64,000 nucleotides of DNA. Origin: Eledone cirrhosa (lineage: Eukaryota). A model generated the notes under the pieces. The model ran no database searches. It had not been told where the DNA came from and saw nothing but the letters and a program-made list of their open reading frames with translations. Shown here piece after piece: positions 1-64,000 of this stretch. Position 1 is the stretch's first letter. Every line of letters begins with the position of its first letter. The translations under genes were made by a program, and so were the position numbers. Location: assembly GCA_964016885.1 (NCBI GenBank), contig OZ024744.1, positions 128,464,001 through 128,528,000 on the forward strand. The letters run 5' to 3'.

Positions 1-3000
1 GTTAAGTTGGGGTTAAGTTAAGTTGGGGTTAAGTTAAGTTGGGGTAAATTTAAGTTGGGGTTAAGTTAAGTTCGGGTTAAGTTAAGTTGGGGTAGAGTTA
101 AATTGAGGTTAAGTTAACTTTGGTTTCAGTTAAGTTGGGGTTAAGTTAAGTTGGGGTTAAGTTAAGTTGGGGTTAATTTAAGTTGGGGTTAAATTAAGTT
201 GGAGTTAAGCTAAGTTGGGGTTTATTTAAATTGAGGTTAAGTTAACTTGGGTTTGAGTTAAGTTGGGGTTAAGTTAAGTTGGGGTTAAGTTAACTTGGGT
301 TTGAGTTAAGTTGGGGTTAAGTTAAGTTGGGGTTAAGTTAAGTTGGGGTTAATTTAAGTTGGGGTTAAATTAAGTTGGGGTTAAGTTAAGTTGGGGTTAA
401 GTTAAGTTGAGGTTGAGTTAAGTTGGGGTTGAATTAAGTTGGGGTTAAGTTAAGTTGGGGTTAAGTTAAGATGGGGTTAAGCTAAGTTGGGGTTAAGTTA
501 AATTGAGGTTAAGTTAACTTGGGTTTGAGTTAAGTTGGGGTTAAGTTAAGTTGGGGTTAAGTTAAGTTGGGGTTAATTTAAGTTGGGGTTAAATTAAGTT
601 GGGGTTAAGTTAAGTTGGGGTTAAGTTAAGTTGGAGTTAAGTTAAGTTGGGGTTAAGTTAAGTTGAGGTTGAGTTAATTTGGGGTTAAGTTAAGTTGGGG
701 TTAACTTAAGTTGGGGTTAATTTAAGTTGGGGTTAAGTTAAGTTGGGGGTAGGTTAAGTTGGGGGCAAGTTGAGTTGGGGTTAAGTTAAGTTGGGTTTAA
801 GTTAAGTTGGGGCTGAGTTAAGTTGGGGTTAAGTTAAGTTGGGGTTGAGTTAAGTTGGGGTTAACTTAAGTTGGGGTTAAGTTGGGGTTAAGTTAAGTTG
901 GGGTTAAATTAAGTTGGGGGTTAGTTAAGTTGGGGCAAGTTAAGTTGGGGTTAATTTAAGTTGGGGTTAATTTAAGTTGGGGTTATGTTAAGTTGGGGTT
1001 AAGTTAAGTTGGGGTTAAGTTAAGTTGGGGGTCAGTTAAGTTGGGGTTAAGTTAAGTTGGGGGTAAGTTAAGTTGAGGGTAAGTCAAGTTGGGGTTAAGT
1101 CAAGTTGGGGTTAAGTTAAGTTGGGGTTAAGTTAAGTTGGGGTTGAGTTAAGTTGGGGTTGAGTTAAGTTGGGGTTAAGTTAAGTTGGGTGTAAGTTAAG
1201 TTGGGGTTAAGTTAAGTTGGGGTTAAGTTAAGTTGGGGTTAAGTTAAGTTGGGGGTAAGTTAAGTTGGGGGCAAGTTAAGTTGGGGTTAAGTTAAGTTGG
1301 GGTTAAGTTAAGTTGGGGTTAAGTTAAGTTGGGGTTAAGTTAAGTTGGGGTTAAGTTAAGTTGGGGGTAAGTTAAGTTGGGGTTAAGTTAAGTTGGGGTT
1401 AAATTAAGTTGAGGTTAAGTTAATTTGGGGTTAAGTTAAGTTGGGGTTAAATTAAGTTGGGGGTAAGATAAGTTGGGGCTAAGTTAAGTTGGGGCTAAGT
1501 CAAGTTGGGGTTAAGTCAAGTTGAGGTTAACTTAAGTTGGGGTTAAGTTAAGTTGGGGTTAAGTTAAGTTGGGGTTAAGGTAAGGTGGGGTTAAGTTAAG
1601 TTGGGGTTAAGTTAAGTTGGGGTTAAGTTAAGTTGGGGTTAAGTTAAGTTAGGGTTAATTTCAGTTGGGGTTATGTTAAGTTGGGGTTAAGTTAAGTTGG
1701 GGTTAAGTTAAGTTGAGGTTAAGTTAAGTTGGAGTTAAGTTAAGTTGGGGTTAAGCTAAGTTGGGGTTAAGTTAATTTGCGGTTAAGTTAGGTTGTGGGT
1801 TAAGTTAAGTTGGGGTTAAGTTAAGCTGGTGTTAAGTTAGGGTAAGTTAAGTTGGGGTTAAGTTAAGTTGGGGTTAAGTTAGGTTGGGGTTAAGTTAAGT
1901 TGGGGTTAAGTTAAGTTGGGGTTGAGTTAAGTTGGGGTTGAGTTAAGTTGGGGTTAAGTTAAGTTGGGGTTAAGTTAAGTTGGGGTTAAGTTAAGTTGGG
2001 GTTAAGTTAAGTTGGGGTTAAGTTAAGTTGGGGGCAAGTTAAGTTGGGGTTAATTTAAGTTGAGGTTAAGTTAAGTTGGTGTTAAGTTAAGTTGGGGCTA
2101 AGTTAAGTTGGGGCTGAGTTAAGTTGGGGCTGAGTTAAGTTGCAGTTAAGTTAAGTTGGGGTTGAGTTAAGTTGCGGTTAAGTTAAGTTGGGGTTAAGTT
2201 AAGTTGGGGTTAAGTTAAGTTGGGGTTTATTTAAGTTGGGGTTCAGTTAATTTGGGGTTAAGTTAAGTTTGGGTTAAGTTGGGGTTAAATTAAGTTGGGG
2301 TTAAATTAAGTTGGGGTTAAGCTAATTTGGGGTTAAGTTAAGTTGGGGTTAATTTAAGTTGGGGTTAAGTTAAGTTGCGGGTAATTTAAGTCGGGGTTAA
2401 GTTAAGTTGGGGTTAAGTTAAGTTGGGGTTAAGTTAAGGTGGGGTTTAGTTAAGTTGGGGTTAAGTTAAGTTGGGGGTAAGTTAAGTTGGGGGTAAGTTA
2501 AGTTGGGGGTAAGTTAAGTTGGGGTTAAGTTAAGTCGGGGTTAAGTTAAGTTGGGGTTAAGTTAAGTTGGGGTTAATTTAAGTTGGGGTTAAGTTAAGTT
2601 GGGGGTAAGTTAAGTTGGGGGTAAGTTAAGTTAGGGTTAAGTTAAGTTGGGGTTGAGTTAAGTTGGGGTTAAGTTAAGTTGGGGTTATGTTAAGTTGGGG
2701 TTAAGTTAAGTTGGGGTTAAGTTAAGTTGGGGTTAAGTTAAGTTGCGGTTAAGTTAAGTTGGGGTTAAATTAAGTTGGGGTTAAGTTAAGTTGGGATTAA
2801 GTTAAGTTGGGGTTAAGTTAAGTTGGGGTTAAGTTAAGTTGGGGTTAAGTTAGATTGTTGTTAAGTTAAGTTGGGGTTAAGTTAAGTTGGGGTTAAGTTA
2901 AGTTGGGGTTAATTTAAGTTGGGGTTAAGTTATGTCGGGGTTAAGTTGAGTTGGGGTTAAGTTAAGTTGGGGTTAAGTTAAGTTGGGGTTAAGTTAAGTT

Positions 3001-5060
3001 GGGGTTAAGATAAGTTGGGGTTAAGTTAAGTTGGGGTTAAATTAAGTTCGGGTTAAGTTAATTTGGGGTTGACTTAAGTTGGGGTTAACTTAAGTTGGGA
3101 TTAAGTTAAGTTGGGGTTAAGTTAAGTTGGGGTTAAATTAAGTTCGGGTTAAGTTAAGTTGGGGTTAAGTTAAGTTGGGGTTAAGTTAAGTTGGGGTTAA
3201 GTTAGGTTGGGGTTAAGTTAAGTTGGGGGTAAGTTAAGTTGGGGTTAAGTTAAGTTGGGGTTAAGTTAAGTTGGGGGTAAGTTAAGTTGGGGGTAAGTTA
3301 AGTTGGGGTTAATTTAAGTTGGGTCGAATTAAGTTGGTGTTAAGTTAAGTTGGGGTTAAGTTAAGCTGGGGTTAAGTTAAGTTGGGGTTAAGTTAAGATG
3401 GGGTTTAGTTAAGTTGGGGTTAAGTTAAGTTGGGGTTACGTTAAGTTGGGGGTAAGTTAAGTTGGTGGTAAGTTAAGTTGGGGGTAAGTTAAGATGGGGT
3501 TAAATTAAGTTGGGGTTAAGTTAATTTGGGGTTGACTTAATTTGGGGTTGACTTAAGTTGGGGTTAACTTAAGTTGGGGTTAAGTTAAGATGGGGTTTAG
3601 TTAAGTTGGGGTTAAGTTAAGTTGGGGTTTAGTTAAGTTGGGGTTAAGTTAAGTTGGGGTTAAGTTAAGTTGGTGGTAAGTTAAGTTGGGGGTAAGTTAA
3701 GTTGGGGGTAAGTTAAGTTGGGGTTAATTTAAGTTGGGTCGAATTAAGTTGGTGTTAAGTTAAGTTGGGGTTACGTTAAGTTGGGGTTAAGTTAAGTTGG
3801 GGTTAAGTTAAGTTGGGGGTAAGTTAAGTTGGGGGTAAGTTAAGTTGGGGTTAATTTAAGTTGGGTCGAATTAAGTTGGTGTTAAGTTAAGTTGGGGTTA
3901 AGTTAAGTTGGGGTTAAGTTAAGTTGGGGTTGAGTTAAGTCGGGGTTAAGTTAAGTTGGGGTTATGTTAAGTTGGGGTTAAGTTAAGTTGGGGTTAAGTT
4001 AAGTTGGGGTTCAATTAAGTTGCGGTTAATTTAAGTTGGGGTTAAGTTAAGTTGGGGTTAAGTTAAGTTGGGGTTAAGTTAAGTTAGGGTTAAATTAAGT
4101 TGGGGTTAAATTAAGTTGGGGTTAAGTTAAGTTGGGGTTATGTTAAGTTGGTGTTAAGTTAAGTTGGGGTTAAGTTAAGTTGGGGTTAAGTTAAGTTGGG
4201 GTTAAGTTAGGTTGGTGTTAAGTTAAGTTGGGGGTAAGTTAAGTTGGGGGTAAGTTAAGTTGGTGTTAAGTTAAGTTGGGGTTAAGTTAAGTTGGGGTTA
4301 AGTTAAGTTGGGTTTAAGTTAAGTTGGGGCTAAGTTAAGTTAGGGCTAAGTTAAGTTGGGGTTAAGTAAAGTTAGGGCTAAGTTAAGTTGGGTTAAGTTA
4401 AGTTGGGGTTAATTTAACTTGGGGTTACATTAAGTTGAGGTTAAGTTAAGTTGGTGTTAAGTTAAGTTGGGGTTAATTTAAGTTGGGGTTAATTAAGTTG
4501 GGGTTAATTTAAGTTGGGGTTAAGTTAAGTTGGGGTTAATTTCAGTTGGGGTTGAGTTAAGTTGGGGTTAAGTTTAGTTGGGGTTAATTTAAGTTGGGGT
4601 TGAGTTAAGTTGGGGTTAAGTTAAGTTGGGGTTAAGTTATGTTCGGGTTAAGTTAAGTTGCGGCTAAGTTAAGTTGGGTCTAAGTTAAGTTGGGGTTAAG
4701 TTAAGTTGGGGTTAAGTTAAGTGAGGGTTAATTTAAGTTGGGGTTATTTTAAGTTGGGGTTAAGTTAAGTTGGGGTTAAGTTAGGTTGGTGTTAAGTTAA
4801 GTTGGGGGTAAGTTAAGTTGGGGGTAAGTTAAGTTGGTGTTAAGTTAAGTTGGGTTTAAGTTAAGTTGGGGCTAAGTTAAGTTAGGGCTAAGTTAAGTTG
4901 GGGCTGAGTTAAGTTGGGGTTAAGTTAAGTTGGGGTTGAGTTAAGTTGGGGCTAAGTTAAGTTGGGGTTTAGTTAAGTTGGGGTTAAGTTAAGGTGGGGT
5001 TAAGTTAAGTTGGGGTCAACTAAAGTTGGGGTTAAGTTAAGTTGGGGTTAACTTAAGTTG
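1..5060 (+). repeat. HOR copy, partial (first about 5 kb of the 7.2-kb unit)
   Basis: Ordered markers: GTAGAG 92, GGTTGTGGG 1791, TTGCAG about 2140, TTAGATTGTTG about 2850, GGGTCGAATT 3321/3736/3863, GTGAGGG 4721, CAACTAAAG about 5017. The order departs from the HOR after about 5060. Confidence 0.88.
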
Positions 5061-8000
5061 AGGTTAAGTTAAGTTGGGGTTAAGTTAAGTTGGGCGTAAG
5101 ATAAGTTGGGGGTAAGATAAGTTGGGGCTAAGTTAAGTTGGGGCTAAGTCAAGTTGGGGTTAATTCAAGTTGAGGTTAACTTAAGTTGGGGTTAAGTTAA
5201 GTTGGGGTTAAGGTAAGTTGGGGTTAAGGTAAGTTGGGGTTATGATAAGTTGGGGCTAAGTTAAGTTGGGGCTAAGTTAAGTTGGGGCTGAGTTAAGTTG
5301 GGGTTAAGTTAAGTTGGGGTTGATTTAAGTTGGGGTTAAGTTAAGTTGGGATTAAGTTAAGTTGGGGTTAAGTTAAGTTGGGGTTAATTTAAGTTGGGGT
5401 TAAGTTAAGTTGGGGTTAAGATAAGTTGGGGTTAAGTTAAGTTGGGGTTAAGTTAAGTTGGGGTTGAGTTAATTTGGGGTTAAGTTAAGTTGGGGTTAAG
5501 TTAAGTTGGGGGTAGGTTAAGTTGGGGGCAAGTTAAGTTGGGGTTAAGTTAAGTTGGGGTTAAGTTAAGTTGGGGGTAAGTTAAGTCGGGGTTAAGTTAA
5601 CTTGGGGTTAAGTTAAGTTGGGTTTAAGTTAAGTTGGGGCTGAGTTAAGTTGGGGGTAAGTTAAGTTGGGTGTAAGTTAAGTTGGGGTTAAGTTAAGTTG
5701 GGGTTCAGTTCAGTTGGGGTTAAGTTAAGTTGGGGTTGAGTTAAGTTGGGGTTGAGTTAATTTGGGGTTAAGTTAAGTTGGGGTTAAGTTAAGTTGGGGG
5801 TAGGTTAAGTTGGGGGCAAGTTAAGTTGGGGCTGAGTTAAGTTGGGGGTAAGTTAAGTTGGGTGTAAGTTAAGTTGGGGTTAAGTTAAGTTGGGGTTCAG
5901 TTCAGTTGGGGTTAAGTTAAGTTGGGGTTAAGTTAAGCTGGGGTTAAGTTAAGTTGGGGTTAAGTTAAGTTCGGGTTAAGTTAAGTTGGGGTTAAGTTAA
6001 GTTGGGGTTGAGTTAAGTTGGGGTTGAGTTAAGTTAGGGTTAATTTGAGTTGGGGTTATGTTAAGTTGGGGTTAAGTTAAGTTGGGGTTAAGTTAAAGTT
6101 GGGGTTAAGTTAAGTTGGGGTTAAGTTAAGTTGGGGTTAAGTTAAGTTGGGGTTAAGTTAAGTTGGGGTTAAGTTAAGTTGGGGTTAAGTTAAGTTGGGG
6201 TTGAGTTAAGTTGGGGTTGAGTTAAGTTGGGGCTAAGTTAATTTGTGGTTAAGTTAAGTTGGGGTTAAGTTAAGTTGGGGTTAAGTTAAGTTGGCGTTAA
6301 GTTAAGTTGGGGTTAAGTTAAGTTGGGGTTAAATTAAGTTGGGGTTAAGTTAAGTTGGGGTTAATTTAAGTTGGGGTTAAGTTAAGTTGGGGTTAAGTTA
6401 AGTTGGAGTTAAGTCAAGTTGGGGTTAAGTCAAGTTGGGGTTAAGTCAAGTTGGGGTTAAGTCAAGTTGGGGTTAAGTTAAGTTGGGGTTAAGTTAAGTT
6501 GGGGTTAAGTTAAGTTGGGGGTAAGTTAAGTTGGGTGTAAGTTAAGTTGGGGTTAAGTTAAGTTGGGGTTCAGTTCAGTTGGGGTTAAGTTAAGTTGGGG
6601 TTAAGTTAAGTTGGGGTTAAGTTAAGTTGGGGTTCAGTTAAGTTGGGGTTGAGTTAAGTTGGGGTTTAATTAAGTTGGGGTTGAGTTAAGTTGGGGTTGA
6701 GTTAAGTTGGGGTTGAGTTAAGTTGGGGTTGAGTTAAGTTGGGGTTGAGTTAAGTTGGGGTTAACTTAAGATGGGGGTTAAGTTACGTTGGGGTTAAGTT
6801 AAGTTGGGGTAAAGTTAAGTTGGGGTTAATATAAGTTGAGGTTAAGTTAACTTGGGGTTAAGTTAAGTTGGATTTAAGTTAAGTTGGGGTTGAGTTAAGT
6901 TGGGGTTACGTTAAGTTGGGGTTAACTTAAGTTGGGGTTAAGTTAAGTTGGGGTTAAGTTAAGTTGGGGTTAAGTTAAGTTGGGGTTAAGCTAAGTTGGG
7001 GTTAAGTTAAGTTGCGGTTAAGTTAACTTGGGTTTGAGTTAAGTTGGGTTTAAGTTAATTTGTGGTTAAGTTAAGTTAGGGTTAATTTCAGTTGGGGTTA
7101 TGTTAAGTTGGGGTTAAGTTAAGTTGGGGTTAAGTTAAAGTTGGGGTTAAGTTAAGTTGGGGTAAAGTTAAGTTAGGGTTAAGTTAAGTTGGGGTTAAGT
7201 TAAGTTGGGGTTAAATTAAGTTGGGGTTAAGTTAAGTTGGGGTTAAGTTAAGTTGGGGTTAAATTAAGTTGGGGTTGAGTTAAGTTGGGGTTAAATTAAG
7301 TTGGGGTTAAGTTAAGTTGGGATTAGTTAAGTTGGGGTTAAGTTAAGTTGGGGTTAAGTTAAGTTGGGGTTAAGTTAAGTTGGGGTTAAGTTAAGTTGGC
7401 GTTAAGTTAAGTTGGGGTTAAGTTAAGTTGGGGTTAAATTAAGTTGGGGTTAAGTTAAGTTGGGGTTAATTTAAGTTGGGGTTAAGTTAAGTTGGGGTTA
7501 AGTTAAGTTGGAGTTAAGTCAAGTTGGGGTTAAGTCAAGTTGGGGTTAAGTCAAGTTTGGGTTAAGTCAAGTTGGGGTTAAGTTAAGTTGGGGTTAAGTT
7601 AAGTTGGGGTTAAGTTAAGTTGGGGGTAAGTTAAGTTGGGTGTAAGTTAAGTTGGGGTTAAGTTAAGTTGGGGTTCAGTTCAGTTGGGTTTAAGTTAAGT
7701 TGGGGTTAAGTTAAGTTGGGGTTAAGTTAAGTTGGGGTTCAGTTAAGTTGGGGTTGAGTTAAGTTGGGGTTTAATTAAGTTGGGGTTGAGTTAAGTTGGG
7801 GTTGAGTTAAGTTGGGGTTGAGTTAAGTTGGGGTTGAGTTAAGTTGGGGTTAAGTTAAGTTGCGGTTAAGTTAAGTTGGGGTTAAGTTAAGTTGGGTTTA
7901 AGTTAAGTTGGAGTTCAGTTAAGTTGGGGTTAAGTTAAGTTGGGGTTAAGTTAAGTTGGGGTTAAGTTAAGTTGGGGTTGAGTTAAGTTGGGGTTTAATT

Positions 8001-8390
8001 AAGTTGGGGTTGAGTTAAGTTGGGGTTGAGTTAAGTCGGGGTTGAGTTAAGTTGGGGTTGAGTTAAGTTGGGGTTAAGTTAAGTTGGGGTTAAGTTAAGA
8101 TGGATTTAAGTTAAGTTGGGGTTAAGTTAAGTTGGGGTTAAGTTAAGTTGGGGTAAATTTAAGTTGGGGTTAAGTTAAGTTGATGTTAAGTTAACTTGGG
8201 GTTAAGTTAAGTTGGGGTTAAGTTAAGTTGGGGTAGAGTTAAATTGAGGTTAAGTTAACTTTGGTTTCAGTTAAGTTGGGGTTAAGTTAAGTTGGGGTTA
8301 AGTTAAGTTGGGGTTAATTTAAGTTGGGGTTAAATTAAGTTGGGGTTAAGTTAAGTTGGGGTTAAGTTAAGTTGGGGTTAAGTTAAGTTG
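5061..8390 (+). repeat. Non-HOR sub-domain of the same satellite with local duplications
   Basis: Same monomer with a different variant order: TTCAGTTCAG, runs of GTCAAG monomers, TTAAAG insertions at about 6096 and 7137, GGCGTT at 6293 and 7398. Confidence 0.75.
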
Positions 8391-11300
8391 GGGTTAAGGT
8401 AAGTTGGGGTTAAGTTAAGTTGGGGTTAAGTTCAGTTGGGGTTAAGTTAAGTTGGGGTTGAGTTAAGTTGGGGTTTAATTAAGTTGGGGTTGAGTTAAGT
8501 TGGGGTTGAGTTAAGTTGGGGTTGAGTTAAGTTGGGGTTGAGTTAAGTTGGGGTTAAGTTAAGTTGGGGTTAAATTAAGATGGATTTAAGTTAAGTTGGG
8601 GTTAAGTTAAGTTGGGGTTAAGTTAAGTTGGGGTAAAGTTAAGTTGGGGTTAAGTTAAGTTGAGGTTAAATTAACTTGGGGTTAAGTTAAGTTGGGGTTA
8701 AGTTAAGTTGGGGTTGAGTTAAGTTGGGGTTGAGTTAAGTTGGGGTTAAGTTAAGTTGAGGTTAACTTAAGTTGGGGTTAAGTTAAGTTTGGGTTAATTT
8801 AAGTTGGGGTTAAGTTAAGTTGGGGTTAAGCTAAGTTGGGGTTTATTTAAATTGAGGTTAAGTTAACTTGGGTTTGAGTTAAGTTGGGGTTAAGTTAAGT
8901 TGGGGTTAAGTTAAGTTGAGGTTAAGTTAAGTTGGGGTTAAGTTAAGTTGGGGTTAAGTTAAGTTGGGGTTAATTTAAGTTGGGGGTAAGTTAAGTTGGG
9001 GGCAAGTTAAGTTGGGGTTAAGTTAAGTTGGGGTTAAGTTAAGTTGCGGTTAAGTTAAGTTGGGGTTAAGTTAAGTTGGGGTTAAGTTAAGTTGGGGTTC
9101 ATTTAAGTTGGGGTTAAATTAAGTTGGGGTTAAGTTAAGTTGGGGTTAAGTTAAGTTGGGGTTATGTTAAGTTGGGGTTAAGTTAAGTTGGGGTTAAGTT
9201 AGGTTTGGGTTAAGTTAAGTTGGGGTCAAGTTAAGTTGGGGTTAAGTTAAGTTGGGCTTAAGTTAAGTTGGGGTTAAGTTAAGTTGGGGTTAAGTTAAGT
9301 TGGGGTTAAGTTAAGTTGGGGTTAAGTTAAGTCGGGGTTAAGTTAAGTTGGGGTTAAGTTAAGTTGGGGTTAAGCTAAGTTGGGGTTAAGTTAAATTGAG
9401 GTTAATTTAACTCGGGTTTGAGTTAAGTTGGGGTTAAGTTAAGTTGGGGTTAAGTTAAGTTGGGGTTAATTTAAGATGGGGTTAAATTAAGTTGGGGTTA
9501 AGTTAAGTTGGGGTTAAGTTAAGTTGAGGTTGAGTTAAGTTGGGGTTGAGTTAAGTTGGGGTTAAGTTAAGTTGGGGTTAAGTTAAGATGGGGTTAAGCT
9601 AAGTTGGGGTTAAGTTAAATTGAGGTTAAGTTAACTTGGGTTTGAGTTAAGTTGGGGTTAAGTTAAGTTGGGGTTAAGTTAAGTTGGGGTTAATTTAAGT
9701 TGGGGTTAAATTAAGTTGGGGTTAAGTTAAGTTGGGGTTAAGTTAAGTTGGGGTTAAGTTAAGTTGGGGTTAAGTTAAGTTGGGGTTGAGTTAAGTTGAG
9801 GTTAAGTTAAGTCGGGGTTAAGTTAAGTTGAGGTTGAGTTAAGTTGGGGTTGAGTTAAGTTGGGGTTAAGTTAAGTTGGGGTTAAGTTAAGATGGATTTA
9901 AGTTAAGTTGGGGTAAAGTTAAGTTTGGGTTAATTTAAGTTGGGGTTAAGTTAAGTTGGGGTTGAGTTAAGTTGGGGTTGAGTTAAGTTGGGGTTAAGTT
10001 AAGTTGAGGTTAACTTAAGTTGGGGTTAAGTTAAGTTTGGGTTAATTTAAGTTGGGGTTAAGTTAAGTTGGGGTTAAGCTAAGTTGGGGTTTATTTAAAT
10101 TGAGGTTAAGTTAACTTGGGTTTGAGTTAAGTTGGGGTTAAGTTAAGTTGGGGTTAAGTTAAGTTGGGGTTAAGTTAAGTCGGGGTTAAGTTAAGTTGAG
10201 GTTGAGTTAAGTTGGGGTTGAGTTAAGTTGGGGTTAAGTTAAGTTGGGGTTAAGTTAAGATGGATTTAAGTTAAGTTGGGGTCTAGTTAAGTTGGGGTTA
10301 AGTTAAGTTGGGGTAAAGTTAAGTTGGGGTTAATTTAAGTTGAGGTTAAGTTAACTTGGGGTTAAGTTAAGTTGGCGTTAAGTTAAGTTGGGGTTGAGTT
10401 AAGTTGGGGTTAAGTTAAGTTGGGGTTAACTTAAGTTGGGGTTAAGTTAAGTTGGGGTTGAGTTAAGTTTGGGTTAAGTTAAGTTGGGGTTAAGCTAAGT
10501 TGGGGTTAAGTTAAATTGAGGTTAAGTTAAGTTGGGGTTGAGTTAAGTTGGGGTTAAGTTAAGTTGGGGTTGAGTTAAGTTGAGGTTAAGTTAAGTTGGG
10601 GTTAAGTTAAGTTGGGGTTAAGTTAAGTTGGGGTTCAGTTAAGTTGGGGTTAAGTTAAGTTGGGGTTAAGTTAAGTTGGGGTTAAGTTAAGTTGGGGTTG
10701 AGTTAAGTTGGCGTTTAATTAAGTTGGGGTTGAGTTAAGTTGGGGTTGAGTTAAGTTGGGGTTGAGTTAAGTTGGGGTTAAGTTAAGATGGATTTAAGTT
10801 AAGTTGGGGTTAAATTAAGTTGGGGTTAAGTTAAGTTGGGGTAAAGTTAAGTTGGGGTTAAGTTAAGTTGATGTTAAGTTAACTTGGGGTTAAGTTAAGT
10901 TCGGGTTAAGTTAAGTTGGGGTAGAGTTAAATTGAGGTTAAGTTAACTTTGGTTTCAGTTAAGTTGGGGTTAAGTTAAGTTGGGGTTAAGTTAAGTTGGG
11001 GTTAATTTAAGTTGGGGTTAAATTAAGTTGGAGTTAAGCTAAGTTGGGGTTTATTTAAATTGAGGTTAAGTTAACTTGGGTTTGAGTTAAGTTGGGGTTA
11101 AGTTAAGTTGGGGTTAAGTTAACTTGGGTTTGAGTTAAGTTGGGGTTAAGTTAAGTTGGGGTTAAGTTAAGTTGGGGTTAATTTAAGTTGGGGTTAAATT
11201 AAGTTGGGGTTAAGTTAAGTTGGGGTTAAGTTAAGTTGAGGTTGAGTTAAGTTGGGGTTGAATTAAGTTGGGGTTAAGTTAAGTTGGGGTTAAGTTAAGA

Positions 11301-14300
11301 TGGGGTTAAGCTAAGTTGGGGTTAAGTTAAATTGAGGTTAAGTTAACTTGGGTTTGAGTTAAGTTGGGGTTAAGTTAAGTTGGGGTTAAGTTAAGTTGGG
11401 GTTAATTTAAGTTGGGGTTAAATTAAGTTGGGGTTAAGTTAAGTTGGGGTTAAGTTAAGTTGGAGTTAAATTAAGTTGGGGTTAAGTTAAGTTGAGGTTG
11501 AGTTAATTTGGGGTTAAGTTAAGTTGGGGTTAACTTAAGTTGGGGTTAATTTAAGTTGGGGTTAAGTTACGTTGGGGGTAAGTTAAGTTGGGGGCAAGTT
11601 GAGTTGGGGTTAAGTTAAGTTGGGTTTAAGTTAAGTTGGGGCTAAGTTAAGTTGGGGCTAAGTTAAGTTGGGGCTGAGTTAAGTTGGGGTTAAGTTAAGT
11701 TGGGGTTGAGTTAAGTTGGGGTTAACTTAAGTTGGGGTTAAGTTGGGGTTAAGTTAAGTTGGGGTTAAATTAAGTTGGGGGTTAGTTAAGTTGGGGCAAG
11801 TTAAGTTGGGGTTAATTTAAGTTGGGGTTAATTTAAGTTGGGGTTATGTTAAGTTGGGGTTAAGTTAAGTTGGGGTTAAGTTAAGTTGGGGGTAAGTTAA
11901 GTTGGGGTTAAGTTAAGTTGGGGGTAAGTTAAGTTGAGGGTAAGTCAAGTTGGGGTTAAGTCAAGTTGGGGTTAAGTTAAGTTGGGGTTAAGTTAAGTTG
12001 GGGTTGAGTTAAGTTGGGGTTGAGTTAAGTTGGGGTTAAGTTAAGTTGGGTGTAAGTTAAGTTGGGGTTAAGTTAAGTTGGGGTTAAGTTAAGTTGGGGT
12101 TAAGTTAAGTTGGGGGTAAGTTAAGTTGGGGGCAAGTTAAGTTGGGGTTAAGTTAAGTTGGGGTTAAGTTAAGTTGGGGTTAAGTTAAGTTGGGGTTAAG
12201 TTAAGTTGGGGTTAAGTTAAGTTGGGGGTAAGTTAAGTTGGGGTTAAGTTAAGTTGGGGTTAAATTAAGTTGAGGTTAAGTTAATTTGGGGTTAAGTTAA
12301 GTTGGGGTTAAATTAAGTTGGGGGTAAGATAAGTTGGGGCTAAGTTAAGTTGGGGCTAAGTCAAGTTGGGGTTAAGTCAAGTTGAGGTTAACTTAAGTTG
12401 GGGTTAAGTTAAGTTGGGGTTAAGTTAAGTTGGGGTTAAGGTAAGGTGGGGTTAAGTTAAGTTGGGGTTAAGTTAGGTTGGGGTTAAGTTAAGTTGGGGT
12501 TAAGTTAAGTTAGGGTTAATTTCAGTTGGGGTTATGTTAAGTTGGGGTTAAGTTAAGTTGGGGTTAAGTTAAGTTGAGGTTAAGTTAAGTTGGAGTTAAG
12601 TTAAGTTGGGGTTAAGCTAAGTTGGGGTTAAGTTAATTTGCGGTTAAGTTAGGTTGTGGGTTAAGTTAAGTTGGGGTTAAGTTAAGCTGGGGTTAAGTTA
12701 GGGTAAGTTAAGTTGGGGTTAAGTTAAGTTGGGGTTAAGTTAGGTTGGGGTTAAGTTAAGTTGGGGTTGAGTTAAGTTGGGGTTGAGTTAAGTTGGGGTT
12801 AAGTTAAGTTGGGGTTAAGTTAAGTTGGGGTTAAGTTAAGTTGGGGTTAAGTTAAGTTGGGGTTAAGTTAAGTTGGGGGCAAGTTAAGTTGGGGTTAATT
12901 TAAGTTGAGGTTAAGTTAAGTTGGTGTTAAGTTAAGTTGGGGCTAAGTTAAGTTGGGGCTGAGTTAAGTTGGGGCTGAGTTAAGTTGCAGTTAAGTTAAG
13001 TTGGGGTTGAGTTAAGTTGCGGTTAAGTTAAGTTGGGGTTAAGTTAAGTTGGGGTTAAGTTAAGTTGGGGTTAAGTTAAGTTGGGGTTAAGGTAAGTTGG
13101 GGTTAAGTTAAGTTGGGGTTAAGTTCAGTTGGGGTTAAGTTAAGTTGGGGTTAAGTTCAGTTGGGGTTAAGTTAAGTTGGGGTTGAGTTAAGTTGGGGTT
13201 TAATTAAGTTGGGGTTGAGTTAAGTTGGGGTTGAGTTAAGTTGGGGTTGAGTTAAGTTGGGGTTGAGTTAAGTTGGGGTTAAGTTAAGTTGGGGTTAAAT
13301 TAAGATGGATTTAAGTTAAGTTGGGGTTAAGTTAAGTTGGGGTTAAGTTAAGTTGGGATAAAGTTAAGTTGGGGTTAAGTTAAGTTGAGGTTAAATTAAC
13401 TTGGGGTTAAGTTAAGTTGGGGTTAAGTTAAGTTGGGGTTGAGTTAAGTTGGGGTTGAGTTAAGTTGGGGTTAAGTTAAGTTGAGGTTAACTTAAGTTGG
13501 GGTTAAGTTAAGTTTGGGTTAATTTAAGTTGGGGTTAAGTTGAGTTGGGGTTAAGCTAAGTTGGGGTTTATTTAAATTGAGGTTAAGTTAACTTGGGTTT
13601 GAGTTAAGTTGGGGTTAAGTTAAGTTGGGGTTAAGTTAAGTTGAGGTTAAGTTAAGTTGGGGTTAAGTTAAGTTGGGGTTAAGTTAAGTTGGGGTTAATT
13701 TAAGTTGGGGGTAAGTTAAGTTGGGGGCAAGTTAAGTTGGGGTTAAGTTAAGTTGGGGTTAAGTTAAGTTGCGGTTAAGTTAAGTTGGGGTTAAGTTAAG
13801 TTGGGGTTAAGTTAAGTTGGGGTTCATTTAAGTTGGGGTTAAATTAAGTTGGGGTTAAGTTAAGTTGGGGTTAAGTTAAGTTGGGGTTATGTTAAGTTGG
13901 GGTTAAGTTAAGTTGGGGTTAAGTTAGGTTTGGGTTAAGTTAAGTTGGGGTCAAGTTAAGTTGGGGTTAAGTTAAGTTGGGCTTAAGTTAAGTTGGGGTT
14001 AAGTTAAGTTGGGGTTAAGTTAAGTTGGGGTTAAGTTAAGTCGGGGTTAAGTTAAGTTGGGGTTAAGTTAAGTTGGGGTTAAGCTAAGTTGGGGTTAAGT
14101 TAAATTGAGGTTAATTTAACTCGGGTTTGAGTTAAGTTGGGGTTAAGTTAAGTTGGGGTTAAGTTAAGTTGGGGTTAATTTAAGATGGGGTTAAATTAAG
14201 TTGGGGTTAAGTTAAGTTGGGGTTAAGTTAAGTTGAGGTTGAGTTAAGTTGGGGTTGAGTTAAGTTGGGGTTAAGTTAAGTTGGGGTTAAGTTAAGATGG

Positions 14301-17300
14301 GGTTAAGCTAAGTTGGGGTTAAGTTAAATTGAGGTTAAGTTAACTTGGGTTTGAGTTAAGTTGGGGTTAAGTTAAGTTGGGGTTAAGTTAAGTTGGGGTT
14401 AAGTTAAGTTGGGGTTGAGTTAAGTTGAGGTTAAGTTAAGTCGGGGTTAAGTTAAGTTGAGGTTGAGTTAAGTTGGGGTTGAGTTAAGTTGGGGTTAAGT
14501 TAAGTTGGGGTTAAGTTAAGATGGATTTAAGTTAAGTTGGGGTAAAGTTAAGTTTGGGTTAATTTAAGTTGGGGTTAAGTTAAGTTGGGGTTGAATTAAG
14601 TTGGGGTTGAGTTAAGTTGGGGTTAAGTTAAGTTGAGGTTAACTTAAGTTGGGGTTAAGTTAAGTTTGGGTTAATTTAAGTTGGGGTTAAGTTAAGTTGG
14701 GGTTAAGCTAAGTTGGGGTTTATTTAAATTGAGGTTAAGTTAACTTGGGTTTGAGTTAAGTTGGGGTTAAGTTAAGTTGGGGTTAAGTTAAGTTGGGGTT
14801 AAGTTAAGTCGGGGTTAAGTTAAGTTGAGGTTGAGTTAAGTTGGGGTTGAGTTAAGTTGGGGTTAAGTTAAGTTGGGGTTAAGTTAAGATGGATTTAAGT
14901 TAATTGGGGTCTAGTTAAGTTGGGGTTAAGTTAAGTTGGGGTAAAGTTAAGTTGGGGTTAATTTAAGTTGAGGTTAAGTTAACTTGGGGTTAAGTTAAGT
15001 TGGCGTTAAGTTAAGTTGGGGTTGAGTTAAGTTGGGGTTAAGTTAAGTTGGGGTTAACTTAAGTTGGGGTTAAGTTAAGTTGGGGTTGAGTTAAGTTTGG
15101 GTTAAGTTAAGTTGGGGTTAAGCTAAGTTGGGGTTAAGTTAAATTGAGGTTAAGTTAAGTTGGGGTTGAGTTAAGTTGGGGTTAAGTTAAGTTGGGGTTG
15201 AGTTAAGTTGAGGTTAAGTTAAGTTGGGGTTAAGTTAAGTTGGGGTTAAGTTAAGTTGGGGTTCAGTTAAGTTGGGGTTAAGTTAAGTTGGGGTTAAGTT
15301 AAGTTGGGGTTAAGTTAAGTTGGGGTTGAGTTAAGTTGGCGTTTAATTAAGTTGGGGTTGAGTTAAGTTGGGGTTGAGTTAAGTTGGGGTTGAGTTAAGT
15401 TGGGGTTAAGTTAAGATGGATTTAAGTTAAGTTGGGGTTAAATTAAGTTGGGGTTAAGTTAAGTTGGGGTAAAGTTAAGTTGGGGTTAAGTTAAGTTGAT
15501 GTTAAGTTAACTTGGGGTTAAGTTAAGTTCGGGTTAAGTTAAGTTGGGGTAGAGTTAAATTGAGGTTAAGTTAACTTTGGTTTCAGTTAAGTTGGGGTTA
15601 AGTTAAGTTGGGGTTAAGTTAAGTTGGGGTTAATTTAAGTTGGGGTTAAATTAAGTTGGAGTTAAGCTAAGTTGGGGTTTATTTAAATTGAGGTTAAGTT
15701 AACTTGGGTTTGAGTTAAGTTGGGGTTAAGTTAAGTTGGGGTTAAGTTAACTTGGGTTTGAGTTAAGTTGGGGTTAAGTTAAGTTGGGGTTAAGTTAAGT
15801 TGGGGTTAATTTAAGTTGGGGTTAAATTAAGTTGGGGTTAAGTTAAGTTGGGGTTAAGTTAAGTTGAGGTTGAGTTAAGTTGGGGTTGAATTAAGTTGGG
15901 GTTAAGTTAAGTTGGGGTTAAGTTAAGATGGGGTTAAGCTAAGTTGGGGTTAAGTTAAATTGAGGTTAAGTTAACTTGGGTTTGAGTTAAGTTGGGGTTA
16001 AGTTAAGTTGGGGTTAAGTTAAGTTGGGGTTAATTTAAGTTGGGGTTAAATTAAGTTGGGGTTAAGTTAAGTTGGGGTTAAGTTAAGTTGGAGTTAAATT
16101 AAGTTGGGGTTAAGTTAAGTTGAGGTTGAGTTAATTTGGGGTTAAGTTAAGTTGGGGTTAACTTAAGTTGGGGTTAATTTAAGTTGGGGTTAAGTTAAGT
16201 TGGGGGTAAGTTAAGTTGGGGGCAAGTTGAGTTGGGGTTAAGTTAAGTTGGGTTTAAGTTAAGTTGGGGCTAAGTTAAGTTGGGGCTAAGTTAAGTTGGG
16301 GCTGAGTTAAGTTGGGGTTAAGTTAAGTTGGGGTTGAGTTAAGTTGGGGTTAACTTAAGTTGGGGTTAAGTTGGGGTTAAGTTAAGTTGGGGTTAAATTA
16401 AGTTGGGGGTTAGTTAAGTTGGGGCAAGTTAAGTTGGGGTTAATTTAAGTTGGGGTTAATTTAAGTTGGGGTTATGTTAAGTTGGGGTTAAGTTAAGTTG
16501 GGGTTAAGTTAAGTTGGGGGTAAGTTAAGTTGGGGTTAAGTTAAGTTGGGGGTAAGTTAAGTTGAGGGTAAGTCAAGTTGGGGTTAAGTCAAGTTGGGGT
16601 TAAGTTAAGTTGGGGGTAAGTTAAGTTGGGGGCAAGTTAAGTTGGGGTTAAGTTAAGTTGGGGTTGAGTTAAGTTGGGGTTGAGTTAAGTTGGGGTTAAG
16701 TTAAGTTGGGTGTAAGTTAAGTTGGGGTTAAGTTAAGTTGGGGTTAAGTTAAGTTGGGGTTAAGTTAAGTTGGGGGTAAGTTAAGTTGGGGGCAAGTTAA
16801 GTTGGGGTTAAGTTAAGTTGGGGTTAAGTTAAGTTGGGGTTAAGTTAAGTTGGGGTTAAGTTAAGTTGGGGTTAAGTTAAGTTGGGGTTAAATTAAGTTG
16901 AGGTTAAGTTAATTTGGGGTTAAGTTAAGTTGGGGTTAAATTAAGTTGGGGGTAAGATAAGTTGGGGCTAAGTTAAGTTGGGGCTAAGTCAAGTTGGGGT
17001 TAAGTCAAGTTGAGGTTAACTTAAGTTGGGGTTAAGTTAAGTTGGGGTTAAGTTAAGTTGGGGTTAAGGTAAGGTGGGGTTAAGTTAAGTTGGGGTTAAG
17101 TTAAGTTGGGGTTAAGTTAAGTTGGGGTTAAGTTAAGTTAGGGTTAATTTCAGTTGGGGTTATGTTAAGTTGGGGTTAAGTTAAGTTGGGGTTAAGTTAA
17201 GTTGAGGTTAAGTTAAGTTGGAGTTAAGTTAAGTTGGGGTTAAGCTAAGTTGGGGTTAAGTTAATTTGCGGTTAAGTTAGGTTGTGGGTTAAGTTAAGTT

Positions 17301-17690
17301 GGGGTTAAGTTAAGCTGGGGTTAAGTTAGGGTAAGTTAAGTTGGGGTTAAGTTAAGTTGGGGTTAAGTTAGGTTGGGGTTAAGTTAAGTTGGGGTTGAGT
17401 TAAGTTGGGGTTGAGTTAAGTTGGGGTTAAGTTAAGTTGGGGTTAAGTTAAGTTGGGGTTAAGTTAAGTTGGGGTTAAGTTAAGTTGGGGTTAAGTTAAG
17501 TTGGGGGCAAGTTAAGTTGGGGTTAATTTAAGTTGAGGTTAAGTTAAGTTGGTGTTAAGTTAAGTTGGGGCTAAGTTAAGTTGGGGCTGAGTTAAGTTGG
17601 GGCTGAGTTAAGTTGCAGTTAAGTTAAGTTGGGGTTGAGTTAAGTTGCGGTTAAGTTAAGTTGGGGTTAAGTTAAGTTGGGGTTAAGTTA
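8390..17690 (+). repeat. Tandem duplication of an about 4.63-4.7 kb block (about 8390-13075 and about 13076-17690)
   Basis: Marker pairs GTCTAG 10281/14909, GTAGAG 10921/15549 and GGTTGTGGG 12652/17280 are each offset by 4628. CTCGGG 9411/14120 is offset by 4709. Confidence 0.88.
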
Positions 17691-20600
17691 AGTTGGGGTT
17701 TATTTAAGTTGGGGTTCAGTTAATTTGGGGTTAAGTTAAGTTTGGGTTAAGTTGGGGTTAAATTAAGTTGGGGTTAAATTAAGTTGGGGTTAAGCTAATT
17801 TGGGGTTAAGTTAAGTTGGGGTTAATTTAAGTTGGGGTTAAGTTAAGTTGCGGGTAATTTAAGTCGGGGTTAAGTTAAGTTGGGGTTAAGTTAAGTTGGG
17901 GTTAAGTTAAGGTGGGGTTTAGTTAAGTTGGGGTTAAGTTAAGTTGGGGGTAAGTTAAGTTGGGGGTAAGTTAAGTTGGGGGTAAGTTAAGTTGGGGTTA
18001 AGTTAAGTCGGGGTTAAGTTAAGTTGGGGTTAAGTTAAGTTGGGGTTAATTTAAGTTAGGGTTAAGTTAAGTTGGGGGTAAGTTAAGTTGGGGGTAAGTT
18101 AAGTTAGGGTTAAGTTAAGTTGGGGTTGAGTTAAGTTGGGGTTAAGTTAAGTTGGGGTTATGTTAAGTTGGGGTTAAGTTAAGTTGGGGTTAAGTTAAGT
18201 TGGGGTTAAGTTAAGTTGCGGTTAAGTTAAGTTGGGGTTAAATTAAGTTGGGGTTAAGTTAAGTTGGGATTAAGTTAAGTTGGGGTTAAGTTAAGTTGGG
18301 GTTAAGTTAAGTTGGGGTTAAGTTAGATTGTTGTTAAGTTAAGTTGGGGTTAAGTTAAGTTGGGGTTAAGTTAAGTTGGGGTTAATTTAAGTTGGGGTTA
18401 AGTTATGTCGGGGTTAAGTTGAGTTGGGGTTAAGTTAAGTTGGGGTTAAGTTAAGTTGGGGTTAAGTTAAGTTGGGGTTAAGTTAAGTTGGGGTTAAGTT
18501 AAGTTGGGGTTAAATTAAGTTGAGGTTAAGTTAATTTGGGGTTAAGTTAAGTTGGGGTTAAATTAAGTTGGGGGTAAGATAAGTTGGGGCTAAGTTAAGT
18601 TGGGGCTAAGTCAAGTTGGGGTTAAGTCAAGTTGAGGTTAACTTAAGTTGGGGTTAAGTTAAGTTGGGGTTAAGTTAAGTTGGGGTTAAGGTAAGGTGGG
18701 GTTAAGTTAAGTTGGGGTTAAGTTAAGTTGGGGTTAAGTTAAGTTGGGGTTAAGTTAAGTTAGGGTTAATTTCAGTTGGGGTTATGTTAAGTTGGGGTTA
18801 AGTTAAGTTGGGGTTAAGTTAAGTTGAGGTTAAGTTAAGTTGGAGTTAAGTTAAGTTGGGGTTAAGCTAAGTTGGGGTTAAGTTAATTTGCGGTTAAGTT
18901 AGGTTGTGGGTTAAGTTAAGTTGGGGTTAAGTTAAGCTGGGGTTAAGTTAGGGTAAGTTAAGTTGGGGTTAAGTTAAGTTGGGGTTAAGTTAGGTTGGGG
19001 TTAAGTTAAGTTGGGGTTGAGTTAAGTTGGGGTTGAGTTAAGTTGGGGTTAAGTTAAGTTGGGGTTAAGTTAAGTTGGGGTTAAGTTAAGTTGGGGTTAA
19101 GTTAAGTTGGGGTTAAGTTAAGTTGGGGGCAAGTTAAGTTGGGGTTAATTTAAGTTGAGGTTAAGTTAAGTTGGTGTTAAGTTAAGTTGGGGCTAAGTTA
19201 AGTTGGGGCTGAGTTAAGTTGGGGCTGAGTTAAGTTGCAGTTAAGTTAAGTTGGGGTTGAGTTAAGTTGCGGTTAAGTTAAGTTGGGGTTAAGTTAAGTT
19301 GGGGTTAAGTTAAGTTGGGGTTTATTTAAGTTGGGGTTCAGTTAATTTGGGGTTAAGTTAAGTTTGGGTTAAGTTGGGGTTAAATTAAGTTGGGGTTAAA
19401 TTAAGTTGGGGTTAAGCTAATTTGGGGTTAAGTTAAGTTGGGGTTAATTTAAGTTGGGGTTAAGTTAAGTTGCGGGTAATTTAAGTCGGGGTTAAGTTAA
19501 GTTGGGGTTAAGTTAAGTTGGGGTTAAGTTAAGGTGGGGTTTAGTTAAGTTGGGGTTAAGTTAAGTTGGGGGTAAGTTAAGTTGGGGGTAAGTTAAGTTG
19601 GGGGTAAGTTAAGTTGGGGTTAAGTTAAGTCGGGGTTAAGTTAAGTTGGGGTTAAGTTAAGTTGGGGTTAATTTAAGTTAGGGTTAAGTTAAGTTGGGGG
19701 TAAGTTAAGTTGGGGGTAAGTTAAGTTAGGGTTAAGTTAAGTTGGGGTTGAGTTAAGTTGGGGTTAAGTTAAGTTGGGGTTATGTTAAGTTGGGGTTAAG
19801 TTAAGTTGGGGTTAAGTTAAGTTGGGGTTAAGTTAAGTTGCGGTTAAGTTAAGTTGGGGTTAAATTAAGTTGGGGTTAAGTTAAGTTGGGATTAAGTTAA
19901 GTTGGGGTTAAGTTAAGTTGGGGTTAAGTTAAGTTGGGGTTAAGTTAGATTGTTGTTAAGTTAAGTTGGGGTTAAGTTAAGTTGGGGTTAAGTTAAGTTG
20001 GGGTTAATTTAAGTTGGGGTTAAGTTATGTCGGGGTTAAGTTGAGTTGGGGTTAAGTTAAGTTGGGGTTAAGTTAAGTTGGGGTTAAGTTAAGTTGGGGT
20101 TAAGATAAGTTGGGGTTAAGTTAAGTTGGGGTTAAATTAAGTTCGGGTTAAGTTAATTTGGGGTTGACTTAAGTTGGGGTTAACGTAAGTTGGGATTAAG
20201 TTAAGTTGGGGTTAAGTTAAGTTGGGGTTAAATTAAGTTCGGGTTAAGTTAAGTTGGGGTTAAGTTAAGTTGGGGTTAAGTTAAGTTGGGGTTAAGTTAG
20301 GTTGGGGTTAAGTTAAGTTGGGGGTAAGTTAAGTTGGGGTTAAGTTAAGTTGGGGTTAAGTTAAGTTGGGGGTAAGTTAAGTTGGGGGTAAGTTAAGTTG
20401 GGGTTAATTTAAGTTGGGTCGAATTAAGTTGGTGTTAAGTTAAGTTGGGGTTAAGTTAAGTTGGGGTTAAGTTAAGTTGGGGTTAAGTTAAGATGGGGTT
20501 TAGTTAAGTTGGGGTTAAGTTAAGTTGGGGTTACGTTAAGTTGGGGGTAAGTTAAGTTGGTGGTAAGTTAAGTTGGGGGTAAGTTAAGATGGGGTTAAAT

Positions 20601-23600
20601 TAAGTTGGGGTTAAGTTAATTTGGGGTTGACTTAATTTGGGGTTGACTTAAGTTGGGGTTAACTTAAGTTGGGGTTAAGTTAAGATGGGGTTTAGTTAAG
20701 TTGGGGTTAGGTTAAGTTGGGGTTTAGTTAAGTTGGGGTTAAGTTAATTTGGGGTTAAGTTAAGTTGGTGGTAAGTTAAGTTGGGGGTAAGTTAAGTTGG
20801 GGGTAAGTTAAGTTGGGGTTAATTTAAGTTGGGTCGAATTAAGTTGGTGTTAAGTTAAGTTGGGGTTAAGTTAAGTTGGGGTTAAGTTAAGTTGGGGTTA
20901 AGTTAAGTTGGGGGTAAGTTAAGTTGGGGGTAAGTTAAGTTGGGGTTAATTTAAGTTGGGTCGAATTAAGTTGGTGTTAAGTTAAGTTGGGGTTAAGTTA
21001 AGTTGGGGTTAAGTTAAGTTGGGGTTGAGTTAAGTCGGGGTTAAGTTAAGTTGGGGTTATGTTAAGTTGGGGTTAAATTAAGTTGGGGTTAAGTTAAGTT
21101 GGGGTTCAATTAAGTTGCGGTTAATTTAAGTTGGGGTTAAGTTAAGTTGGGGTTAAGTTAAGTTGGGGTTAAGTTAAGTTGGGGTTAAATTAAGTTGGGG
21201 TTAAATTAAGTTGGGGTTAAGTTAAGTTGGGGTTATGTTAAGTTGGTGTTAAGTTAAGTTGGGGTTAAGTTAAGTTGGGGTTAAGTTAAGTTGGGGTTAA
21301 GTTAGGTTGGTGTTAAGTTAAGTTGGGGGTAAGTTAAGTTGGGGGTAAGTTAAGTTGGTGTTAAGTTAAGTTGGGGTTAAGTTAAGTTGGGGTTAAGTTA
21401 AGTTGGGTTTAAGTTAAGTTGGGGCTAAGTTAAGTTAGGGCTAAGTTAAGTTGGGGTTAAGTAAAGTTAGGGCTAAGTTAAGTTGGGTTAAGTTAAGTTG
21501 GGGTTAATTTAACTTGGGGTTACATTAAGTTGAGGTTAAGTTAAGTTGGTGTTAAGTTAAGTTGGGGTTAATTTAAGTTGGGGTTAATTAAGTTGGGGTT
21601 AATTTAAGTTGGGGTTAAGTTAAGTTGGGGTTAATTTCAGTTGGGGTTGAGTTAAGTTGGGGTTAAGTTTAGTTGGGGTTAATTTAAGTTGGGGTTGAGT
21701 TAAGTTGGGGTTAAGTTAAGTTGGGGTTAAGTTATGTTCGGGTTAAGTTAAGTTGGTGTTAAGTTAAGTTAGGGTTAAGTTAAGTTGCGGCTAAGTTAAG
21801 TTGGGTCTAAGTTAAGTTGGGGTTAAGTTAAGTTGGGGTTAAGTTAAGTGAGGGTTAATTTAAGTTGGGGTTATTTTAAGTTGGGGTTAAGTTAAGTTGG
21901 GGTTAAGTTAGGTTGGTGTTAAGTTAAGTTGCGGCTAAGTTAAGTTGGGTTTAAGTTAAGTTGGGGCTAAGTTAAGTTAGGGCTAAGTTAAGTTGGGGCT
22001 GAGTTAAGTTGGGGTTAAGTTAAGTTGGGGTTGAGTTAAGTTGGGGCTAAGTTAAGTTGGGGTTTAGTTAAGTTGGGGTTAAGTTAAGGTGGGGTTAAGT
22101 TAAGTTGGGGTCAACTAAAGTTGGGGTTAAGTTAAGTTGGGGTTAACTTAAGTTGGGGTTAAATTAAGTTGGGGTTAAGTTAAGTTGGGGTTAAGTTAAG
22201 TTGGGGTTAAGTTAAGTTGCGGGTAATTTAAGTTGGGGTTAACTTAAGTTGGGGTTAAGTTAAGTTGGGGGTAAGTTAAGTTGGGGGTAAGTTAAGTTGG
22301 GGTTAAGTTAAGTTAGGGTTAAGTTAAGTTGGGGTTGAGTTAAGTTGGGGTTAAGTTAAGTTGGGGTTATGTTAAGTTGGGGTTAAGTTAAGTTGGGGTT
22401 AATTTAAGTTGGGGTTAAGTTAAGTTGCGGTTAAGTTAAGTTGGGGTTAAATTAAGTTGGGGTTAAGTTAAGTTGGGATTAAGTTAAGTTGGGGTTAAGT
22501 TAAGTTGGGGTTAAGTTAGATTGTTGTTAAGTTAAGTTGGGGTTAAGTTAAGTTGGGGTTAATTTAAGTTGGGGTTAATTTAAGTTGGGTCTAATTAAGT
22601 TGGGGTTAAGTTAAGTTGGGGTTAAGTTAAGTTGGGGTTAAGTTAAGTTGGGGTTAAGTTAAGTTGCGTTTACGTTAAGTTGGGGGTAAGTTAAGTTGGT
22701 GGTAAGTTAAGTTGGGGGTAAGTTAAGATGGGGTTAAGTTAAGTTGGGGTTAATTTAATTTGGGGTTAAGTTAAGTTAGGGTTAAGTTAAGTTGGGGTTG
22801 AGTTAAGTCGGGGTTCAGTTAAGTTGGGGTTATGTTAAGTTGGGGTTAAGTTAAGTTGGGGTTAAGTTAAGTTGGGGTTCAATTAAGTTGCGGGTAATTT
22901 AAGTTGGGGTTAAGTTAAGTTGGGGGTACGTTAAGTTGGGGGTAAGTTAAGTTGGGGTTAAGTTAAGTTGGGGTTAAGTTAAGTCGGGGTTAATTTAAGT
23001 TGCGGTTAAGTTAAGTTGGGGTTAAGTTAAGTTGGGGTTAAGTTAAGTTGGGATTAAGTTAAGTTGGGGTTAAGTTAAGTTGGGGTTGAGTTAAGTTGGG
23101 GTTAAGTTAGATTATTGTTAATTTATTTTGGGGTTAAGTTAAGTTGGGGTTAAGTTAAGTTGGGGTTAATTTAAGTTGGGGTTAAGTTAAGTGGGGGTTA
23201 AGTTGAGTTGGGGTTAAGTTAAGTTGGGGTTAAGTTAAGTTGGGGTTAAGATAAGTTGGGGTTAAGTTAAGTTGGGGTTGAGTTAAGTTCGGGTTGAGTT
23301 AATTTGGGGTTAACTTAAGTTGGGGTTAACTTAAGTTGGGGTTAAGTTAAGTTGGGTTTATGTTAAGTTGGGGATAAGTTAAGTTGGGGTTAAGTTAAGT
23401 TGGGGTTCAATTAAGTTGCGGTTAATTTAAGTTGGGGTTAAGTTAAGTTGGGGTTAAGTTAAGTTGGGGTTAAGTTAAGTTGGGGTTAAATTAAGTTAGG
23501 GCTAAGTTAAGTTGAGGTTATGTTAAGTTGGTGTTAAGTTAGGTTGGTGTTAAGTTAAGTTGGGGGTAAGTTAAGTTGGGGGTAAGTTAAGTTGGTGTTA

Positions 23601-24345
23601 AGTTAAGTTGGGGTTAAGTTAAGTTGGGGTTAATTTAAGTTGGGGTTAAGTTAAGTTGGGTTTAAGTTAAGTTGGGTCTAAGTTAAGTTGGGGTTAAGTT
23701 AAGTTGAGGTTAAGTTAAGTTGGGATTAAGTTAAGTTGGGGTTAAGTTAAGTTGGGGTTAAGTTAAGTTGGGGTTAAGTTAGGTTGGGGTCAAGTTATGT
23801 TGGGGGTAAGTTAAGTTGGGGGTAAGTTAAGTTGGGGTTAGGTTAAGTTGGGGTTAAGTTAAGTTGGGGTTAAGTTAAGTTGGGGTTACGTTAAGTTGGG
23901 GGTGAGTTAAGTTGGTGGTAAGTTAAGTTGGGGGTAAGTTAAGATGGGGTTAAGTTAAGTTGGGGTTAATTTAATTTGGGGTTAAGTTAAGTTAGGGTTA
24001 AGTTAAGTTGGGGTTGAGTTAAGTTGGGGTTAAGTTAAGTTGGGGTTATGTTAAGTTGGGGATAAGTTAAGTTGGGGTTAAGTTAAGTTGGGGTTCAATT
24101 AAGTTGCGGTTAATTTAAGTTGGGGTTAAGTTAAGTTCGGGTTAAGTTAAGTTGGGGTTAAGTTAAGTTGGGGTTAAATTAAGTTAGGGCTAAGTTAAGT
24201 TGAGGTTATGTTAAGTTGGTGTTAAGTTAAGTTGGGGTTAAGTTAAGTTGGGGTTAAGTTAAGTTGGGGTTAAGTTAAGTTGGGTTTAAGTTAAGTTGGG
24301 GCTAAGTTAAGTTGGGGTTAAGTTAAGTTGGGGTTAAGTTAAGTT
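15470..24345 (+). repeat. Full HOR copy containing an internal 1,622-bp tandem duplication
   Basis: GTAGAG 15549, GGTTGTGGG 17280 and 18902, GTGAGGG 21848, ATTATTGTTAATTTATTTT 23111; next GTAGAG at 24397. Confidence 0.87.
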
Positions 24346-27300
24346 GGGGTAAAGTTAAGTTGGGGTTAAGTTAAGTTCGGGTTAAGTTAAGTTGGGGTAG
24401 AGTTAAATTGAGGTTAAGTTAACTTTGGTTTCAGTTAAGTTGGGGTTAAGTTAAGTTGGGGTTAAGTTAAGTTGGGGTTAATTTAAGTTGGGGTTAAATT
24501 AAGTTGGAGTTAAGCTAAGTTGGGGTTTATTTAAATTGAGGTTAAGTTAACTTGGGTTTGAGTTAAGTTGGGGTTAAGTTAAGTTGGGGTTAAGTTAACT
24601 TGGGTTTGAGTTAAGTTGGGGTTAAGTTAAGTTGGGGTTAAGTTAAGTTGGGGTTAAATTAAGTTGGGGTTAAGTTAAGTTGGGGTTAAGTTAAGTTGAG
24701 GTTGAGTTAAGTTGGGGTTGAATTAAGTTGGGGTTAAGTTAAGTTGGGGTTAAGTTAAGATGGGGTTAAGCTAAGTTGGGGTTAAGTTAAATTGAGGTTA
24801 AGTTAACTTGGGTTTGAGTTAAGTTGGGGTTAAGTTAAGTTGGGGTTAAGTTAAGTTGGGGTTAATTTAAGTTGGGGTTAAATTAAGTTGGGGTTAAGTT
24901 AAGTTGGGGTTAAGTTAAGTTGGAGTTAAGTTAAGTTGGGGTTAAGTTAAGTTGAGGTTTAGTTAATTTGGGGTTAAGTTAAGTTGGGGTTAACTTAAGT
25001 TGGGGTTAATTTAAGTTGGGGTTAAGTTAAGTTGGGGGTAAGTTAAGTTGGGGGCAAGTTGAGTTGGGGTTAAGTTAAGTTGGGTTTAAGTTAAGTTGGG
25101 GCTAAGTTAAGTTGGGGCTAAGTTAAGTTGGGGCTGAGTTAAGTTGGGGTTAAGTTAAGTTGGGGTTGAGTTAAGTTGGGGTTAACTTAAGTTGGGGTTA
25201 AGTTGGGGTTAAGTTAATTTGGGGTTAAATTAAGTTGGGGGTTAGTTAAGTTGGGGCAAGTTAAGTTGGGGTTAATTTAAGTTGGGGTTAATTTAAGTTG
25301 GGGTTATGTTAAGTTGGGGTTAAGTTAAGTTGGGGTTAAGTTAAGTTGGGGGTAAGTTAAGTTGGGGTTAAGTTAAGTTGGGGGTAAGTTAAGTTGAGGG
25401 TAAGTCAAGTTGGGGTTAAGTCAAGTTGGGGTTAAGTTAAGTTGGGGTTAAGTTAAGTTGGGGTTGAGTTAAGTTGGGGTTGAGTTAAGTTGGGGTTAAG
25501 TTAAGTTGGGTGTAAGTTAAGTTGGGGTTAAGTTAAGTTGGGGTTAAGTTAAGTTGGGGTTAAGTTAAGTTGGGGGTAAGTTAAGTTGGGGGCAAGTTAA
25601 GTTGGGGTTAAGTTAAGTTGGGGTTAAGTTAAGTTGGGGTTAAGTTAAGTTGGGGTTAAGTTAAGTTGGGGTTAAGTTAAGTTGGGGGTAAGTTAAGTTG
25701 GGGTTAAGTTAAGTTGGGGTTAAATTAAGTTGAGGTTAAGTTAATTTGGGGTTAAGTTAAGTTGGGGTTAAATTAAGTTGGGGGTAAGATAAGTTGGGGC
25801 TAAGTTAAGTTGGGGCTAAGTCAAGTTGGGGTTAAGTCAAGTTGAGGTTAACTTAAGTTGGGGTTAAGTTAAGTTGGGGTTAAGTTAAGTTGGGGTTAAG
25901 GTAAGGTGGGGTTAAGTTAAGTTGGGGTTAAGTTAAGTTGGGGTTAAGTTAAGTTGGGGTTAAGTTAAGTTAGGGTTAATTTCAGTTGGGGTTATGTTAA
26001 GTTGGGGTTAAGTTAAGTTGGGGTTAAGTTAAGTTGAGGTTAAGTTAAGTTGGAGTTAAGTTAAGTTGGGGTTAAGCTAAGTTGGGGTTAAGTTAATTTG
26101 CGGTTAAGTTAGGTTGTGGGTTAAGTTAAGTTGGGGTTAAGCTATGCTGGGGTTAAGTTAGGGTAAGTTAAGTTGGGGTTAAGTTAAGTTGGGGTTAAGT
26201 TAGGTTGGGGTTAAGTTAAGTTGGGGTTAAGTTAAGTTGGGGTTGAGTTAAGTTGGGGTTGAGTTAAGTTGGGGTTAAGTTAAGTTGGGGTTAAGTTAAG
26301 TTGGGGTTAAGTTAAGTTGGGGTTAAGTTAAGTTGGGGTTAAGTTAAGTTGGGGGCAAGTTAAGTTGGGGTTAATTTAAGTTGAGGTTAAGTTAAGTTGG
26401 TGTTAAGTTAAGTTGGGGCTAAGTTAAGTTGGGGCTGAGTTAAGTTGGGGCTGAGTTAAGTTGCAGTTAAGTTAAGTTGGGGTTGAGTTAAGTTGCGGTT
26501 AAGTTAAGTTGGGGTTAAGTTAAGTTGGGGTTAAGTTAAGTTGGGGTTTATTTAAGTTGGGGTTCAGTTAATTTGGGGTTAAGTTAAGTTTGGGTTAAGT
26601 TGGGGTTAAATTAAGTTGGGGTTAAATTAAGTTGGGGTTAAGCTAATTTGGGGTTAAGTTAAGTTGGGGTTAATTTAAGTTGGGGTTAAGTTAAGTTGCG
26701 GGTAATTTAAGTCGGGGTTAAGTTAAGTTGGGGTTAAGTTAAGTTGGGGTTAAGTTAAGGTGGGGTTTAGTTAAGTTGGGGTTAAGTTAAGTTGGGGGTA
26801 AGTTAAGTTGGGGGTAAGTTAAGTTGGGGGTAAGTTAAGTTGGGGTTAAGTTAAGTCGGGGTTAAGTTAAGTTGGGTTTAAGTTAAGTTGGGGTTAATTT
26901 AAGTTGGGGTTAAGTTAAGTTGGGGGTAAGTTAAGTTGGGGGTAAGTTAAGTTAGGGTTAAGTTAAGTTGGGGTTGAGTTAAGTTGGGGTTAAGTTAAGT
27001 TGGGGTTATGTTAAGTTGGGGTTAAGTTAAGTTGGGGTTAAGTTAAGTTGGGGTTAAGTTAAGTTGCGGTTAAGTTAAGTTGGGGTTAAATTAAGTTGGG
27101 GTTAAGTTAAGTTGGGATTAAGTTAAGTTGGGGTTAAGTTAAGTTGGGGTTAAGTTAAGTTGGGGTTAAGTTAGATTGTTGTTAAGTTAAGTTGGGGTTA
27201 AGTTAAGTTGGGGTTAAGTTAAGTTGGGGTTAATTTAAGTTGGGGTTAAGTTAAGTTGGGGTTAAGATAAGTTGGGGTTAAGTTAAGTTGGGGTTAAATT

Positions 27301-30300
27301 AAGTTCGGGTTAAGTTAATTTGGGGTTGACTTAAGTTGGGGTTAACTTAAGTTGGGATTAAGTTAAGTTGGGGTTAAGTTAAGTTGGGGTTAAATTAAGT
27401 TCGGGTTAAGTTAAGTTGGGGTTAAGTTAAGTTGGGGTTAAGTTAAGTTGGGGTTAAGTTAGGTTGGGGTTAAGTTAAGTTGGGGGTAAGTTAAGTTGGG
27501 GTTAAGTTAAGTTGGGGTTAAGTTAAGTTGGGGGTAAGTTAAGTTGGGGGTAAGTTAAGTTGGGGTTAATTTAAGTTGGGTCGAATTAAGTTGGTGTTAA
27601 GTTAAGTTGGGGTTAAGTTAAGTTGGGGTTAAGTTAAGTTGGGGTTAAGTTAAGATGGGGTTTAGTTAAGTTGGGGTTAAGTTAAGTTGGGGTTACGTTA
27701 AGTTGGGGGTAAGTTAAGTTGGTGGTAAGTTAAGTTGGGGGTAAGTTAAGATGGGGTTAAATTAAGTTGGGGTTAAGTTAATTTGGGGTTGACTTAATTT
27801 GGGGTTGACTTAAGTTGGGGTTAACTTAAGTTGGGGTTAAGTTAAGATGGGGTTTCGTTAAGTTGGGGTTAAGTTAAGTTGGGGTTTAGTTAAGTTGGGG
27901 TTAAGTTAAGTTGGGGTTAAGTTAAGTTGGTGGTAAGTTAAGTTGGGGGTAAGTTAAGTTGGGGGTAAGTTAAGTTGGGGTTAATTTAAGTTGGGTCGAA
28001 TTAAGTTGGTGTTAAGTTAAGTTGGGGTTAAGTTAAGTTGGGGTTAAGTTAAGTTGGGGTTCAATTAAGTTGCGGTTAATTTAAGTTGGGGTTAAGTTAA
28101 GTTGGGGTTAAGTTAAGTTGGGGTTAAGTTAAGTTGGGGTTAAATTAAGTTGGGGTTAAATTAAGTTGGGGTTAAGTTAAGTTGGGGTTATGTTAAGTTG
28201 GTGTTAAGTTAAGTTGGGGTTAAGTTAAGTTGGGGTTAAGTTAAGTTGGGGTTAAGTTAGGTTGGTGCTAAGTTAAGTTGGGGGTAAGTTAAGTTGGGGG
28301 TAAGTTAAGTTGGTGTTAAGTTAAGTTGGGGTTAAGTTAAGTTGGGGTTAAGTTAAGTTGGGTTTAAGTTAAGTTGGGGCTAAGTTAAGTTAGGGCTAAG
28401 TTAAGTTGGGGTTAAGTAAAGTTAGGGCTAAGTTAAGTTGGGTTAAGTTAAGTTGGGGTTAATTTAACTTGGGGTTACATTAAGTTGAGGTTAAGTTAAG
28501 TTGGTGTTAAGTTAAGTTGGGGTTAATTTAAGTTGGGGTTAATTAAGTTGGGGTTAATTTAAGTTGGGGTTAAGTTAAGTTGGGGTTAATTTCAGTTGGG
28601 GTTGAGTTAAGTTGGGGTTAAGTTTAGTTGGGGTTAATTTAAGTTGGGGTTGAGTTAAGTTGGGGTTAAGTTAAGTTGGGGTTAAGTTATGTTCGGGTTA
28701 AGTTAAGTTGGTGTTAAGTTAAGTTAGGGTTAAGTTAAGTTGCGGCTAAGTTAAGTTGGGTCTAAGTTAAGTTGGGGTTAAGTTAAGTTGGGGTTAAGTT
28801 AAGTGAGGGTTAATTTAAGTTGGGGTTATTTTAAGTTGGGGTTAAGTTAAGTTGGGGTTAAGTTAGGTTGGTGTTAAGTTAAGTTGGGGGTAAGTTAAGT
28901 TGGGGCTAAGTTAAGTTAGGGCTAAGTTAAGTTGGGGCTGAGTTAAGTTGGGGTTAAGTTAAGTTGGGGTTGAGTTAAGTTGGGGCTAAGTTAAGTTGGG
29001 GTTTAGTTAAGTTGGGGTTAAGTTAAGGTGGGGTTAAGTTAAGTTGGGGTCAACTAAAGTTGGGGTTAAGTTAAGTTGGGGTTAACTTAAGTTGGGGTTA
29101 AATTAAGTTGGGGTTAAGTTAAGTTGGGGTTAAGTTAAGTTGGGGTTAAGTTAAGTTGCGGGTAATTTAAGTTGGGGTTAAGTTAAGTTGGGGTTAAGTT
29201 AAGTTGGGGGTAAGTTAAGTTGGGGGTAAGTTAAGTTGGGGTTAAGTTAAGTTAGGGTTAAGTTAAGTTGGGGTTGAGTTAAGTTGGGGTTAAGTTAAGT
29301 TGGGGTTATGTTAAGTTGGGGTTAAGTTAAGTTGGGGTTAATTTAAGTTGGGGTTAAGTTAAGTTGCGGTTAAGTTAAGTTGGGGTTAAATTAAGTTGGG
29401 GTTAAGTTAAGTTGGGATTAAGTTAAGTTGGGGTTAAGTTAAGTTGGGGTTAAGTTAGATTGTTGTTAAGTTAAGTTGGGGTTAAGTTAAGTTGGGGTTA
29501 ATTTAAGTTGGGGTTAATTTAAGTTGGGTCTAATTAAGTTGGGGTTAAGTTAAGTTGGGGTTAAGTTAAGTTGGGGTTAAGTTAAGTTGGGGTTAAGTTA
29601 AGTTGCGTTTACGTTAAGTTGGGGGTAAGTTAAGTTGGTGGTAAGTTAAGTTGGGGGTAAGTTAAGATGGGGTTAAGTTAAGTTGGGGTTAATTTAATTT
29701 GGGGTTAAGTTAAGTTAGGGTTAAGTTAAGTTGGGGTTGAGTTAAGTCGGGGTTCAGTTAAGTTGGGGTTATGTTAAGTTGGGGTTAAGTTAAGTTGGGG
29801 TTAAGTTAAGTTGGGGTTCAATTAAGTTGCGGGTAATTTAAGTTGGGGTTAAGTTAAGTTGGGGGTACGTTAAGTTGGGGGTAAGTTAAGTTGGGGTTAA
29901 GTTAAGTTGGGGTTAAGTTAAGTCGGGGTTAATTTAAGTTGCGGTTAAGTTAAGTTGGGGTTAAGTTAAGTTGGGGTTAAGTTAAGTTGGGATTAAGTTA
30001 AGTTGGGGTTAAGTTAAGTTGGGGTTGAGTTAAGTTGGGGTTAAGTTAGATTATTGTTAATTTATTTTGGGGTTAAGTTAAGTTGGGGTTAAGTTAAGTT
30101 GGGGTTAATTTAAGTTGGGGTTAAGTTAAGTGGGGGTTAAGTTGAGTTGGGGTTAAGTTAAGTTGGGGTTAAGTTAAGTTGGGGTTAAGATAAGTTGGGG
30201 TTAAGTTAAGTTGGGGTTGAGTTAAGTTCGGGTTGAGTTAATTTGGGGTTAACTTAAGTTGGGGTTAACTTAAGTTGGGGTTAAGTTAAGTTGGGTTTAT

Positions 30301-31284
30301 GTTAAGTTGGGGATAAGTTAAGTTGGGGTTAAGTTAAGTTGGGGTTCAATTAAGTTGCGGTTAATTTAAGTTGGGGTTAAGTTAAGTTGGGGTTAAGTTA
30401 AGTTGGGGTTAAGTTAAGTTGGGGTTAAATTAAGTTAGGGCTAAGTTAAGTTGAGGTTATGTTAAGTTGGTGTTAAGTTAGGTTGGTGTTAAGTTAAGTT
30501 GGGGGTAAGTTAAGTTGGGTTTGAGTTAAGTTGGTGTTAAGTTAAGTTGGGGTTAAGTTAAGTTGGGGTTAATTTAAGTTGGGGTTAAGTTAAGTTGGGT
30601 TTAAGTTAAGTAGGGTCTAAGTTAAGTTGGGGTTAAGTTAAGTTGAGGTTAAGTTAAGTTGGGATTAAGTTAAGTTGGGGTTAAGTTAAGTTGGGGTTAA
30701 GTTAAGTTGGGGTTAAGTTAGGTTGGGGTCAAGTTATGTTGGGGGTAAGTTAAGTTGGGGGTAAGTTAAGTTGGGGTTAGGTTAAGTTGGGGTTAAGTTA
30801 AGTTGGGGTTAAGTTAAGTTGGGGTTACGTTAAGTTGGGGGTGAGTTAAGTTGGTGGTAAGTTAAGTTGGGGGTAAGTTAAGATGGGGTTAAGTTAAGTT
30901 GGGGTTAATTTAATTTGGGGTTAAGTTAAGTTAGGGTTAAGTTAAGTTGGGGTTGAGTTAAGTTGGGGTTAAGTTAAGTTGGGGTTATGTTAAGTTGGGG
31001 ATAAGTTAAGTTGGGGTTAAGTTAAGTTGGGGTTCAATTAAGTTGCGGTTAATTTAAGTTGGGGTTAAGTTAAGTTCGGGTTAAGTTAAGTTGGGGTTAA
31101 GTTAAGTTGGGGTTAAATTAAGTTAGGGCTAAGTTAAGTTGAGGTTATGTTAAGTTGGTGTTAAGTTAAGTTGGGGTTAAGTTAAGTTGGGGTTAAGTTA
31201 AGTTGGGGTTAAGTTAAGTTGGGTTTAAGTTAAGTTGGGGCTAAGTTAAGTTGGGGTTAAGTTAAGTTGGGGTTAAGTTAAGTT
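24346..31284 (+). repeat. Full HOR copy, 6,939 bp, with several small monomer deletions
   Basis: GTAGAG 24397 to the next GTAGAG 31336; GGTTGTGGG 26112, GTGAGGG 28803, ATTATT marker 30050. It has only two GGGTCGAATT markers and lacks TATGTCGGGG. Confidence 0.88.
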
Positions 31285-34200
31285 GGGGTAAATTTAAGTT
31301 GGGGTTAAGTTAAGTTCGGGTTAAGTTAAGTTGGGGTAGAGTTAAATTGAGGTTAAGTTAACTTTGGTTTCAGTTAAGTTGGGGTTAAGTTAAGTTGGGG
31401 TTAAGTTAAGTTGGGGTTAATTTAAGTTGGGGTTAAATTAAGTTGGAGTTAAGCTAAGTTGGGGTTTATTTAAATTGAGGTTAAGTTAACTTGGGTTTGA
31501 GTTAAGTTGGGGTTAAGTTAAGTTGGGGTTAAGTTAACTTGGGTTTGAGTTAAGTTGGGGTTAAGTTAAGTTGGGGTTAAGTTAAGTTGGGGTTAATTTA
31601 AGTTGGGGTTAAATTAAGTTGGGGTTAAGTTAAGTTGGGGTTAAGTTAAGTTGAGGTTGAGTTAAGTTGGGGTTGAATTAAGTTGGGGTTAAGTTAAGTT
31701 GGGGTTAAGTTAAGATGGGGTTAAGCTAAGTTGGGGTTAAGTTAAATTGAGGTTAAGTTAACTTGGGTTTGAGTTAAGTTGGGGTTAAGTTAAGTTGGGG
31801 TTAAGTTAAGTTGGGGTTAATTTAAGTTGGGGTTAAATTAAGTTGGGGTTAAGTTAAGTTGGGGTTAAGTTAAGTTGGAGTTAAGTTAAGTTGGGGTTAA
31901 GTTAAGTTGAGGTTGAGTTAATTTGGGGTTAAGTTAAGTTGGGGTTAACTTAAGTTGGGGTTAATTTAAGTTGGGGTTAAGTTAAGTTGGGGGTAGGTTA
32001 AGTTGGGGGCAAGTTGAGTTGGGGTTAAGTTAAGTTGGGTTTAAGTTAAGTTGGGGCTAAGTTAAGTTGGGGCTAAGTTAAGTTGGGGCTGAGTTAAGTT
32101 GGGGTTAAGTTAAGTTGGGGTTGAGTTAAGTTGGGGTTAACTTAAGTTGGGGTTAAGTTGGGGTTAAGTTAAGTTGGGGTTAAATTAAGTTGGGGGTTAG
32201 TTAAGTTGGGGCAAGTTAAGTTGGGGTTAATTTAAGTTGGGGTTAATTTAAGTTGGGGTTATGTTAAGTTGGGGTTAAGTTAAGTTGGGGTTAAGTTAAG
32301 TTGGGGGTCAGTTAAGTTGGGGTTAAGTTAAGTTGGGGGTAAGTTAAGTTGAGGGTAAGTCAAGTTGGGGTTAAGTCAAGTTGGGGTTAAGTTAAGTTGG
32401 GGTTAAGTTAAGTTGGGGTTGAGTTAAGTTGGGGTTGAGTTAAGTTGGGGTTAAGTTAAGTTGGGTGTAAGTTAAGTTGGGGTTAAGTTAAGTTGGGGTT
32501 AAGTTAAGTTGGGGTTAAGTTAAGTTGGGGGTAAGTTAAGTTGGGGGCAAGTTAAGTTGGCGTTAAGTTAAGTTGGGGTTAAGTTAAGTTGGGGTTAAGT
32601 TAAGTTGGGGTTAAGTTAAGTTGGGGTTAAGTTAAGTTGGGGGTAAGTTAAGTTGGGGTTAAGTTAAGTTGGGGTTAAATTAAGTTGAGGTTAAGTTAAT
32701 TTGGGGTTAAGTTAAGTTGGGGTTAAATTAAGTTGGGGGTAAGATAAGTTGGGGCTAAGTTAAGTTGGGGCTAAGTCAAGTTGGGGTTAAGTCAAGTTGA
32801 GGTTAACTTAAGTTGGGGTTAAGTTAAGTTGGGGTTAAGTTAAGTTGGGGTTAAGGTAAGGTGGGGTTAAGTTAAGTTGGGGTTAAGTTAAGTTGGGGTT
32901 AAGTTAAGTTGGGGTTAAGTTAAGTTAGGGTTAATTTCAGTTGGGGTTATGTTAAGTTGGGGTTAAGTTAAGTTGGGGTTAAGTTAAGTTGAGGTTAAGT
33001 TAAGTTGGAGTTAAGTTAAGTTGGGGTTAAGCTAAGTTGGGGTTAAGTTAATTTGCGGTTAAGTTAGGTTGTGGGTTAAGTTAAGTTGGGGTTAAGTTAA
33101 GCTGGTGTTAAGTTAGGGTAAGTTAAGTTGGGGTTAAGTTAAGTTGGGGTTAAGTTAGGTTGGGGTTAAGTTAAGTTGGGGTTAAGTTAAGTTGGGGTTG
33201 AGTTAAGTTGGGGTTGAGTTAAGTTGGGGTTAAGTTAAGTTGGGGTTAAGTTAAGTTGGGGTTAAGTTAAGTTGGGGTTAAGTTAAGTTGGGGTTAAGTT
33301 AAGTTGGGGGCAAGTTAAGTTGGGGTTAATTTAAGTTGAGGTTAAGTTAAGTTGGTGTTAAGTTAAGTTGGGGCTAAGTTAAGTTGGGGCTGAGTTAAGT
33401 TGGGGCTGAGTTAAGTTGCACTTAAGTTAAGTTGGGGTTGAGTTAAGTTGCGGTTAAGTTAAGTTGGGGTTAAGTTAAGTTGGGGTTAAGTTAAGTTGGG
33501 GTTTATTTAAGTTGGGGTTCAGTTAATTTGGGGTTAAGTTAAGTTTGGGTTAAGTTGGGGTTAAATTAAGTTGGGGTTAAATTAAGTTGGGGTTAAGCTA
33601 ATTTGGGGTTAAGTTAAGTTGGGGTTAATTTAAGTTGGGGTTAAGTTAAGTTGCGGGTAATTTAAGTCGGGGTTAAGTTAAGTTGGGGTTAAGTTAAGTT
33701 GGGGTTAAGTTAAGGTGGGGTTTAGTTAAGTTGGGGTTAAGTTAAGTTGGGGGTAAGTTAAGTTGGGGGTAAGTTAAGTTGGGGGTAAGTTAAGTTGGGG
33801 TTAAGTTAAGTCGGGGTTAAGTTAAGTTGGGGTTAAGTTAAGTTGGGGTTAATTTAAGTTGGGGTTAAGTTAAGTTGGGGGTAAGTTAAGTTGGGGGTAA
33901 GTTAAGTTAGGGTTAAGTTAAGTTGGGGTTGAGTTAAGTTGGGGTTAAGTTAAGTTGGGGTTATGTTAAGTTGGGGTTAAGTTAAGTTGGGGTTAAGTTA
34001 AGTTGGGGTTAAGTTAAGTTGCGGTTAAGTTAAGTTGGGGTTAAATTAAGTTGGGGTTAAGTTAAGTTGGGATTAAGTTAAGTTGGGGTTAAGTTAAGTT
34101 GGGGTTAAGTTAAGTTGGGGTTAAGTTAGATTGTTGTTAAGTTAAGTTGGGGTTAAGTTAAGTTGGGGTTAAGTTAAGTTGGGGTTAATTTAAGTTGGGG

Positions 34201-37200
34201 TTAAGTTATGTCGGGGTTAAGTTGAGTTGGGGTTAAGTTAAGTTGGGGTTAAGTTAAGTTGGGGTTAAGTTAAGTTGGGGTTAAGATAAGTTGGGGTTAA
34301 GTTAAGTTGGGGTTAAATTAAGTTCGGGTTAAGTTAATTTGGGGTTGACTTAAGTTGGGGTTAACTTAAGTTGGGATTAAGTTAAGTTGGGGTTAAGTTA
34401 AGTTGGGGTTAAATTAAGTTGGGGTTAAGTTAAGTTGGGGTTAAGTTAAGTTGGGGTTAAGTTAAGTTGGGGTTAAGTTAGGTTGGGGTTAAGTTAAGTT
34501 GGGGGTATGTTAAGTTGGGGTTAAGTTAAGTTGGGGTTAAGTTAAGTTGGGGGTAAGTTAAGTTGGGGGTAAGTTAAGTTGGGGTTAATTTAAGTTGGGT
34601 CGAATTAAGTTGGTGTTAAGTTAAGTTGGGGTTAAGTTAAGCTGGGGTTAAGTTAAGTTGGGGTTAAGTTAAGATGGGGTTTAGTTAAGTTGGGGTTAAG
34701 TTAAGTTGGGGTTACGTTAAGTTGGGGGTAAGTTAAGTTGGTGGTAAGTTAAGTTGGGGGTAAGTTAAGATGGGGTTAAATTAAGTTGGGGTTAAGTTAA
34801 TTTGGGGTTGACTTAATTTGGGGTTGACTTAAGTTGGGGTTAACTTAAGTTGGGGTTAAGTTAAGATGGGGTTTAGTTAAGTTGGGGTTAAGTTAAGTTG
34901 GGGTTTAGTTAAGTTGGGGTTAAGTTAAGTTGGGGTTAAGTTAAGTTGGTGGTAAGTTAAGTTGGGGGTAAGTTAAGTTGGGGGTAAGTTAAGTTGGGGT
35001 TAATTTAAGTTGGGTCGAATTAAGTTGGTGTTAAGTTAAGTTGGGGTTACGTTAAGTTGGGGTTAAGTTAAGTTGGGGTTAAGTTAAGTTGGGGGTAAGT
35101 TAAGTTGGGGGTAAGTTAAGTTGGGGTTAATTTAAGTTGGGTCGAATTAAGTTGGTGTTAAGTTAAGTTGGGGTTAAGTTAAGTTGGGGTTAAGTTAAGT
35201 TGGGGTTGAGTTAAGTCGGGGTTAAGTTAAGTTGGGGTTATGTTAAGTTGGGGTTAAGTTAAGTTGGGGTTAAGTTAAGTTGGGGTTCAATTAAGTTGCG
35301 GTTAATTTAAGTTGGGGTTAAGTTAAGTTGGGGTTAAGTTAAGTTGGGGTTAAGTTAAGTTGGGGTTAAATTAAGTTGGGGTTAAATTAAGTTGGGGTTA
35401 AGTTAAGTTGGGGTTATGTTAAGTTGGTGTTAAGTTAAGTTGGGGTTAAGTTAAGTTGGGGTTAAGTTAAGTTGGGGTTAAGTTAGGTTGGTGTTAAGTT
35501 AAGTTGGGGGTAAGTTAAGTTGGGGGTAAGTTAAGTTGGTGTTAAGTTAAGTTGGGGTTAAGTTAAGTTGGGGTTAAGTTAAGTTGGGTTTAAGTTAAGT
35601 TGGGGCTAAGTTAAGTTAGGGCTAAGTTAAGTTGGGGTTAAGTAAAGTTAGGGCTAAGTTAAGTTGGGTTAAGTTAAGTTGGGGTTAATTTAACTTGGGG
35701 TTACATTAAGTTGAGGTTAAGTTAAGTTGGTGTTAAGTTAAGTTGGGGTTAATTTAAGTTGGGGTTAATTAAGTTGGGGTTAATTTAAGTTGGGGTTAAG
35801 TTAAGTTGGGGTTAATTTCAGTTGGGGTTGAGTTAAGTTGGGGTTAAGTTTAGTTGGGGTTAATTTAAGTTGGGGTTGAGTTAAGTTGGGGTTAAGTTAA
35901 GTTGGGGTTAAGTTATGTTCGGGTTAAGTTAAGTTGCGGCTAAGTTAAGTTGGGTCTAAGTTAAGTTGGGGTTAAGTTAAGTTGGGGTTAAGTTAAGTGA
36001 GGGTTAATTTAAGTTGGGGTTATTTTAAGTTGGGGTTAAGTTAAGTTGGGGTTAAGTTAGGTTGGTGTTAAGTTAAGTTGGGGGTAAGTTAAGTTGGGGG
36101 TAAGTTAAGTTGGTGTTAAGTTAAGTTGGGTTTAAGTTAAGTTGGGGCTAAGTTAAGTTAGGGCTAAGTTAAGTTGGGGCTGAGTTAAGTTGGGGTTAAG
36201 TTAAGTTGGGGTTGAGTTAAGTTGGGGCTAAGTTAAGTTGGGGTTTAGTTAAGTTGGGGTTAAGTTAAGGTGGGGTTAAGTTAAGTTGGGGTCAACTAAA
36301 GTTGGGGTTAAGTTAAGTTGGGGTTAACTTAAGTTGGGGTTAAATTAAGTTGGGGTTAAGTTAAGTTGGGGTTAAGTTAAGTTGGGGTTAAGTTAAGTTG
36401 CGGGTAATTTAAGTTGGGGTTAAGTTAAGTTGGGGTTAAGTTAAGTTGGGGGTAAGTTAAGTTGGGGGTAAGTTAAGTTGGGGTTAAGTTAAGTTAGGGT
36501 TAAGTTAAGTTGGGGTTGAGTTAAGTTGGGGTTAAGTTAAGTTGGGGTTATGTTAAGTTGGGGTTAAGTTAAGTTGGGGTTAATTTAAGTTGGGGTTAAG
36601 TTAAGTTGCGGTTAAGTTAAGTTGGGGTTAAATTAAGTTGGGGTTAAGTTAAGTTGGGATTAAGTTAAGTTGGGGTTAAGTTAAGTTGGGGTTAAGTTAG
36701 ATTGTTGTTAAGTTAAGTTGGGGTTAAGTTAAGTTGGGGTTAATTTAAGTTGGGGTTAATTTAAGTTGGGTCTAATTAAGTTGGGGTTAAGTTAAGTTGG
36801 GGTTAAGTTAAGTTGGGGTTAAGTTAAGTTGGGGTTAAGTTAAGTTGCGTTTACGTTAAGTTGGGGGTAAGTTAAGTTGGTGGTAAGTTAAGTTGGGGGT
36901 AAGTTAAGATGGGGTTAAGTTAAGTTGGGGTTAATTTAATTTGGGGTTAAGTTAAGTTAGGGTTAAGTTAAGTTGGGGTTGAGTTAAGTCGGGGTTCAGT
37001 TAAGTTGGGGTTATGTTAAGTTGGGGTTAAGTTAAGTTGGGGTTAAGTTAAGTTGGGGTTCAATTAAGTTGCGGGTAATTTAAGTTGGGGTTAAGTTAAG
37101 TTGGGGGTACGTTAAGTTGGGGGTAAGTTAAGTTGGGGTTAAGTTAAGTTGGGGTTAAGTTAAGTCGGGGTTAATTTAAGTTGCGGTTAAGTTAAGTTGG

Positions 37201-37660
37201 GGTTAAGTTAAGTTGGGGTTAAGTTAAGTTGGGATTAAGTTAAGTTGGGGTTAAGTTAAGTTGGGGTTGAGTTAAGTTGGGGTTAAGTTAGATTATTGTT
37301 AATTTATTTTGGGGTTAAGTTAAGTTGGGGTTAAGTTAAGTTGGGGTTAATTTAAGTTGGGGTTAAGTTAAGTGGGGGTTAAGTTGAGTTGGGGTTAAGT
37401 TAAGTTGGGGTTAAGTTAAGTTGGGGTTAAGATAAGTTGGGGTTAAGTTAAGTTGGGGTTGAGTTAAGTTCGGGTTGAGTTAATTTGGGGTTAACTTAAG
37501 TTGGGGTTAACTTAAGTTGGGGTTAAGTTAAGTTGGGTTTATGTTAAGTTGGGGATAAGTTAAGTTGGGGTTAAGTTAAGTTGGGGTTCAATTAAGTTGC
37601 GGTTAATTTAAGTTGGGGTTAAGTTAAGTTGGGGTTAAGTTAAGTTGGGGTTAAGTTAAG
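31285..37660 (+). repeat. HOR copy truncated near its end
   Basis: GTAGAG 31336, GGTTGTGGG 33067, GTGAGGG 35997, ATTATT marker 37292, then a jump back to the GAGGGTAAGTCAAG marker at about 37679. Confidence 0.87.
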
Positions 37661-40600
37661 TTGGGGGTAAGTTAAGTTGAGGGTAAGTCAAGTTGGGGTT
37701 AAGTCAAGTTGGGGTTAAGTTAAGTTGGGGTTAAGTTAAGTTGGGGTTGAGTTAAGTTGGGGTTGAGTTAAGTTGGGGTTAAGTTAAGTTGGGTGTAAGT
37801 TAAGTTGGGGTTAAGTTAAGTTGGGGTTAAGTTAAGTTGGGGTTAAGTTAAGTTGGGGGTAAGTTAAGTTGGGGGCAAGTTAAGTTGGGGTTAAGTTAAG
37901 TTGGGGTTAAGTTAAGTTGGGGTTAAGTTAAGTTGGGGTTAAGTTAAGTTGGGGTTAAGTTAAGTTGGGGGTAAGTTAAGTTGGGGTTAAGTTAAGTTGG
38001 GATTAAATTAAGTTGAGGTTAAGTTAATTTGGGGTTAAGTTAAGTTGGGGTTAAATTAAGTTGGGGGTAAGATAAGTTGGGGCTAAGTTAAGTTGGGGCT
38101 AAGTCAAGTTGGGGTTAAGTCAAGTTGAGGTTAACTTAAGTTGGGGTTAAGTTAAGTTGGGGTTAAGTTAAGTTGGGGTTAAGGTAAGGTGGGGTTAAGT
38201 TAAGTTGGGGTTAAGTTAAGTTGGGGTTAAGTTAAGTTGGGGTTAAGTTAAGTTAGGGTTAATTTCAGTTGGGGTTATGTTAAGTTGGGGTTAAGTTAAG
38301 TTGGGGTTAAGTTAAGTTGAGGTTAAGTTAAGTTGGAGTTAAGTTAAGTTGGGGTTAAGCTAAGTTGGGGTTAAGTTAATTTGCGGTTAAGTTAGGTTGT
38401 GGGTTAAGTTAAGTTGGGGTTAAGTTAAGCTGGGGTTAAGTTAGGGTAAGTTAAGTTGGGGTTAAGTTAAGTTGGGGTTAAGTTAGGTTGGGGTTAAGTT
38501 AAGTTGGGGTTAAGTTAAGTTGGGGTTGAGTTAAGTTGGGGTTGAGTTAAGTTGGGGTTAAGTTAAGTTGGGGTTAAGTTAAGTTGGGGTTAAGTTAAGT
38601 TGGGGTTAAGTTAAGTTGGGGTTAAGTTAAGTTGGGGGCAAGTTAAGTTGGGGTTAATTTAAGTTGAGGTTAAGTTAAGTTGGTGTTAAGTTAAGTTGGG
38701 GCTAAGTTAAGTTGGGGCTGAGTTAAGTTGGGGCTGAGTTAAGTTGCAGTTAAGTTAAGTTGGGGTTGAGTTAAGTTGCGGTTAAGTTAAGTTGGGGTTA
38801 AGTTAAGTTGGGGTTAAGTTAAGTTGGGGTTTATTTAAGTTGGGGTTCAGTTAATTTGGGGTTAAGTTAAGTTTGGGTTAAGTTGGGGTTAAATTAAGTT
38901 GGGGTTAAATTAAGTTGGGGTTAAGCTAATTTGGGGTTAAGTTAAGTTGGGGTTAATTTAAGTTGGGGTTAAGTTAAGTTGCGGGTAATTTAAGTCGGGG
39001 TTAAGTTAAGTTGGGGTTAAGTTAAGTTGGGGTTAAGTTAAGGTGGGGTTTAGTTAAGTTGGGGTTAAGTTAAGTTGGGGGTAAGTTAAGTTGGGGGTAA
39101 GTTAAGTTGGGGGTAAGTTAAGTTGGGGTTAAATTAAGTTGGGGTTAAATTAAGTTGGGGTTAAGCTAATTTGGGGTTAAGTTAAGTTGGGGTTAATTTA
39201 AGTTGGGGTTAAGTTAAGTTGCGGGTAATTTAAGTCGGGGTTAAGTTAAGTTGGGGTTAAGTTAAGTTGGGGTTAAGTTAAGGTGGGGTTTAGTTAAGTT
39301 GGGGTTAAGTTAAGTTGGGGGTAAGTTAAGTTGGGGGTAAGTTAAGTTGGGGGTAACTTAAGTTGGGGTTAAGTTAAGTCGGGGTTAAGTTAAGTTGGGG
39401 TTAAGTTAAGTTGGGGTTAATTTAAGTTGGGGTTAAGTTAAGTTGGGGGTAAGTTAAGTTGGGGGTAAGTTAAGTTAGGGTTAAGTTAAGTTGGGGTTGA
39501 GTTAAGTTGGGGTTAAGTTAAGTTGGGGTTATGTTAAGTTGGGGTTAAGTTAAGTTGGGGTTAAGTTAAGTTGGGGTTAAGTTAAGTTGCGGTTAAGTTA
39601 AGTTGGGGTTAAATTAAGTTGGGGTTAAGTTAAGTTGGGATTAAGTTAAGTTGGGGTTAAGTTAAGTTGGGGTTAAGTTAAGTTGGGGTTAAGTTAGATT
39701 GTTGTTAAGTTAAGTTGGGGTTAAGTTAAGTTGGGGTTAAGTTAAGTTGGGGTTAATTTAAGTTGGGGTTAAGTTATGTCGGGGTTAAGTTGAGTTGGGG
39801 TTAAGTTAAGTTGGGGTTAAGTTAAGTTGGGGTTAAGTTAAGTTGGGGTTAAGATAAGTTGGGGTTAAGTTAAGTTGGGGTTAAATTAAGTTCGGGTTAA
39901 GTTAATTTGGGGTTGACTTAAGTTGGGGTTAACTTAAGTTGGGATTAAGTTAAGTTGGGGTTAAGTTAAGTTGGGGTTAAATTAAGTTCGGGTTAAGTTA
40001 AGTTGGGGTTAAGTTAAGTTGGGGTTAAGTTAAGTTGGGGTTAAGTTAGGTTGGGGTTAAGTTAAGTTGGGGGTAAGTTAAGTTGGGGTTAAGTTAAGTT
40101 GGGGTTAAGTTAAGTTGGGGGTAAGTTAAGTTGGGGGTAAGTTAAGTTGGGGTTAATTTAAGTTGGGTCGAATTAAGTTGGTGTTAAGTTAAGTTGGGGT
40201 TAAGTTAAGTTGGGGTTAAGTTAAGTTGGGGTTAAGTTAAGATGGGGTTTAGTTAAGTTGGGGTTAAGTTAAGTTGGGGTTACGTTAAGTTGGGGGTAAG
40301 TTAAGTTGGTGGTAAGTTAAGTTGGGGGTAAGTTAAGATGGGGTTAAATTAAGTTGGGGTTAAGTTAATTTGGGGTTGACTTAATTTGGGGTTGACTTAA
40401 GTTGGGGTTAACTTAAGTTGGGGTTAAGTTAAGATGGGGTTTAGTTAAGTTGGGGTTAAGTTAAGTTGGGGTTTAGTTAAGTTGGGGTTAAGTTAAGTTG
40501 GGGTTAAGTTAAGTTGGTGGTAAGTTAAGTTGGGGGTAAGTTAAGTTGGGGGTAAGTTAAGTTGGGGTTAATTTAAGTTGGGTCGAATTAAGTTGGTGCT

Positions 40601-43600
40601 AAGTTAAGTTGGGGTTAAGTTAAGTTGGGGTTAAGTTAAGTTGGGGTTAAGTTAAGTTGGGGGTAAGTTAAGTTGGGGGTAAGTTAAGTTGGGGTTAATT
40701 TAAGTTGGGTCGAATTAAGTTGGTGTTAAGTTAAGTTGGGGTTAAGTTAAGTTGGGGTTAAGTTAAGTTGGGGTTGAGTTAAGTCGGGGTTAAGTTAAGT
40801 TGGGGTTATGTTAAGTTGGGGTTAAATTAAGTTGGGGTTAAGTTAAGTTGGGGTTCAATTAAGTTGCGGTTAATTTAAGTTGGGGTTAAGTTAAGTTGGG
40901 GTTAAGTTAAGTTGGGGTTAAGTTAAGTTGGGGTTAAATTAAGTTGGGGTTAAATTAAGTTGGGGTTAAGTTAAGTTGGGGTTATGTTAAGTTGGTGTTA
41001 AGTTAAGTTGGGGTTAAGTTAAGTTGGGGTTAAGTTAAGTTGGGGTTAAGTTAGGTTGGTGTTAAGTTAAGTTGGGGTTAAGTTAAGTTGGGGTTAAGTT
41101 AAGTTGGGGTTAAGTTAGGTTGGGGTTAAGTTAAGTTGGGGGTAAGTTAAGTTGGGGTTAAGTTAAGTTGGGGTTAAGTTAAGTTGGGGGTAAGTTAAGT
41201 TGGGGGTAAGTTAAGTTGGGGTTAATTTAAGTTGGGTCGAATTAAGTTGGTGTTAAGTTAAGTTGGGGTTAAGTTAAGTTGGGGTTAAGTTAAGTTGGGG
41301 TTAAGTTAAGATGGGGTTTAGTTAAGTTGGGGTTAAGTTAAGTTGGGGTTACGTTAAGTTGGGGGTAAGTTAAGTTGGTGGTAAGTTAAGTTGGGGGTAA
41401 GTTAAGATGGGGTTAAATTAAGTTGGGGTTAAGTTAATTTGGGGTTGACTTAATTTGGGGTTGACTTAAGTTGGGGTTAACTTAAGTTGGGGTTAAGTTA
41501 AGATGGGGTTTAGTTAAGTTGGGGTTAGGTTAAGTTGGGGTTTAGTTAAGTTGGGGTTAAGTTAATTTGGGGTTAAGTTAAGTTGGTGGTAAGTTAAGTT
41601 GGGGGTAAGTTAAGTTGGGGGTAAGTTAAGTTGGGGTTAATTTAAGTTGGGTCGAATTAAGTTGGTGTTAAGTTAAGTTGGGGTTAAGTTAAGTTGGGGT
41701 TAAGTTAAGTTGGGGTTAAGTTAAGTTGGGGGTAAGTTAAGTTGGGGGTAAGTTAAGTTGGGGTTAATTTAAGTTGGGTCGAATTAAGTTGGTGTTAAGT
41801 TAAGTTGGGGTTAAGTTAAGTTGGGGTTAAGTTAAGTTGGGGTTGAGTTAAGTCGGGGTTAAGTTAAGTTGGGGTTATGTTAAGTTGGGGTTAAGTTAAG
41901 TTGGGGTTAAGTTAAGTTGGGGTTCAATTAAGTTGCGGTTAATTTAAGTTGGGGTTAAGTTAAGTTGGGGTTAAGTTAAGTTGGGGTTAAGTTAAGTTGG
42001 GGTTAAATTAAGTTGGGGTTAAATTAAGTTGGGGTTAAGTTAAGTTGGGGTTATGTTAAGTTGGTGTTAAGTTAAGTTGGGGTTAAGTTAAGTTGGGGTT
42101 AAGTTAAGTTGGGGTTAAGTTAGGTTGGTGTTAAGTTAAGTTGGGGGTAAGTTAAGTTGGGGGTAAGTTAAGTTGGTGTTAAGTTAAGTTGGGGTTAAGT
42201 TAAGTTGGGGTTAAGTTAAGTTGGGTTTAAGTTAAGTTGGGGCTAAGTTAAGTTAGGGCTAAGTTAAGTTGGGGTTAAGTAAAGTTAGGGCTAAGTTAAG
42301 TTGGGTTAAGTTAAGTTGGGGTTAATTTAACTTGGGGTTACATTAAGTTGAGGTTAAGTTAAGTTGGTGTTAAGTTAAGTTGGGGTTAATTTAAGTTGGG
42401 GTTAATTAAGTTGGGGTTAATTTAAGTTGGGGTTAAGTTAAGTTGGGGTTAATTTCAGTTGGGGTTGAGTTAAGTTGGGGTTAAGTTTAGTTGGGGTTAA
42501 TTTAAGTTGGGGTTGAGTTAAGTTGGGGTTAAGTTAAGTTGGGGTTAAGTTATGTTCGGGTTAAGTTAAGTTGGTGTTAAGTTAAGTTAGGGTTAAGTTA
42601 AGTTGCGGCTAAGTTAAGTTGGGTCTAAGTTAAGTTGGGGTTAAGTTAAGTTGGGGTTAAGTTAAGTGAGGGTTAATTTAAGTTGGGGTTATTTTAAGTT
42701 GGGGTTAAGTTAAGTTGGGGTTAAGTTAGGTTGGTGTTAAGTTAAGTTGCGGCTAAGTTAAGTTGGGTTTAAGTTAAGTTGGGGCTAAGTTAAGTTAGGG
42801 CTAAGTTAAGTTGGGGCTGAGTTAAGTTGGGGCTAAGTTAAGTTGGGGTTTAGTTAAGTTGGGGTTAAGTTAAGGTGGGGTTAAGTTAAGTTGGGGTCAA
42901 CTAAAGTTGGGGTTAAGTTAAGTTGGGGTTAACTTAAGTTGGGGTTAAATTAAGTTGGGGTTAAGTTAAGTTGGGGTTAAGTTAAGTTGGGGTTAAGTTA
43001 AGTTGCGGGTAATTTAAGTTGGGGTTAAGTTAAGTTGGGGTTAAGTTAAGTTGGGGGTATATTAAGTTGGGGGTAAGTTAAGTTGGGGTTAAGTTAAGTT
43101 AGGGTTAAGTTAAGTTGGGGTTGAGTTAAGTTGGGGTTAAGTTAAGTTGGGGTTATGTTAAGTTGGGGTTAAGTTAAGTTGGGGTTAATTTAAGTTGGGG
43201 TTAAGTTAAGTTGCGGTTAAGTTAAGTTGGGGTTAAATTAAGTTGGGGTTAAGTTAAGTTGGGATTAAGTTAAGTTGGGGTTAAGTTAAGTTGGGGTTAA
43301 GTTAGATTGTTGTTAAGTTAAGTTGGGGTTAAGTTAAGTTGGGGTTAATTTAAGTTGGGGTTAATTTAAGTTGGGTCTAATTAAGTTGGGGTTAAGTTAA
43401 GTTGGGGTTAAGTTAAGTTGGGGTTAAGTTAAGTTGGGGTTAAGTTAAGTTGCGTTTACGTTAAGTTGGGGGTAAGTTAAGTTGGTGGTAAGTTAAGTTG
43501 GGGGTAAGTTAAGATGGGGTTAAGTTAAGTTGGGGTTAATTTAATTTGGGGTTAAGTTAAGTTAGGGTTAAGTTAAGTTGGGGTTGAGTTAAGTCGGGGT

Positions 43601-45130
43601 TCAGTTAAGTTGGGGTTATGTTAAGTTGGGGTTAAGTTAAGTTGGGGTTAAGTTAAGTTGGGGTTCAATTAAGTTGCGGGTAATTTAAGTTGGGGTTAAG
43701 TTAAGTTGGGGGTACGTTAAGTTGGGGGTAAGTTAAGTTGGGGTTAAGTTAAGTTGGGGTTAAGTTAAGTCGGGGTTAATTTAAGTTGCGGTTAAGTTAA
43801 GTTGGGGTTAAGTTAAGTTGGGGTTAAGTTAAGTTGGGATTAAGTTAAGTTGGGGTTAAGTTAAGTTGGGGTTGAGTTAAGTTGGGGTTAAGTTAGATTA
43901 TTGTTAATTTATTTTGGGGTTAAGTTAAGTTGGGGTTAAGTTAAGTTGGGGTTAATTTAAGTTGGGGTTAAGTTAAGTGGGGGTTAAGTTGAGTTGGGGT
44001 TAAGTTAAGTTGGGGTTAAGTTAAGTTGGGGTTAAGATAAGTTGGGGTTAAGTTAAGTTGGGGTTGAGTTAAGTTCGGGTTGAGTTAATTTGGGGTTAAC
44101 TTAAGTTGGGGTTAACTTAAGTTGGGGTTAAGTTAAGTTGGGTTTATGTTAAGTTGGGGATAAGTTAAGTTGGGGTTAAGTTAAGTTGGGGTTCAATTAA
44201 GTTGCGGTTAATTTAAGTTGGGGTTAAGTTAAGTTGGGGTTAAGTTAAGTTGGGGTTAAGTTAAGTTGGGGTTAAATTAAGTTAGGGCTAAGTTAAGTTG
44301 AGGTTATGTTAAGTTGGTGTTAAGTTAGGTTGGTGTTAAGTTAAGTTGGGGGTAAGTTAAGTTGGGGGTAAGTTAAGTTGGTGTTAAGTTAAGTTGGGGT
44401 TAAGTTAAGTTGGGGTTAATTTAAGTTGGGGTTAAGTTAAGTTGGGTTTAAGTTAAGTTGGGTCTAAGTTAAGTTGGGGTTAAGTTAAGTTGAGGTTAAG
44501 TTAAGTTGGGATTAAGTTAAGTTGGGGTTAAGTTAAGTTGGGGTTAAGTTAAGTTGGGGTTAAGTTAGGTTGGGGTCAAGTTATGTTGGGGGTAAGTTAA
44601 GTTGGGGGTAAGTTAAGTTGGGGTTAGGTTAAGTTGGGGTTAAGTTAAGTTGGGGTTAAGTTAAGTTGGGGTTACGTTAAGTTGGGGGTGAGTTAAGTTG
44701 GTGGTAAGTTAAGTTGGGGGTAAGTTAAGATGGGGTTAAGTTAAGTTGGGGTTAATTTAATTTGGGGTTAAGTTAAGTTAGGGTTAAGTTAAGTTGGGGT
44801 TGAGTTAAGTTGGGGTTAAGTTAAGTTGGGGTTATGTTAAGTTGGGGATAAGTTAAGTTGGGGTTAAGTTAAGTTGGGGTTCAATTAAGTTGCGGTTAAT
44901 TTAAGTTGGGGTTAAGTTAAGTTCGGGTTAAGTTAAGTTGGGGTTAAGTTAAGTTGGGGTTAAATTAAGTTAGGGCTAAGTTAAGTTGAGGTTATGTTAA
45001 GTTGGTGTTAATTTAAGTTGGGGTTAAGTTAAGTTGGGGTTAAGTTAAGTTGGGGTTAAGTTAAGTTGGGTTTAAGTTAAGTTGGGGCTAAGTTAAGTTG
45101 GGGTTAAGTTAAGTTGGGGTTAAGTTAAGT
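37661..45130 (+). repeat. Composite HOR copy lacking its head, with a 240-bp duplication and an about 1.07-kb reiteration
   Basis: GGTTGTGGG 38395; GCTAATTT at about 38925 and 39165; GGGTCG triplets starting at 40165 and 41234; GTGAGGG 42666; ATTATT marker 43897. Confidence 0.83.
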
Positions 45131-48100
45131 TGGGGTAAAGTTAAGTTGGGGTTAAGTTAAGTTCGGGTTAAGTTAAGTTGGGGTAGAGTTAAATTGAGGT
45201 TAAGTTAACTTTGGTTTCAGTTAAGTTGGGGTTAAGTTAAGTTGGGGTTAAGTTAAGTTGGGGTTAATTTAAGTTGGGGTTAAATTAAGTTGGAGTTAAG
45301 CTAAGTTGGGGTTTATTTAAATTGAGGTTAAGTTAACTTGGGTTTGAGTTAAGTTGGGGTTAAGTTAAGTTGGGGTTAAGTTAACTTGGGTTTGAGTTAA
45401 GTTGGGGTTAAGTTAAGTTGGGGTTAAGTTAAGTTGGGGTTAATTTAAGTTGGGGTTAAATTAAGTTGGGGTTAAGTTAAGTTGGGGTTAAGTTAAGTTG
45501 AGGTTGAGTTAAGTTGGGGTTGAATTAAGTTGGGGTTAAGTTAAGTTGGGGTTAAGTTAAGATGGGGTTAAGCTAAGTTGGGGTTAAGTTAAATTGAGGT
45601 TAAGTTAACTTGGGTTTGAGTTAAGTTGGGGTTAAGTTAAGTTGGGGTTAAGTTAAGTTGGGGTTAATTTAAGTTGGGGTTAAATTAAGTTGGGGTTAAG
45701 TTAAGTTGGGGTTAAGTTAAGTTGGAGTTAAGTTAAGTTGGGGTTAAGTTAAGTTGAGGTTGAGTTAATTTGGGGTTAAGTTAAGTTGGGGTTAACTTAA
45801 GTTGGGGTTAATTTAAGTTGGGGTTAAGTTAAGTTGGGGGTAAGTTAAGTTGGGGGCAAGTTGAGTTGGGGTTAAGTTAAGTTGGGTTTAAGTTAAGTTG
45901 GGGCTAAGTTAAGTTGGGGCTAAGTTAAGTTGGGGCTGAGTTAAGTTGGGGTTAAGTTAAGTTGGGGTTGAGTTAAGTTGGGGTTAACTTAAGTTGGGGT
46001 TAAGTTGGGGTTAAGTTAAGTTGGGGTTAAATTAAGTTGGGGGTTAGTTAAGTTGGGGCAAGTTAAGTTGGGGTTAATTTAAGTTGGGGTTAATTTAAGT
46101 TGGGGTTATGTTAAGTTGGGGTTAAGTTAAGTTGGGGTTAAGTTAAGTTGGGGGTAAGTTAAGTTGGGGTTAAGTTAAGTTGGGGGTAAGTTAAGTTGAG
46201 GGTAAGTCAAGTTGGGGTTAAGTCAAGTTGGGGTTAAGTTAAGTTGGGGTTAAGTTAAGTTGGGGTTGAGTTAAGTTGGGGTTGAGTTAAGTTGGGGTTA
46301 AGTTAAGTTGGGTGTAAGTTAAGTTGGGGTTAAGTTAAGTTGGGGTTAAGTTAAGTTGGGGTTAAGTTAATTTGGGGGTAAGTTAAGTTGGGGGCAAGTT
46401 AAGTTGGGGTTAAGTTAAGTTGGGGTTAAGTTAAGTTGGGGTTAAGTTAAGTTGGGGTTAAGTTAAGTTGGGGTTAAGTTAAGTTGGGGGTAAGTTAAGT
46501 TGGGGTTAAGTTAAGTTGGGGTTAAATTAAGTTGAGGTTAAGTTAATTTGGGGTTAAGTTAAGTTGGGGTTAAATTAAGTTGGGGGTAAGATAAGTTGGG
46601 GCTAAGTTAAGTTGGGGCTAAGTCAAGTTGGGGTTAAGTCAAGTTGAGGTTAACTTAAGTTGGGGTTAAGTTAAGTTGGGGTTAAGTTAAGTTGGGGTTA
46701 AGGTAAGGTGGGGTTAAGTTAAGTTGGGGTTAAGTTAAGTTGGGGTTAAGTTAAGTTGGGGTTAAGTTAAGTTAGGGTTAATTTCAGTTGGGGTTATGTT
46801 AAGTTGGGGTTAAGTTAAGTTGGGGTTAAGTTAAGTTGAGGTTAAGTTAAGTTGGAGTTAAGTTAAGTTGGGGTTAAGCTAAGTTGGGGTTAAGTTAATT
46901 TGCGGTTAAGTTAGGTTGTGGGTTAAGTTAAGTTGGGGTTAAGCTAAGCTGGGGTTAAGTTAGGGTAAGTTAAGTTGGGGTTAAGTTAAGTTGGGGTTAA
47001 GTTAGGTTGGGGTTAAGTTAAGTTGGGGTTAAGTTAAGTTGGGGTTGAGTTAAGTTGGGGTTGAGTTAAGTTGGGGTTAAGTTAAGTTGGGGTTAAGTTA
47101 AGTTGGGGTTAAGTTAAGTTGGGGTTAAGTTAAGTTGGGGTTAAGTTAAGTTGGGGGCAAGTTAAGTTGGGGTTAATTTAAGTTGAGGTTAAGTTAAGTT
47201 GGTGTTAAGTTAAGTTGGGGCTAAGTTAAGTTGGGGCTGAGTTAAGTTGGGGCTGAGTTAAGTTGCAGTTAAGTTAAGTTGGGGTTGAGTTAAGTTGCGG
47301 TTAAGTTAAGTTGGGGTTAAGTTAAGTTGGGGTTAAGTTAAGTTGGGGTTTATTTAAGTTGGGGTTCAGTTAATTTGGGGTTAAGTTAAGTTTGGGTTAA
47401 GTTGGGGTTAAATTAAGTTGGGGTTAAGCTAATTTGGGGTTAAGTTAAGTTGGGGTTAATTTAAGTTGGGGTTAAGTTAAGTTGCGGGTAATTTAAGTCG
47501 GGGTTAAGTTAAGTTGGGGTTAAGTTAAGTTGGGGTTAAGTTAAGGTGGGGTTTAGTTAAGTTGGGGTTAAGTTAAGTTGGGGGTAAGTTAAGTTGGGGG
47601 TAAGTTAAGTTGGGGGTAAGTTAAGTTGGGGTTAAGTTAAGTCGGGGTTAAGTTAAGTTGGGTTTAAGTTAAGTTGGGGTTAATTTAAGTTGGGGTTAAG
47701 TTAAGTTGGGGGTAAGTTAAGTTGGGGGTAAGTTAAGTTAGGGTTAAGTTAAGTTGGGGTTGAGTTAAGTTGGGGTTAAGTTAAGTTGGGGTTATGTTAA
47801 GTTGGGGTTAAGTTAAGTTGGGGTTAAGTTAAGTTGGGGTTAAGTTAAGTTGCGGTTAAGTTAAGTTGGGGTTAAATTAAGTTGGGGTTAAGTTAAGTTG
47901 GGATTAAGTTAAGTTGGGGTTAAGTTAAGTTGGGGTTAAGTTAAGTTGGGGTTAAGTTAGATTGTTGTTAAGTTAAGTTGGGGTTAAGTTAAGTTGGGGT
48001 TAAGTTAAGTTGGGGTTAATTTAAGTTGGGGTTAAGTTATGTCGGGGTTAAGTTGAGTTGGGGTTAAGTTAAGTTGGGGTTAAGTTAAGTTGGGGTTAAG

Positions 48101-51100
48101 TTAAGTTGGGGTTAAGATAAGTTGGGGTTAAGTTAAGTTGGGGTTAAATTAAGTTCGGGTTAAGTTAATTTGGGGTTGACTTAAGTTGGGGTTAACTTAA
48201 GTTGGGATTAAGTTAAGTTGGGGTTAAGTTAAGTTGGGGTTAAATTAAGTTCGGGTTAAGTTAAGTTGGGGTTAAGTTAAGTTGGGGTTAAGTTAAGTTG
48301 GGGTTAAGTTAGGTTGGGGTTAAGTTAAGTTGGGGGTAAGTTAAGTTGGGGTTAAGTTAAGTTGGGGTTAAGTTAAGTTGGGGGTAAGTTAAGTTGGGGG
48401 TAAGTTAAGTTGGGGTTAATTTAAGTTGGGTCGAATTAAGTTGGTGTTAAGTTAAGTTGGGGTTAAGTTAAGTTGGGGTTAAGTTAAGTTGGGGTTAAGT
48501 TAAGATGGGGTTTAGTTAAGTTGGGGTTAAGTTAAGTTGGGGTTACGTTAAGTTGGGGGTAAGTTAAGTTGGTGGTAAGTTAAGTTGGGGGTAAGTTAAG
48601 ATGGGGTTAAATTAAGTTGGGGTTAAGTTAATTTGGGGTTGACTTAATTTGGGGTTGACTTAAGTTGGGGTTAACTTAAGTTGGGGTTAAGTTAAGATGG
48701 GGTTTCGTTAAGTTGGGGTTAAGTTAAGTTGGGGTTTAGTTAAGTTGGGGTTAAGTTAAGTTGGGGTTAAGTTAAGTTGGGGGTAAGTTAAGTTGGGGGT
48801 AAGTTCAGTTGGGGTTAATTTAAGTTGGGTCGAATTAAGTTGGTGTTAAGTTAAGTTGGGGTTAAGTTAAGTTGGGGTTAAGTTAAGTTGGGGTTAAGTT
48901 AAGTTGGGGGTAAGTTAAGTTGGGGGTAAGTTAAGTTGGGGTTAATTTAAGTTGGGTCGAATTAAGTTGGTGTTAAGTTAAGTTGGGGTTAAGTTAAGTT
49001 GGGGTTAAGTTAAGTTGGGGTTCAATTAAGTTGCGGTTAATTTAAGTTGGGGTTAAGTTAAGTTGGGGTTAAGTTAAGTTGGGGTTAAGTTAAGTTGGGG
49101 TTAAATTAAGTTGGGGTTAAATTAAGTTGGGGTTAAGTTAAGTTGGGGTTATGTTAAGTTGGTGTTAAGTTAAGTTGGGGTTAAGTTAAGTTGGGGTTAA
49201 GTTAAGTTGGGGTTAAGTTAGGTTGGTGTTAAGTTAAGTTGGGGGTAAGTTAAGTTGGGGGTAAGTTAAGTTGGTGTTAAGTTAAGTTGGGGTTAAGTTA
49301 AGTTGGGGTTAAGTTAAGTTGGGTTTAAGTTAAGTTGGGGTTAAGTAAAGTTAGGGCTAAGTTAAGTTGGGTTAAGTTAAGTTGGGGTTAATTTAACTTG
49401 GGGTTACATTAAGTTGAGGTTAAGTTAAGTTGGTGTTAAGTTAAGTTGGGGTTAATTTAAGTTGGGGTTAATTAAGTTGGGGTTAATTTAAGTTGGGGTT
49501 AAGTTAAGTTGGGGTTAATTTCAGTTGGGGTTGAGTTAAGTTGGGGTTAAGTTTAGTTGGGGTTAATTTAAGTTGGGGTTGAGTTAAGTTGGGGTTAAGT
49601 TAAGTTGGGGTTAAGTTATGTTCGGGTTAAGTTAAGTTGGTGTTAAGTTAAGTTAGGGTTAAGTTAAGTTGCGGCTAAGTTAAATTGGGTCTAAGTTAAG
49701 TTGGGGTTAAGTTAAGTTGGGGTTAAGTTAAGTGAGGGTTAATTTAAGTTGGGGTTATTTTAAGTTGGGGTTAAGTTAAGTTGGGGTTAAGTTAGGTTGG
49801 TGTTAAGTTAAGTTGGGGGTAAGTTAAGTTGGGGCTAAGTTAAGTTAGGGCTAAGTTAAGTTGGGGCTGAGTTAAGTTGGGGTTAAGTTAAGTTGGGGTT
49901 GAGTTAAGTTGGGGCTAAGTTAAGTTGGGGTTTAGTTAAGTTGGGGTTAAGTTAAGGTGGGGTTAAGTTAAGTTGGGGTCAACTAAAGTTGGGGTTAAGT
50001 TAAGTTGGGGTTAACTTAAGTTGGGGTTAAATTAAGTTGGGGTTAAGTTAAGTTGGGGTTAAGTTAAGTTGGGGTTAAGTTAAGTTGCGGGTAATTTAAG
50101 TTGGGGTTAAGTTAAGTTGGGGTTAAGTTAAGTTGGGGGTAAGTTAAGTTGGGGGTAAGTTAAGTTGGGGTTAAGTTAAGTTAGGGTTAAGTTAAGTTGG
50201 GGTTGAGTTAAGTTGGGGTTAAGTTAAGTTGGGGTTATGTTAAGTTGGGGTTAAGTTAAGTTGGGGTTAATTTAAGTTGGGGTTAAGTTAAGTTGCGGTT
50301 AAGTTAAGTTGGGGTTAAATTAAGTTGGGGTTAAGTTAAGTTGGGATTAAGTTAAGTTGGGGTTAAGTTAAGTTGGGGTTAAGTTAGATTGTTGTTAAGT
50401 TAAGTTGGGGTTAAGTTAAGTTGGGGTTAATTTAAGTTGGGGTTAATTTAAGTTGGGTCTAATTAAGTTGGGGTTAAGTTAAGTTGGGGTTAAGTTAAGT
50501 TGGGGTTAAGTTAAGTTGGGGTTAAGTTAAGTTGCGTTTACGTTAAGTTGGGGGTAAGTTAAGTTGGTGGTAAGTTAAGTTGGGGGTAAGTTAAGATGGG
50601 GTTAAGTTAAGTTGGGGTTAATTTAATTTGGGGTTAAGTTAAGTTAGGGTTAAGTTAAGTTGGGGTTGAGTTAAGTCGGGGTTCAGTTAAGTTGGGGTTA
50701 TGTTAAGTTGGGGTTAAGTTAAGTTGGGGTTAAGTTAAGTTGGGGTTCAATTAAGTTGCGGGTAATTTAAGTTGGGGTTAAGTTAAGTTGGGGGTACGTT
50801 AAGTTGGGGGTAAGTTAAGTTGGGGTTAAGTTAAGTTGGGGTTAAGTTAAGTCGGGGTTAATTTAAGTTGCGGTTAAGTTAAGTTGGGGTTAAGTTAAGT
50901 TGGGGTTAAGTTAAGTTGGGATTAAGTTAAGTTGGGGTTAAGTTAAGTTGGGGTTGAGTTAAGTTGGGGTTAAGTTAGATTATTGTTAATTTATTTTGGG
51001 GTTAAGTTAAGTTGGGGTTAAGTTAAGTTGGGGTTAATTTAAGTTGGGGTTAAGTTAAGTGGGGGTTAAGTTGAGTTGGGGTTAAGTTAAGTTGGGGTTA

Positions 51101-51240
51101 AGTTAAGTTGGGGTTAAGATAAGTTGGGGTTAAGTTAAGTTGGGGTTGAGTTAAGTTCGGGTTGAGTTAATTTGGGGTTAACTTAAGTTGGGGTTAACTT
51201 AAGTTGGGGTTAAGTTAAGTTGGGTTTATGTTAAGTTGGG
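45131..51240 (+). repeat. HOR copy of the right-end lineage, tail truncated
   Basis: GTAGAG 45183, GGTTGTGGG 46914, GTGAGGG 49732, ATTATT marker 50979, then a jump to the GGAGTTAAGCT marker at about 51270. Confidence 0.87.
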
Positions 51241-54200
51241 GTTAATTTAAGTTGGGGTTAAATTAAGTTGGAGTTAAGCTAAGTTGGGGTTTATTTAAAT
51301 TGAGGTTAAGTTAACTTGGGTTTGAGTTAAGTTGGGGTTAAGTTAAGTTGGGGTTAAGTTAACTTGGGTTTGAGTTAAGTTGGGGTTAAGTTAAGTTGGG
51401 GTTAAGTTAAGTTGGGGTTAATTTAAGTTGGGGTTAAATTAAGTTGGGGTTAAGTTAAGTTGGGGTTAAGTTAAGTTGAGGTTGAGTTAAGTTGGGGTTG
51501 AATTAAGTTGGGGTTAAGTTAAGTTGGGGTTAAGTTAAGATGGGGTTAAGCTAAGTTGGGGTTAAGTTAAATTGAGGTTAAGTTAACTTGGGTTTGAGTT
51601 AAGTTGGGGTTAAGTTAAGTTGGGGTTAAGTTAAGTTGGGGTTAATTTAAGTTGGGGTTAAATTAAGTTGGGGTTAAGTTAAGTTGGGGTTAAGTTAAGT
51701 TGGAGTTAAGTTAAGTTGGGGTTAAGTTAAGTTGAGGTTGAGTTAATTTGGGGTTAAGTTAAGTTGGGGTTAACTTAAGTTGGGGTTAATTTAAGTTGGG
51801 GTTAAGTTAAGTTGGGGGTAAGTTAAGTTGGGGGCAAGTTGAGTTGGGGTTAAGTTAAGTTGGGTTTAAGTTAAGTTGGGGCTAAGTTAAGTTGGGGCTA
51901 AGTTAAGTTGGGGCTGAGTTAAGTTGGGGTTAAGTTAAGTTGGGGTTGAGTTAAGTTGGGGTTAACTTAAGTTGGGGTTAAGTTGGGGTTAAGTTAAGTT
52001 GGGGTTAAATTAAGTTGGGGGTTAGTTAAGTTGGGGCAAGTTAAGTTGGGGTTAATTTAAGTTGGGGTTAATTTAAGTTGGGGTTATGTTAAGTTGGGGT
52101 TAAGTTAAGTTGGGGTTAAGTTAAGTTGGGGGTAAGTTAAGTTGGGGTTAAGTTAAGTTGGGGGTAAGTTAAGTTGAGGGTAAGTCAAGTTGGGGTTAAG
52201 TCAAGTTGGGGTTAAGTTAAGTTGGGGTTAAGTTAAGTTGGGGTTGAGTTAAGTTGGGGTTGAGTTAAGTTGGGGTTAAGTTAAGTTGGGTGTAAGTTAA
52301 GTTGGGGTTAAGTTAAGTTGGGGTTAAGTTAAGTTGGGGTTAAGTTAATTTGGGGGTAAGTTAAGTTGGGGGCAAGTTAAGTTGGGGTTAAGTTAAGTTG
52401 GGGTTAAGTTAAGTTGGGGTTAAGTTAAGTTGGGGTTAAGTTAAGTTGGGGTTAAGTTAAGTTGGGGGTAAGTTAAGTTGGGGTTAAGTTAAGTTGGGGT
52501 TAAATTAAGTTGAGGTTAAGTTAATTTGGGGTTAAGTTAAGTTGGGGTTAAATTAAGTTGGGGGTAAGATAAGTTGGGGCTAAGTTAAGTTGGGGCTAAG
52601 TCAAGTTGGGGTTAAGTCAAGTTGAGGTTAACTTAAGTTGGGGTTAAGTTAAGTTGGGGTTAAGTTAAGTTGGGGTTAAGGTAAGGTGGGGTTAAGTTAA
52701 GTTGGGGTTAAGTTAAGTTGGGGTTAAGTTAAGTTGGGGTTAAGTTAAGTTAGGGTTAATTTCAGTTGGGGTTATGTTAAGTTGGGGTTAAGTTAAGTTG
52801 GGGTTAAGTTAAGTTGAGGTTAAGTTAAGTTGGAGTTAAGTTAAGTTGGGGTTAAGCTAAGTTGGGGTTAAGTTAATTTGCGGTTAAGTTAGGTTGTGGG
52901 TTAAGTTAAGTTGGGGTTAAGCTAAGCTGGGGTTAAGTTAGGGTAAGTTAAGTTGGGGTTAAGTTAAGTTGGGGTTAAGTTAGGTTGGGGTTAAGTTAAG
53001 TTGGGGTTAAGTTAAGTTGGGGTTGAGTTAAGTTGGGGTTGAGTTAAGTTGGGGTTAAGTTAAGTTGGGGTTAAGTTAAGTTGGGGTTAAGTTAAGTTGG
53101 GGTTAAGTTAAGTTGGGGTTAAGTTAAGTTGGGGGCAAGTTAAGTTGGGGTTAATTTAAGTTGAGGTTAAGTTAAGTTGGTGTTAAGTTAAGTTGGGGCT
53201 AAGTTAAGTTGGGGCTGAGTTAAGTTGGGGCTGAGTTAAGTTGCAGTTAAGTTAAGTTGGGGTTGAGTTAAGTTGCGGTTAAGTTAAGTTGGGGTTAAGT
53301 TAAGTTGGGGTTAAGTTAAGTTGGGGTTTATTTAAGTTGGGGTTCAGTTAATTTGGGGTTAAGTTAAGTTTGGGTTAAGTTGGGGTTAAATTAAGTTGGG
53401 GTTAAGCTAATTTGGGGTTAAGTTAAGTTGGGGTTAATTTAAGTTGGGGTTAAGTTAAGTTGCGGGTAATTTAAGTCGGGGTTAAGTTAAGTTGGGGTTA
53501 AGTTAAGTTGGGGTTAAGTTAAGGTGGGGTTTAGTTAAGTTGGGGTTAAGTTAAGTTGGGGGTAAGTTAAGTTGGGGGTAAGTTAAGTTGGGGGTAAGTT
53601 AAGTTGGGGTTAAGTTAAGTCGGGGTTAAGTTAAGTTGGGTTTAAGTTAAGTTGGGGTTAATTTAAGTTGGGGTTAAGTTAAGTTGGGGGTAAGTTAAGT
53701 TGGGGGTAAGTTAAGTTAGGGTTAAGTTAAGTTGGGGTTGAGTTAAGTTGGGGTTAAGTTAAGTTGGGGTTATGTTAAGTTGGGGTTAAGTTAAGTTGGG
53801 GTTAAGTTAAGTTGGGGTTAAGTTAAGTTGCGGTTAAGTTAAGTTGGGGTTAAATTAAGTTGGGGTTAAGTTAAGTTGGGATTAAGTTAAGTTGGGGTTA
53901 AGTTAAGTTGGGGTTAAGTTAAGTTGGGGTTAAGTTAGATTGTTGTTAAGTTAAGTTGGGGTTAAGTTAAGTTGGGGTTAAGTTAAGTTGGGGTTAATTT
54001 AAGTTGGGGTTAAGTTATGTCGGGGTTAAGTTGAGTTGGGGTTAAGTTAAGTTGGGGTTAAGTTAAGTTGGGGTTAAGTTAAGTTGGGGTTAAGATAAGT
54101 TGGGGTTAAGTTAAGTTGGGGTTAAATTAAGTTCGGGTTAAGTTAATTTGGGGTTGACTTAAGTTGGGGTTAACTTAAGTTGGGATTAAGTTAAGTTGGG

Positions 54201-57120
54201 GTTAAGTTAAGTTGGGGTTAAATTAAGTTCGGGTTAAGTTAAGTTGGGGTTAAGTTAAGTTGGGGTTAAGTTAAGTTGGGGTTAAGTTAGGTTGGGGTTA
54301 AGTTAAGTTGGGGGTAAGTTAAGTTGGGGTTAAGTTAAGTTGGGGTTAAGTTAAGTTGGGGGTAAGTTAAGTTGGGGGTAAGTTAAGTTGGGGTTAATTT
54401 AAGTTGGGTCGAATTAAGTTGGTGTTAAGTTAAGTTGGGGTTAAGTTAAGTTGGGGTTAAGTTAAGTTGGGGTTAAGTTAAGATGGGGTTTAGTTAAGTT
54501 GGGGTTAAGTTAAGTTGGGGTTACGTTAAGTTGGGGGTAAGTTAAGTTGGTGGTAAGTTAAGTTGGGGGTAAGTTAAGATGGGGTTAAATTAAGTTGGGG
54601 TTAAGTTAATTTGGGGTTGACTTAATTTGGGGTTGACTTAAGTTGGGGTTAACTTAAGTTGGGGTTAAGTTAAGATGGGGTTTCGTTAAGTTGGGGTTAA
54701 GTTAAGTTGGGGTTTAGTTAAGTTGGGGTTAAGTTAAGTTGGGGTTAAGTTAAGTTGGGGGTAAGTTAAGTTGGGGGTAAGTTAAGTTGGGGTTAATTTA
54801 AGTTGGGTCGAATTAAGTTGGTGTTAAGTTAAGTTGGGGTTAAGTTAAGTTGGGGTTAAGTTAAGTTGGGGTTAAGTTAAGTTGGGGGTAAGTTAAGTTG
54901 GGGGTAAGTTAAGTTGGGGTTAATTTAAGTTGGGTCGAATTAAGTTGGTGTTAAGTTAAGTTGGGGTTAAGTTAAGTTGGGGTTAAGTTAAGTTGGGGTT
55001 CAATTAAGTTGCGGTTAATTTAAGTTGGGGTTAAGTTAAGTTGGGGTTAAGTTAAGTTGGGGTTAAGTTAAGTTGGGGTTAAATTAAGTTGGGGTTAAAT
55101 TAAGTTGGGGTTAAGTTAAGTTGGGGTTATGTTAAGTTGGTGTTAAGTTAAGTTGGGGTTAAGTTAAGTTGGGGTTAAGTTAAGTTGGGGTTAAGTTAGG
55201 TTGGTGTTAAGTTAAGTTGGGGGTAAGTTAAGTTGGGGGTAAGTTAAGTTGGTGTTAAGTTAAGTTGGGGTTAAGTTAAGTTGGGGTTAAGTTAAGTTGG
55301 GTTTAAGTTAAGTTGGGGTTAAGTAAAGTTAGGGCTAAGTTAAGTTGGGTTAAGTTAAGTTGGGGTTAATTTAACTTGGGGTTACATTAAGTTGAGGTTA
55401 AGTTAAGTTGGTGTTAAGTTAAGTTGGGGTTAATTTAAGTTGGGGTTAATTAAGTTGGGGTTAATTTAAGTTGGGGTTAAGTTAAGTTGGGGTTAATTTC
55501 AGTTGGGGTTGAGTTAAGTTGGGGTTAAGTTTAGTTGGGGTTAATTTAAGTTGGGGTTGAGTTAAGTTGGGGTTAAGTTAAGTTGGGGTTAAGTTATGTT
55601 CGGGTTAAGTTAAGTTGGTGTTAAGTTAAGTTAGGGTTAAGTTAAGTTGCGGCTAAGTTAAGTTGGGTCTAAGTTAAGTTGGGGTTAAGTTAAGTTGGGG
55701 TTAAGTTAAGTGAGGGTTAATTTAAGTTGGGGTTATTTTAAGTTGGGGTTAAGTTAAGTTGGGGTTAAGTTAGGTTGGTGTTAAGTTAAGTTGGGGGTAA
55801 GTTAAGTTGGGGCTAAGTTAAGTTAGGGCTAAGTTAAGTTGGGGCTAAGTTAAGTTGGGGTTTAGTTAAGTTGGGGTTAAGTTAAGGTGGGGTTAAGTTA
55901 AGTTGGGGTCAACTAAAGTTGGGGTTAAGTTAAGTTGGGGTTAACTTAAGTTGGGGTTAAATTAAGTTGGGGTTAAGTTAAGTTGGGGTTAAGTTAAGTT
56001 GGGGTTAAGTTAAGTTGCGGGTAATTTAAGTTGGGGTTAAGTTAAGTTGGGGTTAAGTTAAGTTGGGGGTAAGTTAAGTTGGGGGTAAGTTAAGTTGGGG
56101 TTAAGTTAAGTTAGGGTTAAGTTAAGTTGGGGTTGAGTTAAGTTGGGGTTAAGTTAAGTTGGGGTTATGTTAAGTTGGGGTTAAGTTAAGTTGGGGTTAA
56201 TTTAAGTTGGGGTTAAGTTAAGTTGCGGTTAAGTTAAGTTGGGGTTAAATTAAGTTGGGGTTAAGTTAAGTTGGGATTAAGTTAAGTTGGGGTTAAGTTA
56301 AGTTGGGGTTAAGTTAGATTGTTGTTAAGTTAAGTTGGGGTTAAGTTAAGTTGGGGTTAATTTAAGTTGGGGTTAATTTAAGTTGGGTCTAATTAAGTTG
56401 GGGTTAAGTTAAGTTGGGGTTAAGTTAAGTTGGGGTTAAGTTAAGTTGGGGTTAAGTTAAGTTGCGTTTACGTTAAGTTGGGGGTAAGTTAAGTTGGTGG
56501 TAAGTTAAGTTGGGGGTAAGTTAAGATGGGGTTAAGTTAAGTTGGGGTTAATTTAATTTGGGGTTAAGTTAAGTTAGGGTTAAGTTAAGTTGGGGTTGAG
56601 TTAAGTCGGGGTTCAGTTAAGTTGGGGTTATGTTAAGTTGGGGTTAAGTTAAGTTGGGGTTAAGTTAAGTTGGGGTTCAATTAAGTTGCGGGTAATTTAA
56701 GTTGGGGTTAAGTTAAGTTGGGGGTACGTTAAGTTGGGGGTAAGTTAAGTTGGGGTTAAGTTAAGTTGGGGTTAAGTTAAGTCGGGGTTAATTTAAGTTG
56801 CGGTTAAGTTAAGTTGGGGTTAAGTTAAGTTGGGGTTAAGTTAAGTTGGGATTAAGTTAAGTTGGGGTTAAGTTAAGTTGGGGTTGAGTTAAGTTGGGGT
56901 TAAGTTAGATTATTGTTAATTTATTTTGGGGTTAAGTTAAGTTGGGGTTAAGTTAAGTTGGGGTTAATTTAAGTTGGGGTTAAGTTAAGTGGGGGTTAAG
57001 TTGAGTTGGGGTTAAGTTAAGTTGGGGTTAAGTTAAGTTGGGGTTAAGATAAGTTGGGGTTAAGTTAAGTTGGGGTTGAGTTAAGTTCGGGTTGAGTTAA
57101 TTTGGGGTTAACTTAAGTTG
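51241..57120 (+). repeat. Shortened HOR copy, about 5.9 kb
   Basis: GGTTGTGGG 52892 and GTGAGGG 55710 are both 5978 after the previous copy; ATTATT marker 56909. Confidence 0.87.
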
Positions 57121-60100
57121 GGGTTAATTTAAGTTGGGGTTAAGTTAAGTTGGGGGTAAGTTAAGTTGGGGGCAAGTTGAGTTGGGGTTAAGTTAAGTTG
57201 GGTTTAAGTTAAGTTGGGGCTAAGTTAAGTTGGGGCTAAGTTAAGTTGGGGCTGAGTTAAGTTGGGGTTAAGTTAAGTTGGGGTTGAGTTAAGTTGGGGT
57301 TAACTTAAGTTGGGGTTAAGTTGGGGTTAAGTTAAGTTGGGGTTAAATTAAGTTGGGGGTTAGTTAAGTTGGGGCAAGTTAAGTTGGGGTTAATTTAAGT
57401 TGGGGTTAATTTAAGTTGGGGTTATGTTAAGTTGGGGTTAAGTTAAGTTGGGGTTAAGTTAAGTTGGGGGTAAGTTAAGTTGGGGTTAAGTTAAGTTGGG
57501 GGTAAGTTAAGTTGAGGGTAAGTCAAGTTGGGGTTAAGTCAAGTTGGGGTTAAGTTAAGTTGGGGTTAAGTTAAGTTGGGGTTGAGTTAAGTTGGGGTTG
57601 AGTTAAGTTGGGGTTAAGTTAAGTTGGGTGTAAGTTAAGTTGGGGTTAAGTTAAGTTGGGGTTAAGTTAAGTTGGGGTTAAGTTAATTTGGGGGTAAGTT
57701 AAGTTGGGGGCAAGTTAAGTTGGGGTTAAGTTAAGTTGGGGTTAAGTTAAGTTGGGGTTAAGTTAAGTTGGGGTTAAGTTAAGTTGGGGTTAAGTTAAGT
57801 TGGGGGTAAGTTAAGTTGGGGTTAAGTTAAGTTGGGGTTAAATTAAGTTGAGGTTAAGTTAATTTGGGGTTAAGTTAAGTTGGGGTTAAATTAAGTTGGG
57901 GGTAAGATAAGTTGGGGCTAAGTTAAGTTGGGGCTAAGTCAAGTTGGGGTTAAGTCAAGTTGAGGTTAACTTAAGTTGGGGTTAAGTTAAGTTGGGGTTA
58001 AGTTAAGTTGGGGTTAAGGTAAGGTGGGGTTAAGTTAAGTTGGGGTTAAGTTAAGTTGGGGTTAAGTTAAGTTGGGGTTAAGTTAAGTTAGGGTTAATTT
58101 CAGTTGGGGTTATGTTAAGTTGGGGTTAAGTTAAGTTGGGGTTAAGTTAAGTTGAGGTTAAGTTAAGTTGGAGTTAAGTTAAGTTGGGGTTAAGCTAAGT
58201 TGGGGTTAAGTTAATTTGCGGTTAAGTTAGGTTGTGGGTTAAGTTAAGTTGGGGTTAAGCTAAGCTGGGGTTAAGTTAGGGTAAGTTAAGTTGGGGTTAA
58301 GTTAAGTTGGGGTTAAGTTAGGTTGGGGTTAAGTTAAGTTGGGGTTAAGTTAAGTTGGGGTTGAGTTAAGTTGGGGTTGAGTTAAGTTGGGGTTAAGTTA
58401 AGTTGGGGTTAAGTTAAGTTGGGGTTAAGTTAAGTTGGGGTTAAGTTAAGTTGGGGTTAAGTTAAGTTGGGGGCAAGTTAAGTTGGGGTTAATTTAAGTT
58501 GAGGTTAAGTTAAGTTGGTGTTAAGTTAAGTTGGGGCTAAGTTAAGTTGGGGCTGAGTTAAGTTGGGGCTGAGTTAAGTTGCAGTTAAGTTAAGTTGGGG
58601 TTGAGTTAAGTTGCGGTTAAGTTAAGTTGGGGTTAAGTTAAGTTGGGGTTAAGTTAAGTTGGGGTTTATTTAAGTTGGGGTTCAGTTAATTTGGGGTTAA
58701 GTTAAGTTTGGGTTAAGTTGGGGTTAAATTAAGTTGGGGTTAAGCTAATTTGGGGTTAAGTTAAGTTGGGGTTAATTTAAGTTGGGGTTAAGTTAAGTTG
58801 CGGGTAATTTAAGTCGGGGTTAAGTTAAGTTGGGGTTAAGTTAAGTTGGGGTTAAGTTAAGGTGGGGTTTAGTTAAGTTGGGGTTAAGTTAAGTTGGGGG
58901 TAAGTTAAGTTGGGGGTAAGTTAAGTTGGGGGTAAGTTAAGTTGGGGTTAAGTTAAGTCGGGGTTAAGTTAAGTTGGGTTTAAGTTAAGTTGGGGTTAAT
59001 TTAAGTTGGGGTTAAGTTAAGTTGGGGGTAAGTTAAGTTGGGGGTAAGTTAAGTTAGGGTTAAGTTAAGTTGGGGTTGAGTTAAGTTGGGGTTAAGTTAA
59101 GTTGGGGTTATGTTAAGTTGGGGTTAAGTTAAGTTGGGGTTAAGTTAAGTTGGGGTTAAGTTAAGTTGCGGTTAAGTTAAGTTGGGGTTAAATTAAGTTG
59201 GGGTTAAGTTAAGTTGGGATTAAGTTAAGTTGGGGTTAAGTTAAGTTGGGGTTAAGTTAAGTTGGGGTTAAGTTAGATTGTTGTTAAGTTAAGTTGGGGT
59301 TAAGTTAAGTTGGGGTTAAGTTAAGTTGGGGTTAATTTAAGTTGGGGTTAAGTTATGTCGGGGTTAAGTTGAGTTGGGGTTAAGTTAAGTTGGGGTTAAG
59401 TTAAGTTGGGGTTAAGTTAAGTTGGGGTTAAGATAAGTTGGGGTTAAGTTAAGTTGGGGTTAAATTAAGTTCGGGTTAAGTTAATTTGGGGTTGACTTAA
59501 GTTGGGGTTAACTTAAGTTGGGATTAAGTTAAGTTGGGGTTAAGTTAAGTTGGGGTTAAATTAAGTTCGGGTTAAGTTAAGTTGGGGTTAAGTTAAGTTG
59601 GGGTTAAGTTAAGTTGGGGTTAAGTTAGGTTGGGGTTAAGTTAAGTTGGGGGTAAGTTAAGTTGGGGTTAAGTTAAGTTGGGGTTAAGTTAAGTTGGGGG
59701 TAAGTTAAGTTGGGGGTAAGTTAAGTTGGGGTTAATTTAAGTTGGGTCGAATTAAGTTGGTGTTAAGTTAAGTTGGGGTTAAGTTAAGTTGGGGTTAAGT
59801 TAAGTTGGGGTTAAGTTAAGATGGGGTTTAGTTAAGTTGGGGTTAAGTTAAGTTGGGGTTACGTTAAGTTGGGGGTAAGTTAAGTTGGTGGTAAGTTAAG
59901 TTGGGGGTAAGTTAAGATGGGGTTAAATTAAGTTGGGGTTAAGTTAATTTGGGGTTGACTTAATTTGGGGTTGACTTAAGTTGGGGTTAACTTAAGTTGG
60001 GGTTAAGTTAAGATGGGGTTTCGTTAAGTTGGGGTTAAGTTAAGTTGGGGTTTAGTTAAGTTGGGGTTAAGTTAAGTTGGGGTTAAGTTAAGTTGGGGGT

Positions 60101-61845
60101 AAGTTAAGTTGGGGGTAAGTTAAGTTGGGGTTAATTTAAGTTGGGTCGAATTAAGTTGGTGTTAAGTTAAGTTGGGGTTAAGTTAAGTTGGGGTTAAGTT
60201 AAGTTGGGGTTAAGTTAAGTTGGGGGTAAGTTAAGTTGGGGGTAAGTTAAGTTGGGGTTAATTTAAGTTGGGTCGAATTAAGTTGGTGTTAAGTTAAGTT
60301 GGGGTTAAGTTAAGTTGGGGTTAAGTTAAGTTGGGGTTCAATTAAGTTGCGGTTAATTTAAGTTGGGGTTAAGTTAAGTTGGGGTTAAGTTAAGTTGGGG
60401 TTAAGTTAAGTTGGGGTTAAATTAAGTTGGGGTTAAATTAAGTTGGGGTTAAGTTAAGTTGGGGTTATGTTAAGTTGGTGTTAAGTTAAGTTGGGGTTAA
60501 GTTAAGTTGGGGTTAAGTTAAGTTGGGGTTAAGTTAGGTTGGTGTTAAGTTAAGTTGGGGGTAAGTTAAGTTGGGGGTAAGTTAAGTTGGTGTTAAGTTA
60601 AGTTGGGGTTAAGTTAAGTTGGGGTTAAGTTAAGTTGGGTTTAAGTTAAGTTGGGGTTAAGTAAAGTTAGGGCTAAGTTAAGTTGGGTTAAGTTAAGTTG
60701 GGGTTAATTTAACTTGGGGTTACATTAAGTTGAGGTTAAGTTAAGTTGGTGTTAAGTTAAGTTGGGGTTAATTTAAGTTGGGGTTAATTAAGTTGGGGTT
60801 AATTTAAGTTGGGGTTAAGTTAAGTTGGGGTTAATTTCAGTTGGGGTTGAGTTAAGTTGGGGTTAAGTTTAGTTGGGGTTAATTTAAGTTGGGGTTGAGT
60901 TAAGTTGGGGTTAAGTTAAGTTGGGGTTAAGTTATGTTCGGGTTAAGTTAAGTTGGTGTTAAGTTAAGTTAGGGTTAAGTTAAGTTGCGGCTAAGTTAAG
61001 TTGGGTCTAAGTTAAGTTGGGGTTAAGTTAAGTTGGGGTTAAGTTAAGTGAGGGTTAATTTAAGTTGGGGTTATTTTAAGTTGGGGTTAAGTTAAGTTGG
61101 GGTTAAGTTAGGTTGGTGTTAAGTTAAGTTGGGGGTAAGTTAAGTTGGGGCTAAGTTAAGTTAGGGCTAAGTTAAGTTGGGGCTGAGTTAAGTTGGGGTT
61201 AAGTTAAGTTGGGGTTGAGTTAAGTTGGGGCTAAGTTAAGTTGGGGTTTAGTTAAGTTGGGGTTAAGTTAAGGTGGGGTTAAGTTAAGTTGGGGTCAACT
61301 AAAGTTGGGGTTAAGTTAAGTTGGGGTTAACTTAAGTTGGGGTTAAATTAAGTTGGGGTTAAGTTAAGTTGGGGTTAAGTTAAGTTGGGGTTAAGTTAAG
61401 TTGCGGGTAATTTAAGTTGGGGTTAAGTTAAGTTGGGGTTAAGTTAAGTTGGGGGTAAGTTAAGTTGGGGGTAAGTTAAGTTGGGGTTAAGTTAAGTTAG
61501 GGTTAAGTTAAGTTGGGGTTGAGTTAAGTTGGGGTTAAGTTAAGTTGGGGTTATGTTAAGTTGGGGTTAAGTTAAGTTGGGGTTAATTTAAGTTGGGGTT
61601 AAGTTAAGTTGCGGTTAAGTTAAGTTGGGGTTAAATTAAGTTGGGGTTAAGTTAAGTTGGGATTAAGTTAAGTTGGGGTTAAGTTAAGTTGGGGTTAAGT
61701 TAGATTGTTGTTAAGTTAAGTTGGGGTTAAGTTAAGTTGGGGTTAATTTAAGTTGGGGTTAATTTAAGTTGGGTCTAATTAAGTTGGGGTTAAGTTAAGT
61801 TGGGGTTAAGTTAAGTTGGGGTTAAGTTAAGTTGGGGTTAAGTTA
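57121..61845 (+). repeat. Further shortened HOR copy, about 4.7 kb
   Basis: GGTTGTGGG 58230 and GTGAGGG 61048 are both 5338 after the previous copy. It ends shortly after GGGTCTAATT at about 61771. Confidence 0.86.
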
Positions 61846-64000
61846 AGTTGGGGTTAATTTAAGTTGGGGTTAAGTTATGTCGGGGTTAAGTTGAGTTGGG
61901 GTTAAGTTAAGTTGGGGTTAAGTTAAGTTGGGGTTAAGTTAAGTTGGGGTTAAGATAAGTTGGGGTTAAGTTAAGTTGGGGTTAAATTAAGTTCGGGTTA
62001 AGTTAATTTGGGGTTGACTTAAGTTGGGGTTAACTTAAGTTGGGATTAAGTTAAGTTGGGGTTAAGTTAAGTTGGGGTTAAATTAAGTTCGGGTTAAGTT
62101 AAGTTGGGGTTAAGTTAAGTTGGGGTTAAGTTAAGTTGGGGTTAAGTTAGGTTGGGGTTAAGTTAAGTTGGGGGTAAGTTAAGTTGGGGTTAAGTTAAGT
62201 TGGGGTTAAGTTAAGTTGGGGGTAAGTTAAGTTGGGGGTAAGTTAAGTTGGGGTTAATTTAAGTTGGGTCGAATTAAGTTGGTGTTAAGTTAAGTTGGGG
62301 TTAAGTTAAGTTGGGGTTAAGTTAAGTTGGGGTTAAGTTAAGATGGGGTTTAGTTAAGTTGGGGTTAAGTTAAGTTGGGGTTACGTTAAGTTGGGGGTAA
62401 GTTAAGTTGGTGGTAAGTTAAGTTGGGGGTAAGTTAAGATGGGGTTAAATTAAGTTGGGGTTAAGTTAATTTGGGGTTGACTTAATTTGGGGTTGACTTA
62501 AGTTGGGGTTAACTTAAGTTGGGGTTAAGTTAAGATGGGGTTTCGTTAAGTTGGGGTTAAGTTAAATTGGGGTTTAGTTAAGTTGGGGTTAAGTTAAGTT
62601 GGGGTTAAGTTAAGTTGGGGGTAAGTTAAGTTGGGGGTAAGTTAAGTTGGGGTTAATTTAAGTTGGGTCGAATTAAGTTGGTGTTAAGTTAAGTTGGGGT
62701 TAAGTTAAGTTGGGGTTAAGTTAAGTTGGGGTTAAGTTAAGTTGGGGGTAAGTTAAGTTGGGGGTAAGTTAAGTTGGGGTTAATTTAAGTTGGGTCGAAT
62801 TAAGTTGGTGTTAAGTTAAGTTGGGGTTAAGTTAAGTTGGGGTTAAGTTAAGTTGGGGTTCAATTAAGTTGCGGTTAATTTAAGTTGGGGTTAAGTTAAG
62901 TTGGGGTTAAGTTAAGTTGGGGTTAAGTTAAGTTGGGGTTAAATTAAGTTGGGGTTAAATTAAGTTGGGGTTAAGTTAAGTTGGGGTTATGTTAAGTTGG
63001 TGTTAAGTTAAGTTGGGGTTAAGTTAAGTTGGGGTTAAGTTAAGTTGGGGTTAAGTTAGGTTGGTGTTAAGTTAAGTTGGGGGTAAGTTAAGTTGGGGGT
63101 AAGTTAAGTTGGTGTTAAGTTAAGTTGGGGTTAAGTTAAGTTGGGGTTAAGTTAAGTTGGGTTTAAGTTAAGTTGGGGTTAAGTAAAGTTAGGGCTAAGT
63201 TAAGTTGGGTTAAGTTAAGTTGGGGTTAATTTAACTTGGGGTTACATTAAGTTGAGGTTAAGTTAAGTTGGTGTTAAGTTAAGTTGGGGTTAATTTAAGT
63301 TGGGGTTAATTAAGTTGGGGTTAATTTAAGTTGGGGTTAAGTTAAGTTGGGGTTAATTTCAGTTGGGGTTGAGTTAAGTTGGGGTTAAGTTTAGTTGGGG
63401 TTAATTTAAGTTGGGGTTGAGTTAAGTTGGGGTTAAGTTAAGTTGGGGTTAAGTTATGTTCGGGTTAAGTTAAGTTGGTGTTAAGTTAAGTTAGGGTTAA
63501 GTTAAGTTGCGGCTAAGTTAAGTTGGGTCTAAGTTAAGTTGGGGTTAAGTTAAGTTGGGGTTAAGTTAAGTGAGGGTTAATTTAAGTTGGGGTTATTTTA
63601 AGTTGGGGTTAAGTTAAGTTGGGGTTAAGTTAGGTTGGTGTTAAGTTAAGTTGGGGGTAAGTTAAGTTGGGGCTAAGTTAAGTTAGGGCTAAGTTAAGTT
63701 GGGGCTGAGTTAAGTTGGGGTTAAGTTAAGTTGGGGTTGAGTTAAGTTGGGGCTAAGTTAAGTTGGGGTTTAGTTAAGTTGGGGTTAAGTTAAGGTGGGG
63801 TTAAGTTAAGTTGGGGTCAACTAAAGTTGGGGTTAAGTTAAGTTGGGGTTAACTTAAGTTGGGGTTAAATTAAGTTGGGGTTAAGTTAAGTTGGGGTTAA
63901 GTTAAGTTGGGGTTAAGTTAAGTTGCGGGTAATTTAAGTTGGGGTTAAGTTAAGTTGGGGTTAAGTTAAGTTGGGGGTAAGTTAAGTTGGGGGTAAGTTA
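61846..64000 (+). repeat. Partial HOR copy re-entering mid-unit (2,522-bp offset), cut by the window end
   Basis: TATGTCGGGG 59354/61876 and GTGAGGG 61048/63570 are both offset by 2522. Confidence 0.86.

What the first reader, a model, noticed from the sequence alone, without database searches (positions are those of the whole stretch)
15470..64000. Hidden 7.24-kb higher-order repeat of about 454 monomers built on a 16-bp satellite
Seen: rare variant monomers recur in a fixed order (GTAGAG, GAGGGTAAGTC, GGTAAGGT, GGTTGTGGG, TTGCAG, TTAGATTGTTG, three GGGTCGAATT, TTACATT, GTGAGGG, CAACTAAAG, GCGTTTACG, ATTATTGTTAATTTATTTT). The ATTATT marker lies at 23111, 30050, 37292, 43897, 50979 and 56909. 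The intact interval 30050-37292 is 7,242 bp, which equals 454 x 16 - 22, and the small indels I counted in one unit sum to -22. Known: HORs are classic for primate alpha satellite, where they usually comprise a few to a few tens of 171-bp monomers. Inference: a several-hundred-mer HOR on a minisatellite-sized monomer implies amplification in multi-kb steps, as in centromeric or recombination-maintained terminal arrays. It may be an undescribed satellite system.
Basis: partly seen in the sequence, partly recalled or inferred. Interest (0 to 1): 0.75.

Follow-up and report, generated by a model that had tools for sequence, protein, structure and literature searches.

The report
Eroding 7-kb unit in 16-bp satellite
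Inside an 8-million-base block of a 16-letter repeat, about 25 near-identical but mostly trimmed or patched copies of one 454-repeat, 7.2-kb unit lie within 280,000 bases; they likely arose by ordinary copying between misaligned copies, as in human satellite DNA, and no function is shown.

Summary
The observation largely holds. The whole window is a 16-bp satellite. All 3,044 monomers from 15,466 to 64,000 map in order onto one 454-monomer, 7,242-bp template, which is also the segment-by-segment modal length. Copies differ by about 0.2%; monomers differ by about 6% from consensus.

It is not a fixed-period HOR. Of 41 marker intervals over 424 kb (2.1-24.3 kb), one is 7,242 bp and three are near-complete. 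The template is confined to about 280 kb of a roughly 8.4-Mb array near the end of contig C28. It is a mosaic whose modules are shared with neighbouring layers built on about 10.9- and 11.7-kb units. Other parts of the array, and arrays on C3 and C18, have their own irregular kilobase spacings.

In-phase junctions, variants shared by nearby copies, multi-unit duplications and toy simulations favour repeated in-register unequal exchange.

Precedent exists: human HSat2/3 nested repeats (DYZ1, 3.6 kb on a pentamer) and heterogeneous HORs across eukaryotes. I found no paper with this monomer. The genome is likely an octopod's (inferred). A centromere role is untested. The scan had already noted this array 184 kb downstream and similar arrays elsewhere in the genome.

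The parts
1..64000 (+). 16-bp satellite (consensus GGGGTTAAGTTAAGTT), 4,012 monomers, one orientation; part of a roughly 8.4-Mb array, C28:126,967,457 to between 135.304 and 135.400 Mb (extent from spot samples)
30050..37291 (+). Reference copy of the template B: 454 monomers, 7,242 bp
31253..33321 (+). Module D (B76-205), shared in part with the upstream layer; coordinates approximate
33322..36335 (+). Core module (B206-394), with the three TaqI-site monomers; common to the ~7.2, ~10.9 and ~11.7-kb unit types; coordinates approximate
36336..37291 (+). First half of module C (B395-453); C continues through the ATTATT marker to B75-77 and is shared with the downstream layer, where it leads into an AT-rich insert
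15466..23110 (+). Copy running B76-453 with a 1,622-bp tandem duplication (16804-18458 repeated at 18426, 0 differences in 1,655 bp)
23111..30049 (+). Near-complete copy, 435 monomers, 6,939 bp
37292..43896 (+). Rearranged copy, 414 monomers: 120-monomer deletion, two internal duplications
43897..50978 (+). Near-complete copy, 444 monomers, 7,082 bp
50979..56908 (+). Deleted copy, 372 monomers; 45260-49847 recurs at 51238 with 2 differences in 4,588 bp
56909..64000 (+). Copy with a 106-monomer deletion and a 2,522-bp duplication; runs on beyond the window (496 monomers in all)
5060..10837 (+). Module A, 361 monomers not in the 454-mer; replaces C between B394 and B76, giving a ~10.9-kb alternative unit; partial copy at 13,067-15,465

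Best explanation
This is a local, young and already eroding higher-order unit of 454 monomers (7,242 bp) inside a multi-megabase 16-bp satellite, likely made and spread by repeated homology-guided misalignment (unequal exchange or replication restart) between nearby copies. Shown: one irreducible template, about 26-29 copies of its commonest blocks in 280 kb, about 0.2% divergence between copies, rearrangements that keep the 16-bp phase, duplications of several units at once, and derived variants shared by subsets of copies. Inferred: point mutation first diversified the monomers. An out-of-register but in-phase exchange then joined modules of two older layers into a 454-monomer circuit. Exchanges between long identical stretches copied or removed whole units, while rarer out-of-register exchanges at short (about 10-45 bp) identities trimmed or patched single copies. 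The period is likely a passing by-product of satellite turnover in heterochromatin and not a selected length.
For: Colinear mapping and modal length. Copy divergence 0.15-0.28% against 6.0% monomer-to-consensus. In 128.424-128.561 Mb, 233 of 235 non-16-bp monomers belong to recurrent types, so large rearrangements do not create off-phase monomers. Twenty distinct large junctions have 23 bp mean exact identity against 16 bp for simulated random in-phase junctions, p about 0.011. Of 32 variants among 29 copies of the core, 18 are shared by two or more copies, and carriers lie closer together than chance (mean gap 3.5 vs 7.7 copies, p 0.0008). About 19 kb recurs 47-49 kb downstream and 16 kb is duplicated in tandem. 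Toy model: windows as regular as this one arise in 0 of 105 windows without in-register events, and in 6 of 116, 28 of 114, 54 of 112 and 61 of 110 with 50, 80, 90 and 97% in-register events. The template fades along the array: 86%, 60% and 8% of monomers map in three successive blocks. Nine regions sampled elsewhere (seven on C28, one each on C3 and C18) have their own multi-kb spacings. Arabidopsis mutation-accumulation lines show kilobase indels of whole repeat units that suffice to build homogenised blocks in simulation (10.1101/2025.06.02.657473, abstract and section 11).
Against: The simulations are toy models with assumed event sizes. The window was picked by a reader for its regularity: a 64-kb frame shifted 6 kb upstream gives a ratio of 2.09, not 1.55. 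The junction-identity excess is modest and rests on 20 junctions mapped against one reference copy; a first estimate (p 0.0014) was biased and was replaced. Divergence rises only weakly with distance (Spearman 0.14 and 0.27 on non-independent pairs), which a single burst would also allow. No raw reads or second individual were examined.
Confidence: 0.75

Rival explanations
1. The 7.2-kb block is the youngest expanding layer of the C28 centromere: the same recombination, but driven at the kinetochore.
For: Multi-megabase array with layered similarity: the window shares 41% of 48-mers with the next block downstream and 5-18% with distant parts. It was the most regular of the regions examined. 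The family sits mid-chromosome on C2 (209 of 416 Mb) and C3 (185 of 379 Mb). Human centromeres commonly lie over young layers (10.1101/2021.07.12.452052, passages).
Against: No CENP-A, methylation or Hi-C data. The family was seen on four contigs only (C2, C3, C18, C28), from truncated listings (100 of 80,801, 100 of 8,413 and 100 of 125 matches). C28 carries other large satellites at 120-124 Mb. All sampled parts of the array are highly duplicated (unique 48-mers 2-18%), so this block is not uniquely young. In maize no specific HOR class dominates functional centromeres (PMC13011684, abstract).
Confidence: 0.15
2. One saltatory burst (rolling-circle amplification of a 7.2-kb circle and reinsertion), followed by decay.
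For: An irreducible template with modal length 454. A burst of 40 copies followed by about 80-160 random events gives a similar regularity. Low, fairly even divergence.
Against: Derived variants and junctions are shared by subsets of copies (one deletion junction occurs 10 times). Multi-unit duplications exist. Modules continue into neighbouring layers with other unit lengths. Later copying is needed in any case.
Confidence: 0.1
3. Assembly artefact: a shorter region was expanded or mis-joined by the assembler.
For: Some copies are identical over 4 kb (0 differences in 4,060 bp).
Against: Copies carry private and nested variants and distinct junctions. There is no N in 526 kb. Single identical duplicates could still be errors; the overall structure is unlikely to be.
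Confidence: 0.04
4. A recombination-maintained terminal (telomere-like) array.
For: G-rich, C-poor strand (C 1.4%); each monomer contains GGGTTA. On C3 the array abuts a degenerate CCCTAA tract.
Against: C10, C13 and C19 start with CCCTAA repeats (3 of 20 starts sampled). The C28 array is internal, followed by about 1.1 Mb of other sequence. On C3 its G-rich strand runs opposite to that of the adjoining tract.
Confidence: 0.02

Closest known systems
Human HSat2/HSat3 nested tandem repeats: DYZ1 ~3.6 kb and HSat2 1.77 kb (10.1101/2021.07.12.452052, 10.1101/2022.12.01.518724, PMC4022460; passages seen)
   Same: Multi-kilobase unit built from hundreds of short diverged monomers; units far more alike than monomers; periodicity varies along an array and expands hyper-locally; iterative duplications ascribed to unequal exchange.
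   Different: Here the 16-bp monomers stay discrete and countable (97% are 16 bp), which fits those authors' definition of HOR rather than NTR. The unit is longer (7.2 kb), covers only about 3% of the array and is rarely intact. No sequence relationship was tested or is claimed.
Heterogeneous (Arabidopsis-type) HORs and homogenised blocks (10.64898/2026.09.17.752431, passages; 10.1101/2025.06.02.657473, abstract and section 11)
   Same: Blocks of near-identical monomer runs at irregular spacing; whole-monomer indels; local homogenisation.
   Different: Monomer is 16 bp, not nucleosomal. A single ordered template persists over about 25 copies. A period of 454 lies beyond the 2-100 monomer range that atlas searched, and its main text has no mention of octopus, cephalopod or Mollusca.
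Regimented primate alpha-satellite HORs (2-46 monomers per 10.64898/2026.09.17.752431, passage)
   Same: Ordered variant monomers, integer monomer count, structural variants by whole monomers.
   Different: No long-range periodicity here: 1 of 41 intervals has the template length. Monomer and order differ tenfold. Centromere function untested.

Membership tests
Higher-order repeat (general definition) | Discrete monomers of similar length in a recurring order | tested here: met
   3,897 of 4,012 monomers are 16 bp; colinear order
Higher-order repeat (general definition) | Unit copies much more alike than monomers within a unit | tested here: met
   0.15-0.28% between copies vs 6.0% from consensus
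Higher-order repeat (general definition) | Unit not reducible to a shorter unit | tested here: met
   Longest internal identical run is 7 monomers; no self-matches within or between modules C, D and core
Regimented (alpha-satellite-type) HOR array | One dominant period over long range | tested here: not met
   1 of 41 intervals is 7,242 bp; the top spacing holds 6% of rare-word spacings in the window
HSat2/3-like nested tandem repeat | Multi-kb unit derived from a short simple repeat, with periodicity varying along the array | tested here: met
   definition
HSat2/3-like nested tandem repeat | Monomer boundaries degenerate, so that units are not discrete numbers of monomers | tested here: not met
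   Monomers remain discrete; it works like an NTR but is formally a long, irregular HOR
Centromeric satellite | CENP-A or kinetochore occupancy | not testable with these tools
   No chromatin data available
Centromeric satellite | One array per chromosome across the karyotype | tested here: inconclusive
   Seen on C2, C3, C18 and C28 in truncated listings; the first listed match is on C2, none on C1
Telomeric / terminal array | Located at the chromosome end in place of the canonical repeat | tested here: not met
   Internal; CCCTAA at 3 of 20 contig starts

The most novel reading that the evidence does not exclude
The 454-monomer unit is a nascent very-high-order HOR marking the active, expanding centromere layer of C28 (a possible sex chromosome of an octopod). 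It would be a sequence-resolved cephalopod centromere built on a 16-bp monomer, with an order far beyond the range that current HOR surveys scan, caught as it arises by recombination between two older layers.
Probability: 0.12. Interest if true: 0.62.

Novelty: new member of a known kind. Interest (0 to 1): 0.3.

Why it matters
It is a clean natural record of satellite turnover. Because the monomers stay countable, one can read the modules, the junctions and the order of duplications by which a multi-kb unit arises from older layers and erodes. It also shows that surveys capped at 100-monomer periods would miss such units in short-monomer satellites. Its variant markers give probes specific to about 280-420 kb of an 8.4-Mb array, which makes the centromere question testable in this animal. 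The kind of structure itself is known.

Tried and rejected
A fixed 454-monomer period: rejected by autocorrelation and interval counts.

First junction-homology estimate: it could overcount at hybrid monomers, so it was redone with a matched null. Junctions with jumps of 6 monomers or fewer (37 distinct) and junctions with a flank under 12 monomers were left out.

Purely random duplication/deletion: did not reproduce the window's regularity, though it resembles most other regions sampled.

Sequencing runs: 7 listed. Three from one sample hold 52-57% of words and may be the source, so they are not counted as support. No RNA holder listed. No raw reads were laid, so the assembly is unverified by reads.

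Rfam on six flanking loci: only a sub-threshold SSU rRNA match in L027 and AT-repeat noise.

Organism: an Atlas look-up of a flanking zinc-finger frame gave no answer, and text searches for its motif found nothing. 'Octopod' therefore rests on my recall of that motif and of flanking LINE/SINE-like sequence, on TTAGGG ends, and on unchecked earlier notes.

Literature for the monomer: 0 hits for four rotations or reverse complements. Octopus or cephalopod satellite searches listed nothing on such a family. PMC13282606 has no mention of satellite or centromere in its main text. Supplements of bioRxiv papers are closed; the family table of the centromere atlas could list this repeat. PMC8122249 (passages) and (listing) added nothing used.

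G-quadruplex: 0 canonical motifs with loops of 1-7 bases, 622 with loops up to 12; not pursued.
Full report
Setting. The window is G000:C28:128,464,001-128,528,000 in a 2,996-Mb assembly; C28 is 136.5 Mb. All 64 kb are one 16-bp satellite, 4,012 copies. Spot samples put the array between 126,967,457 and 135.30-135.40 Mb, about 8.4 Mb; I read only a small part of it, mainly one 526-kb stretch and seven 40-50 kb samples. The family also occurs at C2:209.2 Mb (interleaved with other sequence), C3:184.77-185.36 Mb and C18:4.8 and 10.1-10.4 Mb. Three of 20 contig starts carry CCCTAA repeats, so the satellite is not the telomere. The genome is probably an octopod's; this is inferred from recall and unchecked earlier notes, and no tool confirmed it.

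The observation. Marker positions and the arithmetic 7,242 = 454 x 16 - 22 are exact. Every monomer from 15,466 to 64,000 maps in order on that copy (3,044 of 3,044). The modal distance between anchors equals the reference in 35 of 35 intervals (anchors came from the reference). The unit has no sub-unit. Copies differ by 0.15-0.28% while monomers differ by 6.0% from consensus. A 454-monomer template therefore exists.

The period is not fixed. Units in the window hold 435, 454, 414, 444 and 372 monomers, and lag 454 is a minor autocorrelation peak. The marker occurs 42 times, all within 424 kb. One of 41 intervals is 7,242 bp and three are near-complete. The share of monomers mapping to the template falls from 86% (128.427-128.56 Mb) to 60% (to 128.712) to 8% (to 128.862). 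The predicted 6.7-kb TaqI band would be a spread of 0.5-16.6 kb.

Anatomy. The template has three modules: D (B76-205), a core (B206-394) and C (B395-75). Upstream, a 361-monomer module A stands in place of C (A360 joins B76 six times; spacings of 10,845-10,861 bp). Downstream, C leads at B77 into a segment with a 2-3 kb AT-rich insert (14 times) before rejoining the core (spacings of 11,743 bp). The 454-mer thus looks like a recombinant of two neighbouring layers. That order of events is inferred, not shown.

Mechanism. Large rearrangements keep the 16-bp phase (233 of 235 odd-length monomers in 137 kb are recurrent types). Twenty distinct large junctions show slightly more identity than random in-phase joins (23 vs 16 bp, p about 0.011). 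Eighteen of 32 variants in 29 core copies are shared by subsets, and carriers cluster (p 0.0008). About 19 kb recurs 47-49 kb away and 16 kb is duplicated in tandem. This is iterated local copying, not one burst.

Regularity. The window is more regular than random events give: interquartile ratio 1.35-1.55, with 0 of 240 simulations at or below 1.6. Adding in-register exchanges reproduces it in 6 of 116 to 61 of 110 windows. Against over-reading: these are toy models, the window was selected, and 17 other frames, one of them overlapping the window, give 1.98-5.29.

What is known. Human HSat2/3 arrays are built of multi-kb units on a pentamer, with periodicity that varies along arrays (10.1101/2021.07.12.452052, passages). 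DYZ1 is ~3.6 kb and evolves by iterative duplication (10.1101/2022.12.01.518724, passages; PMC4022460, passages). Regimented and heterogeneous HORs are prevalent in 263 satellite families, 32 of them under 100 bp (10.64898/2026.09.17.752431, passages). Kilobase whole-unit indels suffice to make homogenised blocks in Arabidopsis simulations (10.1101/2025.06.02.657473, abstract and section 11). No paper in the library holds this monomer; closed supplements could.

Function. None is shown. Size, layering and mid-chromosome sites on two giant chromosomes are compatible with pericentromeric heterochromatin. The family was seen on only four contigs, and maize data warn against reading function from HORs (PMC13011684, abstract).

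Verdict. A real, local, eroding long-period HOR in an apparently undescribed satellite; a new member of a known kind; interest 0.3.

Noticed in passing
L156:9100-9200 (C3:184.769 Mb) and L155 (C3:184.60 Mb): The C3 array of the 16-bp satellite begins directly against a degenerate interstitial CCCTAA tract, also present 170 kb upstream, near the middle of a 379-Mb chromosome. It may be a relic of an end fusion, with the satellite formerly subtelomeric.
   Followed up: partly
Contig lengths: Four giant contigs (379-443 Mb) are followed by sizes falling to 22 Mb at C27. C28 (136 Mb) is out of order just before the small scaffolds, as sex chromosomes often are in such assemblies (recalled practice; untested).
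   Followed up: no
C28:128.56-128.90 Mb (e.g. L011:2730-5125): 23 AT-rich inserts of 0.6-3.2 kb and 17 short inverted islands of the 16-mer (16 of them about 200 bp) recur as parts of the amplified downstream units. A similar AT-rich repeat borders the C2 array (L039).
   Followed up: partly
L040 (C2:209.20-209.21 Mb): Composite repeat of about 520 bp: runs of 9-18 variant 16-mers alternate with a ~270-bp unrelated spacer; almost no 48-mers are shared with the other arrays.
   Followed up: no
L027:1198-1836 (C28:126.0 Mb): Degenerate, internally repeated SSU rRNA-like sequence (Rfam 31.8 bits, below the gathering score), about 1 Mb before the array.
   Followed up: no
L141:2877-3998 minus strand (C28:126.60 Mb); also L145: Open frame of about 13 tandem C2H2 zinc fingers, 370 kb before the array; similar 84-bp repeats lie within 10 kb of its start.
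   Followed up: partly
L030, L033, L034, L035, L037 (C28:129.6-134.0 Mb): The distal array holds many strand switches, and the sample at 133.0 Mb is wholly inverted.
   Followed up: no
L023-L025, L152-L154, L021, L022: C28 carries further satellites with units of 64, 90, 41, 48, 48, 90, 30 and 48 bp near this array and at both contig ends; neither end of C28 shows telomere repeats.
   Followed up: no
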